Shown one piece after another: positions 1-59,845 of a stretch of 59,845 nucleotides of DNA. Positions within the stretch are counted from its first letter, which is position 1; the number at the start of each line of letters is the position of its first letter. The translations under genes and the position numbers were made by a program. A model generated the notes under the pieces. That model saw nothing but the letters and a program-made list of their open reading frames with translations. It was not told where the DNA came from and made no database searches. Location of the stretch: assembly GCA_947169825.1 (NCBI GenBank), contig CAMVRE010000003.1, positions 1-59,845 of the forward strand, written 5' to 3'. Origin of the DNA: an uncultured Verrucomicrobiota bacterium. GTDB taxonomy: Bacteria > Verrucomicrobiota > Kiritimatiellia > RFP12 > UBA3636.

Positions 1-3000
1 GGCGGCGGCGAAGGCCGCGCCTGGCGCAACGCGACGGCCTTCGCGACCGACGCGGCCCAGGGCGCCGACGGCTTCGGCGGCGGCGGCGGCGGCGGCTCGT
101 CCTGCGGCGTCTCGGGCGTCGATGCGGCGCTCCAGGCCTACCGCGGCGGCAAGGGCGGCAGCGGCGTCGTGATCGTCCGCATGCTCACCTCCACCCTCGA
201 AACGGCCGATCCCGTCGTTTCCCTCAAGGCGGCCGAACCGGCGACGGGCGGCCTCGACCTCGATTTCACGGTCCACTCGTTCGGCGGGGACGCCCTGTCG
301 GCGGACCTGTTCTTCGCCTGGGGCGAGGGCGGCGCGCTCTCGCACACCAACGACCTCGGGACGGTCTCGGCCACCGGCGCCGTCTCCCGCGCCGTCGCCG
401 GCCTCAAGCCCGGCACGGCCTACGCGTGCCAGCTCGTCGTGGACAACGGCGAAGGCGGCCGGACCGCGATCCCGGTTTCGTTCCGCACCGCGGGCGAATC
501 GCACGCGGACGCCGACAGCGGCCTCGTGACGGGCGCGTGGACGGTTTCCGCCTGGCCTGAAAACGACACGACGTTCTTCTCCGACAACCTCCTGCGCGCC
601 TCGCGCGGCGGTTCCGCCATGATGACCCAGAACCGCTACAAGAGCGGCTACTGGGGCGAAGCCCCCGGCGGCGCGAACCAGGGCGGCAACGAGGCCGACA
701 TGATCGACGGCGTGATGAACCGGACCAACAACCGCTACATCGCCTTCGGCACGAACAACGTCGTCGTCTTCACGCTGGCGGAGCCGTCGGCCCTGTCCTC
801 GATGCGCTTCTTCGCCGGCTGGGGCGCGAACGACGGCTGGACGCCGATCGCGATCGAGGCGATCGACGTCCGCTCCGGCGCGAACGAGGAATGGACCACG
901 CTCGCGGGCTCCGCCTTCCAGCAGGCGGAGCGGACGGGCGCGTGGGGCGAGTTCGCCACGATCGAGGCCGGCGGCAACGACTGGCTCGCGCGCGACGTGC
1001 GCCAGATCCGCGTCCGCTTCGACAAGAACCTCCTCGGCAACCACGACGGCACGATGTATTGGGAAATCGAGGCGCAGGGCGCCGCCGAGGCGGACGCCCC
1101 GGCGCTGCACGCCCGCACCGGCCGCGGCCGCGCGATTTCGGCCGGCGGCGCGATGCGCACGGCGACCTCGCTGAGCGCGGTCGCGAGCGCTCCCGCGGGC
1201 GCGCCCGCGTTCGCCGACGTCATCGCGGTGTGGGGCTCGTCCTACGCCGGCGAGGACACGAACGCCTGGGACCACGCGCGCTCGATCGGCACGATGGGCG
1301 AAGCGGCCTCGTCGCTCGCGCATTCGGTTTCCGGCGCCGAGGCCGAGGGCGCGGTCTACCTGCGCTTCTGCGGCGTGGGCGCGGACGGCACCGTCTCGTG
1401 GAGCGATTCGATCTACGTGCCGGACCTGCCGGTCCTCACGGACGTGCCGCCGGTCGTCGTCTTCGGCTCGGCCTCGTCCTCCGGCGCGTCCGCGGACATC
1501 TCGGCGACCGTCGTCTCGGCCGGCTCGCTCGCGGCGGAGCAGAAGGTCGACGTCGTGCTGCAATACACGCTCGACCCGGACGGCTTCGCCGAGGGCGTTT
1601 CCTTCGACACGTTCGCGTTCGCGGACGACGCGCCCGTCGGCGCGATCGCCCCGGTCACGGTTTCCCCGCTCCGGGCCGAGCGCCGCTACTACGCGCGTCT
1701 CGTCGCGGAGAACGACGCGGGACAGGTCTCCACGAACGAGGTCTTCACGTTCGATACCGCCGCGGGCGTCTCGGAGGACGTGGCCGGCGGCGACTGGGGC
1801 CTCCTGCAGCAGGTCGTGACGGGCCTGAGCGACGGTTCGCGCTTCGAGTCCATCCGCGCCACGGTCTGGGACGAGGCGCAGGCCGACGCCGTCGAAGGGA
1901 CGATCATGGCCTACACGACCGGCTCCAAGACGAGCACCAAGAACGGGAAGACCTACGCATGGGGCGGCAACGCCGGCTTCATCTACCGCGGCGTCATCCA
2001 TCTCGTGGGCGGCGTCGAATACAAGTTCGCGGGCCGCATCGACGACGTGGTCGAGCTCAAGATCGCCGACCGGACCATTCTCGGGATGGAGGCCTACAAC
2101 AGCGCCGCCTTCGGATCCTGGACGCCGCCGGCCACGGGGTGGTACGACATCGATGTCCGCATGTCCAACGGCGGCGGCGGCGCGGGCTACGGCTTCGGCC
2201 TCGGCTGGAGCGACAACGGCTCGACGACGTTCGACGCGAACCACATGAATCCGTTCACCGATCCCGGCGACGGATCCCTTCTCCGGACCGGCGCGGCGCG
2301 CATTCTTTCCATCGGGCGCGCGGAGGCCGGCGCCACCGGTGTCTCCCTCCGGGCGACGCTCACCGAAGGCCGTCCGTCCGAGGGCTCGCTCGTCGCCGTC
2401 TGGGGCGCGCAGGACGCCGGGACGGACGCCGTTTCGGACTGGGCGGGCAGCCTGACGATTCTCGCCAACGTGGACGAGACGGAGCAGACGTTCGACGGCT
2501 CGGTCGCGCTCGACCCGGCCGCGACGCCGGTCGTGCGCGTCGTCTTCGTCCCGGCGGGCGGCGGCGATCCGCTCTGGTCCACGCCGATCGTCCTGGACGC
2601 CGACAGCCCGACGATCGGCCCGGTCGCCGCCGTCACGGACGGCGACCGCCTGACCGTCTCCGGCTCGATGGCGAGCCTCGGCACCGGAGCGGACTTCGAG
2701 CTGACGCTGCTCTGGGGCTACAAGGAGGACTTCTCCGACGCGGACTCGACGAACCTGACGGTCGCGGCGGACGGCACGTTCTCCAAGGCGGTCCCCGCGA
2801 TACCGTCGACGAACGGCTGGTGGCGGCTCGTCGCCCGCACGTCGGACGGCGGCGTCGACGCCACGCTCCCGGCCGCGTTCGAGACGCAGGGCGGCTCGGT
2901 CCTGAAGCAGCTCGCCACGGCGACGGTGTCGCACCACGACATCACCGCCTCGGGCACGCTCGAGGTGCTTGGCGCCGGCACGACGACCGTCACGCTCTGG

Positions 3001-4320
3001 GCGGGCTCCGACGAGAACTCCCTCGCCCCGGTCGCCGGCTCCTCCAAGGTCCTCGCGGTCCCCGGCCCGTTCTCCGTGACCGGCACGGTGCCGGGCGACC
3101 CGCACCTGGTCTACTGGAAGATCGTGAGCGAGAACGTCGCCCCCGGCGGCTCGACGTGGACGAGCGAATCGCCCGTCTACACGATCACGACCGAGGACGC
3201 CGCGACCTACACGTGGAAGGCCGAGAAGACCGAAGGCGACTGGGACGACCCGGCCAACTGGGACGTCTCCGGCATCCCGGACGTTGCGGACTGCATCGGC
3301 TACCCGAACCACGGCAAGTGCGCCGTCGTCTTCCCGAACGGCACCGCGGCGACGATCGCCGTCCCGGCGGGCGAGTTCAAGTTCGACCACATGGCGCTCA
3401 ACGTGAACTCGCTCGACGTCACGCTCGTTGGCGAAGGCGCGAATGCCACGACCCTGAACGGCAACGTCTGGGGCGGCGACGACAACTCCGTCTGGGACGG
3501 CTGGCGCGTCGTGTTTGACAACCTCACGGTGACCGAATACGACAACATCCGCCTCGGCGGCCCGCGGACGCAGAACGCCACGCTCCGCCTGCAGAACGGC
3601 GCCGTCCTGTCGCTCAACGGCTGGCAGGAGAGCAAGGGCACCAACGTCTGGCTCGAGGCGGTCGGCGGCTCGCAGCTCCTCTGGCGCAACGGCGACGGCG
3701 ACAACGCCGGCCTCACGCTCTGGGTCGCGGACGGCGGCCTGCTGCTCGAAGACTCGTCGGCCAACCCGCCGGACTTCAACTACGAGCGCGGCAACGGTCG
3801 CGACTACAACAAGTCCACGCCCGGCGACCAGAGCGTGATCCTGAAGGGCGCGTCCGTCTTCCGGATCCGCCGCTACGGCCGGCCCTACAGCGAAAGCGAG
3901 GATTCGGGCGGTTTCGGCGCCCTCACGATCACGTTCTCGGTCCCGCTGTCGGGCTGGGTCGACGCGCACGAGGACGCCCCGCTCTACGCCGACTACGTGC
4001 GCGGCACCGCGGACAACAAGAAGTTCGCGTGGCGCTCCCTCGGCAAGGAGGTCCCGGTGGTGCTCGCGGTCGACAAATACAGCCCGCTCCTGCAGTCGGG
4101 TCATTCGCGTACGGGCGCCCGCAGGGTGCAGCTCGTGGAGTGGAACGCCGGCATCGACACGAAGAACGTGACGCTGACCGACCGCAAGGGCGTGCACATG
4201 TATTACACCTACGGGTTCCCGAAGCAGACGCGCACGACGCCGAACTCGGCGGACGAGATCCCGACCGGCGTCGCGGCGGACATCGTCGGCCAGGCCGGCA
4301 CGCTCCTGATGATCCACTAG
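1..4320 (+). CDS. Large secreted/surface multidomain protein, 5'-truncated (Gly-rich module, discoidin-like and PA14-like domains, beta-rich repeats)
   Basis: Frame 1 is open from base 1 (GGGEGRAW...GGKGGSGVVIVR), so the gene starts left of the window and the ORF-track start at 169 is an artefact. A PA14-like segment is visible (FIYRGVIHL..FAGRIDDVVELKI..GWYDIDVRMSNGGGG). The protein ends GTLLMIH-TAG and has very high GC3. Confidence 0.8.
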   Translation, partial: GGGEGRAWRNATAFATDAAQGADGFGGGGGGGSSCGVSGVDAALQAYRGGKGGSGVVIVRMLTSTLETADPVVSLKAAEPATGGLDLDFTVHSFGGDALSADLFFAWGEGGALSHTNDLGTVSATGAVSRAVAGLKPGTAYACQLVVDNGEGGRTAIPVSFRTAGESHADADSGLVTGAWTVSAWPENDTTFFSDNLLRASRGGSAMMTQNRYKSGYWGEAPGGANQGGNEADMIDGVMNRTNNRYIAFGTNNVVVFTLAEPSALSSMRFFAGWGANDGWTPIAIEAIDVRSGANEEWTTLAGSAFQQAERTGAWGEFATIEAGGNDWLARDVRQIRVRFDKNLLGNHDGTMYWEIEAQGAAEADAPALHARTGRGRAISAGGAMRTATSLSAVASAPAGAPAFADVIAVWGSSYAGEDTNAWDHARSIGTMGEAASSLAHSVSGAEAEGAVYLRFCGVGADGTVSWSDSIYVPDLPVLTDVPPVVVFGSASSSGASADISATVVSAGSLAAEQKVDVVLQYTLDPDGFAEGVSFDTFAFADDAPVGAIAPVTVSPLRAERRYYARLVAENDAGQVSTNEVFTFDTAAGVSEDVAGGDWGLLQQVVTGLSDGSRFESIRATVWDEAQADAVEGTIMAYTTGSKTSTKNGKTYAWGGNAGFIYRGVIHLVGGVEYKFAGRIDDVVELKIADRTILGMEAYNSAAFGSWTPPATGWYDIDVRMSNGGGGAGYGFGLGWSDNGSTTFDANHMNPFTDPGDGSLLRTGAARILSIGRAEAGATGVSLRATLTEGRPSEGSLVAVWGAQDAGTDAVSDWAGSLTILANVDETEQTFDGSVALDPAATPVVRVVFVPAGGGDPLWSTPIVLDADSPTIGPVAAVTDGDRLTVSGSMASLGTGADFELTLLWGYKEDFSDADSTNLTVAADGTFSKAVPAIPSTNGWWRLVARTSDGGVDATLPAAFETQGGSVLKQLATATVSHHDITASGTLEVLGAGTTTVTLWAGSDENSLAPVAGSSKVLAVPGPFSVTGTVPGDPHLVYWKIVSENVAPGGSTWTSESPVYTITTEDAATYTWKAEKTEGDWDDPANWDVSGIPDVADCIGYPNHGKCAVVFPNGTAATIAVPAGEFKFDHMALNVNSLDVTLVGEGANATTLNGNVWGGDDNSVWDGWRVVFDNLTVTEYDNIRLGGPRTQNATLRLQNGAVLSLNGWQESKGTNVWLEAVGGSQLLWRNGDGDNAGLTLWVADGGLLLEDSSANPPDFNYERGNGRDYNKSTPGDQSVILKGASVFRIRRYGRPYSESEDSGGFGALTITFSVPLSGWVDAHEDAPLYADYVRGTADNKKFAWRSLGKEVPVVLAVDKYSPLLQSGHSRTGARRVQLVEWNAGIDTKNVTLTDRKGVHMYYTYGFPKQTRTTPNSADEIPTGVAADIVGQAGTLLMIH

Positions 4321-4338
4321 TCCCCTCGCACGCGCACG

Positions 4339-4370
4339 CGGCGGGGCGCGGCGATTGCCGCACCCCGCCG
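4339..4370. terminator. GC-rich hairpin after the first CDS (possible terminator or REP-like element)
   Basis: CGGCGGGGCGCGGC-GATT-GCCGCACCCCGCCG forms a 14-bp stem with one mismatch. There is no U-tract, so it is not a canonical intrinsic terminator. Confidence 0.4.
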
Positions 4371-4392
4371 AGTGTCTCCGGCCGGCGCGAAG

Positions 4393-4421
4393 TTGCGCCG
4401 GACACCCGCATCTGCTAGAAT
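4393..4421 (+). promoter_or_regulatory. Sigma70-type promoter of wzm (near-leaderless)
   Basis: TTGCGC (4393-4398), 17-bp spacer, TG-C-TAGAAT (4413-4421). The ATG follows 8 nt later, at 4430. Confidence 0.7.
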
Positions 4422-4429
4422 CGCGGTCC

Positions 4430-5245
4430 ATGCCGCCGGTCAACCAGACAGCAACGTCTCCGGACGTTCCGAACCCCTACCGCAAGCCGGGATTCCGCCA
4501 CGACGGCTTCCTCGTCGCGGAGCTCGTGAAGCGCGACTTCAAGGCGCGCTACGATCGGAGCGTCCTGGGGATGTTCTGGTGCGTGCTCCAGCCCACGCTC
4601 ATGATGGGGCTCCTCTACGCTGTCTTCTCGCTCTTCTTCAAAAGCGCCATTCCGAACTTCCCCCTCTACCTCATCTCGGGCATCGTCTTCTACCAGTTCT
4701 TCGTCGAGACGACGACCACGGCGATGCAGTCCATCCAGGAGAACGCGTCGCTCATCGCCAAGGTGAAGGTTCCCCTATGGACGTATCCGATAACCCGGGC
4801 CATCTCGAGCCTGATCAACTTCCTCTTCGCGCTGATCCCCCTGTTCTGCGTCGTCCTGCTGACACGCGTCCCCCTGCGTCCGACGATGCTGCTGCTGGCC
4901 TACAGCACGGTCTGCATGCTGTTCTTTTCGCTCGGAATCGGGCTCTTCCTCTCGTCGCTCGCCGTCTTCTTCCACGACGTGACGTTCCTCTGGGGCTTCG
5001 CGTGCATGCTCTGCATGTACGCGACGCCCGTCTTCTACCCGGAGGAGGTGCTCATGACCGGGCACCACTGGATGGTCTACTTCAACCCGCTCTACCACAT
5101 GATCCACTTTTCGCGCCTCGTCCTGAACGGGGAGATTCCGCTCCTCACGGAATTCGCCGCCTGCGCGCTCTTTGCGGCCGTCTCGTTCGTCCTGGGCCTG
5201 ATCGTGTTCCGCGCGCTCAAGAACAAATTCGCCCTCGCCCTCTGA
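4430..5245 (+). CDS. wzm: ABC-2 polysaccharide exporter permease
   Basis: ELVKRDFKARY..S.LG.FW..LQP and YATPVFYP..NPLYH motifs with about six hydrophobic segments. Start placed at ATG 4430, just after the promoter. Confidence 0.9.
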   Translation: MPPVNQTATSPDVPNPYRKPGFRHDGFLVAELVKRDFKARYDRSVLGMFWCVLQPTLMMGLLYAVFSLFFKSAIPNFPLYLISGIVFYQFFVETTTTAMQSIQENASLIAKVKVPLWTYPITRAISSLINFLFALIPLFCVVLLTRVPLRPTMLLLAYSTVCMLFFSLGIGLFLSSLAVFFHDVTFLWGFACMLCMYATPVFYPEEVLMTGHHWMVYFNPLYHMIHFSRLVLNGEIPLLTEFAACALFAAVSFVLGLIVFRALKNKFALAL

Positions 5246-5249
5246 TCCC

Positions 5250-6467
5250 ATGGACACGCTCATCGAAGCCAGGAGCCTGAGCCTCCGATTCTCCGCGCCG
5301 ACGGAGAAGAAGGGAAGCCTCAAGAAATGGGTGCTGGACGCCGTGCGCGGCCGGGTGCGAAGCCGGCACTTCCTCGCGGTGGACGACGTCTCCTTCCGCA
5401 TCGAGCGCGGCGAGGCCGTCGGCCTCGTCGGCCGGAACGGCGCCGGCAAGAGCACGCTCCTCAAGCTCGTCACCGGCATCGTGGTGCCGACCTCCGGCTC
5501 GATCGCCGTGCGCGGCCAGGTGGCGCCGCTGCTCGCCCTCGGCAACGGTCTCGACCCGACGCTCTCCGGACGCGAAAACATCTATCTCAACGGCGCGATC
5601 CTCGGCTACGAGAAAGCCTTTCTGAAAGCCCGCGAAGCCGACATTGTCGACTTCTCCGAGCTCGGCGACTTCATCGACGCCCCCGTCCGGACATACTCCT
5701 CCGGCATGACGATGCGTCTCGCGTTCTCTATCGCCTCCGCTGCCACCCCGGAAATCCTCATTCTCGACGAAGTCCTTGCCGTCGGCGATGCGCCCTTCCA
5801 AGCCAAGTGTCGCGCCCGCATCCGTGAGATCATTTCCGATGGCGCCACCGTCTTCTTCGTTTCGCACAGCCTTCCCGACATCGTGCAACTCTGCACCCGC
5901 GCCATTTGGCTGGCAAAGGGCCGGGTCGTAATGGACGGCCCCGCCGCCGAGGTCGCCGACGCCTACCACCACGACGCCGTCCCCGGCCCGGACGACCGCG
6001 AATCGTTGAACCTTCCCTTGCCCGTCCACCGCTTCCGCGCCCCGGCCCACGGGGACGAATGCCTCACGATCGACGAGGGGGAGCGGAACAGCATCCTCGC
6101 CATCATGAAGGAATGGGAGCCCGCCGGCATCGCCTACCGCGCCTTCGCGCGCCCCGTTCCGGGAACGGCTCCCCTCCACCGGTTCTACGCGCACGGCCGC
6201 CGTAGCCATTTCTACACGCTCGACCCGCACGAGCTCGACGCCTTCCGCACGCCCGGCTTCGACTGGGACTACGAGGGTATCTCCCACTACGTGTATCCGA
6301 AGAAAATCGAACATGCCGTCCCGGTGTTCCGCATTCGCGACACGAAGACCGGGAAGTTTTCCTTCAAGGCCGATGTCGGCCGCCCGGCCGGCGAAATCGC
6401 CTGGTGGGCGCTCCCGGCGGCTGCCGGCGACGGCGGGGAAGAACGGCCTCCACGGACGGAGGCATGA
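5250..6467 (+). CDS. wzt: Polysaccharide ABC exporter ATPase with C-terminal DUF5648-like triple repeat
   Basis: Walker A GRNGAGKST, signature YSSGMTMRLAFS, Walker B LILDEVLAVGD and H-loop VSH. The C-terminus (from about 6018) aligns with the HRFY..HFYT..W.YEG repeats of the downstream proteins. Confidence 0.9.
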   Translation: MDTLIEARSLSLRFSAPTEKKGSLKKWVLDAVRGRVRSRHFLAVDDVSFRIERGEAVGLVGRNGAGKSTLLKLVTGIVVPTSGSIAVRGQVAPLLALGNGLDPTLSGRENIYLNGAILGYEKAFLKAREADIVDFSELGDFIDAPVRTYSSGMTMRLAFSIASAATPEILILDEVLAVGDAPFQAKCRARIREIISDGATVFFVSHSLPDIVQLCTRAIWLAKGRVVMDGPAAEVADAYHHDAVPGPDDRESLNLPLPVHRFRAPAHGDECLTIDEGERNSILAIMKEWEPAGIAYRAFARPVPGTAPLHRFYAHGRRSHFYTLDPHELDAFRTPGFDWDYEGISHYVYPKKIEHAVPVFRIRDTKTGKFSFKADVGRPAGEIAWWALPAAAGDGGEERPPRTEA

Positions 6468-6480
6468 GGAACACCAACGC

Positions 6481-7614
6481 ATGAAGAACAAAAACATTCG
6501 GAGACTCGTCGCCTCGGCGGCGCTGGTTCTGTCGCTCGGGGCTGCCCCCGGCGCGCGGGCGAACCAACAGGTCGTCGACAGCGTGACGTGGACCTACGAG
6601 GTCAACGGCGCGAAGGCCACCATCACCGGGGCGAGCCCCCTTCCGAGCGCGCTCGTCTTCCCCAACAACCTCGGCGGCTTTACGGAGATGATCATCAAGG
6701 ATTATCTCTTTCAAACCCGCAGCGTCCTGAAGTCTGTCCGGATTTCCGACGGAGTGGCGGTCATCGGACGCTATGCTTTTTCCAAATGCCCCAACCTGAC
6801 GTCCGTGAACACCGGGAATGGCGTGAAGAACATCGGGGAGCACGCATTCATCGAATGCCGCAATCTGAAGTCCGTGACGATCGGAAACAGCGTGACGAAC
6901 ATCGGGGTCTGGGCGTTCGGCTACTGCACCAACCTCGTCTCGGTGGAGATCGGCGACGGATTGAGGAGTGTCGAGAACCACGGGTTTGGATCCTGCTACA
7001 GGCTCAGGTATCTGGCGTTCCCGGACAGTCTGGAGAGCATTGCCGCCGGCACTGGCGGCGCATTGACGACCGGCGGCGACCTGAACGCCGTCGCCGTGCC
7101 GAAGTCCTGGCAGGGGACGGACAAGCTCGACGGTACGGGAGTCCGGACCTACACCAAGATCTACTACGGTACGCAGAAGGTGACGTTCAACCCGACGGGC
7201 GGAGCGTGCGAGATGGCGACCCACAGGGTCGGAATCGGGGCGACGTACAAGGAGTTCGGCGGTCTGCCCGAGGCGACGAAGCCGGGGAGCCGGCTCGTCG
7301 GGTGGTTCACCGATCCGGGCAAGGGAACGCAGGTGACGGAGGACTCCACGGTGCCCGACACGGCGACGCGGACACTCTACGCGCGCTGGAAGCCAACGCA
7401 GACCGTGACGTTCGATCCGAACGGCGGGACCTGCCCGACGGAGACGAAGATCGTGGATCGAGGCCAGGCGACCGACACCTACGGGTGGGTGCCCGTGGCG
7501 TCGCGGGAGTATTTCGCGTTCCTCGGATGGTTTTCCGAGAAGGAGGGCGGCGAACCGGTGGAGTTCGACACGATGGTTTCGAGCGAGGCGGCGCGGACGC
7601 TCTACGCGCACTAG
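6481..7614 (+). CDS. Secreted BspA-type LRR protein with two InlB B-repeats (N-terminal part of a gene split by an in-frame TAG)
   Basis: Signal peptide, WTYEV motif, LxSVxIGxxVxxIGxxAF LRR_5 repeats, and VTFNPTGG..GWFT..TLYARW repeats. SD GAGG lies upstream, 13 nt after the wzt stop. Confidence 0.85.
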   Translation: MKNKNIRRLVASAALVLSLGAAPGARANQQVVDSVTWTYEVNGAKATITGASPLPSALVFPNNLGGFTEMIIKDYLFQTRSVLKSVRISDGVAVIGRYAFSKCPNLTSVNTGNGVKNIGEHAFIECRNLKSVTIGNSVTNIGVWAFGYCTNLVSVEIGDGLRSVENHGFGSCYRLRYLAFPDSLESIAAGTGGALTTGGDLNAVAVPKSWQGTDKLDGTGVRTYTKIYYGTQKVTFNPTGGACEMATHRVGIGATYKEFGGLPEATKPGSRLVGWFTDPGKGTQVTEDSTVPDTATRTLYARWKPTQTVTFDPNGGTCPTETKIVDRGQATDTYGWVPVASREYFAFLGWFSEKEGGEPVEFDTMVSSEAARTLYAH

Positions 7615-7629
7615 GAGGCGCCGTCCCCG

Positions 7630-8838
7630 GTGTGGCGCTTCTATTCGCCGACCTACAAGGGCCATTTTTACACGATCGACGAGACGGAGAAGGACGGTCT
7701 GATCGCGAACAACCCGAACTGGACCTTCGAGGGAGAGGCCTATCGCGCCTTCACGGTGCGGAGGCCGGGAACGGTCGCGCTCCACCGCTTCTACTCGGCG
7801 AACTACCGGGGCCACTTCTACACGGTCGACGAGGCGGAGAAGGACGACATCATCGCGACAAACCAGAAGAACTGGACCTACGAGGGCGTCGCCTACTACG
7901 TTTTTCCGATGAACAATCCGGACCGTCTTCCCGTCTACCGGTTCTGGTCCGGACGCTACCGCCACCACTTCTACACGATGGACGCGGCGGAGATGGACGG
8001 CGTCAGGGACGGCGACCCGAACTGGACGTTCGAAGGCGTTGCGTTCTGGGCGATCCCAACCGAGGAAACGATCGGCAGAATCGAGAATGGAACGGCCTCG
8101 AGCCCGGAGTTCGTCAACTGGGGCACGACCCTGGCGTGGAATCTCCCCCACGGGAACGTCGTCGCGGGCTCCGTGGAGATTTTCTTCAATGGCGAGTCGG
8201 GCTTGAAGATCCTGGCCGACGACCAAACGGGGCTCCTCGTCCCGTGTTCGACCCTTGCGGTGGAAGGCCTGGTGAAATACTCCACCGGCCGGATCACGGT
8301 GACGTTCGCCAGCCATCCGGGCTTCGGAAAGAAGGTGTTCGTCAAATACAAGTACGTCAAGTCGTTGTCGACCGCTCCGTTGTCAGTCCCCAAAATGACG
8401 GTCAAGCCGTTGGCCGCCGTGGCATATGGAAACGGCGGCGCTTCCGATGAAGTGTCGTCCAATGGCCGCGTCGCCGAAGTCGTCCCGCCGTGGACGCTCG
8501 CGGCGGTGCCGGGCGCGGCTGTGATCGCCGTTCCCGGGGAGACGGACTTCGGCGGGGTTGTCGTGGAGACCCGCGCCGCCGTGCCGGACGCGGACGAACT
8601 GGCCGCGCCTGAGACTGGAGACGCGTCCGAAACGCTCGCACTGCGGCTCTCGCCGCCCGCCGGCACTTGGAATGCGTTGCTATGGAGCTCGACGGACGGC
8701 GTCGTCGCCGACGAAACGGCCGAAGGCGCGTTCGAATTCGACCTGCCCGCGAGCGGCGTCTGGCATTGGCTCCGCGTGCGAGCTGCGGAGGACGAAGATG
8801 CAGCGGATGCCTATTCCCTCTGGTTCCGCGCGGAGTAG
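7630..8838 (+). CDS. DUF5648 triple repeat + HGNVV domain + shared C-terminal domain (C-terminal part of the split gene)
   Basis: Same frame as 6481-7614 and separated from it only by TAG plus 5 codons. Contains three RFYS..HFYT..NW.YEG repeats and ends YSLWFRAE. AGGAGG lies 11 nt before the GTG. Confidence 0.75.
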   Translation: MWRFYSPTYKGHFYTIDETEKDGLIANNPNWTFEGEAYRAFTVRRPGTVALHRFYSANYRGHFYTVDEAEKDDIIATNQKNWTYEGVAYYVFPMNNPDRLPVYRFWSGRYRHHFYTMDAAEMDGVRDGDPNWTFEGVAFWAIPTEETIGRIENGTASSPEFVNWGTTLAWNLPHGNVVAGSVEIFFNGESGLKILADDQTGLLVPCSTLAVEGLVKYSTGRITVTFASHPGFGKKVFVKYKYVKSLSTAPLSVPKMTVKPLAAVAYGNGGASDEVSSNGRVAEVVPPWTLAAVPGAAVIAVPGETDFGGVVVETRAAVPDADELAAPETGDASETLALRLSPPAGTWNALLWSSTDGVVADETAEGAFEFDLPASGVWHWLRVRAAEDEDAADAYSLWFRAE

Positions 8839-8880
8839 CGCGGGCGTCTCCGTCCGCCTTCGTCGTCCGCCCCCTCCGAC

Positions 8881-8916
8881 AAGCCGCTTGTCCCCGCAAG
8901 CGGCTTCTGGTAGACT
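8881..8916 (+). promoter_or_regulatory. Promoter of the large C10 peptidase gene, overlapped by a perfect inverted repeat
   Basis: TTGTCC (8888-8893), 17 bp, TAGACT (8911-8916). The inverted repeat is AAGCCGCTTG-N6-CAAGCGGCTT (8881-8906). Confidence 0.55.
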
Positions 8917-8952
8917 GCCCCTCATTCTTCCACCCAACCTTTTTTCGATTCC

Positions 8953-11900
8953 ATGAAAGCCCCGCGCAGACGCTGTTTCCATCTTCTCCCGACCTTCCTT
9001 CTGCCGCTTCTCGCCGTCCAGCCGGCTACGGCGGAGGAAATCACCCTCGACCAGGCGGAGACCGCCGTCGGGAACTGGATCGCCGCCGGCGGCGGGTTCG
9101 GGAAACTGTCCAGCGGAACCGAGGTGTCCGGCAGGACGCTCGAGGATCCGGAAACCGGGGCGAGGATGCATGTCGTGAACGTTCCCGGCAAGGGATTCGT
9201 CGTTACCTCCGCCGACGACGGCATCGAGCCGATTGTGATGTTCTCCGACGACGGCGGCGTGGAGTTTGTCGCAGAGGTGGGCAACCCCGTATGGGATTTG
9301 CTCCGCTGGGACCTTGCTGTTCGCTCAGCAACGCTTCGAGAAGAACTTGAAGCGAGGAGAATGACGGAGACAAGCAATGATATGCCCGTTCATCGCAACA
9401 AGTCTTCCTTGTATTCCTCGATCGAAACTAGCGGGCAAACGGACAATTGTTCGCCGCGCGAAAAATGGAACGATCTTTTACGCAGGGAACTTAGGAAACG
9501 ATCCGCCTCGCGAGCGGCTTATGCCTCTTTGGAAGTTCTTGCGGAAGATGTTCGGCGATCACCGTTTTTGAAAACGAGGTGGAACCAGGGGAACGTAGGC
9601 GGACTCCCTTGTTACAACTATTTTACTCCGGTAAAGACCACTATCACGGTTGTAGGATCTTCTTCACGGGCTGTTCCTGCAGGGCATTCTGAAACACTGG
9701 AAACAAATCAAACGCACTACGTTTGCGGATGCGTTGCGACGGCTGGTGCCCAGTTGATGAAGTATTGGGAGCACCCGAAGTCGAGCGTCTCGCGCACAAC
9801 TGAAAAATGTTATGTGGACGGGACCTCAACCAATATAACGACGATAGGAGGAAAGTATAGGTGGTCTTCCATGCCGAACAAACCCGCGTCGAATGCGTCG
9901 AGGGATGAGCGCGAAGCAATCGGCCATTTGACTTTTGACATAGGGGTTTCATGCGGTGCCTCATACAAGGATGGTGGAACATCGATCAATATGGGGGCGC
10001 TTATTGCAAATTTGAAGTCTGTATTTAAATACCAATCGGCCTGCGGGGTTAATTGCAAAGTCGCCAGTTCGTCCGGATCGTCTTTTGAAACGCTGAAGAA
10101 TATGGTTCTTCCGAATCTCGATGTTCGAGCGCCCGTTCTTGTGGGAATCCGAAATACGGCCTCGGGGGGCGGGCATTGTGTTCTGGCGGACGGATACGGT
10201 TATCAGTCGGGTAGCCTTTACTTGCATTTGAATATGGGATGGGGAGGCTCCGCCGACCTGTGGTACTCCCCTCCACTTATTAGAACGTACGATGTCATTG
10301 ACTACATAGGCGGAAATGTGTTCCCAAATGAAACAGGATCGATTTTGAGCGGACGGGTCATAGGCAAAAACGGGCGCCCCATTGGCCATGCGGTTGTCAG
10401 CTTGCTATCTTCAAATGGCACCCAAGAAGGAACGTTTATTTCTGCGGAAGATGGTGTCTTTCATTTCGTCAAAACCGCCGGAACGTATGTTGTTGCCGCC
10501 GAAGCCGCAAATCATTATGCCGATTCAGAAACCATTGTTCTTGGCAGTTCGTCGACAAGTTCGATTGGAAACACAATACATGACATTTCCCTGATGGATG
10601 CCGAAACCGTTTCAGCGATTTGGCATCGCAGTTCCACTGTGACGCCAAATTCCGGCGCATCGGTTCGAACTCGTTCTGGCGAACAGACCGATCTTGTCAT
10701 TTCCGGTCCAATTATGGTGGCGCTAGGGTCTGAAACGGACAGTGCTATGATCCACTATACCTTGGACGGCACAATGCCGACGGCCGAAAGCCCGCTCTAC
10801 GACGGCCCAATCTCGATCCAGGACACGACAACGCTCCGTGCCGTGGCGTATGCCGACGGCATGGAGTGTAGCGAGACATTTGAGCAGACATGGACGTATG
10901 TCGACCCGGTCAGTCGCGACAACTTCGCGGATGCGCGTCCGTTGGCGAGCACGAGCGGCAGTTCGACTTTTTCCAACGTCGGCTACACGAGGGAGGGCGG
11001 AGAGCCGGTCCACTCGAGCGCCGGGTCTTCCGGCGGCGCCTCGGCGTGGGCGTCGTGGACGGCGCCGTCGACCGGAGACTGGACGTTCCGGCTCGAGTCC
11101 GCCGGGGACAATGCGCAGGTGACCACCCCCAATCCGCAGCTGGCGGTATACATCGGTTCCTCCGTTGATGCATTAACCCTCGTGGCCGCGAACGACGACA
11201 TTTGTCCGGATCGGTGGAGCGACGCCTACGACGTCTCGAGCATGGTCGCCTTTTCGGCTTTCGCTGGCGAGACCTACAAAATCGCAATGGACACGCGCTA
11301 TGGCTCCTATGGCGACTCCTACGTCGGAGACCTGCTCCTGAGCTGGGCCGAGGGTTTTACGCATTGGGCGAGGCTCGACTACTGTTCCCTGTTTGCACCC
11401 GGACCGGGAACGACGGCCTCGGTTGGCGTGGAATCCTCCGCTGGCTGGTGCGTCGTCGAGTGCTCCGATTGGATCATTCCCGATTCGGCGACGGGAACCA
11501 ACGGACAGCAGCTCGCGTTCTCCGTCCTCGCCAACGAAACCGGTGCGGATCGCTACGGCTCCATCTCGATCCAGTCCGGAAACTCCGACATCGCCACGGT
11601 GTCGGTCCGGCAGCACGTCATGGACTTCGTCACGAAACGGGAGGAGGCGGTGGAGGCGGCCTGGCGGGAGAACAAGCGCATACTTCTCGTCCGCGGACGA
11701 GAAGTATGCCCCAACACGAGCGGAACCCTTTTCTCGTCCATTCCGTCTTCGACCATCCGACCGCTGGTAGAGGCCGGGTACGTCCTCTGGTACAGCAATT
11801 GTGATCGCCAGCGGGATGCGAGCGCCTATTCCGCCGGAGGATCCCTTCCCACGGTCGCCATCCTCGACCCGCTGGACATGTCCGCCCCCGCCCCCGCGAC

Positions 11901-14900
11901 ATCCGGCTATCAAAGCCCGGGCGAGCTCAGGTCCTTTCTCGAGACGAATGCATCTTGGGACGGGCTTGCGTCGCCAACGGAAGTGACGCTTTCAGGCGTC
12001 GGCACGGTGATGTCGGCAACACCCTTTTCGATGGCCGCGACGTTTGCGGACGGCACCGTCCTTGACATGAAGCATGGCACGACCTGGGCAATCGCATCCG
12101 GATCGGCCGCGACAATTTCAAAGACTGGCGTCCTGACGCCCGTGTCCGGGAAGACGGGAACCGTGACGGTGAGCGGTTCCGTTGTCCTGCGGGGTCAGAC
12201 ATACACGCGGACAAAGAGTGTTCGCATCGTCGATCCGACAACCGTCACGGGACTCTCCCTGAGCGGGCCGGGCACCATAGACCTCTACGACGAAGTCAGC
12301 GGGCTCTTCACGGCGACCGCCACGTTCAGAGACGGGACAACGGCGATCATCGCCCCCAACTGGTCGGTTGAGGAGACCGCCGTCACGAATGCGGTTATTT
12401 CTTCGGATGGCCTTGTCACGTTCCCCGACCCGGAGAAATACACCAAGGCGTCCAGGCTCAGGGTCACGGCGGAGTGTAACGGCATATCGGCGTCGAAAGA
12501 GGCCGACGTGTGGGGGTGGAGCGTCACCCTGTCGTCGTGGACGACGCCGCAGCGCGTCGTCTGGCCGGGGCAAACGCTGAAGATCGTGCCCAAGACCGTG
12601 ACATGGTGGCGGCACGGCAAGACGGAGGAGCCGACGACGGATCTATCCAACGTCGACTTCGGCATCGAACACGGCTGGGTGAACGGAAAAACATTATTGA
12701 GCGCCGCCAACGCGGCTTCCGGTGAGAACGGCCTGACGCAGAAAATACCAACCGACGTTTCGGAACCAGAAGGCGACTGCAGCTTTTATGTCACGACGGC
12801 GGCGACGCGGTTTGGACATACCATTACAAAGGTTAAATGGCCGGAGTTCAAGTATCTGCCTTCCGCTCCCTTGCAGACGGTCGACGTGACCTTCGTCGCG
12901 GATGGTGGCGAACCGGCGACGCAGACAACGAAGTACGCTGTAGGACACACCTACGGCCATTTCCCGGACGCCGCCCGCAAGGGATATTACGGCACCTGGT
13001 ACACAGCGGCCGAAGGCGGAACCCGCATGACTACCGCCTCGAACTGCGTCGCCTCCGTGACGCGGCTCCATGCCCGGTGGTCGCCGAACAGCTACTACAT
13101 CTCCTACGACTCCAACGGCGGCACGGGGTCGATGTATGGACAATACTTCTACTACGACACTCCTGCCAACCTGCGACCCAACGCCTTCTCGAAGCCCGGC
13201 TCGGTCTTCGCCGGCTGGGCGACGGCGCCGGACGGCGAAGTCGTCTTCGAGGACGAGGCGGCCATCCTCAACCTCTACGACTCCTACCATTCCCTCAAGC
13301 TCTACGCCAAGTGGGTCGAGAACGGCTACCGAATCTCGTTCGACGCGAACGGGGGCGTCGGCTCGATGCCGCCGCACATCTGCCGCATCGGCACCCGCTC
13401 CGCCCTCCCGCCGACCCTCTTCACGAGGCGCGGCGCGACGTTCGCCGGCTGGGCGAGAGCGCCTGGAAGCGCGGCGGAGTTCGCCGACCGTTCCGAAGTC
13501 TTGAACCTCGTCTCGACCGTCGGCTCCACCGTGACGCTCTACGCCGTCTGGAACCTTCCCGCCGTGAAGACGATTGAGCTGACAGGACCCGACGTCATCG
13601 ACCTCTACGATGTGGAGTCGGCGCAGTTTTCGGCCGTATGCCGACTTGCGAACGGCACTGCGGTGGATGTCGCGCCCAAATGGGTGATCGAGGAGACCGC
13701 CGTCACCAACGCGGTTGTCTCCACCGACGGTCTCATTTCGTTCCCCGATCCCACAAAATACACGAAAGCGTCCAAGCTGAGAGTGACGGCCGACTGCAAC
13801 GGCGTGCGCGCCTCCCGCATGGTCGACGTGTGGGGCTGGCGCGCCTCGCTGTCGTCATGGACGACGCCGCGACGCGTCGTCTGGCCGGGGCAGGCGATCC
13901 AGGTCGTGCCGCTGGCCGTGACCTGGTGGCGGCACGGCGTGACGGAGAATCCGACGACGGATTTCTCCGGCGTCACGTTCGGCTTCTACTACGGCTACAT
14001 CAACGGGAACACGTATCTGAGCGCCACGAGTGCGACATCCGGACCGGATGGTCTTTCCCTGGTTCTTCCGGAAGGTCTGTCGGAACCGGAGGGCCGCTGC
14101 TACATGGGCGTCAAGACCGATGCAATGCGTCATGGAAAGACGGTCTCGAGCTACCTCTACCCCTACTTCAAGTTTCTGCCCTCCGCTCCGGCGCAGACGG
14201 TCTCGGTGACGTTCGAAGCGAACGGCGGGGAGCCGGCGACCCAGACGATGGAATACGCGGCAGGCTACACCTACGGCTATCTGCCGGAAGCCGTCCGCAA
14301 AGGGTATTCCTATGGCGGCTGGTACACTGCGGCGGCGGGCGGAACGCAGATTTCGACGGAATCGACCTGCGATGCCTCCCAGACGCGGCTCTATGCCAGA
14401 TGGTCGCCGCGCTACTACTACATCGATTACGATCCCAACGGCGGAACGGGGACGATGTACGGGCAATACTTCTACTATGACGATCCCGCCAACCTGACGG
14501 CCAACGCCTTCACGAAAGTCGGCCATACGTTCGGCGGCTGGTCCATGGAGCCGGGCGGCGTGGCGGTCTTCAAGGACAAGGCGGCCATCCTCAACCTCGC
14601 CAGCGTCTATACGAACATCACGCTCTACGCCGCCTGGACTCCCGCCACGTACACCGTGACGCTCAACGCCCAGAACGGTACGGGCGGCTCCGCCTCCGCC
14701 ACCGCGACCTACGGCGCCGCCATGCCCGCCATCACGATGCCGGCCCGCACCGGGTACGCGTTCGGCGGCTACTACACCGCGGCCAACGGTGGCGGCACCC
14801 TGTACTACACCGCCGCCGGAACCTCCGCCCGCACCTGGGACAAGGCCGCCGCCACGACCCTCTACGCCAAGTGGACGGCCAAGACCTATGCCGTGACGCT

Positions 14901-16065
14901 GGATCCGCAGGGCGGCGAAGGCGGCTCCGCCACCGTCACGGCAACCTTCGGCTCCGCCCTGCCCGACATCGCGGTCCCCCGTCTCGAAGGGCTCTTCTTC
15001 GACGGATACTGGACGGAGCCGGACGGCGAAGGCGTCCCGTACTACACCGGGTCCGGCACGAGCGCGAGGAACTGGGATCTGGCCTCCGGAACAACGCTGT
15101 ACGCCCACTGGATCGAATCCGTCCCGCTCGCCGTCCACCGCTTCTACTCGAAGGCCTACAAGGGCCACTTCTTCACGATCTCGGAGGAAGAGAAGCAGAA
15201 CCTGATCGACACGAACCCGAACTGGAGGTACGAGGGGGCCTCATACCGGGCCTTTACGAACCAGGTCGCCGGAACGGCGGCGCTCTACCGCTTCTACTCG
15301 AAGGGCTACCGGGGACACTTCTTCACGGTCGACGCCGAAGAGGCGGAAACGGTGAAGAAGAACCCGAACTGGAAATACGAAGGCATCGCCTACTACGTGT
15401 ATCCGGAGAAGGTCGAAGGCTCCGTGCCGGTGTTCCGGTTCTGGAGCAAGGCCTACCGCCACCACTTCTACACGACCGACGAGGCCGAGAAGGACACGCT
15501 GATCGCCACGAACCCGAACTGGAAGTACGAGACCGTCGCCTTCTGGGCGCTGCCCGCGGAGGACGACAAGGCGAAATTCGCAATGCGCAAGGCCCAAGAC
15601 GCAATGCGCAATGCAGAAATCCTCATGCTGAATGAGGAACCGGACGCACCGGGATTCGCACTGGAAACGGAAGACGGGGAGCGGATCGCCACGCCGGGCG
15701 TGGCCAAGGTCGGGAATGCGCTCCTCGAGACACGCGGAGAGGCGCCGGACGCCGCGGAGCTTGCCTCTCACGCAGAGAGCGCAGCGTTCAAATCTCACGC
15801 AGAGAGCGCAGAGAACGCAGAGTCTTCTTCTCACGCGGAGTCCGCGGAGGTCACGGAGGCCCTTCCCTTCCGTCTGGCGCTGCCCACCGGCGTCTGGAGC
15901 GCTTCGCTCTGGAGCGCCGCGGAGGGCATGCTCGAAGAGGAGGAGGCCAAAGGCTCCTTCGACTTCGCCCTGCCCGCAACCAGCGTCTGGCACTGGCTTC
16001 GCGTCCGCGACGCGGCGGACGAGGACGCCGACAACGCCTTCTCCCTCTGGCTGCGGGCGGAATAG
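8953..16065 (+). CDS. Secreted C10 (streptopain-family) cysteine peptidase, 2370 aa, with Ig-like/PPC/BACON/thioredoxin-like/InlB repeats, DUF5648 x3 and the shared C-terminal domain
   Basis: Signal peptide and Spi-like prodomain (GFVVTSADDGIEPIVMFS). Catalytic motifs WNQG, CGCVATAGAQLMKY, GGHCVLADGY and HLNMGWGG. YTLDGTMPT (chitobiase/FN3-associated), InlB repeats and three DUF5648 repeats follow. Ends FSLWLRAE. Confidence 0.9.
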   Translation: MKAPRRRCFHLLPTFLLPLLAVQPATAEEITLDQAETAVGNWIAAGGGFGKLSSGTEVSGRTLEDPETGARMHVVNVPGKGFVVTSADDGIEPIVMFSDDGGVEFVAEVGNPVWDLLRWDLAVRSATLREELEARRMTETSNDMPVHRNKSSLYSSIETSGQTDNCSPREKWNDLLRRELRKRSASRAAYASLEVLAEDVRRSPFLKTRWNQGNVGGLPCYNYFTPVKTTITVVGSSSRAVPAGHSETLETNQTHYVCGCVATAGAQLMKYWEHPKSSVSRTTEKCYVDGTSTNITTIGGKYRWSSMPNKPASNASRDEREAIGHLTFDIGVSCGASYKDGGTSINMGALIANLKSVFKYQSACGVNCKVASSSGSSFETLKNMVLPNLDVRAPVLVGIRNTASGGGHCVLADGYGYQSGSLYLHLNMGWGGSADLWYSPPLIRTYDVIDYIGGNVFPNETGSILSGRVIGKNGRPIGHAVVSLLSSNGTQEGTFISAEDGVFHFVKTAGTYVVAAEAANHYADSETIVLGSSSTSSIGNTIHDISLMDAETVSAIWHRSSTVTPNSGASVRTRSGEQTDLVISGPIMVALGSETDSAMIHYTLDGTMPTAESPLYDGPISIQDTTTLRAVAYADGMECSETFEQTWTYVDPVSRDNFADARPLASTSGSSTFSNVGYTREGGEPVHSSAGSSGGASAWASWTAPSTGDWTFRLESAGDNAQVTTPNPQLAVYIGSSVDALTLVAANDDICPDRWSDAYDVSSMVAFSAFAGETYKIAMDTRYGSYGDSYVGDLLLSWAEGFTHWARLDYCSLFAPGPGTTASVGVESSAGWCVVECSDWIIPDSATGTNGQQLAFSVLANETGADRYGSISIQSGNSDIATVSVRQHVMDFVTKREEAVEAAWRENKRILLVRGREVCPNTSGTLFSSIPSSTIRPLVEAGYVLWYSNCDRQRDASAYSAGGSLPTVAILDPLDMSAPAPATSGYQSPGELRSFLETNASWDGLASPTEVTLSGVGTVMSATPFSMAATFADGTVLDMKHGTTWAIASGSAATISKTGVLTPVSGKTGTVTVSGSVVLRGQTYTRTKSVRIVDPTTVTGLSLSGPGTIDLYDEVSGLFTATATFRDGTTAIIAPNWSVEETAVTNAVISSDGLVTFPDPEKYTKASRLRVTAECNGISASKEADVWGWSVTLSSWTTPQRVVWPGQTLKIVPKTVTWWRHGKTEEPTTDLSNVDFGIEHGWVNGKTLLSAANAASGENGLTQKIPTDVSEPEGDCSFYVTTAATRFGHTITKVKWPEFKYLPSAPLQTVDVTFVADGGEPATQTTKYAVGHTYGHFPDAARKGYYGTWYTAAEGGTRMTTASNCVASVTRLHARWSPNSYYISYDSNGGTGSMYGQYFYYDTPANLRPNAFSKPGSVFAGWATAPDGEVVFEDEAAILNLYDSYHSLKLYAKWVENGYRISFDANGGVGSMPPHICRIGTRSALPPTLFTRRGATFAGWARAPGSAAEFADRSEVLNLVSTVGSTVTLYAVWNLPAVKTIELTGPDVIDLYDVESAQFSAVCRLANGTAVDVAPKWVIEETAVTNAVVSTDGLISFPDPTKYTKASKLRVTADCNGVRASRMVDVWGWRASLSSWTTPRRVVWPGQAIQVVPLAVTWWRHGVTENPTTDFSGVTFGFYYGYINGNTYLSATSATSGPDGLSLVLPEGLSEPEGRCYMGVKTDAMRHGKTVSSYLYPYFKFLPSAPAQTVSVTFEANGGEPATQTMEYAAGYTYGYLPEAVRKGYSYGGWYTAAAGGTQISTESTCDASQTRLYARWSPRYYYIDYDPNGGTGTMYGQYFYYDDPANLTANAFTKVGHTFGGWSMEPGGVAVFKDKAAILNLASVYTNITLYAAWTPATYTVTLNAQNGTGGSASATATYGAAMPAITMPARTGYAFGGYYTAANGGGTLYYTAAGTSARTWDKAAATTLYAKWTAKTYAVTLDPQGGEGGSATVTATFGSALPDIAVPRLEGLFFDGYWTEPDGEGVPYYTGSGTSARNWDLASGTTLYAHWIESVPLAVHRFYSKAYKGHFFTISEEEKQNLIDTNPNWRYEGASYRAFTNQVAGTAALYRFYSKGYRGHFFTVDAEEAETVKKNPNWKYEGIAYYVYPEKVEGSVPVFRFWSKAYRHHFYTTDEAEKDTLIATNPNWKYETVAFWALPAEDDKAKFAMRKAQDAMRNAEILMLNEEPDAPGFALETEDGERIATPGVAKVGNALLETRGEAPDAAELASHAESAAFKSHAESAENAESSSHAESAEVTEALPFRLALPTGVWSASLWSAAEGMLEEEEAKGSFDFALPATSVWHWLRVRDAADEDADNAFSLWLRAE
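12253..14640 (+). repeat. Internal tandem duplication (about 1320 bp offset) within the 2370-aa peptidase gene
   Basis: SGPGTIDLYD..EETAVTNAV..FPDP.KYTKAS.LRVTA.CNG..VWGW..LSSWTTP.RVVWPGQ..VTWWRHG occurs at about 12253 and again at about 13573. Confidence 0.85.
15316..16065 (+). repeat. Near-identical 750-bp repeat, copy 1 (3' end of the first C10 gene)
   Basis: Matches 26936-27685 at offset 11620 with 9 differences counted by eye. 15340-15923 is identical. Confidence 0.9.
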
Positions 16066-16080
16066 ACGAAACCTTCGACA

Positions 16081-18456
16081 ATGCCCTTGCCCCACGACCG
16101 GTTCGGTACCGCCCTTCCCCTCGCCGTCTGCCTCCTCTGCATGGCGGCACTGGCGCCGCTATTGGGCGCGCCGCTCCTTTTCGACGACGACTCGGTGGTC
16201 GCGAAGGATCCGTTCGTGGCGGCGGTCTGCTCGGATGATTCCGACGATGGCTCCCCGTTCCATGACCTGTGGCACCGGCCGCGTCCCGTCCGGATCCTGA
16301 CGCATCGCATCGATGCGAAGGTCTTCGGCCCCTCCCTCGTCGGCCCCCATGCGGAGAACATCGCGCTACATATCGGAGTCGGGCTCCTCTTCGCCGCCCT
16401 GCTGCGCGCAATCGGCGTTCCGGATGGAACGCGGCTCGCGGCGATGGCGCTCTTCCTGCTCCATCCGGTCTGCGTGGAATCCGTAGGCATTCTGAGCCAC
16501 CGGAAGGAAATCCTCTCCGCGCTGTTCCTCCTGGCGGCGCTGCACCTGTCGCTCTCGAGCCGTCCCGCGGTCCGGGCCGCGGCCTTGCCCCTCCTTTTCC
16601 TCGCGACCTTTTCCAAGGAAACGTCGGTCGTGTTCCCGGCGCTCTGGCTACTGGCGGACTCCGAACGTTCCCGACGGGCCGGAAAGCCCTTCCGCCCCGA
16701 CGGCCCCCGCCTTCGCGCCTTCGCCCTCTGGACGCTCCTTTCCGGCGCGCTTGCCGCGCTCGCCTGGCTCCAGATCCGGCACGGCATGGCCGTCCTTGGG
16801 GCCGCCCCCGCGCTCGATCCGGACCGAGCGGGGCATTTCGGCGGCGGCGCGCCCTGGGGGCTCGCCGTCTCCGCCGCGCTCCGGGCGCTTCCCCGGCATC
16901 TGGCCGGGCTTCTCGTGCCGTGGGGGCACTCGATCGACCCGGCCTTCGACCTCGATGTCCCGCTCGCGTCCCCGCGCACGCTCGGGGCCGCGGCGTTCTG
17001 GATTGCCGTCGTGGCGGCCCTCTTCCGGCTGCTGCGACGCCGATCGGGGCTGTCCGCCCCGCTGGCGTGGACGGTCGTCGCTCTTTCCCCCTATCTGTTC
17101 CCTCCTTTTCTCCGCTCGGGGGGAACCGCCGCCTATTGCGACCGCTACGCCTACCTGGCGGCGGCCGGATTCGCGTGGCTCCTGGCGGAGGGGCTCCATG
17201 CGGCGGCCGCAAGGGCGGGACTCCTCGGCCGAAGGGCGGCCGCGCCCGCGGCGGCCGTCGCCGCCGTGTTCGCGGGCTGTACGCTGGCGGAGGCGCTCGA
17301 CTTCCGGTCCGAGGCGGCGTTCTGGGGCCGGGCAAGCCGATGGAACCCCCGGTCGCCCCAATCGCGGTACAATCTCGCCTACGCGCTCTGGACGGAAGAG
17401 GGGAAGGCCAAGGATGCCCAGGCCGAATTCGAACGGATGCGGGCGCTCGCCCCGGGCTTCGCGTTCGGCATGGCCGGCTATGCCGACTTTCTCGCGTCGC
17501 AACGGAAGGACGACGCGGCGCTCGAGATTCTGGAGCAAGGCCTCCGAAGCCGGCCCGGAAATCCGATCCTGCTCCGGAAGAAACCGGCGATCCTTCTCCA
17601 TGCCGGACGATACACGTCGGCCCTGAAGGCCTGCCGGGCGGCCGAAGCCGCCGGCATCGGCTCGGCCTCCTTCCAGTTCGTCTTCGCGGAGGCCTGCCGC
17701 AACAACCTGCTCTGGCCCGAGGCATATCGTCGGTACCGAAGGGCCGCGGCCGCCGACCCCTCGTACCGCGAAGCCGCCCGGAGGAACGCCATCCTGGTCG
17801 CAGACCCCGCCGACGCGGACAAGGCGCGCGGCCTTCTGGTGCTGGGGGACAGCGTCCCGCACGGAACGGACGCGCTCGGCGCGGGAAGGCCGGGGACGCC
17901 CCTGGCGCAACGCGTCGCCGCGCGGCTCGGCGACCTCCCCTTCCGGGACGATTCGGAGCCGGGAAGCCTCGCGGGCGACCTGCCCCCGACCATCGCCGAA
18001 CGGTCGGAACAAGGCGAGGAGCGCCCTCGCTGGTGCATCGTCATGACCGGCCACAACGACGCCTTCCACGGAATTCCGGCGGACCCGATTCTGTTCCAGA
18101 TCGCCCAATGCGCCTACCGGGCGAGAGAGGCCGGAATGCGGGTTCTCGTCGTCGGCCCGATTCCCGTGAAGGACGCCCCGGAACGGAATCGGGGACGACA
18201 GGAGGAAATCCTGGCCGAACTGGACGCGAAGCTCGCCGCGTTCTGCACCTCGTCCCGCGTGGCATTCGTCTCCTCGCGGGACGGCCTCGCCGAAGTCGCC
18301 GCGCCGCCCGGAGGATGGCTCGTTCCGGAGGCGGGAAACCACCTCGTCGACGCAGGCCTCGAACGGGTCGCCGACCTCTGCGCCGACGCCATCCGCCGCG
18401 CGGAGGCGACGAACCGGCGGAAAACGCTCGATCCAGACTTGCCTTCCGCACGATGA
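16081..18456 (+). CDS. TMTC-like GT-C glycosyltransferase with TPR region and C-terminal SGNH domain
   Basis: LLFDDDSVV acidic loop, RP..H..NIALH, LFLLHPVCVESV..RKE, FSKE and DRYAYL motifs across multiple TM segments. TPR-like helices follow, then SGNH blocks GDSV, G, GHND and GNH. Confidence 0.75.
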   Translation: MPLPHDRFGTALPLAVCLLCMAALAPLLGAPLLFDDDSVVAKDPFVAAVCSDDSDDGSPFHDLWHRPRPVRILTHRIDAKVFGPSLVGPHAENIALHIGVGLLFAALLRAIGVPDGTRLAAMALFLLHPVCVESVGILSHRKEILSALFLLAALHLSLSSRPAVRAAALPLLFLATFSKETSVVFPALWLLADSERSRRAGKPFRPDGPRLRAFALWTLLSGALAALAWLQIRHGMAVLGAAPALDPDRAGHFGGGAPWGLAVSAALRALPRHLAGLLVPWGHSIDPAFDLDVPLASPRTLGAAAFWIAVVAALFRLLRRRSGLSAPLAWTVVALSPYLFPPFLRSGGTAAYCDRYAYLAAAGFAWLLAEGLHAAAARAGLLGRRAAAPAAAVAAVFAGCTLAEALDFRSEAAFWGRASRWNPRSPQSRYNLAYALWTEEGKAKDAQAEFERMRALAPGFAFGMAGYADFLASQRKDDAALEILEQGLRSRPGNPILLRKKPAILLHAGRYTSALKACRAAEAAGIGSASFQFVFAEACRNNLLWPEAYRRYRRAAAADPSYREAARRNAILVADPADADKARGLLVLGDSVPHGTDALGAGRPGTPLAQRVAARLGDLPFRDDSEPGSLAGDLPPTIAERSEQGEERPRWCIVMTGHNDAFHGIPADPILFQIAQCAYRAREAGMRVLVVGPIPVKDAPERNRGRQEEILAELDAKLAAFCTSSRVAFVSSRDGLAEVAAPPGGWLVPEAGNHLVDAGLERVADLCADAIRRAEATNRRKTLDPDLPSAR

Positions 18457-18467
18457 TTTGCTATTCT
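18439..18467 (+). promoter_or_regulatory. Putative promoter of the GGSYGSS-repeat protein gene
   Basis: TTGCCT (18439-18444), 17 bp, TG-C-TATTCT (18459-18467). Confidence 0.5.
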
Positions 18468-18505
18468 CCCGACCGACGGCCACGCCTCGCAAAAACTCCT
18501 CGCAT

Positions 18506-18515
18506 CCCCCCCCCC
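18506..18515 (+). repeat. C10 homopolymer in the 5' leader
   Basis: Ten consecutive C lie between the promoter and ATG 18533. Confidence 0.8.
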
Positions 18516-18532
18516 GAAACCATCCGACAACC

Positions 18533-19915
18533 ATGAACAATCCGCTCGTAAATCGCGCCATCGCCGAAACCATGCTTCTTGTCTCCTTCGTCCTAGCCAC
18601 AGGCTGGACCGCAAAGAGGTCCGACTCGGACCGTGGAAGCGACTTCGACCATGTCGGCAGCTACTATGCCCCGAAATACTATGGCTCTGGCGGATCCTAC
18701 GGCTCCTCCGGCGGATCCTACGGCTCCTCCGGCGGATCCTATGGCTCCTCGGGCGGATCCTACGGCTCCTCCGGCGGATCCTACGGCTCCTCGGGCGGAT
18801 ACTACGGCTCCTCGGGCGGATACTACGGCTCCTCGGGAGGGGCCATTTCCGACATGGTTTCCCACCGTTTCGACCGTTTCGACACCGACGAGGAAGTCGT
18901 CGAAGAATACTACGCGGACTGGCAAGAAGCGCCCCACTCCTCCTATTCCTCGCGCAGAACCATTCCGGGGGCGGCGGGGGAGGAGCCGCTGGCGTTCACG
19001 AAGGGGGATCTCTGGTTTCAATGGAAAGCACCCCAGGACGGCCCCGTTTCGTTCAGCACTCGCGGAAGCCAATCGACGCCCGAGTGGGGCTGCGACACGC
19101 GGCTTGCCGTCTACCGTCTCGTCTCTCCGCAATCGCTGCTGAATTCGGGGGCCTATGGGTATTACTGGTATTATGACGAGAACAATCAAGATTGGTCTAC
19201 AAGTTATGCGGAGTATACGACCGGGACGGCCAACAATGATTGGGATGTGCTGTATGACGCCAATGGCAACAAGGTCGATCGGTACGCCATTCCGGACGGC
19301 ACGTCATGGGGGCTGGAAATGGCATCCAACGAGGACGAGGAATCCAACATCTACGAATGCACGAGCCTGGCGGGGTTCTCTGCCGAAAAAGACTCCTCCT
19401 ATGTCGTCAAAGTGGAGGCCTGGGATCCCGGCGAGGTTCGCCTCGCCTGGCACATGGACGGAAACGAGGCGGAGGTTGCGAAGTCCGTCCACCGCTTCTA
19501 TTCCAAGAACTACAAAGGTCATTTCTACACGATGGACGAGGACGAGAAGGACAGCCTCATCCGTACGAACCCGAACTGGAGGTACGAAGGCGAATCCTAT
19601 GCGTCCAACTATGATGGCGGCGGCCGCCTCGTGCCCCTCTACCGCTTCTACTCCAAAGGCTACAGGGCGCACTTCTTCACCATCGACATAGACGAGCGGG
19701 ACGAACTGATCCTCACCAACCCGAACTGGAAGTTCGAAGGGATCGCCTATTACGTGCTGGACGGTCCCACCGAGGACACCCAGCCCGTCCATCGCTTCTG
19801 GTCCAAGGAATACCGCCACCACTTCTACACGATGGACGAAGCCGAGAAGGACAACCTGATCGCGACGAATCCGCATTGGAAGTACGAGGGAATCGCCTAT
19901 TATGCGGTTCCATGA
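18533..19915 (+). CDS. Secreted protein with GGSYGSS repeats, a PPC-like domain and DUF5648 x3 (no extra C-terminal domain)
   Basis: The hydrophobic N-terminus follows ATG 18533. Contains DLWFQWKAP.DG.VSFSTRGS..DTRLAVY and three DUF5648 repeats, ending IAYYAVP-TGA. Confidence 0.85.
   Translation: MNNPLVNRAIAETMLLVSFVLATGWTAKRSDSDRGSDFDHVGSYYAPKYYGSGGSYGSSGGSYGSSGGSYGSSGGSYGSSGGSYGSSGGYYGSSGGYYGSSGGAISDMVSHRFDRFDTDEEVVEEYYADWQEAPHSSYSSRRTIPGAAGEEPLAFTKGDLWFQWKAPQDGPVSFSTRGSQSTPEWGCDTRLAVYRLVSPQSLLNSGAYGYYWYYDENNQDWSTSYAEYTTGTANNDWDVLYDANGNKVDRYAIPDGTSWGLEMASNEDEESNIYECTSLAGFSAEKDSSYVVKVEAWDPGEVRLAWHMDGNEAEVAKSVHRFYSKNYKGHFYTMDEDEKDSLIRTNPNWRYEGESYASNYDGGGRLVPLYRFYSKGYRAHFFTIDIDERDELILTNPNWKFEGIAYYVLDGPTEDTQPVHRFWSKEYRHHFYTMDEAEKDNLIATNPHWKYEGIAYYAVP
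18689..18835 (+). repeat. 21-bp coding tandem repeat x7
   Basis: GGCGGAT(C/A)CTA(C/T)GGCTCCTC(C/G) x7, encoding (GGSYGSS)5(GGYYGSS)2. Confidence 0.95.
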
Positions 19916-20027
19916 GCCTTCGACCCTTTCCCGCTGCGCCGCCCGCCGAAACCGGACGGCGCTCTTTTCCGTACTCCCGAAACCCGCTTTCCCTCCCACC
20001 CTGTTCCCAACGAGGAGCATCCCCGCC

Positions 20028-23000
20028 ATGAACCAGTGCCATGCCCATCCCGTCCGCCCCTTCACTTCACAGGGTTCCGGTCTTCATCCCTGCCGAGCCT
20101 ACTCCGCGTTTCCCCGCGCGGGAGTCGCCTTCCGCCTTTTCGCCATTGCCGCGGCTGTGTTCACGGCTGCATCCGCAGGGGCGATGACGGACCGCGAGGA
20201 AATGGAGTTGGCCACATCCGGTAAGACTAATGTCAAGAAGGCTTCTTCTGAAGGGTATTCGGAGAAACCGACGCCGAGCGATACACTTTTCACGAACGGA
20301 TGGTCCGCGACTATTGGGCAGTACCTTGGATATGGAAACGAAATCACAATTCCAATCGACATTGAGAGGTTTTTTGGAAACAAGCAAAAACTTATTGCAA
20401 GTGGCGCTCTTCCGGATCATGCGGAACTAACGTTGTATGCGTTTGACGTCGATGAAGACACAACCCCTGGACGCCCAGAGGAAGACAAGGTCTATTTCAA
20501 TGGCCACTATATTGGTACATTGACAGGTCACAATAACGCTTGGAGACAAAATACATTCCCAGTTCCCATTGAACTGGTCAATCTCCCCACTTCACCAGGC
20601 GACAAGGCCGAGAATGTCATTCGCATTGAGATCGACGTCTACACAAAAATGGATTGGTGTGTTCAAATTGATTGGGCCGCGCTTGAAATTCCAGCGGCAC
20701 CGCCTGTCATTGTTTCTCATGGAATTGATGACAATGAAAAAGGGATGGGTGATTTGGTGAAAGAAATTGAATCGTTGGGGTTGCCAGTCCATGCATTCGA
20801 CTATCAGCGTGAGGGGTATTCCTCCATTCAATCCGGTGCATTCGAGCTAAAACAGCAAATTGACACTTGGCTAGGTAATTGGAACGTTGACAAGGTTACA
20901 ATTGTTGCCCATTCAATGGGAGGCCTGAAAGCTCGCCATTACATTTCCGAATACGATTGGGGGGGAAGGACGGTTGATCGAATCCTTCAAATCGCTACTC
21001 CTAATGGTGGCTCCGATCTTGCAAAAACAGGCGGTCTCCTCAACTGGGGTAGAATCATATGGAATGTTGGTACTTTTGACCCCTGGGAAGCATGGACTGT
21101 ATGGAAACCTGCATTTCGTGATTTGACGAAGGAAAACATGGCAACATACAACGCAGCGCATCCGCTTTCCGACAATGTCAAGTATTGTGTCCTTGCAGGA
21201 AATTGCAATCCAAAATGGAAGCATTTTTGGCAAAATTTCAACTCGAAATATAGACTCATTGAATTTAGCGAAGGGGATGGGGCAGTTTCTGTTGAAAGCG
21301 CGCACACCATGGTTCCGCGACTTGCGGGGTCGGCCATCCAAGACATCAGGGCAACGCATGGTGGACTTGTCATGTATAATCCTCCAAGAGGAGGGCAAGG
21401 AATGGTACATGAGGTAGTTTATGGCTATCTCAAGAAACAACTTGTCGAAAGACGAAGCAGCTTTGGATCTGGAGTTTGCTCCCCGTCGAATAAAACGAAG
21501 ATGTCCACCACCCCGAAGAGATCAACACTATCCGAAGATGCGTCTGCTTGGTCAAGTGCCTCCTCGATTATCATGTCTGGCCCCAAAATGGCCTCCTCTC
21601 AAACCACCAAGATTGAATTTCCCATCAGGAAAAGCAATGCCGCCTTCGTTCAGCTTATGATTGATGGCAATGACTCTACCTACTTGCTGTTGCGCTCTCC
21701 GAATGGTTCTGTTATTTCTGAAAGCGATGATACAACCCTCATCGCCAATGACGGGTCAAGCACCATCATTGTCCTTGCCAACCCTCTCCCCGGAACATGG
21801 AAACTGGAATTCAAGACGGCCGATTCCAATGGCTTGTGGTCTGTTTTAGTGCAAGAGGCCGATTCGGGCATTGAGTTGAATCCAGAATTGGCGGCGGAGA
21901 CAGTTCGCGTCGGCAACTCGTTCTCCATCACAATGCGACCGAAGGTGGATGGCAAAACTCAGACAGGCCTTCCATGTTCTGTTGTAGTGTTAAGACCTGA
22001 CAAAACCTCGGCAACCTATGCGCTTCGCCACACGGGCGGCGGCGTCTATTCGGCATCGATACCCGCCTCGGCGGAAGGAATATATCCCATGCTTGTGCAG
22101 GCGACGATTGAGGGAACAACGTATTCGTGCAGCCTCTACGGCACGGCGTACACGTCCTCCGCGACCATCGGCGCGGACGCGGGGAGCGGTCCCGTGGACG
22201 AGGACGGCGACGGAATGAACGACTGGCTCGTCGCGAAGGTGGGCATTTCGGACCGGGATTCATCCAAGGCGTATCGCGTCCTCGCGGAACTGGTCGATGC
22301 CAACGGCGACCACATCGAATGGGCTTCGGGAACGGCCGAGGCCGGAGCGTCCTATGCGGAGCTGTATTTCAACGGCGCGCACATCTTCGACTACGGAAGG
22401 ACCGCGAAATACGTCATCACCGACGTCCGTCTCTTCGAGATGGGCGACGACTGGGAGGCGCAGACCGACGCCCGGTCGAACTGGCTGGAACTGGACGGTT
22501 CGTCCTGGGCGCGATACGAGCACGAGCTCATGACGGTCGTCGGCACCGGCGAGGATTCGGTCGTTCGTCCGGGCGGAGCCACGACGGGCGATCTTTCCGT
22601 CGGACTGGATGTCGCGTTCGATGCGTCGGTTTCGGGTTCCTACGACTTCAGCGCGTCGCTCCGGGCGCAGGACGGCACACTTGTCGCCTCGGCGTACGGA
22701 ACGGCGACGCTGACCACGTCCCTCGCCGAGGGCGTGGACGTCCGGCGCGTCGCAATGACCTTCCCCGGAGAGGAGATCGTGGCGGCGGGGCTGGAAGGCC
22801 CCTGGACCGTCACGGACGTCCTGTTCTGGAACTCCTCCCACGAGCTGTCCCCCGAGGGCGAGTACGAAACCTCCGTCCGGAACCTTTCGAGCCTGCAAAG
22901 CGGCTACGATCTGGCGTTCGCGTTGACGGGAAGACTCGTCGGCGACTGGCCGGAGGCCGTCTACCTCTCCGGCACGCCGAGCGAGAAAGGCAGCGAGACG

Positions 23001-25196
23001 CCGGTCCGCCGTTCCTTCCTCGTGGGCGAGACGATCTTCCCGCACGTCGCGTTCGCGAACGTCGGCACGCAGGCGATTCCCGCGACGCCCTTCAACATCC
23101 GGTTCCGCGTCCTGGACGAACTCGGCAACGCCGTCGCCACCTGGAACTACAACGAGGACCACGCCATCGGCGTGAACGCCTTCCGCTACTGGTACCAATA
23201 TGCGTGGCCTGGCATCCAGCGGCTTCCCGTCGGGCGCTACACCTACACCGTGGAGCTCGACACGGGGGGCGCCATTCCCGAGTCCGACGAGACGAACAAC
23301 GCCGTTTCCATCCCCTTCAAGGTCGTGACGGCGATACCGCCGGACAACGACGACTTCGCCGACGCCGTTCCCCTCTTTGGCGCCGTCGCCGCCACGCGCG
23401 GCTCCAACGTCAACGCCACGCGCGAGGACGGGGAGCCGGTTCCGGAGGCGCAATACAGGGTGTCGGGTTCGGCCTGGTGGTCGTGGACGGCCCCGGAGGA
23501 CGGCGACTACTGTTTCTCGACCGAAGGTTCGGATTTCGACACCGTTCTGGCCGTGTACGCGGGAGACGGCTGGGGCGCCCTGGCGGAAGTCCGCAGCAAC
23601 GACGACATTCAGGAAAATGTCTTGAGCAACAGCATCCTCTGGATCACGAACGTCACCGCCGGAACCACCTATTTCGTCTCCGTGGCCGGCTATGCCGCCC
23701 AGTCCGGGAACATTCGCCTTTCCATCCAGCCCGACGTCGGGTACCGGTCCGCCCGCGAAGCGAGGATACAGGAGGGCGCGGACTGCTACCATCTGCCATT
23801 CATCACCGACGACGACACGCCGTGGGATGGATTCGGGCTTTCCGATGCATTCGGAAAGGACGCCGTTCGCAGCGGGTCGATCGGCGACGATGACCTCAGT
23901 CTTCTGGCGACAACCCTGTCCGGTCCGGGGATCATGACATTCTATTGGAAGGTCTCCAGCGAGCAAAAGTTTGACACTCTCGAGTTCTATCTCGACAACG
24001 AGCGCGTTCCCGGAACGCTTTCCGGCGTTGGTGGAAAATGGCGGTACGAAGCGTTCAAGGTGACCGGAAGCGGCGACCATTCCGCGTTCTGGTTCTATGG
24101 CAAGGACTGCGAGGGCTCTGCCGGGGACGATTGCGGATGGATCGATCAGGTCGTCTGGGTGGCGGACTCCCCTCTGACTCCGGTCTACCGCTTCTACTCG
24201 AAGAGCTACAAGGGTCACTTCTTCACGACGGACCGGCCTGAACGCGACAATCTCATCCTTTCGAATCCCAACTGGAACTACGAGGGTGCGGCCTTCTTCA
24301 CCTACGAAAGCCGGGCCGCCGGCACCGTTCCGGCCTACCGTTTCTACTCGAAGGCCTACCGGGGGCACTTCTACACGATCGACGAACAGGAAATGACCTC
24401 CATCCGGGCGACCAATCCGAACTGGCGGTACGAGGGAGTCGCCTACTATGTCCGCTCCACCCCGGGCGCTGGCACGATGCCGGTCTATCGTTTCTGGAGC
24501 AAGACCTATCGCCACCACTTCTTCACGACGGACGAGGCGGAGAAGGACAACTTGATCGCAACGAACCCGAACTGGAAGTACGAAGGCATCGCCTACTATG
24601 CCTGGGCGACGCCCGAAGAGGCCGCCGGGGCGGGTGTCGGCGCCACGTCCTCGAAATATGCCGTCCGTCCCGCATCGGCAGCGGATTCGGCGGACGAGGC
24701 GCATTCCGCCGAAACCAAGGAGGCCGCAGCTTCCGCGCATGTCACGGGAACGCCGTCGGACAGTCTTTCGGACGTGGATCCCTCCGTTGCCGGAACGGCG
24801 TCCCCCGCCGCGGTTGCCGCCACCGGAACCGATTCCGCGGGCGCGGTTCTCCCGTTGTGGACCCTTTCGGTACTTCCCGACGAAATCGACCTCGCGCCGG
24901 GCGAGACCGTTCTTGCGGACGGGTTCTTGATCGAGGCGAGGACCGACGAACCGGACGAAGCCGTCGACGGCGAAGCCTCCGTCGCCGGGGCCGATGATGC
25001 CGTCGATCTCCGGCTCTCGCTGCCGGAAGGAACGTTCACCATCCTGTTCGGATGCGACGGGACCATCCTCCTCGATGCACAGGAAAGCGAGGGGGCCTTC
25101 GACTTCACGCTGCCGGCAGGCGGCGGATGGCATTGGCTGTATGTTCTCGACGGGGAGAATCAGGAGTCCTCCACCCTTTGGATTCGCGCCGACTAG
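20028..25196 (+). CDS. Secreted alpha/beta-hydrolase (lipase/PGAP1-like) multidomain protein with CARDB/PPC-like domains, DUF5648 x3 and the shared C-terminal domain
   Basis: GAGGAG SD 10 nt before ATG 20028. Motifs VSHG, AHSMGG nucleophile elbow, IATPNGGS, GDGAV and THGGL. Three DUF5648 repeats; ends STLWIRAD. Confidence 0.85.
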   Translation: MNQCHAHPVRPFTSQGSGLHPCRAYSAFPRAGVAFRLFAIAAAVFTAASAGAMTDREEMELATSGKTNVKKASSEGYSEKPTPSDTLFTNGWSATIGQYLGYGNEITIPIDIERFFGNKQKLIASGALPDHAELTLYAFDVDEDTTPGRPEEDKVYFNGHYIGTLTGHNNAWRQNTFPVPIELVNLPTSPGDKAENVIRIEIDVYTKMDWCVQIDWAALEIPAAPPVIVSHGIDDNEKGMGDLVKEIESLGLPVHAFDYQREGYSSIQSGAFELKQQIDTWLGNWNVDKVTIVAHSMGGLKARHYISEYDWGGRTVDRILQIATPNGGSDLAKTGGLLNWGRIIWNVGTFDPWEAWTVWKPAFRDLTKENMATYNAAHPLSDNVKYCVLAGNCNPKWKHFWQNFNSKYRLIEFSEGDGAVSVESAHTMVPRLAGSAIQDIRATHGGLVMYNPPRGGQGMVHEVVYGYLKKQLVERRSSFGSGVCSPSNKTKMSTTPKRSTLSEDASAWSSASSIIMSGPKMASSQTTKIEFPIRKSNAAFVQLMIDGNDSTYLLLRSPNGSVISESDDTTLIANDGSSTIIVLANPLPGTWKLEFKTADSNGLWSVLVQEADSGIELNPELAAETVRVGNSFSITMRPKVDGKTQTGLPCSVVVLRPDKTSATYALRHTGGGVYSASIPASAEGIYPMLVQATIEGTTYSCSLYGTAYTSSATIGADAGSGPVDEDGDGMNDWLVAKVGISDRDSSKAYRVLAELVDANGDHIEWASGTAEAGASYAELYFNGAHIFDYGRTAKYVITDVRLFEMGDDWEAQTDARSNWLELDGSSWARYEHELMTVVGTGEDSVVRPGGATTGDLSVGLDVAFDASVSGSYDFSASLRAQDGTLVASAYGTATLTTSLAEGVDVRRVAMTFPGEEIVAAGLEGPWTVTDVLFWNSSHELSPEGEYETSVRNLSSLQSGYDLAFALTGRLVGDWPEAVYLSGTPSEKGSETPVRRSFLVGETIFPHVAFANVGTQAIPATPFNIRFRVLDELGNAVATWNYNEDHAIGVNAFRYWYQYAWPGIQRLPVGRYTYTVELDTGGAIPESDETNNAVSIPFKVVTAIPPDNDDFADAVPLFGAVAATRGSNVNATREDGEPVPEAQYRVSGSAWWSWTAPEDGDYCFSTEGSDFDTVLAVYAGDGWGALAEVRSNDDIQENVLSNSILWITNVTAGTTYFVSVAGYAAQSGNIRLSIQPDVGYRSAREARIQEGADCYHLPFITDDDTPWDGFGLSDAFGKDAVRSGSIGDDDLSLLATTLSGPGIMTFYWKVSSEQKFDTLEFYLDNERVPGTLSGVGGKWRYEAFKVTGSGDHSAFWFYGKDCEGSAGDDCGWIDQVVWVADSPLTPVYRFYSKSYKGHFFTTDRPERDNLILSNPNWNYEGAAFFTYESRAAGTVPAYRFYSKAYRGHFYTIDEQEMTSIRATNPNWRYEGVAYYVRSTPGAGTMPVYRFWSKTYRHHFFTTDEAEKDNLIATNPNWKYEGIAYYAWATPEEAAGAGVGATSSKYAVRPASAADSADEAHSAETKEAAASAHVTGTPSDSLSDVDPSVAGTASPAAVAATGTDSAGAVLPLWTLSVLPDEIDLAPGETVLADGFLIEARTDEPDEAVDGEASVAGADDAVDLRLSLPEGTFTILFGCDGTILLDAQESEGAFDFTLPAGGGWHWLYVLDGENQESSTLWIRAD

Positions 25197-27685
25197 TCTG
25201 CGGGAGCCTCCTGCATTCGTCTTTCCGGATTCGGAGCATTCTCCGCATCCGGACGGCGCGGGACGTCGTTGGCTCCCTTCTCCTGCTCTCCGTCTTGCTT
25301 TCGTTCCCGGCGGCGGCGCGTCCCGTCGCCGAAACGGAGGCGGCGGTTGCCGCCATGGCCTGGCTTTCCCGTGCGCCGAACCCGCTTGGCGAACGGCTGG
25401 CGGGGGTGCCGAACGAGGAGACGGAGGTCCATGCGGTGCGCGGCTCCGACGGAGAGGCGCTCTTCCACGTCGTCCGAATGCCGGAGGGCGGAGTCGTCGT
25501 CACCTCGGCGGAAACGGGCATCGAACCGATCATCGCGTTTTCCGGAGCAAAGGACGCCAGGGTGTCCGAGGACGGTCCGCTTTGCGCCATTCTGGCGTCG
25601 GACCTAGCGGCGAGAACGGAGCAGATTCGGCGGACGCGGACCATCAAGCGGGCGATGCCTCCCGGCGCCGCGGACGCCATTGCCGAGGCGGAGTCCGCCT
25701 GGGCGGTTCTGCTGTCGGGTGGGAAGTATCGCAGGTTTTCCATTTCCGACATGCGCGTCGCACCGCTTCTTGAGACCTCCTGGGGGCAGGACGAAGACGA
25801 AGAAGGGCAGGCTTGCGCCAACTACTACACGCCGAATGGCTACGTCTGCGGATGCGTCGCCCTCGTCGGCGCCCAAATCGCCAGATTTTGGCGGTTTCCG
25901 ACCGAATCCCGTCCTTCCGTGGAACGGACGTGCTCCGTATCCGGGAGGAGAAGATCGTTCGCGACCATGGGGGGGACCTATTCGTGGAACGACATGCCGT
26001 CGACATTCTCCTCCCTGTCCCTCAGGCAACGCGAGGCCATCGGGAAGCTCTGCTACGACTTCGGCGTGGCAACGTACATGGACTGGGACCCGAGGGGATC
26101 CGGAACGGGCGGATTCTGCCTTGACGATGCTTTCACGACCGTGTTCGGCTACGCCAATTCCCGCGTGTATGCCGGGGAGCCGGGCGGAGCCTTCTCGCAG
26201 GACATCATCGAACGGACGGTTCTAGCGAATTTGGACGCCGGTTGTCCCGTTGCGCTTGGCCTCGACGGGCATGAGGTGGTCGCCGATGGCTACGGCTATG
26301 CCTCCGGAACGCTCTACACGCACCTGAACATTGGATGGAACGGGGATGATGACGCCTGGTACCATTTGCCCGTGGTGGACGGCTACACCTATCGGAGCTC
26401 GGTTCTCGACGAAGTTGTATATAACGTATTCCCCGAAAAGACGGGCGACTTGCTGACGGGACGCGTTCTGGACGAGAGCGGCCAACCGGTGGCGGGCGCA
26501 ACGGTTTCCGCCGGGGAGGCGATGGCCAGAACCAATGGAAAGGGAATCTGGGCGTTGTGGATCGAGGGCGGCGCGACATGGGACGTCGAGGCGCGGATGG
26601 GCGACCTTGCCGCAGGCTGCACGGTAGATGTCGGGCGCAGCGTTTCGTCAAGAGTGACGGAAGATTCCGTTTGGGAGCGAACCGGAAATCCTGGCAACAG
26701 CTGGGGCAACGACATCGTGCTTCCGGGCCTCGTGACGGAACAACCGCTGCCGGTTTTCCGCTTCTACTCGAAGAACTACCGTGGACACTTCTTCACCATC
26801 GACGAGAAGGAGAAGAACATCCTGATCGCGACGAACCCGAACTGGAAATACGAGGGCGAAGCCTACCGGGCGTTCATGGAGGAAGCGCCGGGCACGACGG
26901 CGCTTTACCGGTTCTACTCGAAGGGCTACCGCGGGCACTTCTTCACGGTCGACGCCGAGGAGGCGGAAACGGTGAAGAAGAACCCGAACTGGAAATACGA
27001 AGGCATCGCCTACTACGTGTATCCGGAGAAGGTCGAAGGCTCCGTGCCGGTGTTCCGGTTCTGGAGCAAGGCCTACCGCCACCACTTCTACACGACCGAC
27101 GAGGCCGAGAAGGACACGCTGATCGCCACGAACCCGAACTGGAAGTACGAGACCGTCGCCTTCTGGGCGCTGCCCGCGGAGGACGACAAGGCGAAATTCG
27201 CAATGCGCAAGGCCCAAGACGCAATGCGCAATGCAGAAATCCTCATGCTGAATGAGGAACCGGACGCACCGGGATTCGCACTGGAAACGGAAGACGGGGA
27301 GCGGATCGCCACGCCGGGCGTGGCCAAGGTCGGGAATGCGCTCCTCGAGACACGCGGAGAGGCGCCGGACGCCGCGGAGCTTGCCTCTCACGCAGAGAGC
27401 GCAGCGTTCAAATCTCACGCAGAGAGCGCAGAGAACGCAGAGTCTTCTTCTCACGCGGAGTCCGCGGAGGTCACGGAGGCCCTTCCCTTCCGTCTGGCGC
27501 TGCCCACCGGCGTCTGGAGCGCTTCGCTCTGGAGCGCCGCGGAAGGCATGCTCGAAGAGGAGGAGGCCGAAGGCGCCTTCGACTTCGCCCTGCCCGCGAC
27601 CAGCGTCTGGCACTGGCTCCGCGTCCGCGACGCGGCGGACGAGGACGCCGACAACGCCTTCTCCCTCTGGCTCCGCGCGGAGTAG
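25178..27685 (+). CDS. Second secreted C10 cysteine peptidase with DUF5648 x3 and the shared C-terminal domain (start codon uncertain)
   Basis: Signal peptide LLLLSVLLSFPAAA and Spi-like prodomain. Catalytic motifs WGQD, CGCVALVGAQ, DGHEVVADGY and HLNIGWNG. There is no in-frame ATG or GTG between the upstream stop and the signal peptide, so TTG 25178 (AGGAG upstream) is a tentative start. Confidence 0.8.
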   Translation: MDSRRLVCGSLLHSSFRIRSILRIRTARDVVGSLLLLSVLLSFPAAARPVAETEAAVAAMAWLSRAPNPLGERLAGVPNEETEVHAVRGSDGEALFHVVRMPEGGVVVTSAETGIEPIIAFSGAKDARVSEDGPLCAILASDLAARTEQIRRTRTIKRAMPPGAADAIAEAESAWAVLLSGGKYRRFSISDMRVAPLLETSWGQDEDEEGQACANYYTPNGYVCGCVALVGAQIARFWRFPTESRPSVERTCSVSGRRRSFATMGGTYSWNDMPSTFSSLSLRQREAIGKLCYDFGVATYMDWDPRGSGTGGFCLDDAFTTVFGYANSRVYAGEPGGAFSQDIIERTVLANLDAGCPVALGLDGHEVVADGYGYASGTLYTHLNIGWNGDDDAWYHLPVVDGYTYRSSVLDEVVYNVFPEKTGDLLTGRVLDESGQPVAGATVSAGEAMARTNGKGIWALWIEGGATWDVEARMGDLAAGCTVDVGRSVSSRVTEDSVWERTGNPGNSWGNDIVLPGLVTEQPLPVFRFYSKNYRGHFFTIDEKEKNILIATNPNWKYEGEAYRAFMEEAPGTTALYRFYSKGYRGHFFTVDAEEAETVKKNPNWKYEGIAYYVYPEKVEGSVPVFRFWSKAYRHHFYTTDEAEKDTLIATNPNWKYETVAFWALPAEDDKAKFAMRKAQDAMRNAEILMLNEEPDAPGFALETEDGERIATPGVAKVGNALLETRGEAPDAAELASHAESAAFKSHAESAENAESSSHAESAEVTEALPFRLALPTGVWSASLWSAAEGMLEEEEAEGAFDFALPATSVWHWLRVRDAADEDADNAFSLWLRAE
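26936..27685 (+). repeat. Near-identical 750-bp repeat, copy 2 (3' end of the second C10 gene)
   Basis: Matches 15316-16065. Confidence 0.9.
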
Positions 27686-27732
27686 GCGAGTCGGGTCCGG
27701 GAAAAGCACAAGACCAAACAAGAGATGTCGCC

Positions 27733-29946
27733 ATGAAACGATATGCACCTTTGCAGAATCATCGCTTGTCCGTCCTTGCACTTTCGATGCTGCTCTCCGC
27801 TGCTCCGGTTTCCGTCCGAGCCGCCACCCAGATCGTAGACGGTGTTCGTTGGACCTACACGGTCTCCCGAGGCGAAGCGACGATCGGAGACGGAACCGAC
27901 CCGGCGATTTCGACGTCCATCCGTTCCCTTGTCGACATTCCTTCCCGCCTGGGAGGATGTCCGGTCGTTGCCATCGCCCCGTACGCATTCACGGACTGCA
28001 ACATCCGCGAGGTCTGGATTCCGGGAACGGTGCGGACGATCGCTGGCTCCGCTTTCTGGTGTTGCTACAGGCTAGAGGAGTTTTTCGTCTCCGATGACAA
28101 TCGCTGGTTCGCCTCGGAAGATGGCGTCCTTTTCTCGCGAGACGGGAAGAATCTCCTGGTCTATCCTCCTTCGCGGTCTGGATCGCACTACGAAATTCCT
28201 CGAGGCGTGAAAACCGTGGACTGGAGCGCCTTTTACGGGAACAGAAATCTGGTCTCGATTTCAATCCCTCCTGAGACGGAAGAATTGGGTTGGTTCTCGT
28301 TTCAGTTCAATTTCAAGCTCGAACGAATCAATGTCGATTCTCGCAACATGGCCTTTATGAGCATTGACGGCTCATTGTTTACAAAAGATGGTCGTCAGTT
28401 GATTGTTTGCCCGAAGCCTAGTGCGGACCATGTCATTCCTTATGGAGTTGAACGAATCGGGCCATACGCATTCGACATGGCTTTCAATTCGAATCTCAAG
28501 AGCGTGACATTTCCAGACACCCTTCTTTCCATCGGCGAGGGCGCTTTTACCGGGTGTGAGAACCTTTCATCCGTCACAATCGGATCCAGCCTTTCCGTCA
28601 TCGGACATGGCGCCTTCAACGGATGCGACGATCTTTTGTCGCTTTACATTCCTCCATCCGTCACATCGATCGGACCGCATACATTCGAGCAATGGAATGG
28701 CGATGGACTTCGGCAAATGCGGCTTCCCCGTTGGTTTGAAGGGAAGACGGATTCATTCGGCATTCCAGAAGATTGCAAGCTGGTGTTTTACGACGTGGCG
28801 CCGGCCGATGCGACGCAACGAAGCATCCACCGGTTCTACTCGAAAAGATACAAGGGGCATTTCTTTACGATCAACGAAACGGAAAAGGACGAATTGATCG
28901 CGACCAATCCGAATTGGAAATACGAAGGCGTGGCCTATCGCGGATTTTCGGATCGGGTGGGGACGTCGGTTCCTTTGTATCGTTTCTACTCGAAGAATTA
29001 CAAGGGCCATTTCTTTACGACCGACGAAAACGAACTCCATTCGGTGCTGGATTCGAATTCGAACTGGAAATATGAAGGCATCGCCTACTACGTGTATCCG
29101 GCGATGGTCGACGGGGCGGTGCCGGTGTTCCGGTTCTGGAGCAAGGGATACCGGCACCACTTCTACACGACGAGCGCGAAGGAGCGCGACGACCTGATCG
29201 CCAACAACCCGAACTGGAAATACGAATGCGTCGCGTTCTACGCGATGCCGGACGAGGGGGGCGGCTCCGAGGAGACGCCGGTCGAGGGGGAGATCGTGGC
29301 CCTTACGACCTCGGCCCGGAACCAGCAGTGGAGGCTCGCCCACGGAAACGTCGTTCCGGGATCCCTGACCGTGTATCTCGACGGCGTTCGGACGTTCGTG
29401 GACAACGCGGACGGGACTCTGGCCGCCTCGGGCGTTTCGGCGAGCGGACGCGTCAATTACCAGTCCGGCGCGATCACGGTGACCTTCAATTCCGCCGCCG
29501 TCGCCGGAAGGCGGGTGACCGCCAGCTACCGGTATTCCGCGGCCTCCGCCGCGTTCTCCGCGGCGGGCGCCGCGGAACGATCGGCCGTCCAATGCGCGCC
29601 GTGGACGCTCGCGGCCGCGGCCGGCGCCGTCATTGCCGTCCCGGGCGTGACGGACGTAGGCGGCGCGGCCGTCGAGACTCGCGCCGACGCGCCGGACGAG
29701 GAGGATCTCTCGTCGCCGCGGACGGACGCGTCCTACGGTCCGCTCGCGCTGAGCCTGTCGCTGCCCGGCGGCGCGTTCGACGCGGAGCTGTGGAGCGCGG
29801 CGGACGGTACGGTCGCCGAGGAGAAGGCCGAAGGCGCGTTCGAGTTTCCGCTGCCCGTGTCCGGCGTCTGGCACTGGCTCCGCGTCCGCGACGCGGCGGA
29901 CGAGGACGCCTCCGACGCCTTCTCCCTCTGGCTCCGCGCGGAGTAG
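27733..29946 (+). CDS. Secreted BspA-type LRR protein with DUF5648 x3, HGNVV domain and the shared C-terminal domain
   Basis: Signal peptide, WTYTV motif and LRR_5 repeats (V.DDN..FASEDGVLFS). Three DUF5648 repeats; ends FSLWLRAE. Confidence 0.88.
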   Translation: MKRYAPLQNHRLSVLALSMLLSAAPVSVRAATQIVDGVRWTYTVSRGEATIGDGTDPAISTSIRSLVDIPSRLGGCPVVAIAPYAFTDCNIREVWIPGTVRTIAGSAFWCCYRLEEFFVSDDNRWFASEDGVLFSRDGKNLLVYPPSRSGSHYEIPRGVKTVDWSAFYGNRNLVSISIPPETEELGWFSFQFNFKLERINVDSRNMAFMSIDGSLFTKDGRQLIVCPKPSADHVIPYGVERIGPYAFDMAFNSNLKSVTFPDTLLSIGEGAFTGCENLSSVTIGSSLSVIGHGAFNGCDDLLSLYIPPSVTSIGPHTFEQWNGDGLRQMRLPRWFEGKTDSFGIPEDCKLVFYDVAPADATQRSIHRFYSKRYKGHFFTINETEKDELIATNPNWKYEGVAYRGFSDRVGTSVPLYRFYSKNYKGHFFTTDENELHSVLDSNSNWKYEGIAYYVYPAMVDGAVPVFRFWSKGYRHHFYTTSAKERDDLIANNPNWKYECVAFYAMPDEGGGSEETPVEGEIVALTTSARNQQWRLAHGNVVPGSLTVYLDGVRTFVDNADGTLAASGVSASGRVNYQSGAITVTFNSAAVAGRRVTASYRYSAASAAFSAAGAAERSAVQCAPWTLAAAAGAVIAVPGVTDVGGAAVETRADAPDEEDLSSPRTDASYGPLALSLSLPGGAFDAELWSAADGTVAEEKAEGAFEFPLPVSGVWHWLRVRDAADEDASDAFSLWLRAE

Positions 29947-29964
29947 CGGTCTACGCCGTCCGAT

Positions 29965-30025
29965 CCGGCGCAACGGCTTTCGTTCGCGAAAGCCCGTTGC
30001 GCCGGGGGGCCGCATCTGCTAGAAT
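29965..30025 (+). promoter_or_regulatory. Hairpin (29965-30005) overlapping the promoter of the next gene
   Basis: CCGGCGCAACGGCTTTCG-TTCG-CGAAAGCCCGTTGCGCCGG gives an 18-bp stem with one bulge. TTGCGC (29997-30002), 17 bp, TG-C-TAGAAT (30017-30025). Confidence 0.7.
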
Positions 30026-30125
30026 CCGCGCCATGAAGCCGATTGCCCGCGACACCCGCCGCCTCGTCTCCCGCGCCGCAGAACGGCTCGCGTGGACCTC
30101 CGCCCGTCCGAAAGGAAAACAAGCC

Positions 30126-32018
30126 ATGAAACAACTGACGAAAACACTTCTTGCCGCGATACTTGTCTCCGCGGCGCTCGTCTCGCCCGCCCGGACCATC
30201 TACGTCTCCGTGGATGGACTGGATTTCCACTACAACGAATCCGAAGGACGATGGTACTACTACGACAACGACAACGGATACTACCATTACTTCGACGGCG
30301 AGCCCGGCGACAGTTGGGAAAACGCGTATTCACGCATCGACTCGGCCTGTGACGATGCCGAGTCCGGGGACACCGTGCTCGTGGGACCGGGCACATACGA
30401 CTCTGGCCCAGATATTTGGGACGACCATGGTAAGAATCTTGTCATTCGTTCCGTTGCCGGAGCGGAACAGACGATCATCGAAGAAGACTCTGTTTGGCTT
30501 GGCGGCACGGACCGGATCATTGGATTCACCATTCAAAATGCCTCAAGGGACGGGCTTTCTGGTCTTTCTGGTGGATATGCCGACTCCTGCGTCATTCGCA
30601 ATTGTGGCGGAACGGTGACGGGTCGAAGCAGCTATTCCGGATTGATGGTCGAAAGTTACACCGGCGGTGGCGCTGGTGGCGCCATCCTCACAGACTGCGT
30701 CATCGAGAACTGCCTAGGCGTAGGCGCCTCTTCCTGCACGCTTGACCGTTGCATCGTCCGCAACTGCCGGGGGAACGACTGCGGCGGCATCAGCGGTTGC
30801 ATCGCCTACAATACGCTGATCGTCGGCAACCGGGCCGAGGTGATGGATCCTGCCGATCCTTGGGAGGGGTATTGTGGCGGCGCCGATGACTCGACACTCT
30901 ACAACTGCACGGTCGTCGGCAATTACGCCGGGCGCCGTTTCGGCGGCGTCGGCGGCGTGATTGAGAATAACGACGGCAGTTGGACCCACTATGGATGGGA
31001 ATGCGATGTCTACAACTCCATTGTCGTGAACAACACCTGTGGAAACGGTACGGTTTCCAACTACGGACAATACAACTGGGGAAATGGAATTGACGGTTCG
31101 ACATTCGCCTACTCCTGCTCCTATCCGAAACCCGCTGGTACGGGCAACACCGGGACGGCGCCGCGGTTTGCGAACACGACGACCTACGCGCTCGCGTCGG
31201 GATCGGCCGGAATCAACGCGGGGAACAACGCTTACGTCCATGGTTCCTACGATCTGAACGGACTGCCGCGCATCTACGGCGGCCGGGTGGACATGGGGGC
31301 GAGCGAATCCGTGGCCGCCTCGCAGATCTGCACCGTCCACTTCGATGCCAACGGCGGTTCGGTGGAAGTCGATTCGATGCTGTGCGTGATCGGATCGGCG
31401 CTCGGCATCCTTCCCGTTCCCTATCGCGAGGGGTTCCGGTTCGAAGGCTGGTTTGACGATCCGGACGAGGAGTGGGGCGAGCTCGCGACGGCGCAGACGA
31501 CCGCTCGCGGCCGGAACATGTACCTCTACGCCCATTGGTCCGAGGAGACGGAATCTCCGTGGCAGCCGGTCTACCGCTTCTACTCGAAGAGCTACAAGGG
31601 ACACTTCTACACGATCGACCCGGAGGAGCGCGCGACGCTGATGTGCACGAACCCGAACTGGAGATACGAGGGCGTCGCCTACTACGCCGCGACGGAGCAG
31701 GTCCAGGGGACGGTCCCGCTTCACCGGTTCTACTCGAAGAACTACCGCGGACACTTCTTCACCGTCGACGAGGACGAGATGTGGACGCTCCGGAACACGA
31801 ACCCGAACTGGCGGTACGAGGGCGTCGCGTTCTACGTCTATCCGTCGCGGCGGTCGGATCCGACGCGCTCCTGCACGCCGATCTACCGGTTCTGGAGCAA
31901 GGGGTACCGGCACCACTTCTTCACGATCGACGAGGACGAGATGTGGGACATCCGCGAAACGAACCCGAACTGGAAGTACGAGGGCGTGGCGTTCTACGCC
32001 TTCGAGGACGAGCCGTAG
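30126..32018 (+). CDS. Secreted right-handed beta-helix / choice-of-anchor-Q-like protein with an InlB repeat and DUF5648 x3
   Basis: AAAGGA SD before ATG 30126 and a signal peptide. Motifs GDTVLVGPGTY, NCTVVGN repeats and LASGSAGINAG..DLNG.PRI.GGRVDMGASE. An in-frame ATG at 30033 is an alternative leaderless start. Confidence 0.85.
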   Translation: MKQLTKTLLAAILVSAALVSPARTIYVSVDGLDFHYNESEGRWYYYDNDNGYYHYFDGEPGDSWENAYSRIDSACDDAESGDTVLVGPGTYDSGPDIWDDHGKNLVIRSVAGAEQTIIEEDSVWLGGTDRIIGFTIQNASRDGLSGLSGGYADSCVIRNCGGTVTGRSSYSGLMVESYTGGGAGGAILTDCVIENCLGVGASSCTLDRCIVRNCRGNDCGGISGCIAYNTLIVGNRAEVMDPADPWEGYCGGADDSTLYNCTVVGNYAGRRFGGVGGVIENNDGSWTHYGWECDVYNSIVVNNTCGNGTVSNYGQYNWGNGIDGSTFAYSCSYPKPAGTGNTGTAPRFANTTTYALASGSAGINAGNNAYVHGSYDLNGLPRIYGGRVDMGASESVAASQICTVHFDANGGSVEVDSMLCVIGSALGILPVPYREGFRFEGWFDDPDEEWGELATAQTTARGRNMYLYAHWSEETESPWQPVYRFYSKSYKGHFYTIDPEERATLMCTNPNWRYEGVAYYAATEQVQGTVPLHRFYSKNYRGHFFTVDEDEMWTLRNTNPNWRYEGVAFYVYPSRRSDPTRSCTPIYRFWSKGYRHHFFTIDEDEMWDIRETNPNWKYEGVAFYAFEDEP

Positions 32019-32087
32019 CGCGTCCATCGCGCATTCCTTCACCATGTCTGCCGATGCCGGGCCATTCCCGACGGTCCCGGATTGGCC

Positions 32088-33110
32088 TCAGCGGCAAAAG
32101 CGTTCGTGAAAGGCCAGGAAGGAGGCCTTGGCGGATTCGGTCACGTGCAGGAGCTGGAAGGCGCCGCCGCAGGGAACGACGTTGGGGCTGGCGGACGAGA
32201 CAACCAGAAGGCGCGGAATCTTGAGGCCTTCGGCGATGGAGTAGAACCCCGTCTGGTTGCCGATGGCAAGACGGACGGAAGAGAGGACGTCGAGGGCGTC
32301 GGCGAAATCCCGGATCGGGCGATGCTCGACGGGGAACCACGCCGAGGCGAACGCTTCGTGCTCCTCCTTCGTCCCCAGGAAGACGAGTTCGTCGCGGAAC
32401 GGCTCGAGGAAGCCGAACGACAGTTCCTCGCTCGGGTACCTCGACGAGAGGAAGATGGCGATTTTGCGTCCGCCGAGGTCGGTTTCGCGTCCGCCGAACA
32501 GCCATGGGCGCGACAGGTCGGGGGGCTCCGCGAGCCATGGCGCCAGGGGAAGGTAGTAGTTCGGGAGGGAGTTGCCCCAGAGGGGGAGGCAGGTCTGCAC
32601 GCGGAAGAAGTCCAGGTCGACGGCTCCGGCGGGAGTCTCCGGGGAAAGGGAAACCGAGGAGATGTAGGGCTGGCGCTCCAGCAGCGGGCGAAAGAGTTCG
32701 GCGCCGGCTTTGTCGAGAAGACGGTGCCGCATGACGACGCCGTCCGATTGAATCCGCTCGATGACGGTGTCCGTCCGGATGTGAAAGGCGAATCGGTCGC
32801 GTCCCGACGCGGCCGCGACGGCGCGGCAGAACGGCAGCGCGAACACGAGATCGCCGATCTTCCCGGAATGGGAGAAGACCAACGGCGCATCGCCGCTTGG
32901 CGGGGCGAAGACGCCGCTCCCGGTCCGCCCGGGAAGACGCTGGAGCGATTGGCGGGGAGGGCGCAGCGTCCCGGCCGACCAGGCAACGTCCGGATTCGGA
33001 GCCGACGACTTCGCGGCGGTCGCCGGCGAACGGCGCTTTTTTCCGGAAAGGACCGCGGCCATCGCGCAGACAAGCGCGGAAACCGTCCTTGGCGCGAGAC
33101 TTCGTTTCAT
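32088..33110 (-). CDS. GT9-like glycosyltransferase
   Basis: HSGKIGDLVFALP N-terminal motif and AIGNQTG..IAEGLKIPRL C-terminal motif. ATGA-coupled to the upstream giant GT. Confidence 0.6.
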   Translation of the reverse strand: MKRSLAPRTVSALVCAMAAVLSGKKRRSPATAAKSSAPNPDVAWSAGTLRPPRQSLQRLPGRTGSGVFAPPSGDAPLVFSHSGKIGDLVFALPFCRAVAAASGRDRFAFHIRTDTVIERIQSDGVVMRHRLLDKAGAELFRPLLERQPYISSVSLSPETPAGAVDLDFFRVQTCLPLWGNSLPNYYLPLAPWLAEPPDLSRPWLFGGRETDLGGRKIAIFLSSRYPSEELSFGFLEPFRDELVFLGTKEEHEAFASAWFPVEHRPIRDFADALDVLSSVRLAIGNQTGFYSIAEGLKIPRLLVVSSASPNVVPCGGAFQLLHVTESAKASFLAFHERFCR

Positions 33111-36100
33111 TTCCGTTCGTCGAGGAGAAGCTGGATCGTGCCGCGGAGGCCGAGGCAGCGCAAGTAGGTCCGTAGGGTGTCCTTCTTGCGGGAGAGCAGG
33201 GCCCAGATTGTCGCGGGGGGGCGTTTCGGGTCCCCGTGGACGTAGGAGCGGTCTCCCTGGAATGGCTCTTCGAGAAGCGACGGGCAGACGGAGCGGATGA
33301 TTGCGACCTGATGGGCGGCCTTGATCCGATCCTCCCTCGGAAAAGACCGCAGGATCGATAGGATGCGACGGCAGTTGCAGGGCTGGATCGAGTCCATTCC
33401 GGGGATGATGTCGAGCGACTGCTCCACGGACGAGAGCCAGGAGCCGGCGCGCTGCTCGAGGTAGTAGCGGTCAACGGGGTCGAGTTCGCTTGGAACGGCG
33501 CGGCAGTGCTCCAGCCAGGCCGAATATGCGCGTTGCAAATCCGTCCGGTAGCGCACGTTCAGGAACGCCGATGTGAACTCCCGGATGTCCTGGGCCGTCT
33601 GAAGGAAATGGTGTGTTTCCCGGAAGTATTCTCGGACGGACTCCCAGACGCCTCCCCGGAGAACCGCGATGCGGCGCCTTTTGAGGGCGGAATGCGGATA
33701 CTGGCCGAACGCGAAGAAGTTGCGATCCTCGTCAACGGCGAGACCCGCGCAGTGCTCGTCGTAGAGCCGGTAAAGGGCGGGATTCGGAGAACCCGTCCGC
33801 GGAACGAAGCGATGGGGGCGGCCGAGGATGGCGGCGAGGCGTGGCGGCACGTCCCGGTCGCCAATCCGCAAACGGCGGTGGTCCATCGTGAACGTCCCGT
33901 ATTCGACGCCGGCATGTTCAAGCAGGGCGGCGAGCGTGCGCGAATCATATCCGGCGGTGAGAGGAAGCTGGACGCGTCCGGGGTAGTCGGCCGCGATGCG
34001 GCGGAGGAGGACGTCGAACGCGTCGATGACGGCGGCAATGCGCGCCTCATTGGTGTGGAAAGCGGGTGCGGGCGGTTCCGGCGGCCGCTCGAACGGTGTC
34101 CCGGACGAGAAGTCGAGTCCCTGGCAGGGAAGAAGGCGAAGGACGCCGGGTTGCGGGGTGAGGGGCCCCGGATAGAAGTCCATGCCGCCGAACTGGTGCT
34201 TGAGCCCGGGGCTGCGCGGGTGCAGCCCGAGATGTTCGTCGAGCAGCGCGAGGCTGGACGAGCAGTCGCCGCCGCGGAAGAAGACGCCGAGGAGGCCGCA
34301 GGCGTCCATGCGGAGGCGGCCGTCGCGCAGAAGAAGCCATCGTCCGCTCCAGGCGTCGAGGACGCGCTCGAGCGCCCCGTCGGTTTCGCACGCGGCGGCG
34401 GCGGAGAGCGGGTCGGGGACGGCGGGGTCGCAGGACCAGGCGAGGCCGAGCAGAACGGTTCGGCGGTCGGACGTGGCGCGGACCCGCAGATCGGGGTGGT
34501 ACGAGAGGATGAAGCCGTCCGGCAGTTCAAGGTGGCGGAAGTCGTGGCGGTCGAATCGGCGGCGCGAGAGGATGAACTGACGGGTGTGGATGCACGGGGC
34601 GGATTGTGACAACCCGGCATGCGTCCCGAAATGCACCTTGTCGGCGGCGAGGCGGATGTCGCGGTCGAAGAGGGGGGTGAAGTCTGCACCATGCTTCCAC
34701 AGCGCGAACGGGAAGGAAATCTGGTCTCGCCGGGATCCGGCGGCCAGCTCCTCCCACCAGGTCGCGAAAACGGCGCGGACGCGAGGATCGGTCGGACGGA
34801 GGGCGACGATCGTCGTCTCCGCGAAGGGATGCCTCTCCGGCAGTCCGACTGCGAGGTAGCGGGCGGCCTGGGCGCGGAGGAGGGCGGGATCGTCGTTGCC
34901 GTAGAACACGCACGTCTCCACTTCGTCCCGGATGTTGTCGCGGTCGAAGTGCCGGAGTGTCGCGATCGGATTCGGTCCGGCGAGCAGCTTTTCTCGGATT
35001 TCGCGTTCGACGCCGGGCAGAAGCGTGATGTTGCCGTCGATCCACACGACTGTCTCGGCATCGGGGAAGAGGTCGGGGGCGTGGAGCTTGTGCCAGCGTG
35101 CGGTGCGGGTCGGGTCCTCGTCCGTCCACTCGAACGGGCGGTAGGTCCACGGGCCCTCCTCGGCGGCGGGGGCTGGCGCGAAGTAGATGTAGTCCGTCTC
35201 GGGGTCCGGCGCCTCCGGGAGCTTGAGCGTCTCGTAGCCGCCGGCGATGGCGGTGTAGACGACATGGCGCGCGGGGGCGGCACGGCCGGCCCTGGCCTTG
35301 CGCCAGACCTCGAGGCGGGCGTCGCGGAGCCAGTCGGGGACGGGAACCCATGCCGGAATCCGGAAATCGGGAAAACCGTCGGAATCGATGGCCGGGCGCC
35401 TGGGCTTGGAGATGTCGCCCGCCGCGGCAAGCCATGCATGGTGGCGTACGCCGTCGGTGCGCCAGACGTCGTTGTTCGCCGCCGTTTCGTCGAGCGAAAG
35501 GCGTGCGCCGCACAGGCGTGCGAGGAGGAGGACGCGGGCTTCGTCGGGGCGGGGGAGGGGGAAACCGGAAAGCCGGACGGTCCCGGCGGGGGACAGGTCG
35601 GTCCGGTCGAGCGCGGCGGGGTCCGCGGGCGTCTCGTCGCGTGTCTTCTCCGCCGCGAAGGGAGCGGGGGGGCCCGCCACGGCGCCGGCGGCGGAATGGT
35701 CGAGAAGCGAGCAGTAGAGGTCGATGTAGCGGGCGGCCATCCGGCAGACCGTGTTGCGGGCGCCTTCGCCGTTCTGCCAGGCGCGGACGGCCTCGGCCGC
35801 GCGCTCGAACGCGGCGGGACTTCCCGCCGCTTCGCGGATGGCGGCGAGGATGGAGTCCGGCGTCGCGTCGGGGGGGAGGAGACGGCCGCCGCCGGCGCAT
35901 TCGGAGCGGAGGCGCTCGCCGGGGGCGCCGAGATCGAACGCGAAGACGGGGAGCCCGGCGGCCCAGCACTCGGTCAGGGTGTGGCACCAGGTTTCCGGCC
36001 ATGGCGAGAGAATGGCGGCGAAGGAAGGCCGGATCTCCCGGACGCGCGCGGAGAAGTCGTTGCGTGCGTAGGGGCCGTGGAAGACCAGGCCGGGGCGGGC

Positions 36101-38368
36101 AAGGTCGGCAATGCGCATGTGCGTCGTGCCCAGGACGTGGAAGACGACGGTCCGTCCGCCGTCGATCTCCGCCATCGCCGTGACGATGTCGGAGCCCTTG
36201 TCCGGCGTAAAGGCGCCGGGGACGAGGACCCGGAGGGGTTCTCCGGGCGTCGGGGGGGCGGCGAGCGATTCGAAGGCGGGGAAGTCCCGCCCGTGGGGGA
36301 CCACGCGGAAGTCGGCGTCCCGTGCCTTCAGGACGGGCAGAAGCGCCTCGAGGCGCGCCTTCGCGTCCGGCGAGGTCGTGACGAACGCGTCGCAGAACGG
36401 GGCGATCCGATCCTCGAACCGGCGCCTCCAGGCGGCGGCGAAGCCGGGGTCCAGAACCGGGCCGTCGGGCAGCAGGGGAATCCAGTCCAGGAACTTCGTC
36501 TCGCCGTCCTCGACGCCGTCCGGGTGGAAGCGCCGGCGCGAATCCAGGAGCTTCAGGGCGGGGCTTGCGGCGTAGTAGTCGTGGAAGGAGAAAACGACCG
36601 GGATGTGGAGCGCGCGCAGGCGGGGGAAGAACCCGGCGCTGCCGCGAAGGAGGTGGCGCACATGGACGATTTCGACGCCGAGGTCGAGAGCCCAGTCGAC
36701 GAGCGTATCGTCGTATTCGGCGAGGGAATGGGTGCCGAGCGGGACGAAGTCGGAAAGCGCGTGTTCGCGGATCGGTGCGGAACCGGGCCGAGATGCGTCG
36801 AGCAGTTTCATCCGCCGCCCGTCGCAGACCAGCACGAACGACTCGAACGAGCCGTCCAGGGCCCTGGCCAGATCGCAGGTGGTGTGGAACGTGCCGCCGT
36901 TCAGGACCCCTCCCAGGACGAACAGGAGGCGGGGCCGCGGCCGCAGACCGCCCGCGATGGAGGAGGCGACGAGGCGGAAGAGGGGCCGGGCCGCCTCCCA
37001 GCCGCGGAACCCGGCGGTCTGGAGGAAGTCCAGCTCCGGATAGCGCGCCCGGAGGATTGCGCCGGCCTTGCGGACGCGCTCGGATTTTTCCGCCGATCCG
37101 AAGGAGGCGGCGTTGAGGTGCCAGACGAACGAGCGCGGAACGATGCGGTGCGTCCATCCGCGGCGGCTGGCGCGGAGGCACAGGTCGTTCTCCTCCCCGT
37201 ATCCCTTGCCGAACGTCTCTTCGTCGAAGCACCCGACGTCGTCGAGCATGGCGCGCTTGAGATACAGGCAGAAGCCGTGGCCGGTGTGCCAGTCGAACAC
37301 GGCGTCCGGCCCGTGCATCCACCCGCGGGCGACCTGCGCCACGGAGAGATGCGGCGGCATTCCGTTGAAACCGGCCTCGGGAACGGAAACGGCGCCGGAG
37401 TTGTTCGAGACGGCCGTGGCGCTGCCGATCCGGTCGTCGCCGTAGGCGGCGAGCCGGAGCGTGTCGGACCAGCGGGGGGAGACGACCGTGTCGTTGTTGA
37501 GAAGGATGACGTCCCGGCGCCCGGCGGCGCGGATGCCGTGGTTGCATGCGCCGGCGAATCCGGCGTTCTCGTCGAGGCATTCGACCCGGACGCGTTCCGG
37601 GTAGGCGGCGGCGAGCCGCCGGAGCATCGGGCGGACGCTCGGGTCGCGGCTGCCGTTCTCGACGAAAAGCAGGAGGACGTCCGGCGGCGTGTGCTCGAGG
37701 AGCGACGCAACGAGCGGCGGCAGGAGCTCCGGGTGGTCGTAGACCGGGACGACAACGGCGAGCGGAGCCATGGGCGCGGCCTGGGCGCGGGCGCGGCGGA
37801 CGGACGCGGCGCGGACCTCCGAGCCGAACCGCACCGGGCGCAGAATGTCCATCAGCTCCAGCGAACTGGCGGCGGTGGGGCGGACGCCCGTTCCGAAGCG
37901 CCCGGCGTGTGCGACCAGCGGATTGGCGGAGGGGGGATCGTCGTCGTCGTCGCAGCCCGCATCGGCGGCGGCGGCGATGGCGGCGTCGAGGAACCGGTCC
38001 GCGACGCGCCGCCGCGTCCGCCATCCGTCGAGGCAATAGTCGAGCAGGGGCGAGGAGAAATGGATGGACGACACCTGCGGATGCGCCCAGCAATAGTAGT
38101 CGCGGTCGAACAGGCCCGACCGGCGGGTGGCGAGGACGTCCTCGAGGAGGCGGATGCCGGCCAGCCGATCCTTCCGGAACGCGTCGAAAAGCCCGCGAAG
38201 CATGCCGATGGAGGAACCGAGCCGCTGGAGAATCCGGTCCCGCCGGGAGAATCCCGCCCGAAAGGCGGCCAGTCCGGCCGGTTCCCCGGACTCGACCAGG
38301 GGAGGGCGGGCCGCCCCGCGGTCGCAGGTCGGGGGCGGATCCGTGGCTGGGGTCTTCGGGCGTTCCAT
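33107..38368 (-). CDS. Giant multidomain glycosyltransferase: GT2 + GT4-like + DUF616-like + asparagine-synthase-like domain
   Basis: VVVPVY..GFAGACNHG..ILLNNDT (GT2); H..G..FSFHDYY..PET(W)C.TL.E.W (GT-B); VVYTAI.GGYE..WIDGN..RRDQISFP (DUF616); LTAGYDSR (adenylation PP-loop-like). Start at ATG 38368, 10 nt after the -10 box. Confidence 0.8.
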   Translation of the reverse strand: MERPKTPATDPPPTCDRGAARPPLVESGEPAGLAAFRAGFSRRDRILQRLGSSIGMLRGLFDAFRKDRLAGIRLLEDVLATRRSGLFDRDYYCWAHPQVSSIHFSSPLLDYCLDGWRTRRRVADRFLDAAIAAAADAGCDDDDDPPSANPLVAHAGRFGTGVRPTAASSLELMDILRPVRFGSEVRAASVRRARAQAAPMAPLAVVVPVYDHPELLPPLVASLLEHTPPDVLLLFVENGSRDPSVRPMLRRLAAAYPERVRVECLDENAGFAGACNHGIRAAGRRDVILLNNDTVVSPRWSDTLRLAAYGDDRIGSATAVSNNSGAVSVPEAGFNGMPPHLSVAQVARGWMHGPDAVFDWHTGHGFCLYLKRAMLDDVGCFDEETFGKGYGEENDLCLRASRRGWTHRIVPRSFVWHLNAASFGSAEKSERVRKAGAILRARYPELDFLQTAGFRGWEAARPLFRLVASSIAGGLRPRPRLLFVLGGVLNGGTFHTTCDLARALDGSFESFVLVCDGRRMKLLDASRPGSAPIREHALSDFVPLGTHSLAEYDDTLVDWALDLGVEIVHVRHLLRGSAGFFPRLRALHIPVVFSFHDYYAASPALKLLDSRRRFHPDGVEDGETKFLDWIPLLPDGPVLDPGFAAAWRRRFEDRIAPFCDAFVTTSPDAKARLEALLPVLKARDADFRVVPHGRDFPAFESLAAPPTPGEPLRVLVPGAFTPDKGSDIVTAMAEIDGGRTVVFHVLGTTHMRIADLARPGLVFHGPYARNDFSARVREIRPSFAAILSPWPETWCHTLTECWAAGLPVFAFDLGAPGERLRSECAGGGRLLPPDATPDSILAAIREAAGSPAAFERAAEAVRAWQNGEGARNTVCRMAARYIDLYCSLLDHSAAGAVAGPPAPFAAEKTRDETPADPAALDRTDLSPAGTVRLSGFPLPRPDEARVLLLARLCGARLSLDETAANNDVWRTDGVRHHAWLAAAGDISKPRRPAIDSDGFPDFRIPAWVPVPDWLRDARLEVWRKARAGRAAPARHVVYTAIAGGYETLKLPEAPDPETDYIYFAPAPAAEEGPWTYRPFEWTDEDPTRTARWHKLHAPDLFPDAETVVWIDGNITLLPGVEREIREKLLAGPNPIATLRHFDRDNIRDEVETCVFYGNDDPALLRAQAARYLAVGLPERHPFAETTIVALRPTDPRVRAVFATWWEELAAGSRRDQISFPFALWKHGADFTPLFDRDIRLAADKVHFGTHAGLSQSAPCIHTRQFILSRRRFDRHDFRHLELPDGFILSYHPDLRVRATSDRRTVLLGLAWSCDPAVPDPLSAAAACETDGALERVLDAWSGRWLLLRDGRLRMDACGLLGVFFRGGDCSSSLALLDEHLGLHPRSPGLKHQFGGMDFYPGPLTPQPGVLRLLPCQGLDFSSGTPFERPPEPPAPAFHTNEARIAAVIDAFDVLLRRIAADYPGRVQLPLTAGYDSRTLAALLEHAGVEYGTFTMDHRRLRIGDRDVPPRLAAILGRPHRFVPRTGSPNPALYRLYDEHCAGLAVDEDRNFFAFGQYPHSALKRRRIAVLRGGVWESVREYFRETHHFLQTAQDIREFTSAFLNVRYRTDLQRAYSAWLEHCRAVPSELDPVDRYYLEQRAGSWLSSVEQSLDIIPGMDSIQPCNCRRILSILRSFPREDRIKAAHQVAIIRSVCPSLLEEPFQGDRSYVHGDPKRPPATIWALLSRKKDTLRTYLRCLGLRGTIQLLLDERK

Positions 38369-38378
38369 CGGAGCGGTG

Positions 38379-38407
38379 ATTCTAGGGCAAAACAGGTCGT
38401 TTCGCAA
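38379..38407 (-). promoter_or_regulatory. Promoter of the giant GT operon
   Basis: On the minus strand: TTGCGA, 17 bp, TAGAAT. Confidence 0.65.
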
Positions 38408-38421
38408 CCCAAATATTGCAA

Positions 38422-38450
38422 TTGCGCCCGCCGTGCCGTTCTGATAGAAT
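38422..38450 (+). promoter_or_regulatory. Divergent promoter of the GT2-RgpF operon
   Basis: TTGCGC (38422-38427), 17 bp, TG-A-TAGAAT (38442-38450). Confidence 0.7.
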
Positions 38451-38465
38451 CGCCCGCCGAAGGGC

Positions 38466-40427
38466 ATGAATGGAACAGACCAGGGGACATTCCGGGCGGA
38501 CGCGGATCGCGCGCTTGCGAGTCAAGCGGCGGAACGACGGGGCGAAGTCGAGTTTCTCGAGCGCCTGTGCCGGATCGAGCGGCGGCAGAAGGATGCCGCC
38601 ATCGAGGCTCTGAAGCGGTCGCTAAGCTGGCGCCTGACGGCGCCGCTGCGGCTGGCGGTGGAGGCGGCGGCCGCCCTGCGCCGGTTCGTTTTTCCCGTTC
38701 CGGCTCCGTTGCGCCCTCTTCCGCCGCGTCCCGCCTCGTCGCTGTTCGCCGCGCCGGAGGAGCTGGCGCGCCAGCGCGCCGCCGCGCCGCGAGGAGGCCT
38801 TTCGTTTTGCGTGGCCGTACCGCTCTCGGATCCGTCCGACGCGCGTCTCTCCGCGCTCCGCGACTCGCTGCTGGCCCAGACCTTTCCCGCGTGGGAGCTC
38901 TGCGCCGTGGATTCGTCGGGGCCGGAGGACGCCGCCCGCCACGAACGGATCCTTCGCGAGGACGCCGCCGCGGGCGACCGCATCCGGTTCTCCCGCGCCG
39001 CCGGCGGCGTCGCGGACCGGCTCTCCGCCGCGGTCGGCCTTTCCGCGGCGCCGCTGGTGCTGGTCCTCGGACAGGACGACCTTCCTGCGCCCGACGCCCT
39101 GTTCCGCTTCGCGGAGGCGTTCGCGTCCGCGGGCGATCCCGCGTTCGTCTATGCGAGCGGCCTGCTCGTGCGGGACGGGTTCCGGTTCGATCCGTCGAGC
39201 GTGCGGGACGTCGTCTCCGTGCTGCCGCGCCCGGACTTCTCCCTCGATGCGTTCCGCGGGCACGATTTCGTCGGCCGCGGCTTCGCCTGCCGCCGCGCGC
39301 GGCTCGAGGCGGCGGGCGGGTTCCGCGCGGAGGCGGGAAGCGCCGCGACGACGGATCTGCTCTTCCGGCTTTGCGAAACCGCCGGCGGCGGACCGGCGCA
39401 CATCGCGGCGCCGCTGCTCGCCGATGCGGCGCCCCTCGTCCCCGTCGTTCAGGACGGGGCGTCCGCCGAGGCGCGCGTCGCCGACGCGCGCCGGGCCCTC
39501 GAAGCCCATCTGGCCCGGACCGGCTTCGAGGCCCGCGTCGAGACGCCGAGCCCCGGCCGCGCGTTCTTCCGCGTCCGCCCGCCCCGGCCCGATCCGGCGC
39601 CGCTCGTCTCGATCGTGATTCCCAACCGCGAGAATCCGAACGTGCTGGAGACGTGCGTCCGCTCGATCCTTTCCCGGACCCTCTATCCGAACTACGAGGT
39701 CGTGATCGTCGAGAGCGGCAGCTCGAAGCCGGAGACGTTCGCGCTCTACGACCGGCTTTCGGAGGATCCGCGCGTCCGAGTCGTCCGGTTCCCGAAGAGG
39801 CCGGACGAACCGTTCAACTATTCGAAGAAGTGCAACTTCGGCGCGGCGCAGTGCCGCGGGGAGTTCCTCCTCATGCTCAACAGCGACACCGAGGCCGTCC
39901 TGCCGGACTGGATGGACGAGATGCTCGGTTTCGCCGCGCGCCCCGACGTCGGGGTCGTCGGCGCGCTGCTGCTCTTCGGGAACGCGACGGTCCAGCACGC
40001 CGGGCTCCGGCATCGGCCCGGCGGCCTGCCCGACCATATCGAGCGATCCGCCGCGGCGCTTTCGCCCGGCCGGATGGGCCGCCTGCTCCACGTGCAGGAG
40101 TACGAGGCGGTCACCTTCGCCTGCGCGATGGTTCGGACATCCGTCTGGGCGGAGCTCGGCGGACTCGACGAATCGTTCGCCGTCGCGTTCAACGACGTCG
40201 ATTTCTGCTACCGGGCCCGGGCGCGCGGCCTCAAGGTCGTGTGGACCCCGTTCGCGACGCTCTTCCACCACGAATCGCTTGTCCGCGGTTCGGACTTCGC
40301 CGGTCCCAACCGGGCGCGCTTCCTCGGCGAGATCGCGCACCTGCGCGAACGCTGGGGCGGCCTGCTGGCCCGCCCGGATCCCTTCTTCGACGATCTCGCC
40401 TTCACGTCCCTGCCCGGAATCCGGTAG
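38466..40427 (+). CDS. Two-domain GT2 glycosyltransferase (O-antigen/rhamnan-type)
   Basis: VSIVIPNR..VIVESGS..FNYSKKCN.GA..LMLNSD..GVVGALL..VTFACAMVR..FNDVDFC..HHES. The N-terminus has the S.SWRLTAPLR coiled-coil motif. Confidence 0.85.
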   Translation: MNGTDQGTFRADADRALASQAAERRGEVEFLERLCRIERRQKDAAIEALKRSLSWRLTAPLRLAVEAAAALRRFVFPVPAPLRPLPPRPASSLFAAPEELARQRAAAPRGGLSFCVAVPLSDPSDARLSALRDSLLAQTFPAWELCAVDSSGPEDAARHERILREDAAAGDRIRFSRAAGGVADRLSAAVGLSAAPLVLVLGQDDLPAPDALFRFAEAFASAGDPAFVYASGLLVRDGFRFDPSSVRDVVSVLPRPDFSLDAFRGHDFVGRGFACRRARLEAAGGFRAEAGSAATTDLLFRLCETAGGGPAHIAAPLLADAAPLVPVVQDGASAEARVADARRALEAHLARTGFEARVETPSPGRAFFRVRPPRPDPAPLVSIVIPNRENPNVLETCVRSILSRTLYPNYEVVIVESGSSKPETFALYDRLSEDPRVRVVRFPKRPDEPFNYSKKCNFGAAQCRGEFLLMLNSDTEAVLPDWMDEMLGFAARPDVGVVGALLLFGNATVQHAGLRHRPGGLPDHIERSAAALSPGRMGRLLHVQEYEAVTFACAMVRTSVWAELGGLDESFAVAFNDVDFCYRARARGLKVVWTPFATLFHHESLVRGSDFAGPNRARFLGEIAHLRERWGGLLARPDPFFDDLAFTSLPGIR

Positions 40428-40431
40428 CGCC

Positions 40432-41742
40432 ATGCCGTTCCGTCCTTTCGAACCGTTCGCCGCCTTCGCCCGGATCGTCCGGCGCGACGGTCTCGCCGTC
40501 TTCCCCAAGGCGGCGAAATACGCCTTCTCCCCGACCGCGTGGCGCTGGCTGCTGTGCGGGGGGGCGGGGGCCGCCCGCGGCGTCGCCGAGGCGGACGTCG
40601 AGACGATCCGCGCGTCGCGCTGGTTCGATGCGGAGTGGTATCTGCGGAAGTATCCCGACGTGCGGCGCTCCGGCGTCGATCCGGCCGCCCATTACGCCGA
40701 GTTCGGACGAGGCGGAGGCTTCGATCCGGGGCCGTATTTTTCGTCGGAGGAGTATCTCCGGCTCAACGAGGACGTTCGCGTCGGCGGCGACAATCCCCTC
40801 GTCCACTTCGAGCGGTGCGGCCGGGCGGAAGGCCGCCCGATTTCGGCCATCCAGTGCCGGAGGACCGCCTTTCCCGAGGGGGCGATCGAAACCGAGCGCC
40901 CGTTCCCCGCCCCTCCGCGCCGCCATCGGCGCGTCGCCGTGTTCGCCGCCTTCTTCCCGGACGGGCGGATTCCGGAGACGACGCTTTGCTACCTGCGGGG
41001 CCTGCGCGAAGTCGCGGACGACATCCTTCTCTTCGCCAACTGCCCGGTGTTCCCGGACGAGCTCCGCAAGCTGGACGGGCTGGTCCGCCACGCCGGGTTC
41101 CGCGTCCACGGCGGGCACGACTTCCTTTCCTATCGACTCGGATACGAGAAGGCCCGCGAGCTCGGGCTGCTCGACGCGGCGGCGACCGACGAGCTGATCC
41201 TCGCGAACGACTCGTGCTACGGGCCGGTGTTCCCGTTCCCGGAATGCTTCGCGAAGATGGCGGGCCGCCCGTGCGACTTCTGGGGCATGACCGCGAACGC
41301 CGGCGCGTACCGCTCGGAGCATGTCCAGTCCTTCTTCTTCGTGTTCCGACGCCCCGTGCTGGACGGAACCGCGCTCGGCCGGTTCCTCGGCGGCGTCGAG
41401 GTCCTCGGATCGAGATGGGAGGTCGTCCGCCGCTACGAGGTCGGCTTCACCGCCGCGCTCGAGGAGGCCGGATACGCGTGGGACACGCTCGTGCCGCGGG
41501 ACTTTTCCGCCCGGCATGGCGGGGACATGGCGATGCGGCGCGTCCTCGAAACGCTTTCCGTCCACGGCATGCCGCTCGTGAAGGCGAAGGGACTGGACAC
41601 CTACATGGTCGACGACCGGGACGCCGTCCTCGACTTCATCCGGGCGCGCAATCCGGCGCTCGCGGCGGCCATCCCGCCGCCGCCGCCGCCCGTGGACTAC
41701 GAGGCGGTGCGCCGTCTTCGCAAGGAGGCCGCCCAACCATGA
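40432..41742 (+). CDS. RgpF (rhamnan synthesis F)-like protein
   Basis: FDAEWYL..YPDV..DP..HY repeats, followed by ILANDSCYGP, DFWG, HVQSFFFVF and YEVG motifs. Confidence 0.8.
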   Translation: MPFRPFEPFAAFARIVRRDGLAVFPKAAKYAFSPTAWRWLLCGGAGAARGVAEADVETIRASRWFDAEWYLRKYPDVRRSGVDPAAHYAEFGRGGGFDPGPYFSSEEYLRLNEDVRVGGDNPLVHFERCGRAEGRPISAIQCRRTAFPEGAIETERPFPAPPRRHRRVAVFAAFFPDGRIPETTLCYLRGLREVADDILLFANCPVFPDELRKLDGLVRHAGFRVHGGHDFLSYRLGYEKARELGLLDAAATDELILANDSCYGPVFPFPECFAKMAGRPCDFWGMTANAGAYRSEHVQSFFFVFRRPVLDGTALGRFLGGVEVLGSRWEVVRRYEVGFTAALEEAGYAWDTLVPRDFSARHGGDMAMRRVLETLSVHGMPLVKAKGLDTYMVDDRDAVLDFIRARNPALAAAIPPPPPPVDYEAVRRLRKEAAQP

Positions 41743-43679
41743 AACGGCTGTCTTCCTTTTTCCTTTCCCTGCTGCGACTGCTGCAGCGCGACGGTCTTCT
41801 GTTCTTTGCAAAATGCATTCGCTACGCGGCGTCCCCGAAGGCGTGGCGGTGGGTGCTCGGCGGCGTGGATGGCGCCGACCCGTCCTTTCCCAGAACGCTC
41901 CGCGATGACGCAAGGGCCGTCGCCCGCTCCCCCTGGTTCGACGCGGCGTGGATCCTGCGCGAGTATCCCGGCGCGGCGGCGGCGCGATGCGCCCCGGCGG
42001 AGTGGTATCTGCGCCAGTCGAATCCGGTTCTCGTCCATCCGGGACCGGAATTTTCCGACGACGAGTATCTGGCCCTGAACTTCGACGCCTTTCTGGTCGG
42101 CGCGCAGCCTCTGCTCCATTTCGACCGTTCCTGCAAGACGGAATCGCGGCAGGTGTCGTTTTTGGAGGAGGGTTCTTCGTTTCCGGCGCAAGCTCGTCCG
42201 ATGCGAATCTCCTTCGGCGTCATGCCGAAGCGAAGCGGAAGAACGGCGATCTTCGCGGCCTTTTCCGGCGACGGCCGGGTGTCCGAACGGGCGCTTCACT
42301 ACATGCGCGGCCTGCGGGAAGTGGCGGACCACATCGTATACGTCTCGAACAGTCCGATTCTTCCTGGAGAGGAGAACAAACTGCGCGGTCTGGTCGCGGA
42401 AGCGCTCTGCGAATTCCACGGGGAGTACGATTTCGGCTCCTGGAAGCGCGGCTGGGGAATCGCCCGCGAAAAAGGACTGCTCGCCGCCGACAGGGTCCAC
42501 GAGGCGATTCTCGCCAACGATTCCTGCTACGGTCCCGTCTTCCCCTTCGGAGAGGCATTCGACAAAATGTCGGAACGGAGTTGCGACTTCTGGGGCCTTG
42601 CGGCGAACGTTCCTTCCAAAAGCTCGAAAATCGGTGGCCAGAGAGAACACATCCAGTCCTATTTCATGGTCTTCCGGCGCCGGCTCCTCGACGCCGACGC
42701 CGTCGACCGCTTCCTCGGCGGCGTCGAACGGCTCGGCGACAGGCTCCGCGTCATCGAGCGCTACGAGACCCGCCTCACGGCGGCCCTCGCGGCGGAGGGC
42801 TTTTCGTGGGATACGTATCTTCCGCGCGAATACTACCGGAAAGTGCGCGGCGATCCGTCCATGAAAAAGCCTCTTTCGGCCATGCGGAGGTATCGGATGC
42901 CCCTGCTGAAGGCGAAGGCGCTCGGCCCCGACGCCGACGAGCCCGCGGAGGAGACCCTGGCGTTCGTGCGTTCGGTCAACCCCGAACTGGGCCGGCTCGT
43001 CTCCCCGGCGGCGTTCCGGCCCGTGCCCTCCGCGGAGCGGCACGCCCGGATCGCCGCCCTGTCGAAGGCCCATCCCGACGCCCTCGACAGGAACGCCGCC
43101 CGCCTTCGGTCCCGGATCGCGGAGGGCGAGAGGCCCGAGGCGCTGTTTCTGGTGTCATCGGCGGACGGCTTTGCCGCCGCCGGCGCCTTCGAGGCCCTGC
43201 TGGGCCGGCGCGATCCGTCGTTCGCGCCGCGCATCCGCGTCGTGCCGGATTGCCGCGAAGACGATGTTTCCGGAAGGATGGCCCGGTGCCTGGAGCGGCT
43301 GGAGGCGCGGTATCCGGACGCGGACGTCCGCGCCGCGAAGCGGGACGACGACGGCTTCTGGAAGGACGCGATCGGCGGCGCCGCCGTCGTCTTCTACCCC
43401 ACGGCGGCCCATGCCTTCCCGTATCTCTACGCGCCGCGCTGGTCGGTGGGCCGCGGCTTTCTTCCGATTCTCGTGTTCGATGCGTCTCTTGCCGGTCCGG
43501 GACCCTTGGAGACGGAGCTCGCCCGGCAGAACTATGCCTACTTCTGGAAGGTCGTCTTCACGGACCGCGCCGCGTTCGACGCCTATGCCGACCGCTCGAT
43601 CAGGAAAGGGGCGAACGCCATGTTCGCGACGTCCCCGGAGGATGCTTTTTCCGCGCTGATGGGAGAGTTCCAGCCATGA
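41739..43679 (+). CDS. RgpF-like protein with an additional C-terminal domain
   Basis: GEYDFGSW, ILANDSCYGP, DFWG and HIQSYFMVF motifs. ATGA-coupled at both ends. Confidence 0.8.
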   Translation: MKRLSSFFLSLLRLLQRDGLLFFAKCIRYAASPKAWRWVLGGVDGADPSFPRTLRDDARAVARSPWFDAAWILREYPGAAAARCAPAEWYLRQSNPVLVHPGPEFSDDEYLALNFDAFLVGAQPLLHFDRSCKTESRQVSFLEEGSSFPAQARPMRISFGVMPKRSGRTAIFAAFSGDGRVSERALHYMRGLREVADHIVYVSNSPILPGEENKLRGLVAEALCEFHGEYDFGSWKRGWGIAREKGLLAADRVHEAILANDSCYGPVFPFGEAFDKMSERSCDFWGLAANVPSKSSKIGGQREHIQSYFMVFRRRLLDADAVDRFLGGVERLGDRLRVIERYETRLTAALAAEGFSWDTYLPREYYRKVRGDPSMKKPLSAMRRYRMPLLKAKALGPDADEPAEETLAFVRSVNPELGRLVSPAAFRPVPSAERHARIAALSKAHPDALDRNAARLRSRIAEGERPEALFLVSSADGFAAAGAFEALLGRRDPSFAPRIRVVPDCREDDVSGRMARCLERLEARYPDADVRAAKRDDDGFWKDAIGGAAVVFYPTAAHAFPYLYAPRWSVGRGFLPILVFDASLAGPGPLETELARQNYAYFWKVVFTDRAAFDAYADRSIRKGANAMFATSPEDAFSALMGEFQP

Positions 43680-45859
43680 CGATCGATGATTTCCGCACGG
43701 TTCCTCGCAAGGGATCGTTCTCCTTCCGAGACGCGTGGAGGCTCGCGGCCGCCGTGTCCGCGGGCCTTGCCGCGGCGGCGGCGGTCTGCTCCTTCGTCCG
43801 TGTTCCCGGCTGGCTCGAGGCCGACGTCTGGTCCTGGCGGCGGTTCGCCGCCAGGACGCTTCTGCTTTCCGTCCCCCTGTCCGCCCTGGCCCTCCACTTG
43901 TTCTGGCCGGCGGAACGCATCTGGGGCTTTGTCGACCGCAACCGCTTCCGCATCGCGGCCGCCATCCTCTTCGTCGCGACGCTTCTGGAGCTGAACGGCT
44001 CGTCCATCGGGATGTGGAACCAGTATCTGCCCAACGACAAGGCCGCGGCTCCGCTCTTCGGCGTCCCGCGGGGGATCCGGTCGGACGAATGGGCCGTCTT
44101 CACGCCCATGACGCTGGCGCAGTCGTTCGCCCGGCCGTCCTGGCCGTACTTCAACGACATCCCCCGCGCCGCCCGGACGGACATGTTCTCCGTCTACGCG
44201 CAGCCCGTCCGGCATCCCCTGGTCGTCTTCCGTCCGTTCCTCGCCGGACACGTCCTGTTCGGCTTCAGGCGCGGGCTCGCGTTCTTCTGGGTCGGGCGAT
44301 GGCTCGCCCTTCTCCTGGCCGCCTACGAACTCTTCAAGCTGCTGACCGACGGCAGCAAGGCGCTTTCCGGCGCAGCGGCGGCATTGATCCTGTTCTCCCC
44401 CGTCGTCCAATGGTGGGGCGCGATCAACGCATTGGCGGAGATGCTGGTCTTCGGGTCGCTGTTCGTGGTCTGCCTGGATCGGTTCATGACGGGGCGAACG
44501 CTCCGCGACCGATGGCTGCCCATCGCCGGGATGGCGTATTGCGGCGTCGCCTACGCGATGACGCTCTATCCGGCCGCGATGGTACCGCTCGCCTACGCCT
44601 TCGCGGCCCTTTCGCTCTGGACGGTTCTCCGGCGCGCGAAAGGGTTCCGCGCGGACGCCGCAACGTGGGCCTTCGCGGCCCTTGCCGCGCTCGTGGCGGC
44701 CGGGTGCCTGGGCTGGTACCTCCATCTTTCCGGGGACGCGTTCCGCACAACCGCCGGAACGGTGTATCCGGGGAGTCGCTTCCATTGCGGGGGAGGAGCG
44801 AAGGCCTGGCACCTGTGCCGGTCGTGGGGCGATTTGTTCCTCCCGTGGACCTCCGACGGAGCCCTGAATTCGTTCGAGCTTTCGGCGTTCTTCGACTTCT
44901 TCCCCCTTGGGCTCGGTCTTGCGGTCTTCCTGTTCGTCCGGCGCGGCGTTCGCGACCTGGCCAGCCTGCTGCTGGTCGCGGTGTCCCTTCTTCTGGGGCT
45001 GTATTGTCTCGTCGGTCTGCCGCATGGGGCGGCGGGGACGCTGCTGCTGTCGCGATCGACTCCGTCGCGGTCCCTCGTGGCGCTCGGTTTCGTCCAGCTG
45101 CTGTTGCTCGTCCGCTCCGTGTCGCTGCTCCGCCCGGTCCCTTCCGTCCGCCGGTCGCTCCTCTGTGCCGCGGCGTTCGCCGTCCTGGCCGTCTGGCTGT
45201 CCCGTCTGGCCTACCCGGCCTACCTGGGATGGCCGAGGCTTCTGGCGGTCGGCGTGGCCGCGGCGGCCTCCGCCTCGTTGCTGCTTCGGTTCTCCGCGTG
45301 GCCGCGGACGGCGGCCTTCTTTTTCGTCGTCCTCGCCTTCGCCGCAGGCGGGTTCGTCAACCCCGTCCAGCGGGGCGACGCGGGCGTCCTGTCGTCGGAT
45401 CTGGCGCGGACGATCCGATCGATCGCCGAACGGGAGGGCGGCGCGTGGGCGGTGGACGGGGAAACCCTTCCGATGAACCAGTATCCCCTTCTCGTCGGCG
45501 CTCCGACGGTCAATGCGGGGAACGTCTATCCCGTCCTGGAGCGATGGGCGGAGGCCGATCCGGACGGGAAGGACCGGCAGACGTGGAACCGCTATGCCGT
45601 CAGCATGCGGTTCGACGTTCGGCCGGACGGCGGCCCGTCCTTCCGGCCGCTTGTCCAGGACTCCTTCCAGTGCGACGTCCCCCTGGCCCTTCTCGGACGC
45701 TGGAACGTTCGCTGGGTGCTGAGCCGGCGAAGGGGGCTGAAGGGCCTGTCCGGGGGCGGCCTCCGGCTTCGCCGCGTCGCCAAGGCGTCGGGATGGTACG
45801 TCTATGCCGTCGAACCGAATCCGGAATCCACGGCCGATCCAGGGCCTACCGGTACCTGA
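43676..45859 (+). CDS. Polytopic GT-C-superfamily membrane glycosyltransferase (glycan side-chain decoration)
   Basis: More than 10 hydrophobic segments, a PRGIRSDEW acidic loop motif, TVYPGSR, and a C-terminal soluble domain. Confidence 0.65.
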
Positions 45860-46556
45860 GGATGCACCAGATGGCGCGGAAGCCGTCCTTCCAGCCGATG
45901 TGCTTGCCCTCCTTGTAGGTGCGGCCGTTGTAGGAGATGCCGACCTCGTAGATGCGGAGCCCGGCGCGGGCGACGCGCGAGGTGATCTCGGGCTCGAAGC
46001 CGAATCGGTCCTGCTGGAGGGACGGGAGGATCTCCTTGAGGACGGGCGTCCGGAAGACCTTGTAGCAGGTCTCCATGTCCGTGAGGTTCAGGTTGGTGAA
46101 CCAGTTGGAGAGCGTCGTGAGGAACCTGTTGCCGACGGAGTGCCAGTAGTAGAGGACGCGGTGGGGCGCTCCGCCCATGAAGCGCGAGCCGAAGACGACG
46201 TCGGCCTTTCCCTCGAGGATTGGGGCGAGCAATTGAGGATACTCGGCCGGATCGTACTCGAGGTCGGCATCCTGTACGATGACGGCGTCGCCCGTCGCGG
46301 CGGCGAAGCCGGTGCGTAGCGCGGCGCCCTTGCCGCGGTTGACGTCGTGCCGCAGCTTGACGAACGTGTTGTGCTCGTCGTCGGCGAAGTCTTCCATCAC
46401 GGCGCGGGAGCCGTCCTTCGAGCAGTCGTCCACGAGGATGATCTGCTTTCGTATCGGCACGGCGCGGACGGCGTCCACGAGCCGCGCGAGCGTGCGTTCC
46501 TCGTTGTAGACGGGAATGACAACAGAAAGGACGAAATCGTTCGGAATGTTATTCAT
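45846..46556 (-). CDS. DPM1-like GT2 (polyprenol-phosphate sugar synthase)
   Basis: [55 protein letters not shown] and [10 protein letters not shown] motifs. Confidence 0.9.
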
Positions 46557-46563
46557 GCCGGGC

Positions 46564-46593
46564 ATTCTATCACGGATGCATGCCAGTGGGCAA
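46564..46593 (-). promoter_or_regulatory. Internal leaderless promoter of the DPM1-like gene
   Basis: TTGCCC, 18 bp, TG-A-TAGAAT, with the ATG 7 nt later. It overlaps the 3' end of the upstream RgpF-like gene. Confidence 0.6.
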
Positions 46594-47955
46594 GCGGGGC
46601 TCCGAAGTGGAAATCGGCTGAGCCGGGCGGGATGGCGCTTCATGCCGGATGGCGGTCGCAAGATCGGGGTTGAACCGTTCCACGAGTTCCAGGAGGCGTT
46701 CCGGCGCCTGGCTCGACTCGCCGGTGAAGGCCTTCGCCTTGACGAGCGGGGACTTGTAGCGGCGGATCAGGTCAAGCGGCCGCGTCGTCGGGTTGAACTT
46801 GTGGCGAAGTCGCGGAAAGCAAGGGCGTACGAACGCGTCCGGGACGAATCCGCGGCGGCGCAGATGATCCGTGAGCTGGATCTCGAACCGGTCGATGGCT
46901 TCGTTGCGCGTCGCGCGCGCGGGCCGCTCGGCGAAAAAGGACTCCAGGGCGCCGGCGTCCAGAACCGGTCGGCGGAAAACGAGGAAGAAGGACTGCAGGT
47001 GCGGGGTCCCGGAGCGCTGCGTGTTGAACGTGAGCCCCCAGAAGTCGGCGCGGCGTTTCTCCATCGCCCGGAACATTCCCGGGAACGGTCGCACCGGGGC
47101 GTAGCAGGAGCTGTTGGCGAAGACGAGCTCGTGGCAGCGTTCCGCGGCCAGCCATCCGCGTTCGCGCACCGCGCGCAGACCGATGCGCCATGAGCCGAAG
47201 TCGTAGCCGCCGTGCCAGCGGCAGACGGCCGCGGACGCGAGGCCGCGCAGCTTCTCCTCCTCGCCGGGCAGCAGGGGCGAATTGGCTGCGTAGACGATGT
47301 TGTCGCAGACTTCGCGAAGTCCTCTCAGGTAGAGAAGATCGCGATCCGGAATGCGGCCGTCGGGCGAGAACGAGGCGTAGACGGCGGTTCGTCCGTGGAC
47401 GGACGGTTCGTCCACGAGTCCGAGGTCCAGCTCGCGGGCGTCCGCGGGAAAGACGGGTTCTTCCCGCGCGGCGGCCTCGGCCCTCGTAACCGGACAGCCG
47501 ATGAAGCGTCCGTACTGCTCGTAGTGGACGAGCGGATTCAACCCGTCCGCGCGAACCTCCGGGTTGAGCTCCAGGTAGACGGCTCCGGAGAAGTCGGGGG
47601 ACGCCCGCCAGTCGTCGGGAAGGTCGTGCAGAAGGTAGTGCAGCTCCGGGGAGAGTCCCGAGCGGGCGATCTCCGGGTGGTTCGCCGCGTACCATTCGCG
47701 GTCGAAGAGGGGGGAGCGGTGGATCGTGAGAAGGTCGATCGGCAGGCGAAGGAGCCGGATGAACGCCAGGCGGTCGCGAACGCCCTCCCGCAGGAGCCGC
47801 GCGAAAAGGCGCGGATGCCGGATCGCGAACGCGGCAAGCCCGAATGCCGTCCGCGCCAGTACGCCCGGGGTGAAGAAGGAAAACAGGAAGTCTGGCCGGT
47901 CGGTCTTCCGGGGCGGAGGAGGGGATTGTTGGGCGTGGGGACGGCGGTTGAACAT
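46570..47955 (-). CDS. Third RgpF-like protein
   Basis: FDREWY..HPEI..SPELHY repeats, followed by [28 protein letters not shown] and FEIQ motifs. GGAGAGG SD upstream. Confidence 0.8.
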
Positions 47956-47979
47956 GAGGTCCTCTCCCGGACGGGAGCG

Positions 47980-48375
47980 TTATCCGCGGATCTTTTCGAT
48001 GATGGCCGTCGTTGAAATGATCGGGGTGCGGGGAAGATAGAGGACTTCGCAGCCCGTGAGCGGAATCACCCAGTCGAACTGGCCGGTCCAGTCGTCGCCC
48101 ATGACGAGAAGGTCCGCCTTGTACTGCTTGATATACTCGGCCTTGCGCTCGAGCGACTCCTCCGTGAAGGTTTCATCGACGCACTTGAGCGCCCCGACGA
48201 TCCGGGCCCTTTCCTCGAACGAGTAGTACGGGTTGCGCCCTTTTTTCGCGAAACTGAGTTCGTCGCTTGAAATGCCGACGACGAGATGGTCGCACAGGTC
48301 GCGCGTGCGCTCCAGGATCCGGAGATGACCGTAGTGGAAGACGTCGAATGTGCCAAAGGTGATTCCGCGTTTCAT
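47980..48375 (-). CDS. tagD: Glycerol-3-phosphate cytidylyltransferase-like (TagD family), copy A
   Basis: GTFDVFHYGH (HxGH), MGDDW and RTPxISTT motifs. The substrate is not established. Confidence 0.8.
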   Translation of the reverse strand: MKRGITFGTFDVFHYGHLRILERTRDLCDHLVVGISSDELSFAKKGRNPYYSFEERARIVGALKCVDETFTEESLERKAEYIKQYKADLLVMGDDWTGQFDWVIPLTGCEVLYLPRTPIISTTAIIEKIRG

Positions 48376-48411
48376 CGGCTGCCAGACTTTTTTTTCGCGG
48401 GGGCGAACCGT

Positions 48412-48810
48412 CTACGGCCGGTTCCGCTCCATGAGCTCCGTCGTCGAGACGCCGGGGGTGCGGGGGAGGTAGACGACCTCGACGCCGCAGGCCTCGCGGA
48501 GCCAGTCGAAGCGGCCCTCGTAGTCGGCGCCGATGATGAAGACGTCGGCGTGGTGCTCGCGGACGTAGTCCGCCTTCCGCTCCTCGCACTCCTCCTTGAA
48601 GACCTCGTCGACGCAGCGCAGCTCCGCGACGATCGCCGCACGCTGCTCGTAGGGGAAGGCGAGGCCGTGGCTCTTGTTCTTGCTCGCGATGAACTCGTCG
48701 CTCGAGACGCCGACGACGAGCCGGTCGCAGAGCGCGCGGGCGCGCTGCAGGATGCGCAGGTGCCCGTAGTGGAACATGTCGAACGTGCCGAAGGTGATGC
48801 CGGTTTTCAT
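48412..48810 (-). CDS. TagD-family cytidylyltransferase, divergent copy B
   Basis: GTFDMFHYGH, IGADY and RTPGVSTT motifs; 132 aa. ATGA-coupled to the FGGY kinase. Confidence 0.85.
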   Translation of the reverse strand: MKTGITFGTFDMFHYGHLRILQRARALCDRLVVGVSSDEFIASKNKSHGLAFPYEQRAAIVAELRCVDEVFKEECEERKADYVREHHADVFIIGADYEGRFDWLREACGVEVVYLPRTPGVSTTELMERNRP

Positions 48811-50279
48811 GCGCGCTCCTTCATGGCGGCGAACCGGGCGGAGGCCTCCGCCCATGCGGACGCGCTCGCCCGGTTCGGTTCGTAGGCGATCGGCGGATCG
48901 GAGACGCCCATAAGCTCCCGGGCCTCGGCGTGGTCCCTGAGGTCGCCCATCGCGATCATCTGCACGAGGACGTTGCCCGCGCAGGCGCCCTCCGTCGGGC
49001 CGCAGAGGACCGGCACGCCGAGTGCGTCGGCCGTCATCCGGCAGTGCAGCGCGTTGCGCGTAGCGCCGCCGATCATGTTGAGGCCGTCGCGCTTCTCGCC
49101 GGTGATGCGCTCGAGCTGCGTCCAGAGCTCCTTGTAGCGCAGCACCATGCTCTCCAGCGCGCAGCGCGCGAAGGCGCCCTTGCTCTCCGGGACGGGCTGG
49201 CCGGTGCGCTTGCACCATGCGGCGATCTTCTCGTCCATGTGCCCCGCGCGCTGGAAGTCCGGCGCGTCCGGATCGATCAGCGAGACGAACGGCTTCGCCT
49301 TCTCGGCCATCTCGGTCATGCGGTCGTAGGGCACGTCCTCGCCCTGCTCCTTCCAGGCCTTGTGCAGCTCCTGGTAGACCCACATGCCGGTGAGGTTCTT
49401 CATGAACCGGATGCCGCCGGTGATGCCGATTTCGTTCGTCCAGCTGCATTCGTAGGCCTCGTCGGAGAAGATCGGCTCGGGGATCTCGGCGCCGACGAGC
49501 CCCCAGGTGCCGGTCGAGAGGCAGCCCCACTTGCCCTCCTTCGGGACGGGGATCGCGGCGACGGCGGAGGCGGTGTCGTGCGTGCCGACGGCGACGACCT
49601 GCGTCGAGTAGCCCTCGAGGTTCCGGATCGGGCCGAGGATCGTGCCGGGGCGGACGAGCTCGCCGAAGATGCGCCTCGGGAGGCCCGCCGCGTCGATCAG
49701 GTCCCAGGCCCAGTTGCGCGCGCGAACGTCGAGGCACTGGCTCGTGGAGGCCATCGTGATCTCGTTGGAGAGGACGCCCGAAAGCCAGTAGTCCATGAGG
49801 TCGGGCACCATGAGGAAGCGCGCGGCGCGGTCGAGCTGCGAGGCGGGGGACCGCGACTCCGCCACGAGCTGGAAGAGCGTGTTGATCGGCATGAACTGCG
49901 TGCCGGTCGCGTCGTAGATGCGGCGGCGTCCGAGCTTCGCGCACGTTTCGTCCATTACGCCGTCGAGGCGCGGGTCGCGGTAGGAATGCGGCAGGCCCGT
50001 CAGGCGCCCGGCGGCGTCCACGAGCGCGTAGTCCACGCCCCAGGTGTCGACGCCGACCGAGGCCGGCTCGGATCCGAGCGCGCGGGCCCGGCGAACGCCC
50101 TCGAGGATGTTGCGGTAGAGGGCGACCATGTCCCAGTGCAGGCCGCCGGGCAGCGGCGTCTGGGCGTTCTCGAAGCGGTTTGTCTCCTCGAATCGGAGGC
50201 GGGATCCGTCGAACCGGCCCGCGATCACGCGGCCGCTACCGGCGCCCAGATCGGACGCAACGTAGATTTTTTCACTCAT
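48807..50279 (-). CDS. rhaB: Rhamnulokinase-like FGGY carbohydrate kinase
   Basis: VASDLGAGSGR, VGVDTWGVDY, SYRDPR, GTQFMPINTLFQL, HDTASAV, STGTW, NLTGMW and PTEG..GN motifs. Confidence 0.85.
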   Translation of the reverse strand: MSEKIYVASDLGAGSGRVIAGRFDGSRLRFEETNRFENAQTPLPGGLHWDMVALYRNILEGVRRARALGSEPASVGVDTWGVDYALVDAAGRLTGLPHSYRDPRLDGVMDETCAKLGRRRIYDATGTQFMPINTLFQLVAESRSPASQLDRAARFLMVPDLMDYWLSGVLSNEITMASTSQCLDVRARNWAWDLIDAAGLPRRIFGELVRPGTILGPIRNLEGYSTQVVAVGTHDTASAVAAIPVPKEGKWGCLSTGTWGLVGAEIPEPIFSDEAYECSWTNEIGITGGIRFMKNLTGMWVYQELHKAWKEQGEDVPYDRMTEMAEKAKPFVSLIDPDAPDFQRAGHMDEKIAAWCKRTGQPVPESKGAFARCALESMVLRYKELWTQLERITGEKRDGLNMIGGATRNALHCRMTADALGVPVLCGPTEGACAGNVLVQMIAMGDLRDHAEARELMGVSDPPIAYEPNRASASAWAEASARFAAMKERA

Positions 50280-50287
50280 GGCCATTG

Positions 50288-50317
50288 ATTCTAGCAGAAA
50301 ACGGCACATCAATGCAA
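50288..50317 (-). promoter_or_regulatory. Promoter of the kinase-cytidylyltransferase operon
   Basis: TTGCAT, 18 bp, TG-C-TAGAAT, with the ATG 8 nt later. Confidence 0.65.
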
Positions 50318-50319
50318 CC

Positions 50320-50348
50320 TTGCGGTGGCCGCGGCCGTTTGCTAGAAT
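50320..50348 (+). promoter_or_regulatory. Back-to-back divergent promoter of tagD copy C
   Basis: TTGCGG (50320-50325), 17 bp, TG-C-TAGAAT (50340-50348), with the ATG 9 nt later. Confidence 0.7.
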
Positions 50349-50357
50349 CACCCCCCT

Positions 50358-50753
50358 ATGAAGCGAGGCATCACCTTCGGCACGTTCGACGTCTTCCACT
50401 ACGGGCACCTGCGTCTGCTCGAGCGTGCGCGCGCGCTATGCGACTGGATGGCCGTCGGCGTCTCGAGCGACGAGCTCAGCGTCTCGAAGAAAGGTCGGGC
50501 ACCCTGCTATCCGTTCGAGGAGCGCGCACGGATCATCGGGGCGCTCCGATGCGTCGACGAGGTCTTCCGCGAGGAGTCGCTCGAGCGCAAGGCCGACTAC
50601 ATCAGGAAGTACGGGGCGGACATCCTCGTGATGGGCGACGACTGGGCCGGCAAGTTCGACTGGGTGGTTCCGCTCACCGGCTGCGAGGTCCTTTACCTTC
50701 CGCGCACGCCGGCCATCTCGACGACGGCAATCATCGAGAAGATCCGGGGCTAG
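50358..50753 (+). CDS. tagD: TagD-family cytidylyltransferase, copy C (about 81% aa identical to copy A)
   Basis: HxGH, GDDW and RTP..STT motifs. Differs from copy A at 25 of 131 positions, counted by eye. Confidence 0.8.
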   Translation: MKRGITFGTFDVFHYGHLRLLERARALCDWMAVGVSSDELSVSKKGRAPCYPFEERARIIGALRCVDEVFREESLERKADYIRKYGADILVMGDDWAGKFDWVVPLTGCEVLYLPRTPAISTTAIIEKIRG

Positions 50754-51553
50754 TCCGCGGCTTTGCCAGGCGGGGCGGGCGGTTCTCGCAGGAGGGACGA
50801 CCGACGGGCGAACCGGACGCGGAAGGCGGTGCGGAAATAGCGGAAGTTGGCGAGGAAGGTGTTCTGGGATTCGCCTTCGGCGCGCGGCCTCCAGTTCGCC
50901 GGAATCTGGACGAAGGGCACGCCGAGCCGGAGGGGGACGATCGAGGTCTCCAGAAAGAACGGATGGCGCAGCTCCCGCCAGTCGACCATCCGCAGGAGAT
51001 CCGTCGGAAACAGGCGGAAGGCGTAGGTCAGGTCGCTCAGCCGCGTCAGGAACATCGCGGCGATGAGCTTCTGGAAGATCGCGTTGCAGACGATCTTCAC
51101 GCGGCTGTAGCCGGAGAAGCCGCCGCCGGCCATCCAGCGCGACGCGGTGACGACGGCCCCCGGCGCCCGCTTCGACTCGGCGATCATCCGGCCGACCGCC
51201 TCCGGCGGCGTTTCGAGATCGGCCGACATCATCACGCAGTGGGACCCCTTCGCCTCCGGAATGGCGCTCCGGTAGGCGCCGCCCGCGAAGGGAAGCGCCT
51301 GGTAGAGGATGCGGACAGGCGGGCGCCCGTCGGATTCCGAGACGAGCGCCTCCGCCGTTTCGCGGCAGCCGGGCGTCGTCCGATCCGGATGGAGGAGGAT
51401 CAGGATTTCCGCGAGATCCTCGGGACGGCAGAACCTCCGGAGCTCCTCGACGGTTTCGCGGAGCGAGAAGGTCTCGTTGACGGCCGCGACGAGGACGCTG
51501 GCGCCCGTGAACGCGCCGGGAAGACGGGCAACGACGGAAGGTCGGTCGGACAT
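50750..51553 (-). CDS. DPM1-like GT2 (second polyprenol-phosphate sugar synthase candidate)
   Basis: SVLVAAVNE, GGAYRSAI, VMMSADLETPP, VTASRW, LSDLTYAFRLF and W.PR.EGESQ motifs. Confidence 0.7.
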   Translation of the reverse strand: MSDRPSVVARLPGAFTGASVLVAAVNETFSLRETVEELRRFCRPEDLAEILILLHPDRTTPGCRETAEALVSESDGRPPVRILYQALPFAGGAYRSAIPEAKGSHCVMMSADLETPPEAVGRMIAESKRAPGAVVTASRWMAGGGFSGYSRVKIVCNAIFQKLIAAMFLTRLSDLTYAFRLFPTDLLRMVDWRELRHPFFLETSIVPLRLGVPFVQIPANWRPRAEGESQNTFLANFRYFRTAFRVRFARRSSLLREPPAPPGKAAD

Positions 51554-51560
51554 GCCGCCG

Positions 51561-51589
51561 ATTCTAGCAGATTCGCAGTCGCGGCACAA
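51561..51589 (-). promoter_or_regulatory. Leaderless promoter of the GT2 gene
   Basis: TTGTGC, 17 bp, TG-C-TAGAAT, with the ATG 7 nt later. Confidence 0.7.
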
Positions 51590-51614
51590 ACGCGGCTGGA
51601 AGGCGTCCGGTCGC

Positions 51615-51643
51615 TTGCCCCGGGACCCCGCCTGTGCTAGGAT
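51615..51643 (+). promoter_or_regulatory. Divergent leaderless promoter of the flavoprotein gene
   Basis: TTGCCC, 17 bp, TG-C-TAGGAT, with the ATG 7 nt later (51651). Confidence 0.65.
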
Positions 51644-51650
51644 GGGGGCG

Positions 51651-52853
51651 ATGAAGACAAAGATCGCGATCATCGGCGCCGGTCCGGCCGGCCTCGCGCT
51701 CGCCAATGCGCTGCTTCGGCGCGGCATCGGGGATTTTCTGGTTCTGGAGCGCGAGGCGGAAGCGGGCGGCCTCTGCCGTTCGCAGATCGTCGACGGCGCC
51801 CCGCTCGACACCGGCGGCGGGCACTTCCTCGACGTCCGGCGCCCCGCCGTGACGGCGTTCGCCTTCGACTTCCTTCCCGAGGCGGAGTGGAACCGCTTCG
51901 ACCGCGATTCCCGCATCTCGATCCACGGGCGTCTGATCGGAAGCCCGTTCGAGGCGAACATCTGGCAGCTCGACGAGGCGCACCAAAGGCGCTACCTCGC
52001 CGACATCGCCGCGGCGGGGTGCAACACGGGCGCGCCGATGCCGGAAAAGTTCGTCGACTGGATCTACTGGAAGCTCGGCCGGGGCATCGCCGAGGACTAC
52101 ATGCTGCCCTACAACCGCAAGATGTTCGGCGACGACCTGAACGTCCTCGGGACGTATTGGCTGGAGAAGCTGCCGAACGTCTCCTACGAGGATACGCTGC
52201 GCAGCTGCGAGGAGCGCCGCCCCCACGCGGTCCAGCCGGGGCACGCCTCCTTCCACTACCCGAAGGCGTTCGGCTTCGGCGAGCTCTGGCGCCGCATGGG
52301 CGAGGCGCTCGGGCCCCGGCTCCTCCTCGGGACGCCCGCGCGGACGCTCGACGTCGCGTCGCGGACCGTGAACGGCGAGATCGAGGCGGGGCTCGTCGTC
52401 AACACCGCCCCGTGGCCCGCGTTCGAGCGGATCGACGGCCTCTCCCCGGAGTCGCTCGCGGCGATCGCCTCGCTCCGGCACACGGCCGTGGACATCGACT
52501 ACGTCCCGGAGGATCCCGACACGCCGGCGCAGTGGATCTACCAGCCCGATCCGGCGCTGCCGGAGCACCGCTGGCTCGTGCGCCGCAACTTCCTCCCCGG
52601 CTCGCGCGGCTATTGGCGCGAGACACGCCGGGAGCGCAACCCGCCGCTTCGTCCGGGGGCGTTCCGCGCGACGAACGACTGGGCCTATCCGCTCAACACC
52701 GTCGGGAAGAACGAGGCGATGGCGGCGCTGCTCGCGGAGGCGTCCGCGCACGGCGTCCTCGGCCTCGGCCGCTGGGGCGAGTGGCAGCACTACAACTCCG
52801 ACCTCGTCGTGGAGCGCGCCCTCGCGCTGGCGGAGCGGATCTCGCGCGGCTGA
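51651..52853 (+). CDS. FAD-dependent oxidoreductase (protoporphyrinogen-oxidase/UDP-galactopyranose-mutase-like)
   Basis: IIGAGPAGL..LERE..GGLCRS, D.GGGHF, PYNRKMF and GRWGEWQHYNSD motifs. Confidence 0.75.
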   Translation: MKTKIAIIGAGPAGLALANALLRRGIGDFLVLEREAEAGGLCRSQIVDGAPLDTGGGHFLDVRRPAVTAFAFDFLPEAEWNRFDRDSRISIHGRLIGSPFEANIWQLDEAHQRRYLADIAAAGCNTGAPMPEKFVDWIYWKLGRGIAEDYMLPYNRKMFGDDLNVLGTYWLEKLPNVSYEDTLRSCEERRPHAVQPGHASFHYPKAFGFGELWRRMGEALGPRLLLGTPARTLDVASRTVNGEIEAGLVVNTAPWPAFERIDGLSPESLAAIASLRHTAVDIDYVPEDPDTPAQWIYQPDPALPEHRWLVRRNFLPGSRGYWRETRRERNPPLRPGAFRATNDWAYPLNTVGKNEAMAALLAEASAHGVLGLGRWGEWQHYNSDLVVERALALAERISRG

Positions 52854-52875
52854 CGCCGCGGACGGGCGGGCGGCG

Positions 52876-53481
52876 CTACGAGAGCGGCCGGGCGTCCGGC
52901 GCGAGCGGGAAGGCGAGGATCGCGCAGAGCAGAAGCGCGAGGCCGAGCGCGAGGAACGCGGCGGAGACGGCGCGCGCGCGGCGTGGCGTCGCGTTCGCGG
53001 CGAGGATCCAGTCGCGCAGGATCCACGGCTTCGCGATCCAGAACATCCCCGCGACCGCCATCGCGTAGGCGGCGAGGACGACGAGCAGGCGCGCGGGCGA
53101 GGGATGCCAGCGCGCGGCGGAGAGGAGCGGCGTCGGCACGAGGACGAAGAGCATCCCCGCGGCGCGGCACGAGAGCAGGTCGGGCATCGCGAGGACCACG
53201 CCCGCCGCGAGCGCGAGGAACGCCACCTGCACCCACGGGAACATCCGCGCCGCCGCGCCCTGGAAGAATTCCAGCATCACGAACGGCGCCCACAGCGCCG
53301 CCCACGCGAGCGAGACCACCGCCAGGACGCGCCCCGGCCAGACCGAGCGCGGGAAGCGCCGCCACCACGCGGCGGCGCGCTCCGGCGCGGCCACGCCCGG
53401 CAGCGCCAGCAGCGCCGTCGCGGCGCCGAGCAGGCCGGAGAGCAGGGCCAGGTGGGGGTAGTCGGGCTTCAGGATGAACAT
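52876..53481 (-). CDS. Hypothetical polytopic membrane protein
   Basis: 201 aa with about six hydrophobic segments and GC3-rich codon usage like its neighbours. Confidence 0.75.
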   Translation of the reverse strand: MFILKPDYPHLALLSGLLGAATALLALPGVAAPERAAAWWRRFPRSVWPGRVLAVVSLAWAALWAPFVMLEFFQGAAARMFPWVQVAFLALAAGVVLAMPDLLSCRAAGMLFVLVPTPLLSAARWHPSPARLLVVLAAYAMAVAGMFWIAKPWILRDWILAANATPRRARAVSAAFLALGLALLLCAILAFPLAPDARPLS

Positions 53482-53489
53482 GGTCGGAA

Positions 53490-53529
53490 GGTCACACGGT
53501 CACACGGTCACACGGTCACACGGTCACAC
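53490..53529. repeat. 8-bp tandem repeat GGTCACAC x5
   Basis: Five perfect units between the bamA stop and the ATG of the membrane protein gene. Confidence 0.95.
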
Positions 53530-53545
53530 GGTTGAAAGGGAGGGG

Positions 53546-55885
53546 CTAGTTGTCGAAGCCGATCCAGAAGACGAAGTTGCGCTTGCGGGCGTAGTCGTCC
53601 GGCGCGTCGATGATGTGGGAGTAGTCGAGGCGGATCGGGAATCCGACGAAGTCGAAGCGCAGGCCGCCGCCGCAGGTCGTCGCGAGATCCCCGAGGTCCC
53701 AGTCCCACGCGTCGGCCCAGACGTTGCCCACGTCGTAGAACGCGGCGAGGCGGATCTTCTCGATGATCGGGAGCGAGAGCTCGGCCGTGCCCCAGAGCAT
53801 CGACTGGCCGCCGACGGGCGAATAGTCGCCCTCGTAGTCGAGCGAGAGCGCCTTGGGGCCGATCGCGCGGTGGCGGAAGCCGCGGATGTAGCGCCCGCCG
53901 CCGAGGAAGTAGCGCGAGCCGATCGGGACCTCGTCGCCGCCGATGCCGTCCACCGTCGCGGCGCGGCCGGAGAACGAGAGCAGGAACCCGAACGGAAGCG
54001 TGAAGTAGGTGTAGGCCCTGGCGTTGGCCTCGTAGAAGTCGTATTCGGAGCCGAACGCGGCGCTGTAGAGCTTGGCGTGGGCGGTGGCGCGCGTGCCGCG
54101 GCGCGGGACGAGCGGCTGGTCGCGCGTGTCGTAGGTCCACGAGAGGCGCAGGGAGCCGAGCAGGTACTTGTCGTCCTCGTCGAGGAAGGAGAACTCCCTC
54201 TCCGGGTCGTCCGCGAGGACGAAGCGCTCGTGCGTCACGTCGTCGAGCGTCACGTATTCCAGCCCGTATTCGAGCCCGACGCGCCCGACCCACGGAACCA
54301 TCTTGGAGAGTCCGACCGAGCCGCCGACGCGGCGCTCCTCGTATTCGTTGAACTCGCGGTTGTGGATGAAGAGATCGGTGTCGAGGGAGAGCCGGCGGTC
54401 GAGGAACCAGGGCTCGACGAACGAGATGTCCAGGTCGGTCGAGTCCGAGGCGACCGTGAGGTCGAGGCGCGCCTTCTGCCCGCCGCCGCGGAAGGAGGGC
54501 CAGTTGAAGAGGTCGAAGTTGGACTGCGAGACCTGGAACATGCCGATGAGGTGGTCCACGGACGAGAAGCCCGCGCCGAACATGATCGAGCCGGTGCGCT
54601 TCTCGTCCACGTCGTAGAACAGGTCCGCCCAGCCCTCGCCGGCGGGCGAGTCGTAGACGCGGACGTCCTCGAAGTAGCCGAGGTTCATGAGGCGGCGGCG
54701 CGAGCGCTCGGCGGCGACGGCGTCGTAGGGCTTCCCGGGATCCACCACCGTCTCGCGGCGGATCACCTTGTCCTTCGTGATCGTGTTGCCGCGGACGTTC
54801 ACGGAGCGGACGCGGACGAGCGGACCCTCCTGGACGCGGAAGACGAGGTCGAGGACGTGCGGCGCGGCGGCCGAGGGCGTCGTCGTGAGCGTGACGGTCG
54901 TCCCCGGATAGCCGCGCGAGCCGAAGTGCTCCTGCACCGTCTTGCGCGCCTCCTCCATCGCGGCGGCGCCGGCGACGTCGCCGGCGCGGACCGGGAGCTC
55001 GCGGCGCAGGTCGGCCTCGGGGAAGAGCGTGACGCCCTCGAACGCGATCGAGCCGACATGGTAGACGGGGCCCTCGACCACGTCGTAGGAGACCTTCAGG
55101 CGGCGGCCGTCGCGCGCCTTGCGGGGCTCGGAGACCGTCGCGTCGAGGTAGCCGGCGTCGAGATACTGGCGGCGGGCGTCGCCCGCGACGGCGTCGAGGT
55201 CCACGTCGGAGAGGCGCGGCGTGTAGACCCAGGACTGCGGGTTGTACCAGTCGTGCTGCTGGGCGTAGCGGCCGAGCGACTCCTCGGGGATCGCCTTCGC
55301 GCCGGGGAACGCGAGGAAGTCCGCGCGGCACTTCTCGCCCTCCTCCACGGCGAAGACCGCGTAGGCGGCGCCGGGGTTGCCCGGGACGGGCTCGAGCCGC
55401 GGCGTCACCCGGACGTCGAAGAAGCGGCGCTTCACGTAGAGCTCGCGCAGCTTCGCCGCGGCGGCGCCGAGCACGTCGCCGTCCACGAGGTCGCCGGGCT
55501 TGAGGTCGAGCGCCTTGAGGGCGGCGGAGCGGCCGACGCGGTCGCGGCCCTCGAACGTCGGCTCCGCGGCGAGCGTGCGGCGCGGGAGCACGGTGAAGAC
55601 CAGGTCCGCGCCGCCGCCGGGCGAGGGCTCGGTCGTGGCCTGCACGTCGGTGAAGCGGCGCGAGTCGAGAAGCGCGCGGACGTCCTCCGCGACGGTCGCC
55701 GGATCGAGCGGCTCGCCGACGCGGGAGCCGAGGTAGGAGCGGACGACGGTCTCGTCGAACGGGGCCTCCCCGCGTGCGCGGAGGAGGATGCGCGAGACCT
55801 TGGCCGCGCCGGGCGCGGGTTCGGCGGGCGCGGCGGCGGCGGCGAGCGCGAGCGGCAGGGCGAGGAGGAGGGCGGGGATGCGCAT
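53546..55885 (-). CDS. bamA: Outer membrane protein assembly factor
   Basis: Signal peptide, POTRA repeats (VRGNTITKDKVIRRE..NLGYFEDV), GSIMFGAGFSS, IRGF (VRGF lid motif) and AAFYDVGNVW. Confidence 0.92.
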   Translation of the reverse strand: MRIPALLLALPLALAAAAAPAEPAPGAAKVSRILLRARGEAPFDETVVRSYLGSRVGEPLDPATVAEDVRALLDSRRFTDVQATTEPSPGGGADLVFTVLPRRTLAAEPTFEGRDRVGRSAALKALDLKPGDLVDGDVLGAAAAKLRELYVKRRFFDVRVTPRLEPVPGNPGAAYAVFAVEEGEKCRADFLAFPGAKAIPEESLGRYAQQHDWYNPQSWVYTPRLSDVDLDAVAGDARRQYLDAGYLDATVSEPRKARDGRRLKVSYDVVEGPVYHVGSIAFEGVTLFPEADLRRELPVRAGDVAGAAAMEEARKTVQEHFGSRGYPGTTVTLTTTPSAAAPHVLDLVFRVQEGPLVRVRSVNVRGNTITKDKVIRRETVVDPGKPYDAVAAERSRRRLMNLGYFEDVRVYDSPAGEGWADLFYDVDEKRTGSIMFGAGFSSVDHLIGMFQVSQSNFDLFNWPSFRGGGQKARLDLTVASDSTDLDISFVEPWFLDRRLSLDTDLFIHNREFNEYEERRVGGSVGLSKMVPWVGRVGLEYGLEYVTLDDVTHERFVLADDPEREFSFLDEDDKYLLGSLRLSWTYDTRDQPLVPRRGTRATAHAKLYSAAFGSEYDFYEANARAYTYFTLPFGFLLSFSGRAATVDGIGGDEVPIGSRYFLGGGRYIRGFRHRAIGPKALSLDYEGDYSPVGGQSMLWGTAELSLPIIEKIRLAAFYDVGNVWADAWDWDLGDLATTCGGGLRFDFVGFPIRLDYSHIIDAPDDYARKRNFVFWIGFDN

Positions 55886-55932
55886 GGGGAAGAGGGGATC
55901 GGCGTTCCGCGCGGAATGCGGGAACGCGCGCC

Positions 55933-55961
55933 ATTCTACACGTTTCCCCGGGCGCGGGCAA
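55933..55961 (-). promoter_or_regulatory. Promoter of bamA
   Basis: TTGCCC, 17 bp, TAGAAT on the minus strand. Confidence 0.6.
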
Positions 55962-55991
55962 CCCCGCGCCGCGCGACGGGGGTCCGGCGGG

Positions 55992-56992
<1,001 letters not shown>

Positions 56993-56996
<4 letters not shown>

Positions 56997-58045
56997 TCGG
57001 CGGGGGCGGCGGGCTTGCGGAAGAGGCCGAGCGGACCCTTCTTCTCGAGCGAGGCGAGGCGGTCGGCGATCTTGCCGCAGACGTCCTGGCGGACGCACTC
57101 GGCGGAGACGCGGATCGCGTGGTAGATCGCGTTGTGGGAGGAGGCGCCGTGGGTGATGATGACGGTGCCGTTGACGCCCAGCAGGGGCGCGCCGCCGTAG
57201 GTCTCGGGGTCCATCAGCGACTTGAGGTCGCGGAAGGCGCCCTTGAGGAGGAGCGCGCCGATCTTGCGGATCGTCTTGCGCAGGAACTCGCGCTTGAGGA
57301 AGAGCTTGATCGCGCGGGCCTCGCTCTCGATCGTCTTGAGGACGACGTTGCCGACGAACCCGTCGGCGACGCAGACGTCCATCTCGCCCTTGAACAGGTC
57401 GTGCCCCTCGACGTTGCCCATGAAGTTCACGAGCGGGTTCTTCGCGAGCAGCTCGTGCGTCTCCTTCGTGGCGGCGTTGCCCTTCTCGGGCTCGGTGCCG
57501 ATGGAGAGCAGCCCCACGCGCGGGTTCTCGCGGCCGAGGATGGCGCCGGCGTAGATGCCGCCCATCACGGCGAACTGCTCGAGCTCGTGCGGCGTGCAGT
57601 CGACCGTCGCGCCCATGTCGAGGAGCAGGTAGGGCTTGCCGACGGACGGCAGGATCGTGCCGATCGCGGGGCGCTTGAGGGACTTCACGCGGCCGACGAA
57701 GAGCAGGGCCGCGGCGACCATCGCGCCGGTGTTGCCGGCGGAGAGGAACGCGTCCGCCTCCTTGTGGCGGAGCATCTCCATGCCGCGGACGATCGACGAG
57801 TCGCGCTTGGCGCGCACGGCGTGCGCGGGCGCCTCGCCCATCTCGATGGCCTGCGTGGTGTGGAAGACGCGGATGCGGCCGGGCTCCTCCGCGGCGCCGT
57901 TGGCGGCGAGCTCGCGGCGGACGGCGGCCTCGTCTCCGAGCAGGACGATCTCCAGCTCGGGCCAGGCGCGGGACGCCTCGACGGCGCCCCGGACGATCTC
58001 GCGGGGGGCGAAGTCGCCCCCCATGGCGTCAACGGCGATGCGCAT
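56993..58045 (-). CDS. plsX: Phosphate acyltransferase
   Basis: IAVDAMGGDFAP, SAGNTGA, RPAI, DMGA, GNVEG.D, DGFVGNVVLK and GGAPLLG motifs. GGAGG SD. Confidence 0.97.
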
Positions 58046-58087
58046 GGGGCGGGTTCCTCCGGAAGGGGGGCTCGGCGCGGCGGCGCG

Positions 58088-58276
58088 CTAGTCCTTGGCG
58101 GTGTCGACGGTGACGACCTGGCGCCCGCGGTACTTCCCGCAGGAGGGGCACGCGCGGTGCGTCTGCATGGGGGCGCCGCACTCGGGGCAGGTCGTCGTCG
58201 CGGCGATCTCCGCCTTCTTCTGCGCCTTGCGCATGCGGACCTTCATCTTGGATTTCTTGCGTTTGGGGACGGCCAT
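58088..58276 (-). CDS. rpmF: 50S ribosomal protein L32
   Basis: MAVPKRKKSK..CPECG..HRACPSCGKY. Confidence 0.97.
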   Translation of the reverse strand: MAVPKRKKSKMKVRMRKAQKKAEIAATTTCPECGAPMQTHRACPSCGKYRGRQVVTVDTAKD

Positions 58277-58279
58277 GGC

Positions 58280-58804
58280 CTAGCTCCTTCGGGTTTTGGG
58301 TTTGCGGGTTCGGGGTTTCTTCGGGGCATCCGGGGGCGCAGGTTGTTCGTGAGTCGTACCCCCGGAAAGGGCGTCGAGCGCGGACCAGGGGCTCGCGGCC
58401 CCGTCGTCCGCCTCCCCGGCGTCCTCCGCGAGCGGCCGCGGGGGGCGGCAGTCGTCGGAGCAGACCGGGTTGTTCGGAAGGGCAAGGAGGATACTCTCGC
58501 GCAGTTCGGAAGTCAAGTCCACGTCGGTCTCGTCCGGCGCGACCTCGCGGGAGATCGTCACCTCGTCGCCGTAGACGCGGGAGAGCGGCCCGCCGCAGCG
58601 GCAGCAGGTGCCCTCGAAGAGCGCCTCGGCGCGCCCGCGGACGAGCAGCTCCGTCCCGAAGAGCTGCGCCTCGAGGCGCCAGCGCATTGGGCCGGCGGGC
58701 CGGACGACGTCGCGCGGCGAGGGGGGCCACTCGAGGACCTCCTTCGGGTCCTGCCCCTCGAAGCGCGCCCCGTCGGGGCCGAGCCTGGAGACCGGGAGGA
58801 TCAC
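58280..58804 (-). CDS. yceD: YceD/DUF177 family protein
   Basis: C.RC..DLTSELRESILLALP..PVC..DC..PWSAL motifs. GTGA-coupled to coaD, in the canonical position before rpmF. Confidence 0.85.
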   Translation of the reverse strand: MILPVSRLGPDGARFEGQDPKEVLEWPPSPRDVVRPAGPMRWRLEAQLFGTELLVRGRAEALFEGTCCRCGGPLSRVYGDEVTISREVAPDETDVDLTSELRESILLALPNNPVCSDDCRPPRPLAEDAGEADDGAASPWSALDALSGGTTHEQPAPPDAPKKPRTRKPKTRRS

Positions 58805-59328
58805 GGCGCGCGGCCCTTCCCCTCCAGGCGCGTGAGGACGACCTTGCGCTCGATGTGGCGCTGGACCTCGGGCGGGACGAACCGCGACGTGTCGCCCGCG
58901 TAGGAGGCGATCTCGCGGACGATCGAGCTGGAGACGTAGGAGTGGTCCTCGCGGGGCATGAGGAAGAACGTCTCGATCTCGGGCGCGAGCTTGCGGTTGG
59001 TGAGCGCCATCTGGAACTCGTACTCGAAGTCGCTGTAGGCGCGGAGGCCGCGAAGGACGACGCGTGCGCCGATCGAGCGGCAGAAGTCGACGAGCATGCC
59101 CTCCATCACGCGGACCTCGACGTTGCCGAGCGCGCGCGTGGCCTCGCGGGCCATCTCGACGCGCTCCGCGCAGGAGAAGAGCGCGCCGGGCTTCCACTGG
59201 CCGGCGGCGACGGCGAGGACGACCCGCTCGAAGATGCCGCTCGCGCGCTCGACCAGGTCGAGGTGGCCGAGCGTGAGCGGGTCGAACGACCCGGGGTAGA
59301 CGATGAGACCGGAGGAGGTGTTCTTCAC
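58801..59328 (-). CDS. coaD: Phosphopantetheine adenylyltransferase
   Basis: YPGSFDPLTLGHLD, RGLRAYSDFEYE and SSSIVREIA motifs. GTG start at 59328. Confidence 0.96.
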   Translation of the reverse strand: MKNTSSGLIVYPGSFDPLTLGHLDLVERASGIFERVVLAVAAGQWKPGALFSCAERVEMAREATRALGNVEVRVMEGMLVDFCRSIGARVVLRGLRAYSDFEYEFQMALTNRKLAPEIETFFLMPREDHSYVSSSIVREIASYAGDTSRFVPPEVQRHIERKVVLTRLEGKGRAP

Positions 59329-59339
59329 GACGGGCGCGG

Positions 59340-59369
59340 ATTCTACTGCAAACCGCCCCCGCGCCGCAA
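59340..59369 (-). promoter_or_regulatory. Promoter of the coaD-yceD-rpmF-plsX-fabH operon
   Basis: TTGCGG, 18 bp, TAGAAT, with the GTG 11 nt later. Confidence 0.6.
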
Positions 59370-59575
59370 GGGCCAGTGCCCTGGACATCCCCATTTTTCC
59401 TGCGCCCGGACTCTGGGCGGAGCTCGGGGCTCCTTCTCGGTTCGTTCTCCTTCCTGCTCTGGTCACGGCGGCGGGGATCGCGAATGCCGGGCCGCACGCC
59501 CACGCCCGCTCCGGCTTCGCCGTCCGGTCCGAGTTGCGGCTCCGGGCATGCTCCGGACGGCGACGCCGATGGTCG

Positions 59576-59652
59576 ATTCCACCGTGCGTGATTTTCACGT
59601 ATTTATCCGCTCTGGAAGTGCAGATAATGCAGAACATCACGCACGGTGAAAT
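59576..59652. other. Long imperfect inverted repeat in an AT-richer intergenic patch
   Basis: Perfect core CACCGTGCGTGAT (59580-59592) / ATCACGCACGGTG (59636-59648), extendable to about 21 bp with 2 mismatches. Confidence 0.7.
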
Positions 59653-59845
59653 TGCAGCATGACCCGACGTCATAGGTTCTCCGACCGTGTTGCAGATTCG
59701 CGGGCGGAGGCGGCCGGAGCAAGAGGCGGAGGGCTGGCCGCCGTGAACTCGCGCAGGATTCCGCCCCCTCCTGCGGTAGCGTGGCGGGGTGCGCGGGAGG
59801 CGCGCGACGGCGACGGGGGCTGCGGCGGCCGCGCCGATGCCGGGC

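Follow-up and report, generated by a model that had tools for sequence, protein, structure and literature searches.

In monoderm bacteria, wall polymers serve as non-covalent anchors for exported proteins, as with SLH domains and pyruvylated SCWP, or CWB2 domains and PSII in Clostridioides difficile. Surface glycans also hold proteins in diderms: the Caulobacter S-layer protein RsaA is held on the O antigen, and in Porphyromonas the T9SS cargo is linked to A-LPS, for which its C-terminal domain is exchanged. Given these two precedents, holding displayed proteins on a glycan is no new category for a diderm. The DUF5648 family (PF18885), with 4,639 representative clusters at E <= 0.001, has to our knowledge neither a solved structure nor a measured ligand.

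DUF5648 corresponds to the '(beta3-alpha)3' auxiliary domain of GH70 enzymes and to the 'cluster 1' C-terminal domain of BSAP-2/-3 (PMC11299179; bioRxiv 10.1101/2025.01.06.631476 = PMC12853789), and its fold also occurs on a GH25 endolysin. The Bacteroides toxins BSAP-2 and BSAP-3, with DUF5648-type C-terminal domains, target the LPS O antigen of sensitive strains, and the strains that produce them have an orthologous surface molecule that escapes targeting and whose gene lies beside the toxin gene. A glycan- or O-antigen-binding role for the family has already been proposed in print, and consequently the word 'undescribed', used in an earlier sequence-only reading of the present DNA, is only partly right; a fusion to Wzt and a C-terminal domain (CTD), both described below, find no mention in five papers naming DUF5648. 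In the WzmWzt O-antigen transporters of E. coli O9a and Aquifex aeolicus, a carbohydrate-binding domain of Wzt recognises the modified O-antigen terminus (PMC9445017).

The window (the whole stretch analysed, 59,845 nucleotides) comes from a rumen Kiritimatiellae MAG (73% complete, 3.08 Mb, 394 contigs). The host is a PVC-group diderm, BamA (53546-55885) indicating an organism with an outer membrane. Positions 4430-52853 are best explained as an ABC-transporter-dependent (Wzm/Wzt) surface-polysaccharide locus with an inserted array of exported enzyme and adhesin genes, in the order wzm, wzt, seven signal-peptide proteins on the same strand, and then a glycosyltransferase (GT) block. Gene calls were confirmed by Pfam and custom-built HMMs, the gathering cut-off of PF18885 being 25 bits. 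All nine PF18885 matches in the recovered genome fall inside the window, a tally that may be incomplete because the MAG is 73% complete.

The exporter and its DUF5648 module

4430..5245, +: wzm, ABC-2 permease of the glycan exporter; PF01061 (ABC2_membrane), 64 bits; 5 TM segments
5250..6467, +: wzt, ATPase with C-terminal DUF5648; ABC_tran (PF00005) and PF18885 at aa 258-369, 67 bits

The two genes encode an adjacent ABC-2 permease and Wzt-type ATPase, as judged by PF01061 and PF00005. NF050108 and NF050109 are the best NCBIfam matches for the pair, yet both remain under their equivalog cut-offs (72 bits for Wzm against NF050109, galactan Wzm/RfbD). Wzm is 79-86% identical to its copies in congeners. 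Pfam detects no Wzt_C (PF14524) in the window's Wzt, where DUF5648 (coded by about 6021-6420) fills its position, and PF14524 occupies the corresponding position in nine of the ten nearest non-fusion Wzt homologues. The DUF5648 of Wzt is a natural domain swap for Wzt_C. Like the transporters that depend on a carbohydrate-binding domain (PMC9445017), the locus has this gene pair, with an ATPase of the same NBD family that is extended C-terminally by about 150 aa in the corresponding place, but here the extension is DUF5648 and not the Wzt_C fold. This swap, together with the published ties to BSAP, GH70 and GH25 proteins, gives indirect support to the earlier suggestion that DUF5648 is a glycan-binding module, and we infer from the sequences that it binds carbohydrate.

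In the AF2 model, the C-terminal domain of Wzt (residues 257-388, pLDDT about 88-93) forms three beta-beta-alpha-beta units, of which the last has no helix. The claim that Wzt carries the same module as the secreted proteins stands at the level of the family; however, the Wzt copy is divergent, sharing 28-42% identity with secreted copies that are 54-88% identical among themselves, and its third blade is shortened, with conserved aromatic motifs lost. Furthermore, the Wzt modules form a separate, Wzt-only clade apart from the secreted ones. The truncation and the lost motifs, the stop codon in g3 (see below) and the many DUF5648 genes of relatives that are unlinked to glycan genes could be explained if the array were an accessory insertion functionally unconnected with the glycan, the module in Wzt being a decaying relic. 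Such a coincidental neighbourhood seems highly improbable to us, since the Wzt module is kept in all 16 orthologues found, with a pLDDT of about 90 and residues conserved within each type, and since linkage of secreted DUF5648 genes to glycan loci in five genera is well above a rough chance estimate.

The secreted array and the glycan-synthesis genes

6481..8838, +: g3, signal peptide, LRR_5 and Flg_new, then DUF5648, middle beta domain and CTD
8953..16065, +: g4, 2370-aa C10 peptidase; Inhibitor_I69 propeptide, Peptidase_C10, BACON, CHB_HEX_C, 6 Flg_new, DUF5648 (aa 2061-2199), CTD
16081..18456, +: g5, membrane protein (about 6 TM) with TPR and GDSL/SGNH
18533..19915, +: g6, GSYGSSGG low-complexity secreted protein ending in DUF5648, without CTD
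20028..25196, +: g7, alpha/beta-hydrolase (lipase/thioesterase fold), PPC, DUF5648 (aa 1427-1567 of the ORF), CTD
about 25178..27685, +: g8, I69, C10 peptidase, DUF5648, CTD; start codon uncertain
27733..29946, +: g9, signal peptide, BspA-type LRR (LRR_5), DUF5648, middle beta domain, CTD
30126..32018, +: g10, signal peptide, choice-of-anchor-Q beta-helix, Flg_new, DUF5648, without CTD

Pfam and the HMMs confirmed that seven secreted proteins with unrelated heads each carry one three-blade DUF5648 module, as the sequence-only reading had described. The heads are of five types (LRR, C10 peptidase, two of them, lipase fold, beta-helix and low-complexity), and the N-termini of all seven look signal-peptide-like by eye, weakly so in g6 and with the uncertain start in g8. 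The order and single strand of the array between wzm/wzt and the GT block hold as first read, but the run includes g5, which has no DUF5648 match. This protein probably serves the export locus as an enzyme that modifies the glycan, and a homologue directly follows wzt in a metagenome contig (L020). The 13 nt reported between wzt and the first array gene were found again (stop 6465-6467, ATG 6481), and the successive same-strand gaps, starting after wzt, measure 13, 114, 15, 76, 112, -19, 47 and 179 nt. Terminator-like sites in the array are no commoner than in shuffled sequence, and its genes are probably co-transcribed with wzm/wzt. An in-frame TAG (7612-7614) separates the LRR/Flg_new part of g3 from its DUF5648 part, and unbroken relatives with the g3 architecture exist, e.g., P0045. 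This TAG and the CTD on five of the seven proteins are points absent from the sequence-only reading.

The module consists of three repeats of about 45-50 aa with a predicted fold of beta-beta-alpha-beta x3. In the AF2 model of the g9 tail (mean pLDDT 80), residues 1-144 form three such units with a pLDDT of about 84-93. PF18885 scores of the secreted copies are 120 (g3b), 124 (g4), 197 (g6), 132 (g7), 129 (g8), 130 (g9) and 187 bits (g10); thus all eight modules, at 67-197 bits, exceed the Pfam cut-off, and their three predicted blades are like those of the GH70 and BSAP domains. They differ from the latter in their partners, which here are C10 peptidases, LRR adhesins, a lipase fold and a beta-helix of a PVC-group diderm, in the presence of an uncatalogued CTD on five of the seven, and in the occurrence of the module on a cytoplasmic Wzt ATPase as well. 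Unlike in the BSAP toxins, no MACPF domain stands ahead of DUF5648, none of the seven proteins having a Pfam match to it; nor does any array protein have a Pfam match to SLH or CWB2.

The CTD lies at the extreme C-terminus of g3, g4, g7, g8 and g9. It is conserved, predicted to be all-beta and marked by the invariant motifs LP.G, F.F.LP, WHWL and LW.RA; no Pfam or NCBIfam model matches it, and it has no sequence or fold match in the PDB. Among 41 related genomes it occurs in nine, always behind DUF5648 and never alone. Its terminal position, motifs, all-beta prediction and restriction to DUF5648 proteins, and a homologue in a relative (G008) that adjoins T2SS F and secretin genes, would suit a composite tail in which above all the CTD acts as a signal for outer-membrane transport or attachment, analogous to the T9SS C-terminal domain, with DUF5648 as an accessory. 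We consider this improbable, however, as g6 and g10 end in DUF5648 without a CTD, the array tails match no T9SS sorting model (Por_Secre_tail / TIGR04183) in Pfam or NCBIfam, the CTD has no counterpart in the PDB, the locus holds no dedicated transport genes, and DUF5648 without a CTD is widespread in other phyla.

Beyond the array, the glycan-synthesis genes are as follows, gene limits in 45846..52853 having been settled with homologues:

32088..33110, -: gX, conserved protein of about 340 aa, between array and GT block
33107..38467, -: 1786-aa multi-glycosyltransferase (GT2, GT4, GT1 and TOD1/MUCI70 domains)
38466..45859, +: translationally coupled operon of the next four genes
38466-40427, +: GT2
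40432-41742, +: RgpF-like GT
41739-43679, +: second RgpF-like GT
43676-45859, +: DUF7657/DUF7654 polytopic membrane protein
45846-46661, -: polyprenyl-phosphate-sugar-synthase-like GT2
46570-47955, -: RgpF-like GT
47980-48411, -: TagD-like cytidylyltransferase
48807-50408, -: rhamnulokinase-like FGGY kinase
50346-50753, +: inverted TagD-like paralogue
about 50750-51560, -: GT2
about 51648-52853, +: FAD oxidoreductase related to UDP-galactopyranose mutase

The gX protein matches no Pfam or NCBIfam model and, judged by eye, is possibly GT9-like. It has a homologue (61% identity) at the equivalent position in G008, and a 340-aa gene is likewise placed in contigs L022-25. Homologues of the multi-glycosyltransferase adjoin DUF5648 genes in G008 and in G004. 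Because the RgpF matches span only about 200 of 503 model positions and RmlC was not found in the recovered genome (73% complete), the description of the glycan as 'rhamnan-like' in the sequence-only reading is unsupported. No chain-terminator methyltransferase or kinase was recognised in the locus; the two TagD-like cytidylyltransferases and the multi-glycosyltransferase are candidates for such a role.

Linkage to glycan loci in related genomes

Secreted DUF5648 genes adjoin glycan loci in five Kiritimatiellia genera (G004, G008, L020, L022-25, G019, G040, G027 and G048). In G008, one gene coding for DUF5648 and CTD lies within wzm-wzt-RgpF-DUF7657, and a five-gene DUF5648 array adjoins GT2-gX-megaGT; in G004, a single DUF5648 gene adjoins the megaGT. 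DUF5648 genes flank wzm/wzt-DUF5648 in metagenome contigs L020 and L022-25, one adjoins an RgpF-like gene in G019:C24, and arrays in G048 adjoin GT2, GT2a and DUF7657 homologues. The order in G040:C24 is DUF7657-RgpF-GT2-wzt-wzm-2 x DUF5648, and despite this linkage the C-terminal extension of the G040 Wzt is not DUF5648. By a rough estimate, linkage within 15 kb would arise by chance in at least three of seven lineages with a probability of 4e-4. A lack of such conservation had been named as grounds for dropping the earlier interpretation; as the linkage is conserved in several related genomes, that objection fails.

The congeners G003 and G011 keep the Wzt-DUF5648 fusion and have zero secreted DUF5648 proteins. 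Their GT genes directly follow wzm-wzt without intervening DUF5648 proteins, which bears out the earlier statement that the array splits one polysaccharide locus. Of the 22 secreted-DUF5648 loci in relatives, seven have unrelated neighbours (V-ATPase, FtsK, UvrA, Pol III delta' and LytB) and six further ones are on short contigs or unread; about half of the loci examined are away from glycan loci. G008 and G004 encode close orthologues of the secreted modules of the source genome, although the Wzt modules of these two belong to another, strongly different type. Tails and Wzt modules do not vary together, as they should if they had an epitope in common.

These exceptions could be explained if the tails directed diffusible proteases, lipase and adhesins to non-self or environmental glycans (other cells, feed or host), for example the O antigens of competitors, as in BSAP-2/-3. 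The position in a glycan locus would then come from co-acquisition or co-selection with a variant, unbound self-glycan, or from a hot spot for accessory genes. The BSAP precedent, in which the non-targeted orthologue of the producer is encoded beside the toxin, agrees with this explanation, as do the presence or absence of secreted DUF5648 genes between congeners, the seven unlinked loci, the missing co-variation and a fall in GC to 0.49 at 20-22 kb, in g7, which suggests foreign origin. On the contrary, the heads (LRR, C10 peptidases with propeptides, lipase fold and beta-helix) include no MACPF, pore-forming or toxin domain, one tail on seven different cargoes is typical of anchoring modules, the organism's own Wzt, which must read self glycan, uses the DUF5648 fold, and a transcript shared with wzm/wzt is probable. 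On balance we find targeting of non-self glycans unlikely, although it deserves serious attention.

A predicted anchor on the cell's own glycan

Set beside what was observed (gene content, domain architecture, the exchange of Wzt_C for DUF5648 in Wzt and the repeated linkage to glycan loci), the best reading, to which we give an even chance, is that the DUF5648 tails anchor the seven exported proteins to the glycan that the cell itself makes. The GT block would build the glycan on the cytoplasmic face, Wzt would read it through its C-terminal, presumably carbohydrate-binding DUF5648 module, and Wzm/Wzt would then export it. Sec would carry the seven proteins out of the cytoplasm, and a secretin-type pathway would probably take them through the outer membrane. 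Their tails may then bind the surface polysaccharide non-covalently, so that proteases, lipase-fold enzyme, LRR adhesins and beta-helix protein would be kept on the cell's own glycan coat.

We counted for anchoring the Wzt swap, the shared tail on unrelated heads, the tight packing, the confinement of all copies to the locus, the recurrent linkage with its low chance estimate, the BSAP/GH70/GH25 literature and the secretin genes, of which the source genome has at least four. Counted against it were the divergent Wzt-only clade, the missing co-variation, G003 and G011, the unlinked loci, the G040 Wzt, the incompleteness of the MAG and BSAP, the known diderm precedent, which uses DUF5648 on non-self glycans. 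The sequence-only interpretation as a whole is therefore partly supported.

As in the SLH/SCWP and CWB2/PSII systems, one module occurs on many unrelated exported proteins whose genes cluster beside polymer genes; in contrast to them, there is no sequence relationship, an outer membrane is present, the polymer is exported by Wzm/Wzt, and binding to the cell's own polymer is a prediction. As proposed here, the arrangement resembles RsaA and the Porphyromonas T9SS cargo in placing diderm surface proteins on an LPS-type glycan, but it differs in its binding domain, its many cargoes, the lack of a match to the T9SS CTD and the assumed non-covalent mode. A more far-reaching proposal, which we regard as doubtful, is that DUF5648 and the CTD together form the anchor of an undescribed display system of diderm Kiritimatiellia: secretin-exported cargo would be captured on an O-antigen-like glycan, the exporter ATPase would have taken up this DUF5648 fold instead of Wzt_C as its means of licensing export, and one family would read one polymer at both faces of the envelope.

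The locus offers an unusually clean test, since in one operon DUF5648 replaces a Wzt_C of known job and tails seven exported proteins. If the tails bind the locus glycan, DUF5648 would join SLH, CWB2 and RsaA-O-antigen as modes of holding proteins on surface polymers, in a rumen PVC-group diderm; if their ligands are other glycans, the locus would instead encode a set of enzymes targeted to glycans, much as the BSAP toxins are. Either outcome would assign a role to a domain family that is large and uncharacterised. Within the array, the final 933 bp of g4 and the tail of g8 share 94.7% DNA identity.

Gene content of the locus and its secreted proteins

The window comes from a 3.08-Mb metagenome-assembled genome (394 contigs, 73% complete), and rumen or goat-gut Kiritimatiellae is the lineage name in related records. 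Genes were called by GC3-guided ORF picking together with Pfam and NCBIfam scans, and are given here with their DUF5648 modules (PF18885) and an additional C-terminal domain (CTD).

Features of the locus (positions, strand, description; GT, glycosyltransferase)
4430-5245, +, wzm
5250-6467, +, wzt, with PF18885 at aa 258-369 (67 bits)
6481-8838, +, g3: BspA-type LRR head, Flg_new, DUF5648, CTD (8596-8835)
8953-16065, +, g4: C10 peptidase with I69 propeptide, DUF5648, CTD (15823-16062)
16081-18456, +, g5: about six TM segments, TPR, SGNH/GDSL domain; no DUF5648
18533-19915, +, g6: GSYGSSGG low-complexity region, DUF5648
20028-25196, +, g7: alpha/beta-hydrolase (lipase-fold) head, DUF5648, CTD (24954-25193)
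about 25178-27685, +, g8: C10 peptidase with I69 propeptide, DUF5648, CTD (27443-27682)
27733-29946, +, g9: BspA-type LRR head, DUF5648, CTD (29704-29943)
30126-32018, +, g10: choice-of-anchor-Q beta-helix, DUF5648
first in the GT block after the array, -, gX (~340 aa)
33107-38467, -, megaGT (1786 aa): GT2, GT4, GT1 and TOD1/MUCI70-like domains
38466-45859, +, translationally coupled operon: GT2, RgpF-like GT, second RgpF-like GT, DUF7657/7654 membrane protein
rest of GT block: polyprenyl-phosphate-sugar-synthase-like GT2, third RgpF-like GT, GT2, and an FAD oxidoreductase with kinship to UDP-galactopyranose mutase
47987-48378 and 50355-50746: TagD-like glycerol-3-phosphate cytidylyltransferase gene, an inverted duplicate (80% DNA identity) flanking a rhamnulokinase-like FGGY kinase gene
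53546-55885: BamA

Since BamA is encoded here, the envelope is that of a diderm. The megaGT is a candidate for the single-chain polymerase, perhaps the terminator, of the exported glycan, and CDP-glycerol could be the source of a glycerol phosphate that decorates or caps this glycan. A rhamnan was considered as the glycan and found unsupported, as the recovered genome has no RmlC and the RgpF matches are partial. Directly 5' of wzm lies a large ORF with an open 5' end (1-4320, 1439 aa, GC3 0.95), for which the Pfam and NCBIfam scans gave no match.

The sequence-only reading had described seven secreted proteins with unrelated heads and a shared three-repeat module, encoded on one strand after wzt. 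The database scans bore this out: g3, g4, g6, g7, g8, g9 and g10 match PF18885 with 120-197 bits, so that by sequence the array modules are members of this family, and each consists of three repeats of ~45-50 aa with the motif RF[YW]S..Y.GHF[YF]T.D..E...L....NPNW.YEG.A[FY]Y. The heads are LRR (g3, g9), C10 (g4, g8), alpha/beta-hydrolase (g7), beta-helix (g10) and low-complexity (g6), and all seven N-termini appear signal-peptide-like by eye. Likewise, the wzt stop is 13 nt from the g3 ATG, and Wzt carries the same module. The run is interrupted, however, by g5, which lacks DUF5648; a g5 homologue directly follows wzt in the metagenome contig L020. As g5 probably belongs to the glycan machinery, the array genes would be interspersed with genes for the glycan. 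A terminator scan gave no more candidate sites than shuffled sequence did. Identity among the secreted modules is 54-88%, and all PF18885 matches found in the 73%-complete genome fall inside the window.

Behind DUF5648, g3, g4, g7, g8 and g9 share a conserved region made up of a 'WTL..G..IA.PG....ETR..PD' segment, a variable acidic linker and the terminal CTD of about 65-80 aa ('LP.G.W..LWS...AEGAF.F.LP..GVWHWLRVRDAADEDA.DAFSLWLRAE'), with LP.G, F.F.LP, WHWL and LW.RA invariant. The CTD is predicted to be all-beta, and profile searches of Pfam, NCBIfam and the PDB gave no match. All its occurrences in 41 related genomes and the protein database lie behind DUF5648, and it is confined to this Kiritimatiellae lineage. 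The CTD might be a sorting signal, a role that could coexist with anchoring; we regard this as improbable, given that two of the seven array proteins do without it. PDB sequence searches with g9 returned only LRR proteins, a Foldseek search of the PDB with a model of the tail returned only generic beta-sandwich matches (TM < 0.2), and neither search found a structure of DUF5648.

The tails of g4 and g8 (DUF5648 and CTD; 933 bp at the 3' ends, 15138-16069 and 26758-27689) share 94.7% DNA identity, which indicates that they were recently duplicated or underwent gene conversion. In g3, an in-frame TAG (7612-7614) falls exactly between the Flg_new and DUF5648 parts, so that the LRR/Flg_new part has a signal peptide and the DUF5648/CTD part has none; the intact architecture is present in relatives (P0045), and the g3 TAG may mean that the gene is a pseudogene, that it is truly split or that the assembly is wrong here. 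In g7, GC drops to 0.49 in the N-terminal half with the lipase fold (20000-22000), against 0.60-0.72 elsewhere, which suggests a foreign origin for this head domain. The GSYGSSGG region of g6 is encoded by an imperfect tandem repeat (18676-18837; self-matches ~92-94%, offset 42-60 nt).

The DUF5648 module of Wzt

The best evidence in the window for carbohydrate binding by DUF5648 comes from Wzt. Among its ten nearest non-fusion homologues (Opitutales, Planctomycetota, Nitrospirales and others; NBD identity 44-56%), nine have Wzt_C (PF14524) at the position of DUF5648. WzmWzt recognises the modified terminus of the O antigen through Wzt_C (PMC9445017), and DUF5648 therefore stands in place of a known carbohydrate-binding domain, a replacement that supports, at the level of sequence, a similar capacity in DUF5648. 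The Wzt module is 28-42% identical to the secreted ones; most of the aromatic motif is missing from its blades 1 and 3, and the third blade is also shortened; AlphaFold predicts beta-beta-alpha-beta units like those of the secreted module (pLDDT about 88-93).

The fusion is kept in six congeners and six metagenome proteins, across which the NBD is 81-91% identical and the module only 30-77%, the rapid divergence that one would expect in a domain for specificity. The module occurs as types A and B; in the tree both fall into a single Wzt-only clade (support 88) with no firmly placed sister group, which gives no support to an origin from the neighbouring secreted modules. Outside the genus, the fusion was found neither in the best 150 of 4,639 representative hits nor in 150 class-level genomes from 89 genera, and none of 45 other Wzt loci had DUF5648 within 10 kb. 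The Wzt extension in G040, a Kiritimatiellia genome of another family, was checked as a cryptic DUF5648 and is not one.

Linkage to glycan genes in relatives

The claim that the array splits what would otherwise be one polysaccharide locus is upheld by the congeners G003 and G011, in which wzm-wzt(DUF5648) directly adjoins GT genes and no secreted DUF5648 was found anywhere in the genomes. Consequently, the array has been inserted into a locus that is contiguous without it, and the Wzt fusion is independent of the array. Among the other congeners, G008 has one DUF5648+CTD gene within wzm-wzt-RgpF-DUF7657 and a five-gene DUF5648+CTD array adjoining GT2-gX-megaGT, as in the window, and in G004 one secreted DUF5648 gene adjoins megaGT. 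The metagenome contigs show the orders C10-DUF5648, Reprolysin-C14-DUF5648-CTD, wzm, wzt-DUF5648, GDSL, DUF5648, TOD1 GT (L020) and wzm, wzt-DUF5648, a 1360-1637-aa protein with two DUF5648 and a CTD, a 340-aa gene, GT2, GT2 (L022-25). Outside the genus, DUF5648 genes adjoin an RgpF-like gene (G019:C24) and a GT2 gene (G027:C172), G040:C24 reads DUF7657-RgpF-GT2-wzt-wzm followed by two DUF5648 genes, and in G048, from a further family, a three-gene DUF5648 array adjoins GT2 genes and another DUF5648 gene adjoins GT2a and DUF7657 homologues.

The linkage is nevertheless only partly conserved, although it occurs more often than by chance. Of the 22 secreted-DUF5648 loci found in relatives, seven have unrelated neighbours (G008:C11, G008:C43, G004:C157, G014:C70, G019:C50, G020:C43, G027:C201), and six more are on short contigs or were left unread. 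By a rough estimate, the chance that at least three of seven lineages would show linkage within 15 kb is 4e-4. Across genomes, secreted DUF5648 co-occurs with RgpF (odds ratio 10, Fisher p = 0.003, uncorrected for phylogeny).

Anchoring of the secreted proteins and its alternatives

In monoderms, a shared module holds surface proteins on a polymer in the SLH/SCWP and CWB2/PSII systems; in diderms, RsaA is held on O antigen and T9SS cargo on A-LPS. The system had been called undescribed, which is true in part: a glycan-binding role of PF18885 has already been proposed (PMC11299179, PMC12853789), while what is new is DUF5648 in the place of Wzt_C, an array interspersed with the Wzm/Wzt locus of a diderm, and the CTD that accompanies DUF5648. 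At this locus, the function of a very large and as yet uncharacterised family of domains can be tested directly.

In our preferred reading, which as a whole we judge evenly balanced between right and wrong, Wzt would recognise the growing glycan by means of its DUF5648 module and, with Wzm, export it, and the exported surface glycan would hold the seven proteins non-covalently through their DUF5648 tails. Four Wzy_C/WaaL-like genes in the genome make it possible that the glycan is linked to LPS. The strongest rival, that the tails target non-self glycans, takes its force from the Bacteroides toxins BSAP-2 and BSAP-3, the only studied diderm case, whose DUF5648-type C-terminal domains act against the O antigen of competitors and whose genes adjoin the producer's own replacement glycan genes (reviewed in PMC11901371). 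We rank it second and consider it rather unlikely here, because the array proteins have no pore-forming head, their cargo is numerous and of many kinds, and the same fold occurs in the cell's own Wzt.

What speaks most against a strictly shared ligand in the anchoring reading is that the secreted modules of the window have close orthologues in G008 and G004, both of which have a very different, type B Wzt module. The two could be reconciled by assuming a variable cap as the ligand of Wzt and a conserved backbone as that of the tails. Concerted evolution of the tails, which would have pointed to one ligand common to them and specific to the genome, was rejected, as modules group by orthology (G000, the genome of the window, with G008, G004 and M20) and not by genome.

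For export, the seven proteins would exit by Sec and then cross the outer membrane; the genome encodes at least four secretins. In G008:C11 (L010, 1816-9435), a 1168-aa protein with two DUF5648 modules directly adjoins T2SS F and secretin genes, which hints at the outer-membrane route of DUF5648 proteins.

Follow-up and report, generated by a model that had tools for sequence, protein, structure and literature searches.

Why do five neighboring genes for otherwise dissimilar secreted proteins end in the same domain, and what does this domain do? The window (the whole stretch of DNA analyzed here, 59,845 nucleotides) is high-GC DNA from contig C3 of a 3.08-Mb assembly that is 73% complete. From ~6.3 to 32 kb, its + strand carries an array of genes for multidomain secreted proteins. 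A homologous C-terminal domain (CTD) of 115 to 140 amino acids is shared by five of the genes, whose ends lie at 8838, 16065, 25196, 27685, and 29946. The bacterium that encodes these five tagged neighbors is an uncultured rumen member of the class Kiritimatiellia. Kiritimatiellia are abundant polysaccharide degraders in the rumen, the gut, and marine sediments. The CTD may bear on how PVC-group bacteria keep enzymes and adhesins at the cell surface, a process that is poorly understood.

The original prediction described the CTD as an unnamed, Trp-rich, and beta-rich domain that is always terminal, and proposed that it might be a sorting or secretion signal. We find the domain in all five ORFs, and the description held in each respect that we could check: a profile built from the five copies matches exactly these five places in the whole genome (E 1e-56 to 4e-50). 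All copies in the genome (73% complete) sit in one 22-kb array. Pairwise identity ranges from 32 to 65%, with genes B and D at 99%. Each copy contains four to six Trp residues and has a pI of ~4.

The layout of the domain can be followed in gene A, whose whole profile match spans 8479-8835 (this feature and all others given for the array lie on the + strand). Its N-terminal part (PWTL...VETR..PDADEL; profile match, 8479-8601) holds three short strands. A variable acidic loop of 9 aa, placed from alignments, follows at 8602-8628, and a core of ~70 aa that we call u2 occupies 8629-8835. The core motif (L.LRL..P.G.W...LWS..DG...EGAFEF.LP..GVWHWLRVR....SLWFRAE) runs directly into the TAG stop at 8836-8838. 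The CTD of gene B (8953-16065) lies at 15643-16062, behind a C10 peptidase, Flg_new, BACON, and DUF5648. Gene C (19902-25196) has the most divergent copy (24846-25193), with an alpha/beta-hydrolase and DUF5648 as cargo. A C10 peptidase and DUF5648 precede the copy of gene D (25052-27685) at 27263-27682. Gene E (27733-29946) joins a BspA-type LRR and DUF5648 to a copy at 29590-29943.

Gene A comprises two pieces (6481-7614 and 7630-8838), split by an in-frame TAG (7612-7614) at a position that is Trp in the paralogs (TLYAH*E versus TLYAHW). The gene that holds the CTD copy at 8470-8838 may thus be broken or split. If translated alone, the downstream piece (DUF5648-CTD, 7630-8838) would be without a signal peptide. 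The final 750 nt of genes B and D (15316-16065 and 26936-27685) differ at nine sites, with strong divergence upstream. This near-identity indicates recent exchange of a DUF5648-CTD cassette, by gene conversion or duplication. All five local CTD genes end in TAG. We rejected TAG as a special stop for such genes, since relatives use TGA, TAA, and TAG; the local copies have the codon in common through shared ancestry and gene conversion.

The variable loop of the CTD grows from 9 aa in gene A to ~32 aa in genes B and D, and reaches ~90 aa in relatives. Within it are repeats of the HAESAE type, rich in His, Ala, Glu, and Ser (SHAESAE..), at ~15760-15850 in gene B and ~27380-27470 in gene D. Loop repeats also occur in the relatives P0009, P0011 (SHAEYAEFV, five times), and P0026. 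Two further elements lie between DUF5648 and the CTD: a recurrent linker motif, (E/A)MRNAQ, and an extra domain of ~100 aa in gene A (8060-8470), gene E (29250-29580), and the relative P0002. The latter has the motif ..HGNVVPGSLTVYLDG...GRVNYQSGAITVTF..VTASYRY and no Pfam match.

The CTD family is absent from Pfam, NCBIfam, and PDB sequences. Four of the copies had no match in Pfam or NCBIfam at E ≤ 10, which agrees with the domain having been called unnamed, and a profile search of PDB sequences with the CTD likewise returned nothing at E ≤ 10. Weak Pfam matches to yeast MF_alpha were rejected, as they stem from the tetrapeptide WHWL alone. We found no paper on the family in the literature and nothing relevant for Kiritimatiellia and T9SS.

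Among 1.84 billion representative proteins, the five-copy profile matched 63, of which ~53 are true single-domain relatives. All of these carry the match no more than 19 residues from the C-terminus. Giant repeat proteins (P0045, P0049, and others) were rejected as members, as their matches are generic Ig-like repeats in multiple stretches with low per-domain scores. DUF5648 lies directly upstream of the CTD in 44 of the 47 relatives long enough to judge, and Flg_new repeats do so in the other three; linkers between DUF5648 and the CTD span 0 to 196 aa. Cargo in the family includes C10, C13, and caspase-like peptidases, a lipase-like hydrolase, BspA-type LRRs, CAP, and RHS repeats. Across several families, the final residues are conserved (WLRAE; WIGHLRTH, or WIGHxRTH).

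Eight of the 31 genomes from the taxonomic family of the source carry the CTD, always at the C-terminus and followed by any of the three stop codons. Profile searches of proteins and genomes thus bear out the claim that the domain is always terminal: it is strictly C-terminal in every relative found. As for its taxonomic range, the CTD is confined to Kiritimatiellia within a 401-genome sample of the phylum.

An AlphaFold2 model of the CTD alone (gene E copy; alignment of 15 sequences from the window and the protein search) is an all-beta sandwich (pLDDT 89.6, pTM 0.80). The beta-rich character seen in the sequence is thus also predicted in the fold. Three short N-terminal strands (domain residues 10-13, 23-27, and 30-35) pack against the core in the model and are followed by a one-turn helix at APDxxEL, the variable loop, and four long strands. 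The model indicates that the CTD is an independently folding domain. Modeled together, DUF5648 and the CTD are each well folded, at an overall pTM of 0.50, with a disordered linker and a pLDDT below 50 at residues 229-239, within the CTD loop. The low pTM and disordered linker suggest that the CTD is a separate module, flexibly tethered to DUF5648. These two observations, and the linker lengths of 0 to 196 aa in relatives, led us to reject a composite DUF5648-CTD domain.

Foldseek searches of PDB and BFVD with the CTD model gave no match at E ≤ 1e-3. The best matches are FN3- or Ig-like domains (TM 0.4 to 0.5 on the target, E 0.02 to 0.2), a generic resemblance; among these insignificant matches are FN3-like domains from glycoside hydrolases and a single porphyran-binding CBM. 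Searches for known CBM families gave no Pfam match, and none appeared at E ≤ 10 in the PDB profile search. By these searches, the CTD matches no known CBM family, and its likeness to Ig-like folds is generic. Trp and Arg residues conserved across families fall at strand positions that we read as surface-facing from strand alternation, not from coordinates.

DUF5648 precedes the CTD in all five array genes (PF18885, E 1e-35 to 3e-38), at 7630-8052 in gene A, 15133-15549 in gene B, 24180-24602 in gene C, 26750-27169 in gene D, and 28825-29247 in gene E. It has been described as a three-bladed glycan-recognition domain in O-antigen-targeting toxins, in a preprint on Bacteroidales pore-forming toxins (bioRxiv 10.1101/2025.01.06.631476). 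Two array proteins have DUF5648 and no CTD: one encoded at 18533-19915, with the stop 2 aa after DUF5648, and one at 30126-32018, with beta-helix, Flg_new, and DUF5648. Both end 2 to 5 residues past DUF5648, as originally noted, and both have signal peptides (judged by eye), so that they provide an internal control.

The array begins behind a polysaccharide export pump, made up of Wzm, an ABC-2 permease (Pfam; 4355-5245, +), and a Wzt-like ATPase (Pfam; 5250-6467, +). In the ATPase, a C-terminal DUF5648 takes the place of the sugar-reading domain. With this ATPase included, all eight DUF5648 ORFs of the genome lie within 5202-32018, so that the entire DUF5648 system of the source genome is confined to one island. 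After the array come genes for large glycosyltransferases and RgpF-like genes. The CTD loci of genomes G027, G030, and G262 likewise adjoin genes for glycan synthesis or export. Besides polysaccharide genes, no gene is conserved beside the CTD genes, and no conserved candidate machinery gene is found there. Orthologs of the Wzt-DUF5648 fusion occur in 7 of the 12 genomes of the genus, 3 of which have the CTD, and the CTD is also present in genera without the fusion. We therefore rejected a strict coupling of the CTD to this pump, as the two do not strictly co-occur across genomes.

The core of the CTD is part of a wider family. In another family of the class, small ORFs encode a signal peptide and a stretch of ~80 residues, alignable to the final 70 of the CTD (hhalign probability 96.3%, E 1.6e-9). 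Searches with these small proteins and with a broad alignment place such units in 26 of 301 genomes of the class and in 10 of 141 genera. The broad unit profile matches the five local copies at E 1e-17 to 1e-20 (gene A, 8617-8835, E 1.2e-20). Scored against separate profiles for the two unit types, u1 and u2, the local core is of the u2 type.

In most lineages with units, secreted proteins of various kinds have a tandem u1-u2 at their very C-terminal end. In four lineages (G363, G429, G548, and G014) and in genus g3 of the source's family, the tandem ends 1 to 5 residues before the stop. Cargo of the tandem includes S8 subtilase, CAP, beta-helix, beta-propeller, BACON, and ice-binding-like domains; DUF5648 is absent from the tandem proteins of G548. 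Locus L082 (G429:C135, 1-11316), from another family of the class, is an array of at least four consecutive genes, each with DUF5648 and then a tandem u1-u2 end, one of them encoding an S8 subtilase with three PPC domains.

A direct profile-profile comparison of u1 (genera g3 and g7) with the core was not significant (hhalign E 0.053). Evidence for a relation between u1 and u2 comes instead from intermediate sequences: units of G548 match the profile of the small proteins (2e-10 and 1e-7), and a single alignment accommodates all units. In the local CTD, the N-terminal 35 to 40 residues are spaced like the last strands of u1 from genera g3 and g7 and close with the same motif (..E.R.DAPD). Judging from this correspondence, the N-terminal part of the local CTD may be a truncated remnant of u1.

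In Pontiella, the two units are found on separate proteins. A stand-alone u2, consisting of a signal peptide and u2 without cargo, is conserved there in more than 200 protein clusters. Its hosts include the cultured species P. desulfatans (PDESU_03362), P. sulfatireligans, and P. agarivorans, where it is annotated as hypothetical. The stand-alone u2 gene is the next gene after one for a large Ig-repeat protein ending in u1. Unit scores separate the two clearly: the end of the large protein is u1-type (42.5 versus 6.4 bits), while the small proteins are u2-type (46 to 55 versus 2 to 9 bits). That u1 and u2 are fused elsewhere and split into neighboring genes here hints at contact between the two parts. 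This pattern of fusion and fission suggests that u1 and u2 may bind each other.

In at least 14 loci, the stand-alone u2 gene is directly followed by genes for a small lipoprotein, a short Wza-like OPX protein (Poly_export and SLBB), a beta-barrel, and a Wzc-like protein (GNVR and AAA_31). These Pontiella operons include L043 (G410:C44, 7849-12341), L044 (G247:C47, 3681-10939), and L046-L062. The lipoprotein is 137 aa long, and a putative flippase and, in G247, an FGE-sulfatase-like protein are also encoded.

The original prediction had likened the CTD to a T9SS-type CTD or a beta-signal for crossing the outer membrane. Neither likeness survived comparison. There are shared features with the T9SS CTD of Bacteroidota, which is also a beta-sandwich of ~70 to 120 aa at the extreme C-terminus of unrelated Sec cargo, with conserved last residues. 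However, models of T9SS CTDs (PF18962/TIGR04183; TIGR04131/PF13585) had no match to four local copies at E ≤ 10 and none among 42 family members searched singly, and no T9SS CTD appeared among the top 50 Foldseek matches in PDB. With neither a sequence nor a structural match, we rejected membership of the T9SS CTDs. To our knowledge, T9SS has been described only in Bacteroidota and close allies. Our search for SprA/Sov (TIGR04189) found nothing in 31 genomes of the family, although it was equally silent in all 14 control genomes. T9SS CTDs occur on tens to hundreds of scattered cargo proteins, whereas here there are five copies in one array. The PVC-group host, the two-unit u1-u2 build, and the cargo-less stand-alone form are further differences. 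An OMP beta-signal was also rejected: the model shows a soluble sandwich rather than a barrel, and the proteins end in Glu or Asp (RAE or RAD), with no terminal aromatic residue.

Other known C-terminal signals and domains were also compared. Sortase and exosortase signals (LPXTG, PEP-CTERM) were rejected, as the CTD has no hydrophobic or transmembrane helix and no basic tail; a single PEP-CTERM-like tail was found in the whole genome. PPC (PF04151) resembles the CTD in being a C-terminal beta-sandwich on secreted hydrolases. In contrast to PPC, the CTD is not limited to peptidases as cargo, and among 42 members one matched PPC, at an insignificant E of 0.096, and the others not at all. Moreover, several relatives in the CTD family bear true PPC domains upstream of the CTD module.

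Our best explanation, which we hold tentatively, is that the CTD is a surface-docking or retention module at the cell envelope. The enzyme or adhesin would first be exported by Sec, and the CTD, an autonomous acidic and Trp-rich beta-sandwich made up of a putative u1 remnant, a variable acidic loop, and the u2 core, would then tie its protein to a partner at the envelope. Candidates for this partner are a protein with u1, some component linked to polysaccharide export, and the glycan that is exported. Within the island, the CTD would form a second attachment point beside the glycan-binding DUF5648. The module would in this way retain proteins at the surface. The occurrence of u1 and u2 in fused and split form and the recurrent placement beside glycan loci favor docking, for which gene neighborhood is the main support. 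Genes for surface proteins are often near polysaccharide loci, so the linkage of the CTD to glycan genes could be coincidence. The strong acidity of the CTD (pI ~4) fits poorly with direct binding of anionic polysaccharides.

Several of the same observations can be read in other ways. A recognized sorting signal, such as one read by a putative outer-membrane translocon or attachment enzyme, would show a strictly C-terminal position and conserved last residues just as well; the CTD would then be an unrelated analog of T9SS CTDs. The diverse cargo bearing Sec signal peptides also suits a sorting tag, and to this extent the original idea stands; a further point in favor is a size and fold similar to those of T9SS CTDs. 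The distribution of the domain speaks for something else: five copies in a single island (genome 73% complete), a patchy occurrence in the class, and no conserved candidate machinery gene beside the CTD genes. No SprA candidate appeared in the 31 genomes, although the control genomes were equally silent. In addition, the array contains two paralogs with signal peptides and without the CTD; therefore, the CTD is not needed for export as such. The conserved cargo-less u2 protein, encoded in an operon for export of polysaccharide and not protein, speaks against a signal for protein export, as does the lack of sequence or structural match to T9SS CTDs. On balance, the CTD probably does not serve as an export signal proper, although it may take part in sorting in a wider sense, and we consider this whole reading unlikely.

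Alternatively, the CTD might be a CBM-like module for substrate or host targeting. Its ligand would be an external glycan or protein of the rumen, to which it would direct the enzymes and adhesins, rather than anchor them to the cell that makes them. It has the appropriate form, a small beta-sandwich with conserved aromatic residues, and is paired with a glycan-recognition domain; some of its fold matches, all insignificant, are to domains of carbohydrate-active proteins. Yet it matches no CBM family, and CBMs are not confined to the extreme C-terminus. Furthermore, u2 in Pontiella belongs to a polysaccharide-export operon, not a degradation locus, and the u1 and u2 split suggests contact between proteins. 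We regard external-ligand binding as distinctly unlikely. A passive structural element with no partner, whether terminal cap, spacer, or folding aid in the manner of PPC-type pro-domains, seems very unlikely. On its long disordered linkers, the CTD does not cap a neighboring domain, the cargo extends far beyond peptidases, and a conserved, secreted stand-alone form needs a function of its own. The Trp and Arg residues conserved at strand positions inferred to face the surface (by strand alternation, not coordinates) also argue against it. In favor of such a role are the generic Ig/FN3 resemblance, the one weak match to PPC, and the tendency of the profile to draw in generic repeated Ig-like domains at low per-domain scores.

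The surface-docking reading can be extended to a more specific proposal, which we consider doubtful: that u1 and u2 together make up a two-part system for protein display, specific to Kiritimatiellia. A terminal u2, whether fused or supplied as a small secreted protein as in Pontiella, would clamp u1 and thereby link secreted enzymes and adhesins to the apparatus for polysaccharide export in the outer membrane, or to what it exports. If this were true, these bacteria would anchor proteins by a route that relies on neither T9SS, sortases, nor autotransporters.

As we read it, docking by the CTD would resemble that of dockerin and cohesin in cellulosomes, where diverse secreted enzymes likewise terminate in a small module; that u1 and u2 occur both fused and split suggests a comparable contact between modules. 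The folds are unrelated: dockerin has a Ca-binding, EF-hand-like helical fold, while the CTD is an all-beta sandwich. Unlike in the cellulosome, no scaffold protein with repeated partner modules was found. If docking is true, a further likeness is to SLH domains with pyruvylated cell-wall polymer and to other noncovalent glycan anchors, in that proteins would be held on a polymer made by a neighboring gene cluster. The comparison with SLH anchors differs in one respect, namely that DUF5648 is a better candidate than the CTD for glycan binding in this island.

Secreted proteins tagged with a beta-sandwich at the C-terminus are known in general; the novelty here lies in the u1/u2 build, the split form, and the PVC-group host. 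The natural split in cultured Pontiella strains, together with the two-unit build, makes the question testable at the bench. The family also provides an annotation handle for ~50 partly unannotated protein clusters and for the more than 200 clusters of hypothetical proteins in Pontiella. Should docking by the CTD prove true, the module could be put to use for surface display in such bacteria.

Two other features of the window were observed. Inside the array, a gene at 16081-18456 encodes TPR and an SGNH/GDSL-hydrolase and has no homolog on the compared CTD-bearing contigs of relatives. Farther downstream, two paralogous ORFs of 131 aa (47980-48375 and 50358-50753) are 80 to 86% identical to ORFs that lie beside RgpF-like genes in G027 and G030.

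Follow-up and report, generated by a model that had tools for sequence, protein, structure and literature searches.

A rhamnulokinase-like sugar kinase (kinase X) and a TagD-like cytidylyltransferase (TagD-B) form a translationally coupled two-gene unit in an uncultured rumen bacterium of the Kiritimatiellia, and this pair, rather than any larger glycan locus, is what the related genomes conserve. We propose, with a probability of roughly 0.55, that the two proteins constitute a self-contained activation module with an anabolic role, in which a free sugar or polyol would be phosphorylated and then converted to a CDP-linked donor.

Architecture of the locus

The window, the whole 59,845-nucleotide stretch of contig analysed here, carries the following genes in and around the pair:

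48807 to 50279, minus strand: kinase X, an FGGY sugar kinase of 490 aa, rhamnulokinase/fuculokinase-like, a genus-specific paralog (Pfam, NCBIfam)
48412 to 48810, minus strand: TagD-B, TagD-like cytidylyltransferase copy B, 132 aa (Pfam, NCBIfam)
47980 to 48375, minus strand: TagD-A, TagD-like copy A, 131 aa, downstream of TagD-B (Pfam, NCBIfam)
46570 to 47955, minus strand: RgpF-like protein, 461 aa (PF05045, 96 bits), often the third gene beside the pair
45846 to 46661, minus strand: GT2, polyprenyl-phosphate-sugar-synthase-like, 271 aa (PF00535, Glycos_transf_2, 119.5 bits)
50358 to 50753, plus strand: TagD-C, TagD-like copy C, 131 aa, upstream of kinase X and divergent from it (Pfam, NCBIfam)

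Read directly from the sequence, the kinase X frame runs from an ATG at 50279 to a TGA at 48807-48809 and the TagD-B frame from an ATG at 48810 to a TAG at 48412-48414, the start of the second overlapping the stop of the first in an ATGA at 48807-48810. A preliminary description of this DNA had reported that overlap and the order kinase, TagD-B, TagD-A, RgpF-like gene, GT2; the sequence bears out the former, and the coordinates together with the Pfam and NCBIfam assignments the latter. It had not stressed the divergent TagD-C, which a 78-bp spacer separates from kinase X and which recurs in the same divergent layout in a related context (L051). The description also gave the kinase its own promoter: a strict sigma-70 scan of the spacer returned no match, but inspection by eye finds TTGCAT-18 nt-TAGAAT, with a TG ahead of the -10 and ending 8 nt before the kinase ATG, a plausible candidate promoter.

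The nearest NCBIfam models of the GT2 protein are AglJ, ArnC, PgfS and PpgS, each under its cut-off. A crude gene prediction from GC3 overlooked the glycan genes of lower GC, and we relied instead on tblastn and precomputed gene calls. The GC3 values of kinase X (0.94) and TagD-B (0.98) are core-like, unlike those of TagD-A (0.80) and the adjoining glycan genes (0.80-0.87). On the same contig, DUF5648 domains occur in a Wzt exporter and in secreted proteins.

Kinase and cytidylyltransferase families

Kinase X contains both actin-like ATPase domains of the FGGY carbohydrate kinases, FGGY_N (PF00370, 70 bits) and FGGY_C (PF02782, 109 bits), each over its cut-off. It scores under two equivalog cut-offs, with 422.4 bits against the rhamnulokinase model TIGR02627 (cut-off 527.95) and 370 bits against NF007925 (cut-off 639); since no Kiritimatiellia homolog in the six genomes searched reaches the RhaB equivalog cut-off either, that model may be too narrow. 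The best PDB matches are Streptococcus pneumoniae FucK (4C23, 300 bits) and Escherichia coli RhaB (2CGJ, 291 bits), and in sequence the protein is closest to rhamnulokinase/fuculokinase. What we take to be the substrate and catalytic residues of RhaB (UniProt P32171) are all present: E. coli G83, H236-D237-T238 and N296 align with G81, H234-D235-T236 and N295 of kinase X, and the two proteins are also identical in the ATP loop (positions 13-17 in E. coli), which reads DLGAGSGR. Only eight positions, all conservative, separate the X clade from the paralog Y described below and from other kinases (V7, F155, M157, I243, D349, L385, N401 and A453 in X numbering); these substitutions appear mild, give no sign of a new pocket and by themselves decide between no readings.

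The intact pocket, the few clade-specific changes and a fuculokinase as top structural match would all suit a more ordinary reading, in which X is the catabolic L-fuculokinase or rhamnulokinase of the genus and Y fills the other of these two roles, TagD-B is an ordinary CDP-glycerol synthase, and the operon is inherited synteny in a young genus. We consider this rather unlikely, for reasons that lie in the distribution of the genes and are given with it.

CTP_transf_like (PF01467) is assigned to all three small genes, with 84 bits for TagD-B, and none passes the TIGR01518 cut-off of 165.4 bits (B 121.8, A 123.4, C 120.9). The hallmarks of the cytidylyltransferase family are HxGH, RTxGISTT, RYVDEVI as a dimer motif, and a lysine at each of positions 44 and 46 (PMC8262930). 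In an alignment with 1COZ, TagD-B shows FHYGH, RTPGVSTT, RCVDEVF and K44-N-K46, the motifs expected of the GCT/ECT/CCT family (COG0615), and they are kept throughout its clade. That clade is distinct, its members being at least 71% identical and the next sequence, after a gap, 67%, and it has conserved changes of its own: the GDDW motif becomes G(A)DY (GADY in TagD-B), and a two-residue insert follows K46. Among characterised proteins, those nearest to TagD-B are glycerol-3-phosphate cytidylyltransferases (1COZ, 122 bits; 2B7L), and the HldE domain II model scores 73 bits against it. TagD-A is 56% identical to TagD-B and 81% to TagD-C; A and C are of another type, which accompanies RgpF-like genes in relatives, and the partner of the kinase is copy B specifically.

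Could the pair simply salvage glycerol to CDP-glycerol, as an analogue of GlpK plus TagD in which X has drifted to glycerol? Glycerol is abundant in the rumen, the nearest relatives of TagD-B and its retained K44/K46, HxGH and RTxGISTT signatures point that way, and one context (L018) has a TagF-type Glyphos_transf gene at a distance of 4 kb. We nevertheless judge this distinctly improbable: kinase X scores 27 bits on the GlpK model against 422 on that of RhaB; the genome holds a separate FGGY gene (on C16; FGGY_N 194 bits), a far better match that we take to be a putative GlpK; glycerol-3-phosphate is already supplied by central metabolism; TagD-B falls under the TIGR01518 cut-off with its GDDW motif changed; and the TagF-like gene of L018 is accompanied by a further TagD-like gene, separate from the pair.

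Conservation of the gene pair

We counted as contexts those in related rumen genomes and metagenome contigs that encode a kinase at least 80% identical to X. Kinase and TagD-B are adjacent and intact in 13 of 15 (the window, L050-L054, L056, L057, L017, L018 and L079, with the order reversed in L019 and L081), a recurrence that puts the adjacency beyond chance. The TagD-B orthologs adjoining the kinase in relatives are 72-97% identical, and the 4-nt start/stop overlap is present in the window and in L050-L054. The exceptions are L013/L014, where the kinase is intact and TagD-B is a 63-aa remnant, and genome G206, where the two genes are unlinked; the persistence of the kinase in two contexts without an adjacent intact TagD-B counts in favour of a catabolic X and against a module.

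The preliminary description had proposed conservation of the pair as a check, and across the species of the genus the pair is indeed kept while its surroundings change. Flanking genes differ almost everywhere, and in two species (L050/L054) the surroundings are of the housekeeping kind, with DnaE on one side of the pair and ExbB/GH3/thymidylate kinase on the other; the conserved unit is therefore the pair and not a glycan locus, and the pair is not bound to a polysaccharide locus such as the one in which the earlier description placed it. No third gene, transferase or reductase, is always present across the pair contexts. RgpF-like orthologs (65-82% identity) follow TagD-B or TagD-A in L017, L051, L056, L079 and G206:C27; RgpF1-type genes follow the pair in six contexts and do not adjoin it in L050/L054, L052, L018, L019 or L081. 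An IspD-like gene lies near the pair in L019 only, and no NAD(P)H reductase is conserved beside it in the contexts examined, so the pair does not have the make-up of a CDP-alditol supply pair.

The association does not extend beyond the X clade, as deeper relatives of X (55-62% identity; P0029, P0027) lie next to ComM and housekeeping genes without a TagD-like neighbour; a nucleotide-sugar-type dehydratase/epimerase adjoins the kinase in P0029 and is not kept in P0027. A Bacteroidota match (L059) that we considered as an instance of the same pair proved to be an ordinary fucose operon.

The recurrent RgpF-like neighbours invite a further reading, that the pair salvages L-rhamnose or L-fucose to a nucleotide sugar through an aldose-1-phosphate, for a rhamnan-type glycan made by the RgpF-like enzymes. 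RmlC was found in 18 of 21 family genomes, including the three sister genomes of the genus, and not in the genome of the window itself, so rhamnose-containing glycans are likely; HldE domain II is a case of the HxGH fold working on anomeric sugar-1-phosphates; and the Bacteroidota fucose operon ends in a gene that fuses a CTP_transf_like domain to a GHMP-kinase C-terminal domain, the latter a weak match. We know of no such salvage route. The sister genomes, moreover, already make dTDP-rhamnose de novo, and FGGY kinases are established to phosphorylate the primary hydroxyls of ketoses and polyols and not anomeric hydroxyls (PMC3245297, Table 1), which leaves this reading highly improbable.

Catabolic genes and the second kinase

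As the preliminary description had noted for isomerases and aldolases, the window contains no RhaA/RhaD or FucI/FucA. In the whole assembly, which is 73% complete, we found no RhaA and no class II aldolase, and the only FucI match lies on another contig (C258). The sister genomes carry RhaA, FucI and two to three class II aldolases, on contigs other than that of kinase X, and no E. coli-type FucK; a separate set of rha/fuc genes, which the preliminary description had proposed to look for, thus exists in sister genomes, unlinked to kinase X. This absence of linkage to RhaA/RhaD or FucI/FucA is a weak indicator in a genus that scatters its catabolic genes singly (RhaA, for example, lies between a PDZ protein and DnaG), and the scattering is itself compatible with a catabolic X. 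Class-wide, moreover, RhaB-like kinases adjoin RhaA in many genomes and FucI in others, and with both isomerases and no E. coli-type FucK in the genus, two catabolic kinases would make sense.

Kinase X is not the only rhaB-like gene of the genome; the preliminary description had named a sole rhaB in a catabolic regulon as damaging to its own proposal, and on this point the outcome favours it. A second RhaB-like paralog, Y, 50% identical to X, is encoded on C306/C172, and its homologs sit in housekeeping contexts. In a set of 21 family genomes, both X (85-100% identity) and TagD-B (93-100%) occur in all four that belong to the genus and in none of the 17 that represent seven other genera. RhaA is present in every one of these 17 and FucI in 15, and in the 15 where a RhaB-like kinase was found it is of the Y type only; the genome G111 combines FucI and RhaA with no more than one FGGY kinase overall. 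The two pathways thus do not require a second kinase, since the sister genera run RhaA, and mostly FucI, with Y alone. The restriction of both X and TagD-B to one genus fits the earlier proposal as well: kinase X is an addition that arrived along with its cytidylyltransferase, in support of the anabolic reading. Against a catabolic X, too, the two genes enter the family tree jointly and remain side by side, their codons often overlapping, while every other neighbour changes.

Discussion

We infer a route with the logic of the Kennedy pathway, a kinase step followed by a cytidylyltransferase step, in which both enzyme activities, the coupling of the reactions, the substrate and the acceptor are predictions. 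Kinase X would transfer phosphate from ATP to a primary hydroxyl, its acceptor being a small ketose or polyol in free form; to judge from the conserved pocket, this is most likely a sugar resembling L-rhamnulose or L-fuculose, or one closely derived from them. In the second step TagD-B would condense the ester with CTP, and the CDP-linked donor so formed would be attached as a phosphodiester-linked decoration on a surface glycan or lipid by transferases that vary, many of them RgpF-like and some encoded away from the pair.

How does such a route compare with known systems? Kinase X shares with E. coli RhaB and S. pneumoniae FucK the FGGY fold, the subfamily and a full-length alignment, with the ATP loop, the catalytic HDT, G83 and N296 kept; unlike them, it falls under the equivalog cut-off, has no link to an isomerase or aldolase, and represents a second copy, peculiar to the genus, that shares its operon with a cytidylyltransferase. 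From choline/ethanolamine kinase plus CCT/ECT the pair differs in kinase fold and substrate class, although the cytidylyltransferase family is the same and the PDB matches of TagD-B include Kennedy-type members (3ELB, 4ZCP). S. pneumoniae converts CDP-D-xylulose to CDP-D-arabinitol, and TarI/TarJ yield CDP-ribitol; such CDP-alditol pathways (TarI/TarJ, HS5.18/HS5.17) use IspD-type cytidylyltransferases. In Campylobacter jejuni HS:5, CDP-6-D-fructose is converted to CDP-6-D-glucitol (PMC10918830). There, as would be the case here, a ketose phosphate is cytidylylated towards a phospho-alditol or phospho-ketose donor for capsules or LPS, but those pathways are fed by central metabolism, need no kinase and include an NAD(P)H reductase, whereas our pair has a TagD-type transferase, a dedicated kinase and no conserved reductase. 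The GlpK plus TagD/TarD route to CDP-glycerol, used for teichoic acids and TagF-like capsules (PMC8262930), likewise joins an FGGY kinase to a COG0615 HxGH cytidylyltransferase, and our pair, too, would give a CDP-alcohol for phosphodiester decoration; in our pair the kinase is RhaB-like, TagD-B lies below the GCT cut-off with GADY for GDDW, and no TagF-type transferase is conserved.

Besides the conservation and distribution of the pair, the core-like GC3 that X and TagD-B have in common and the distinct clade of TagD-B speak for the module, and individual steps have precedents. An FGGY kinase and a cytidylyltransferase yield CDP-alditols in one pot (PMC13576159), the conversion of a ketose phosphate to a CDP-ketose is a natural route (PMC10918830), and polyol and L-xylulose kinases descended from RhaB-like ancestors (PMC3245297). 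CpgD (PMC12275187) is not TagD-type and was left aside. A full-text literature search returned no paper linking rhamnulokinase to a cytidylyltransferase. To our knowledge, moreover, neither a CDP-6-deoxyketose nor a CDP-6-deoxyhexitol has been described. More tentatively, and in this specific form rather unlikely, the donor may be CDP-L-rhamnulose, CDP-L-fuculose, a CDP-6-deoxyhexitol or another CDP-polyol, with a catabolic kinase recruited to start its synthesis from a free sugar, and may give a previously undescribed phosphodiester-linked residue on the surface glycans of rumen Kiritimatiellia. The DUF5648 domains of the Wzt exporter and the secreted proteins might recognise such a residue as their epitope.

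Several observations weigh against a module. The conservation of the pair all comes from one genus and may reflect one evolutionary event; the RhaB pocket residues are kept, and RhaB-like kinases are catabolic in this class; and neither a transferase nor a reductase is co-conserved with the pair. Of the earlier proposal, an anabolic kinase feeding a TagD paralog gains from the conserved pair, the presence of Y and the genus restriction, but its substrate is unsupported, as is an 'unusual' or polyol product, the kinase retaining every RhaB substrate residue that could be checked. Both proteins are small and soluble, which makes the hypothesis directly testable.

Known routes to CDP-alcohol phosphates draw on glycerol-3-phosphate, ribulose-5-phosphate, xylulose-5-phosphate or fructose-6-phosphate from central metabolism. 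If our reading is correct, a rhamnulokinase-type kinase combined with a TagD-type transferase would provide a different entry point into CDP donors, in which two steps suffice to capture a free deoxy-ketose or polyol and turn it into an activated product, probably a new donor. Under its automatic annotation, 'rhamnulokinase', kinase X is credited to rhamnose breakdown when the metabolism of rumen Kiritimatiellia is modelled, and the pair gives reason to doubt that assignment. It would also offer a clean case of a catabolic kinase recruited to surface-glycan synthesis.

Results

The kinase-cytidylyltransferase pair and its locus

Contig C3, which the window covers completely, belongs to an assembly that is 73% complete in 394 contigs; overall GC is about 68%, so open frames were chosen by third-position GC (GC3). 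By their sources, the nearest relatives of its proteins assign the contig to rumen Kiritimatiellia. The interval 48412-50279 holds an FGGY kinase (X) and one of three TagD-like cytidylyltransferase genes (TagD-B), as the preliminary description had placed them, and its family names were all upheld by Pfam and NCBIfam.

Genes of the pair and its surroundings
50279-48807, minus strand: kinase X, 490 aa (ATG 50279, TGA 48807-48809)
48810-48412, minus strand: TagD-like copy B, 132 aa; its ATG (48810) overlaps the X stop as ATGA
48375-47980, minus strand: TagD-like copy A, 131 aa, 36 nt beyond copy B
47955-46570, minus strand: RgpF-like gene, third gene downstream of X
46661-45846, minus strand: GT2, downstream of the RgpF-like gene
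50358-50753, plus strand: TagD-like copy C, divergent from X across 78 bp
43676-45859: DUF7657/DUF7654 membrane protein, 727 aa
40279-41742 and 41739-43679: two further RgpF-like genes, same contig
38466-40427: second GT2
33107-38467: multi-domain glycosyltransferase, 1,786 aa
4313-6467: Wzm/Wzt ABC exporter genes, far upstream

BamA and PlsX lie on the other side of the glycan genes (Pfam/NCBIfam), and the gene content is that of a surface-glycan region in a diderm bacterium. The Wzt of the exporter carries a C-terminal DUF5648 domain, also matched in eight of nine more open frames at 6109-32018. These frames lie in a row and encode secreted proteins whose other domains are C10-peptidase, BspA-LRR, Flg_new or lipase/hydrolase-like; the DUF5648 matches suggest this domain as a candidate glycan-binding anchor common to the Wzm/Wzt exporter and its cargo. 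The GT2 at 45846-46661, similar to the polyprenyl-phosphate sugar synthases AglJ, ArnC and PpgS, converges on the DUF7657/DUF7654 protein, a possible transferase of lipid-linked sugars. In the listed coordinates, a GT2-like frame (50750-51961, minus strand) and a PRK07208/UDP-galactopyranose-mutase-like FAD-oxidoreductase frame (51309-52853, plus strand) share about 650 nt; because the domain of the oxidoreductase begins at residue 115, the true start of this gene is probably near 51960. The two genes co-occur again in context L053.

None of the four enzymes (X and the three TagD-like copies) reaches an NCBIfam equivalog cut-off. X scores 422 bits against rhamnulokinase TIGR02627 (cut-off 528) and far less against the next models, fuculokinase (116), xylulokinase (55) and glycerol kinase (27); the TagD-like copies score 121-123 bits against TIGR01518 (cut-off 165.4). 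That the pair salvages glycerol to CDP-glycerol we consider improbable. Identity is 81% between copies A and C but only 56-60% between copy B and either of them. Copy B carries HxGH, RTxGISTT, an RYVDEVI-like dimer motif and lysines 44 and 46, the defining motifs of the cytidylyltransferase family (PMC8262930). Members of the copy B clade (at least 71% identity, with the next sequences at 67% after a gap) share two conserved features that set them apart from both B. subtilis TagD and the A/C type: G(A)DY in place of GDDW, which changes W95 to Y, and a two-residue insert after K46.

Conservation and distribution of the pair

Adjacency was assessed in 15 distinct contexts with a kinase at least 80% identical to X, eight of them species-representative rumen MAGs and the remainder metagenome contigs found via the kinase or via TagD-B. 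An intact TagD-B ortholog (72-97% identity) adjoins the kinase in 13 of the 15, downstream in 11 and upstream in two (L019, L081). Among the 11, the 4-nt overlap seen in the window recurs in L050-L054, and a PD-(D/E)XK gene stands between the two genes in L017. Departures take several forms: an intact kinase is followed by a TagD-B remnant of only 63 aa in L013/L014, the kinase of L080 is in two pieces (mutation or assembly error), and genome G206 has both genes intact on separate contigs, TagD-B being followed there by RgpF and TagD-A.

Neighbors of the pair vary; examples are RgpF-like genes, GT4s, a Wzx flippase together with an aminotransferase, MBOAT/AlgX genes and a TagF-like gene. The preliminary description had set the pair inside a polysaccharide locus, which holds for the window but not for L050 and L054, where the pair is flanked by DnaE on one side and by ExbB, a GH3 glycosidase, a thioesterase and thymidylate kinase on the other. 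GC3 in the window is split: X (0.94) and copy B (0.98) are core-like, as is BamA (0.97), against 0.80-0.87 for copy A, RgpF and GT2. Because all else around the pair varies, the conserved unit is a two-gene module, which often borders glycan cassettes of variable content. A/C-type TagD-like genes accompany RgpF-like genes independently of the kinase (window, L017, L053, L056, G201:C1 (L085) and G206:C27 (L086)), a hint that RgpF-like proteins here may use a CDP-linked donor or act beside one.

In a search of 21 genomes from the family's eight genera, all four members of this genus yielded both an X-type kinase (85-100% identity) and a TagD-B-type gene (93-100%), and the remaining 17 genomes yielded neither. 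Since kin are not independent, this pattern probably reflects one gain. The other 17 genomes encode L-rhamnose isomerase (17/17) and L-fucose isomerase (15/17), and any RhaB-like kinase found in them is of the Y type (46-51% identity to X); the class member G111 has RhaA, FucI and one FGGY kinase in all. This distribution shows that X arrived with TagD-B atop an already complete catabolic gene set.

A second RhaB-like kinase and the case for catabolism

The possibility that X is the sole rhaB of its genome is refuted by Y, a second RhaB-like gene adjoining RNase E/G and split over contig ends (C306 2104-3321, L010; C172 3-323, L011), which is 50% identical to X across 404 residues. In a FastTree phylogeny of 143 homologs, X and Y belong to different clades, that of X with 32 rows and starred support and that of Y with 46 rows and a support of 87, below the starring threshold; a single Kiritimatiellia group with strong support contains both. 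The subclade around X is tight, with 21 rows (at least 73% identity) on a branch of 0.29. Y homologs occupy housekeeping contexts. In context L052 (MAG RGIG3813), an extra divergent FGGY kinase of 513 aa (8243-9784, minus strand), near an IS200-like transposase, stands head-to-head with the pair.

Might X nevertheless be a catabolic kinase, with TagD-B an unrelated CDP-glycerol synthase? We regard this as unlikely, though several observations favor it. In a class-wide sample of 201 genomes, X-family kinases are clearly catabolic by context, directly adjoining RhaA in many (e.g. G024, G111, G131, G152, G019) and FucI in others (e.g. G023, G090, G110, G056). The preliminary description had called for a check for a separate catabolic operon in the genome; in relatives, such genes exist, as five sister genomes each encode RhaA, FucI and two to three class II aldolases, with X and Y as their only RhaB-like kinases. 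The same genomes all lack an E. coli-type fuculokinase, so catabolism could account for both X and Y. In this genus, genes for catabolism are scattered singly, with RhaA between a PDZ protein and DnaG, and the missing isomerase beside X therefore means little. Deeper relatives of X (55-62% identity) lie among housekeeping genes, with no TagD-like gene beside them.

By alignment, X retains G83, H236-D237-T238, N296 and the ATP loop of E. coli RhaB, which are annotated as substrate-binding and catalytic in that enzyme. Only eight mild substitutions set the X clade apart from all other kinases, and the closest solved relative is the S. pneumoniae fuculokinase 4C23. The signatures of RhaB and FucK can hardly be told apart, and the E. 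coli RhaB enzyme takes L-fuculose and L-xylulose as well (PMC3245297).

A Bacteroidota MAG (JAUZPB01) has a textbook fucose operon (L059: DeoR regulator, FGGY kinase, class II aldolase, FucI, RhaM/FucU) whose last gene (14966-16111) encodes a 381-aa protein with an N-terminal CTP_transf_like and a weak C-terminal GHMP-kinase match, possibly an enzyme that activates fucose and has an unusual domain layout.

Discussion

Joint gain, adjacency kept despite shuffled surroundings, frequent codon overlap and stand-alone occurrence are hard to account for by drift alone. They lead us to favor, at a probability of about 0.55, a single pathway for X and TagD-B: X would phosphorylate a small alcohol substrate, TagD-B would cytidylylate the resulting phosphate, and the phospho-alcohol would be moved from the CDP donor to an acceptor.

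What might the substrate be? With its pocket unchanged, the kinase probably still acts on a ketose that resembles L-rhamnulose or L-fuculose, or on something close to it, and the product would then be a CDP-ketose or, once reduced, a CDP-6-deoxyhexitol. Across the contexts compared, no reductase is conserved with the pair, which leaves a polyol substrate equally open. Aldose-1-phosphate salvage of rhamnose or fucose strikes us as very improbable. CDP-6-D-fructose offers a natural precedent for ketose-phosphate cytidylylation (PMC10918830), an FGGY kinase and a cytidylyltransferase have been coupled in vitro (PMC13576159), and RhaB-like ancestors gave rise to polyol and L-xylulose kinases (PMC3245297). 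A literature search yielded no paper in which a rhamnulokinase-type kinase is connected to a cytidylyltransferase.

Judged from sequence comparison, the evidence for a module is good, though limited to one uncultured genus, and we place the pair, as a putative variant, among the CDP-alcohol supply pathways.
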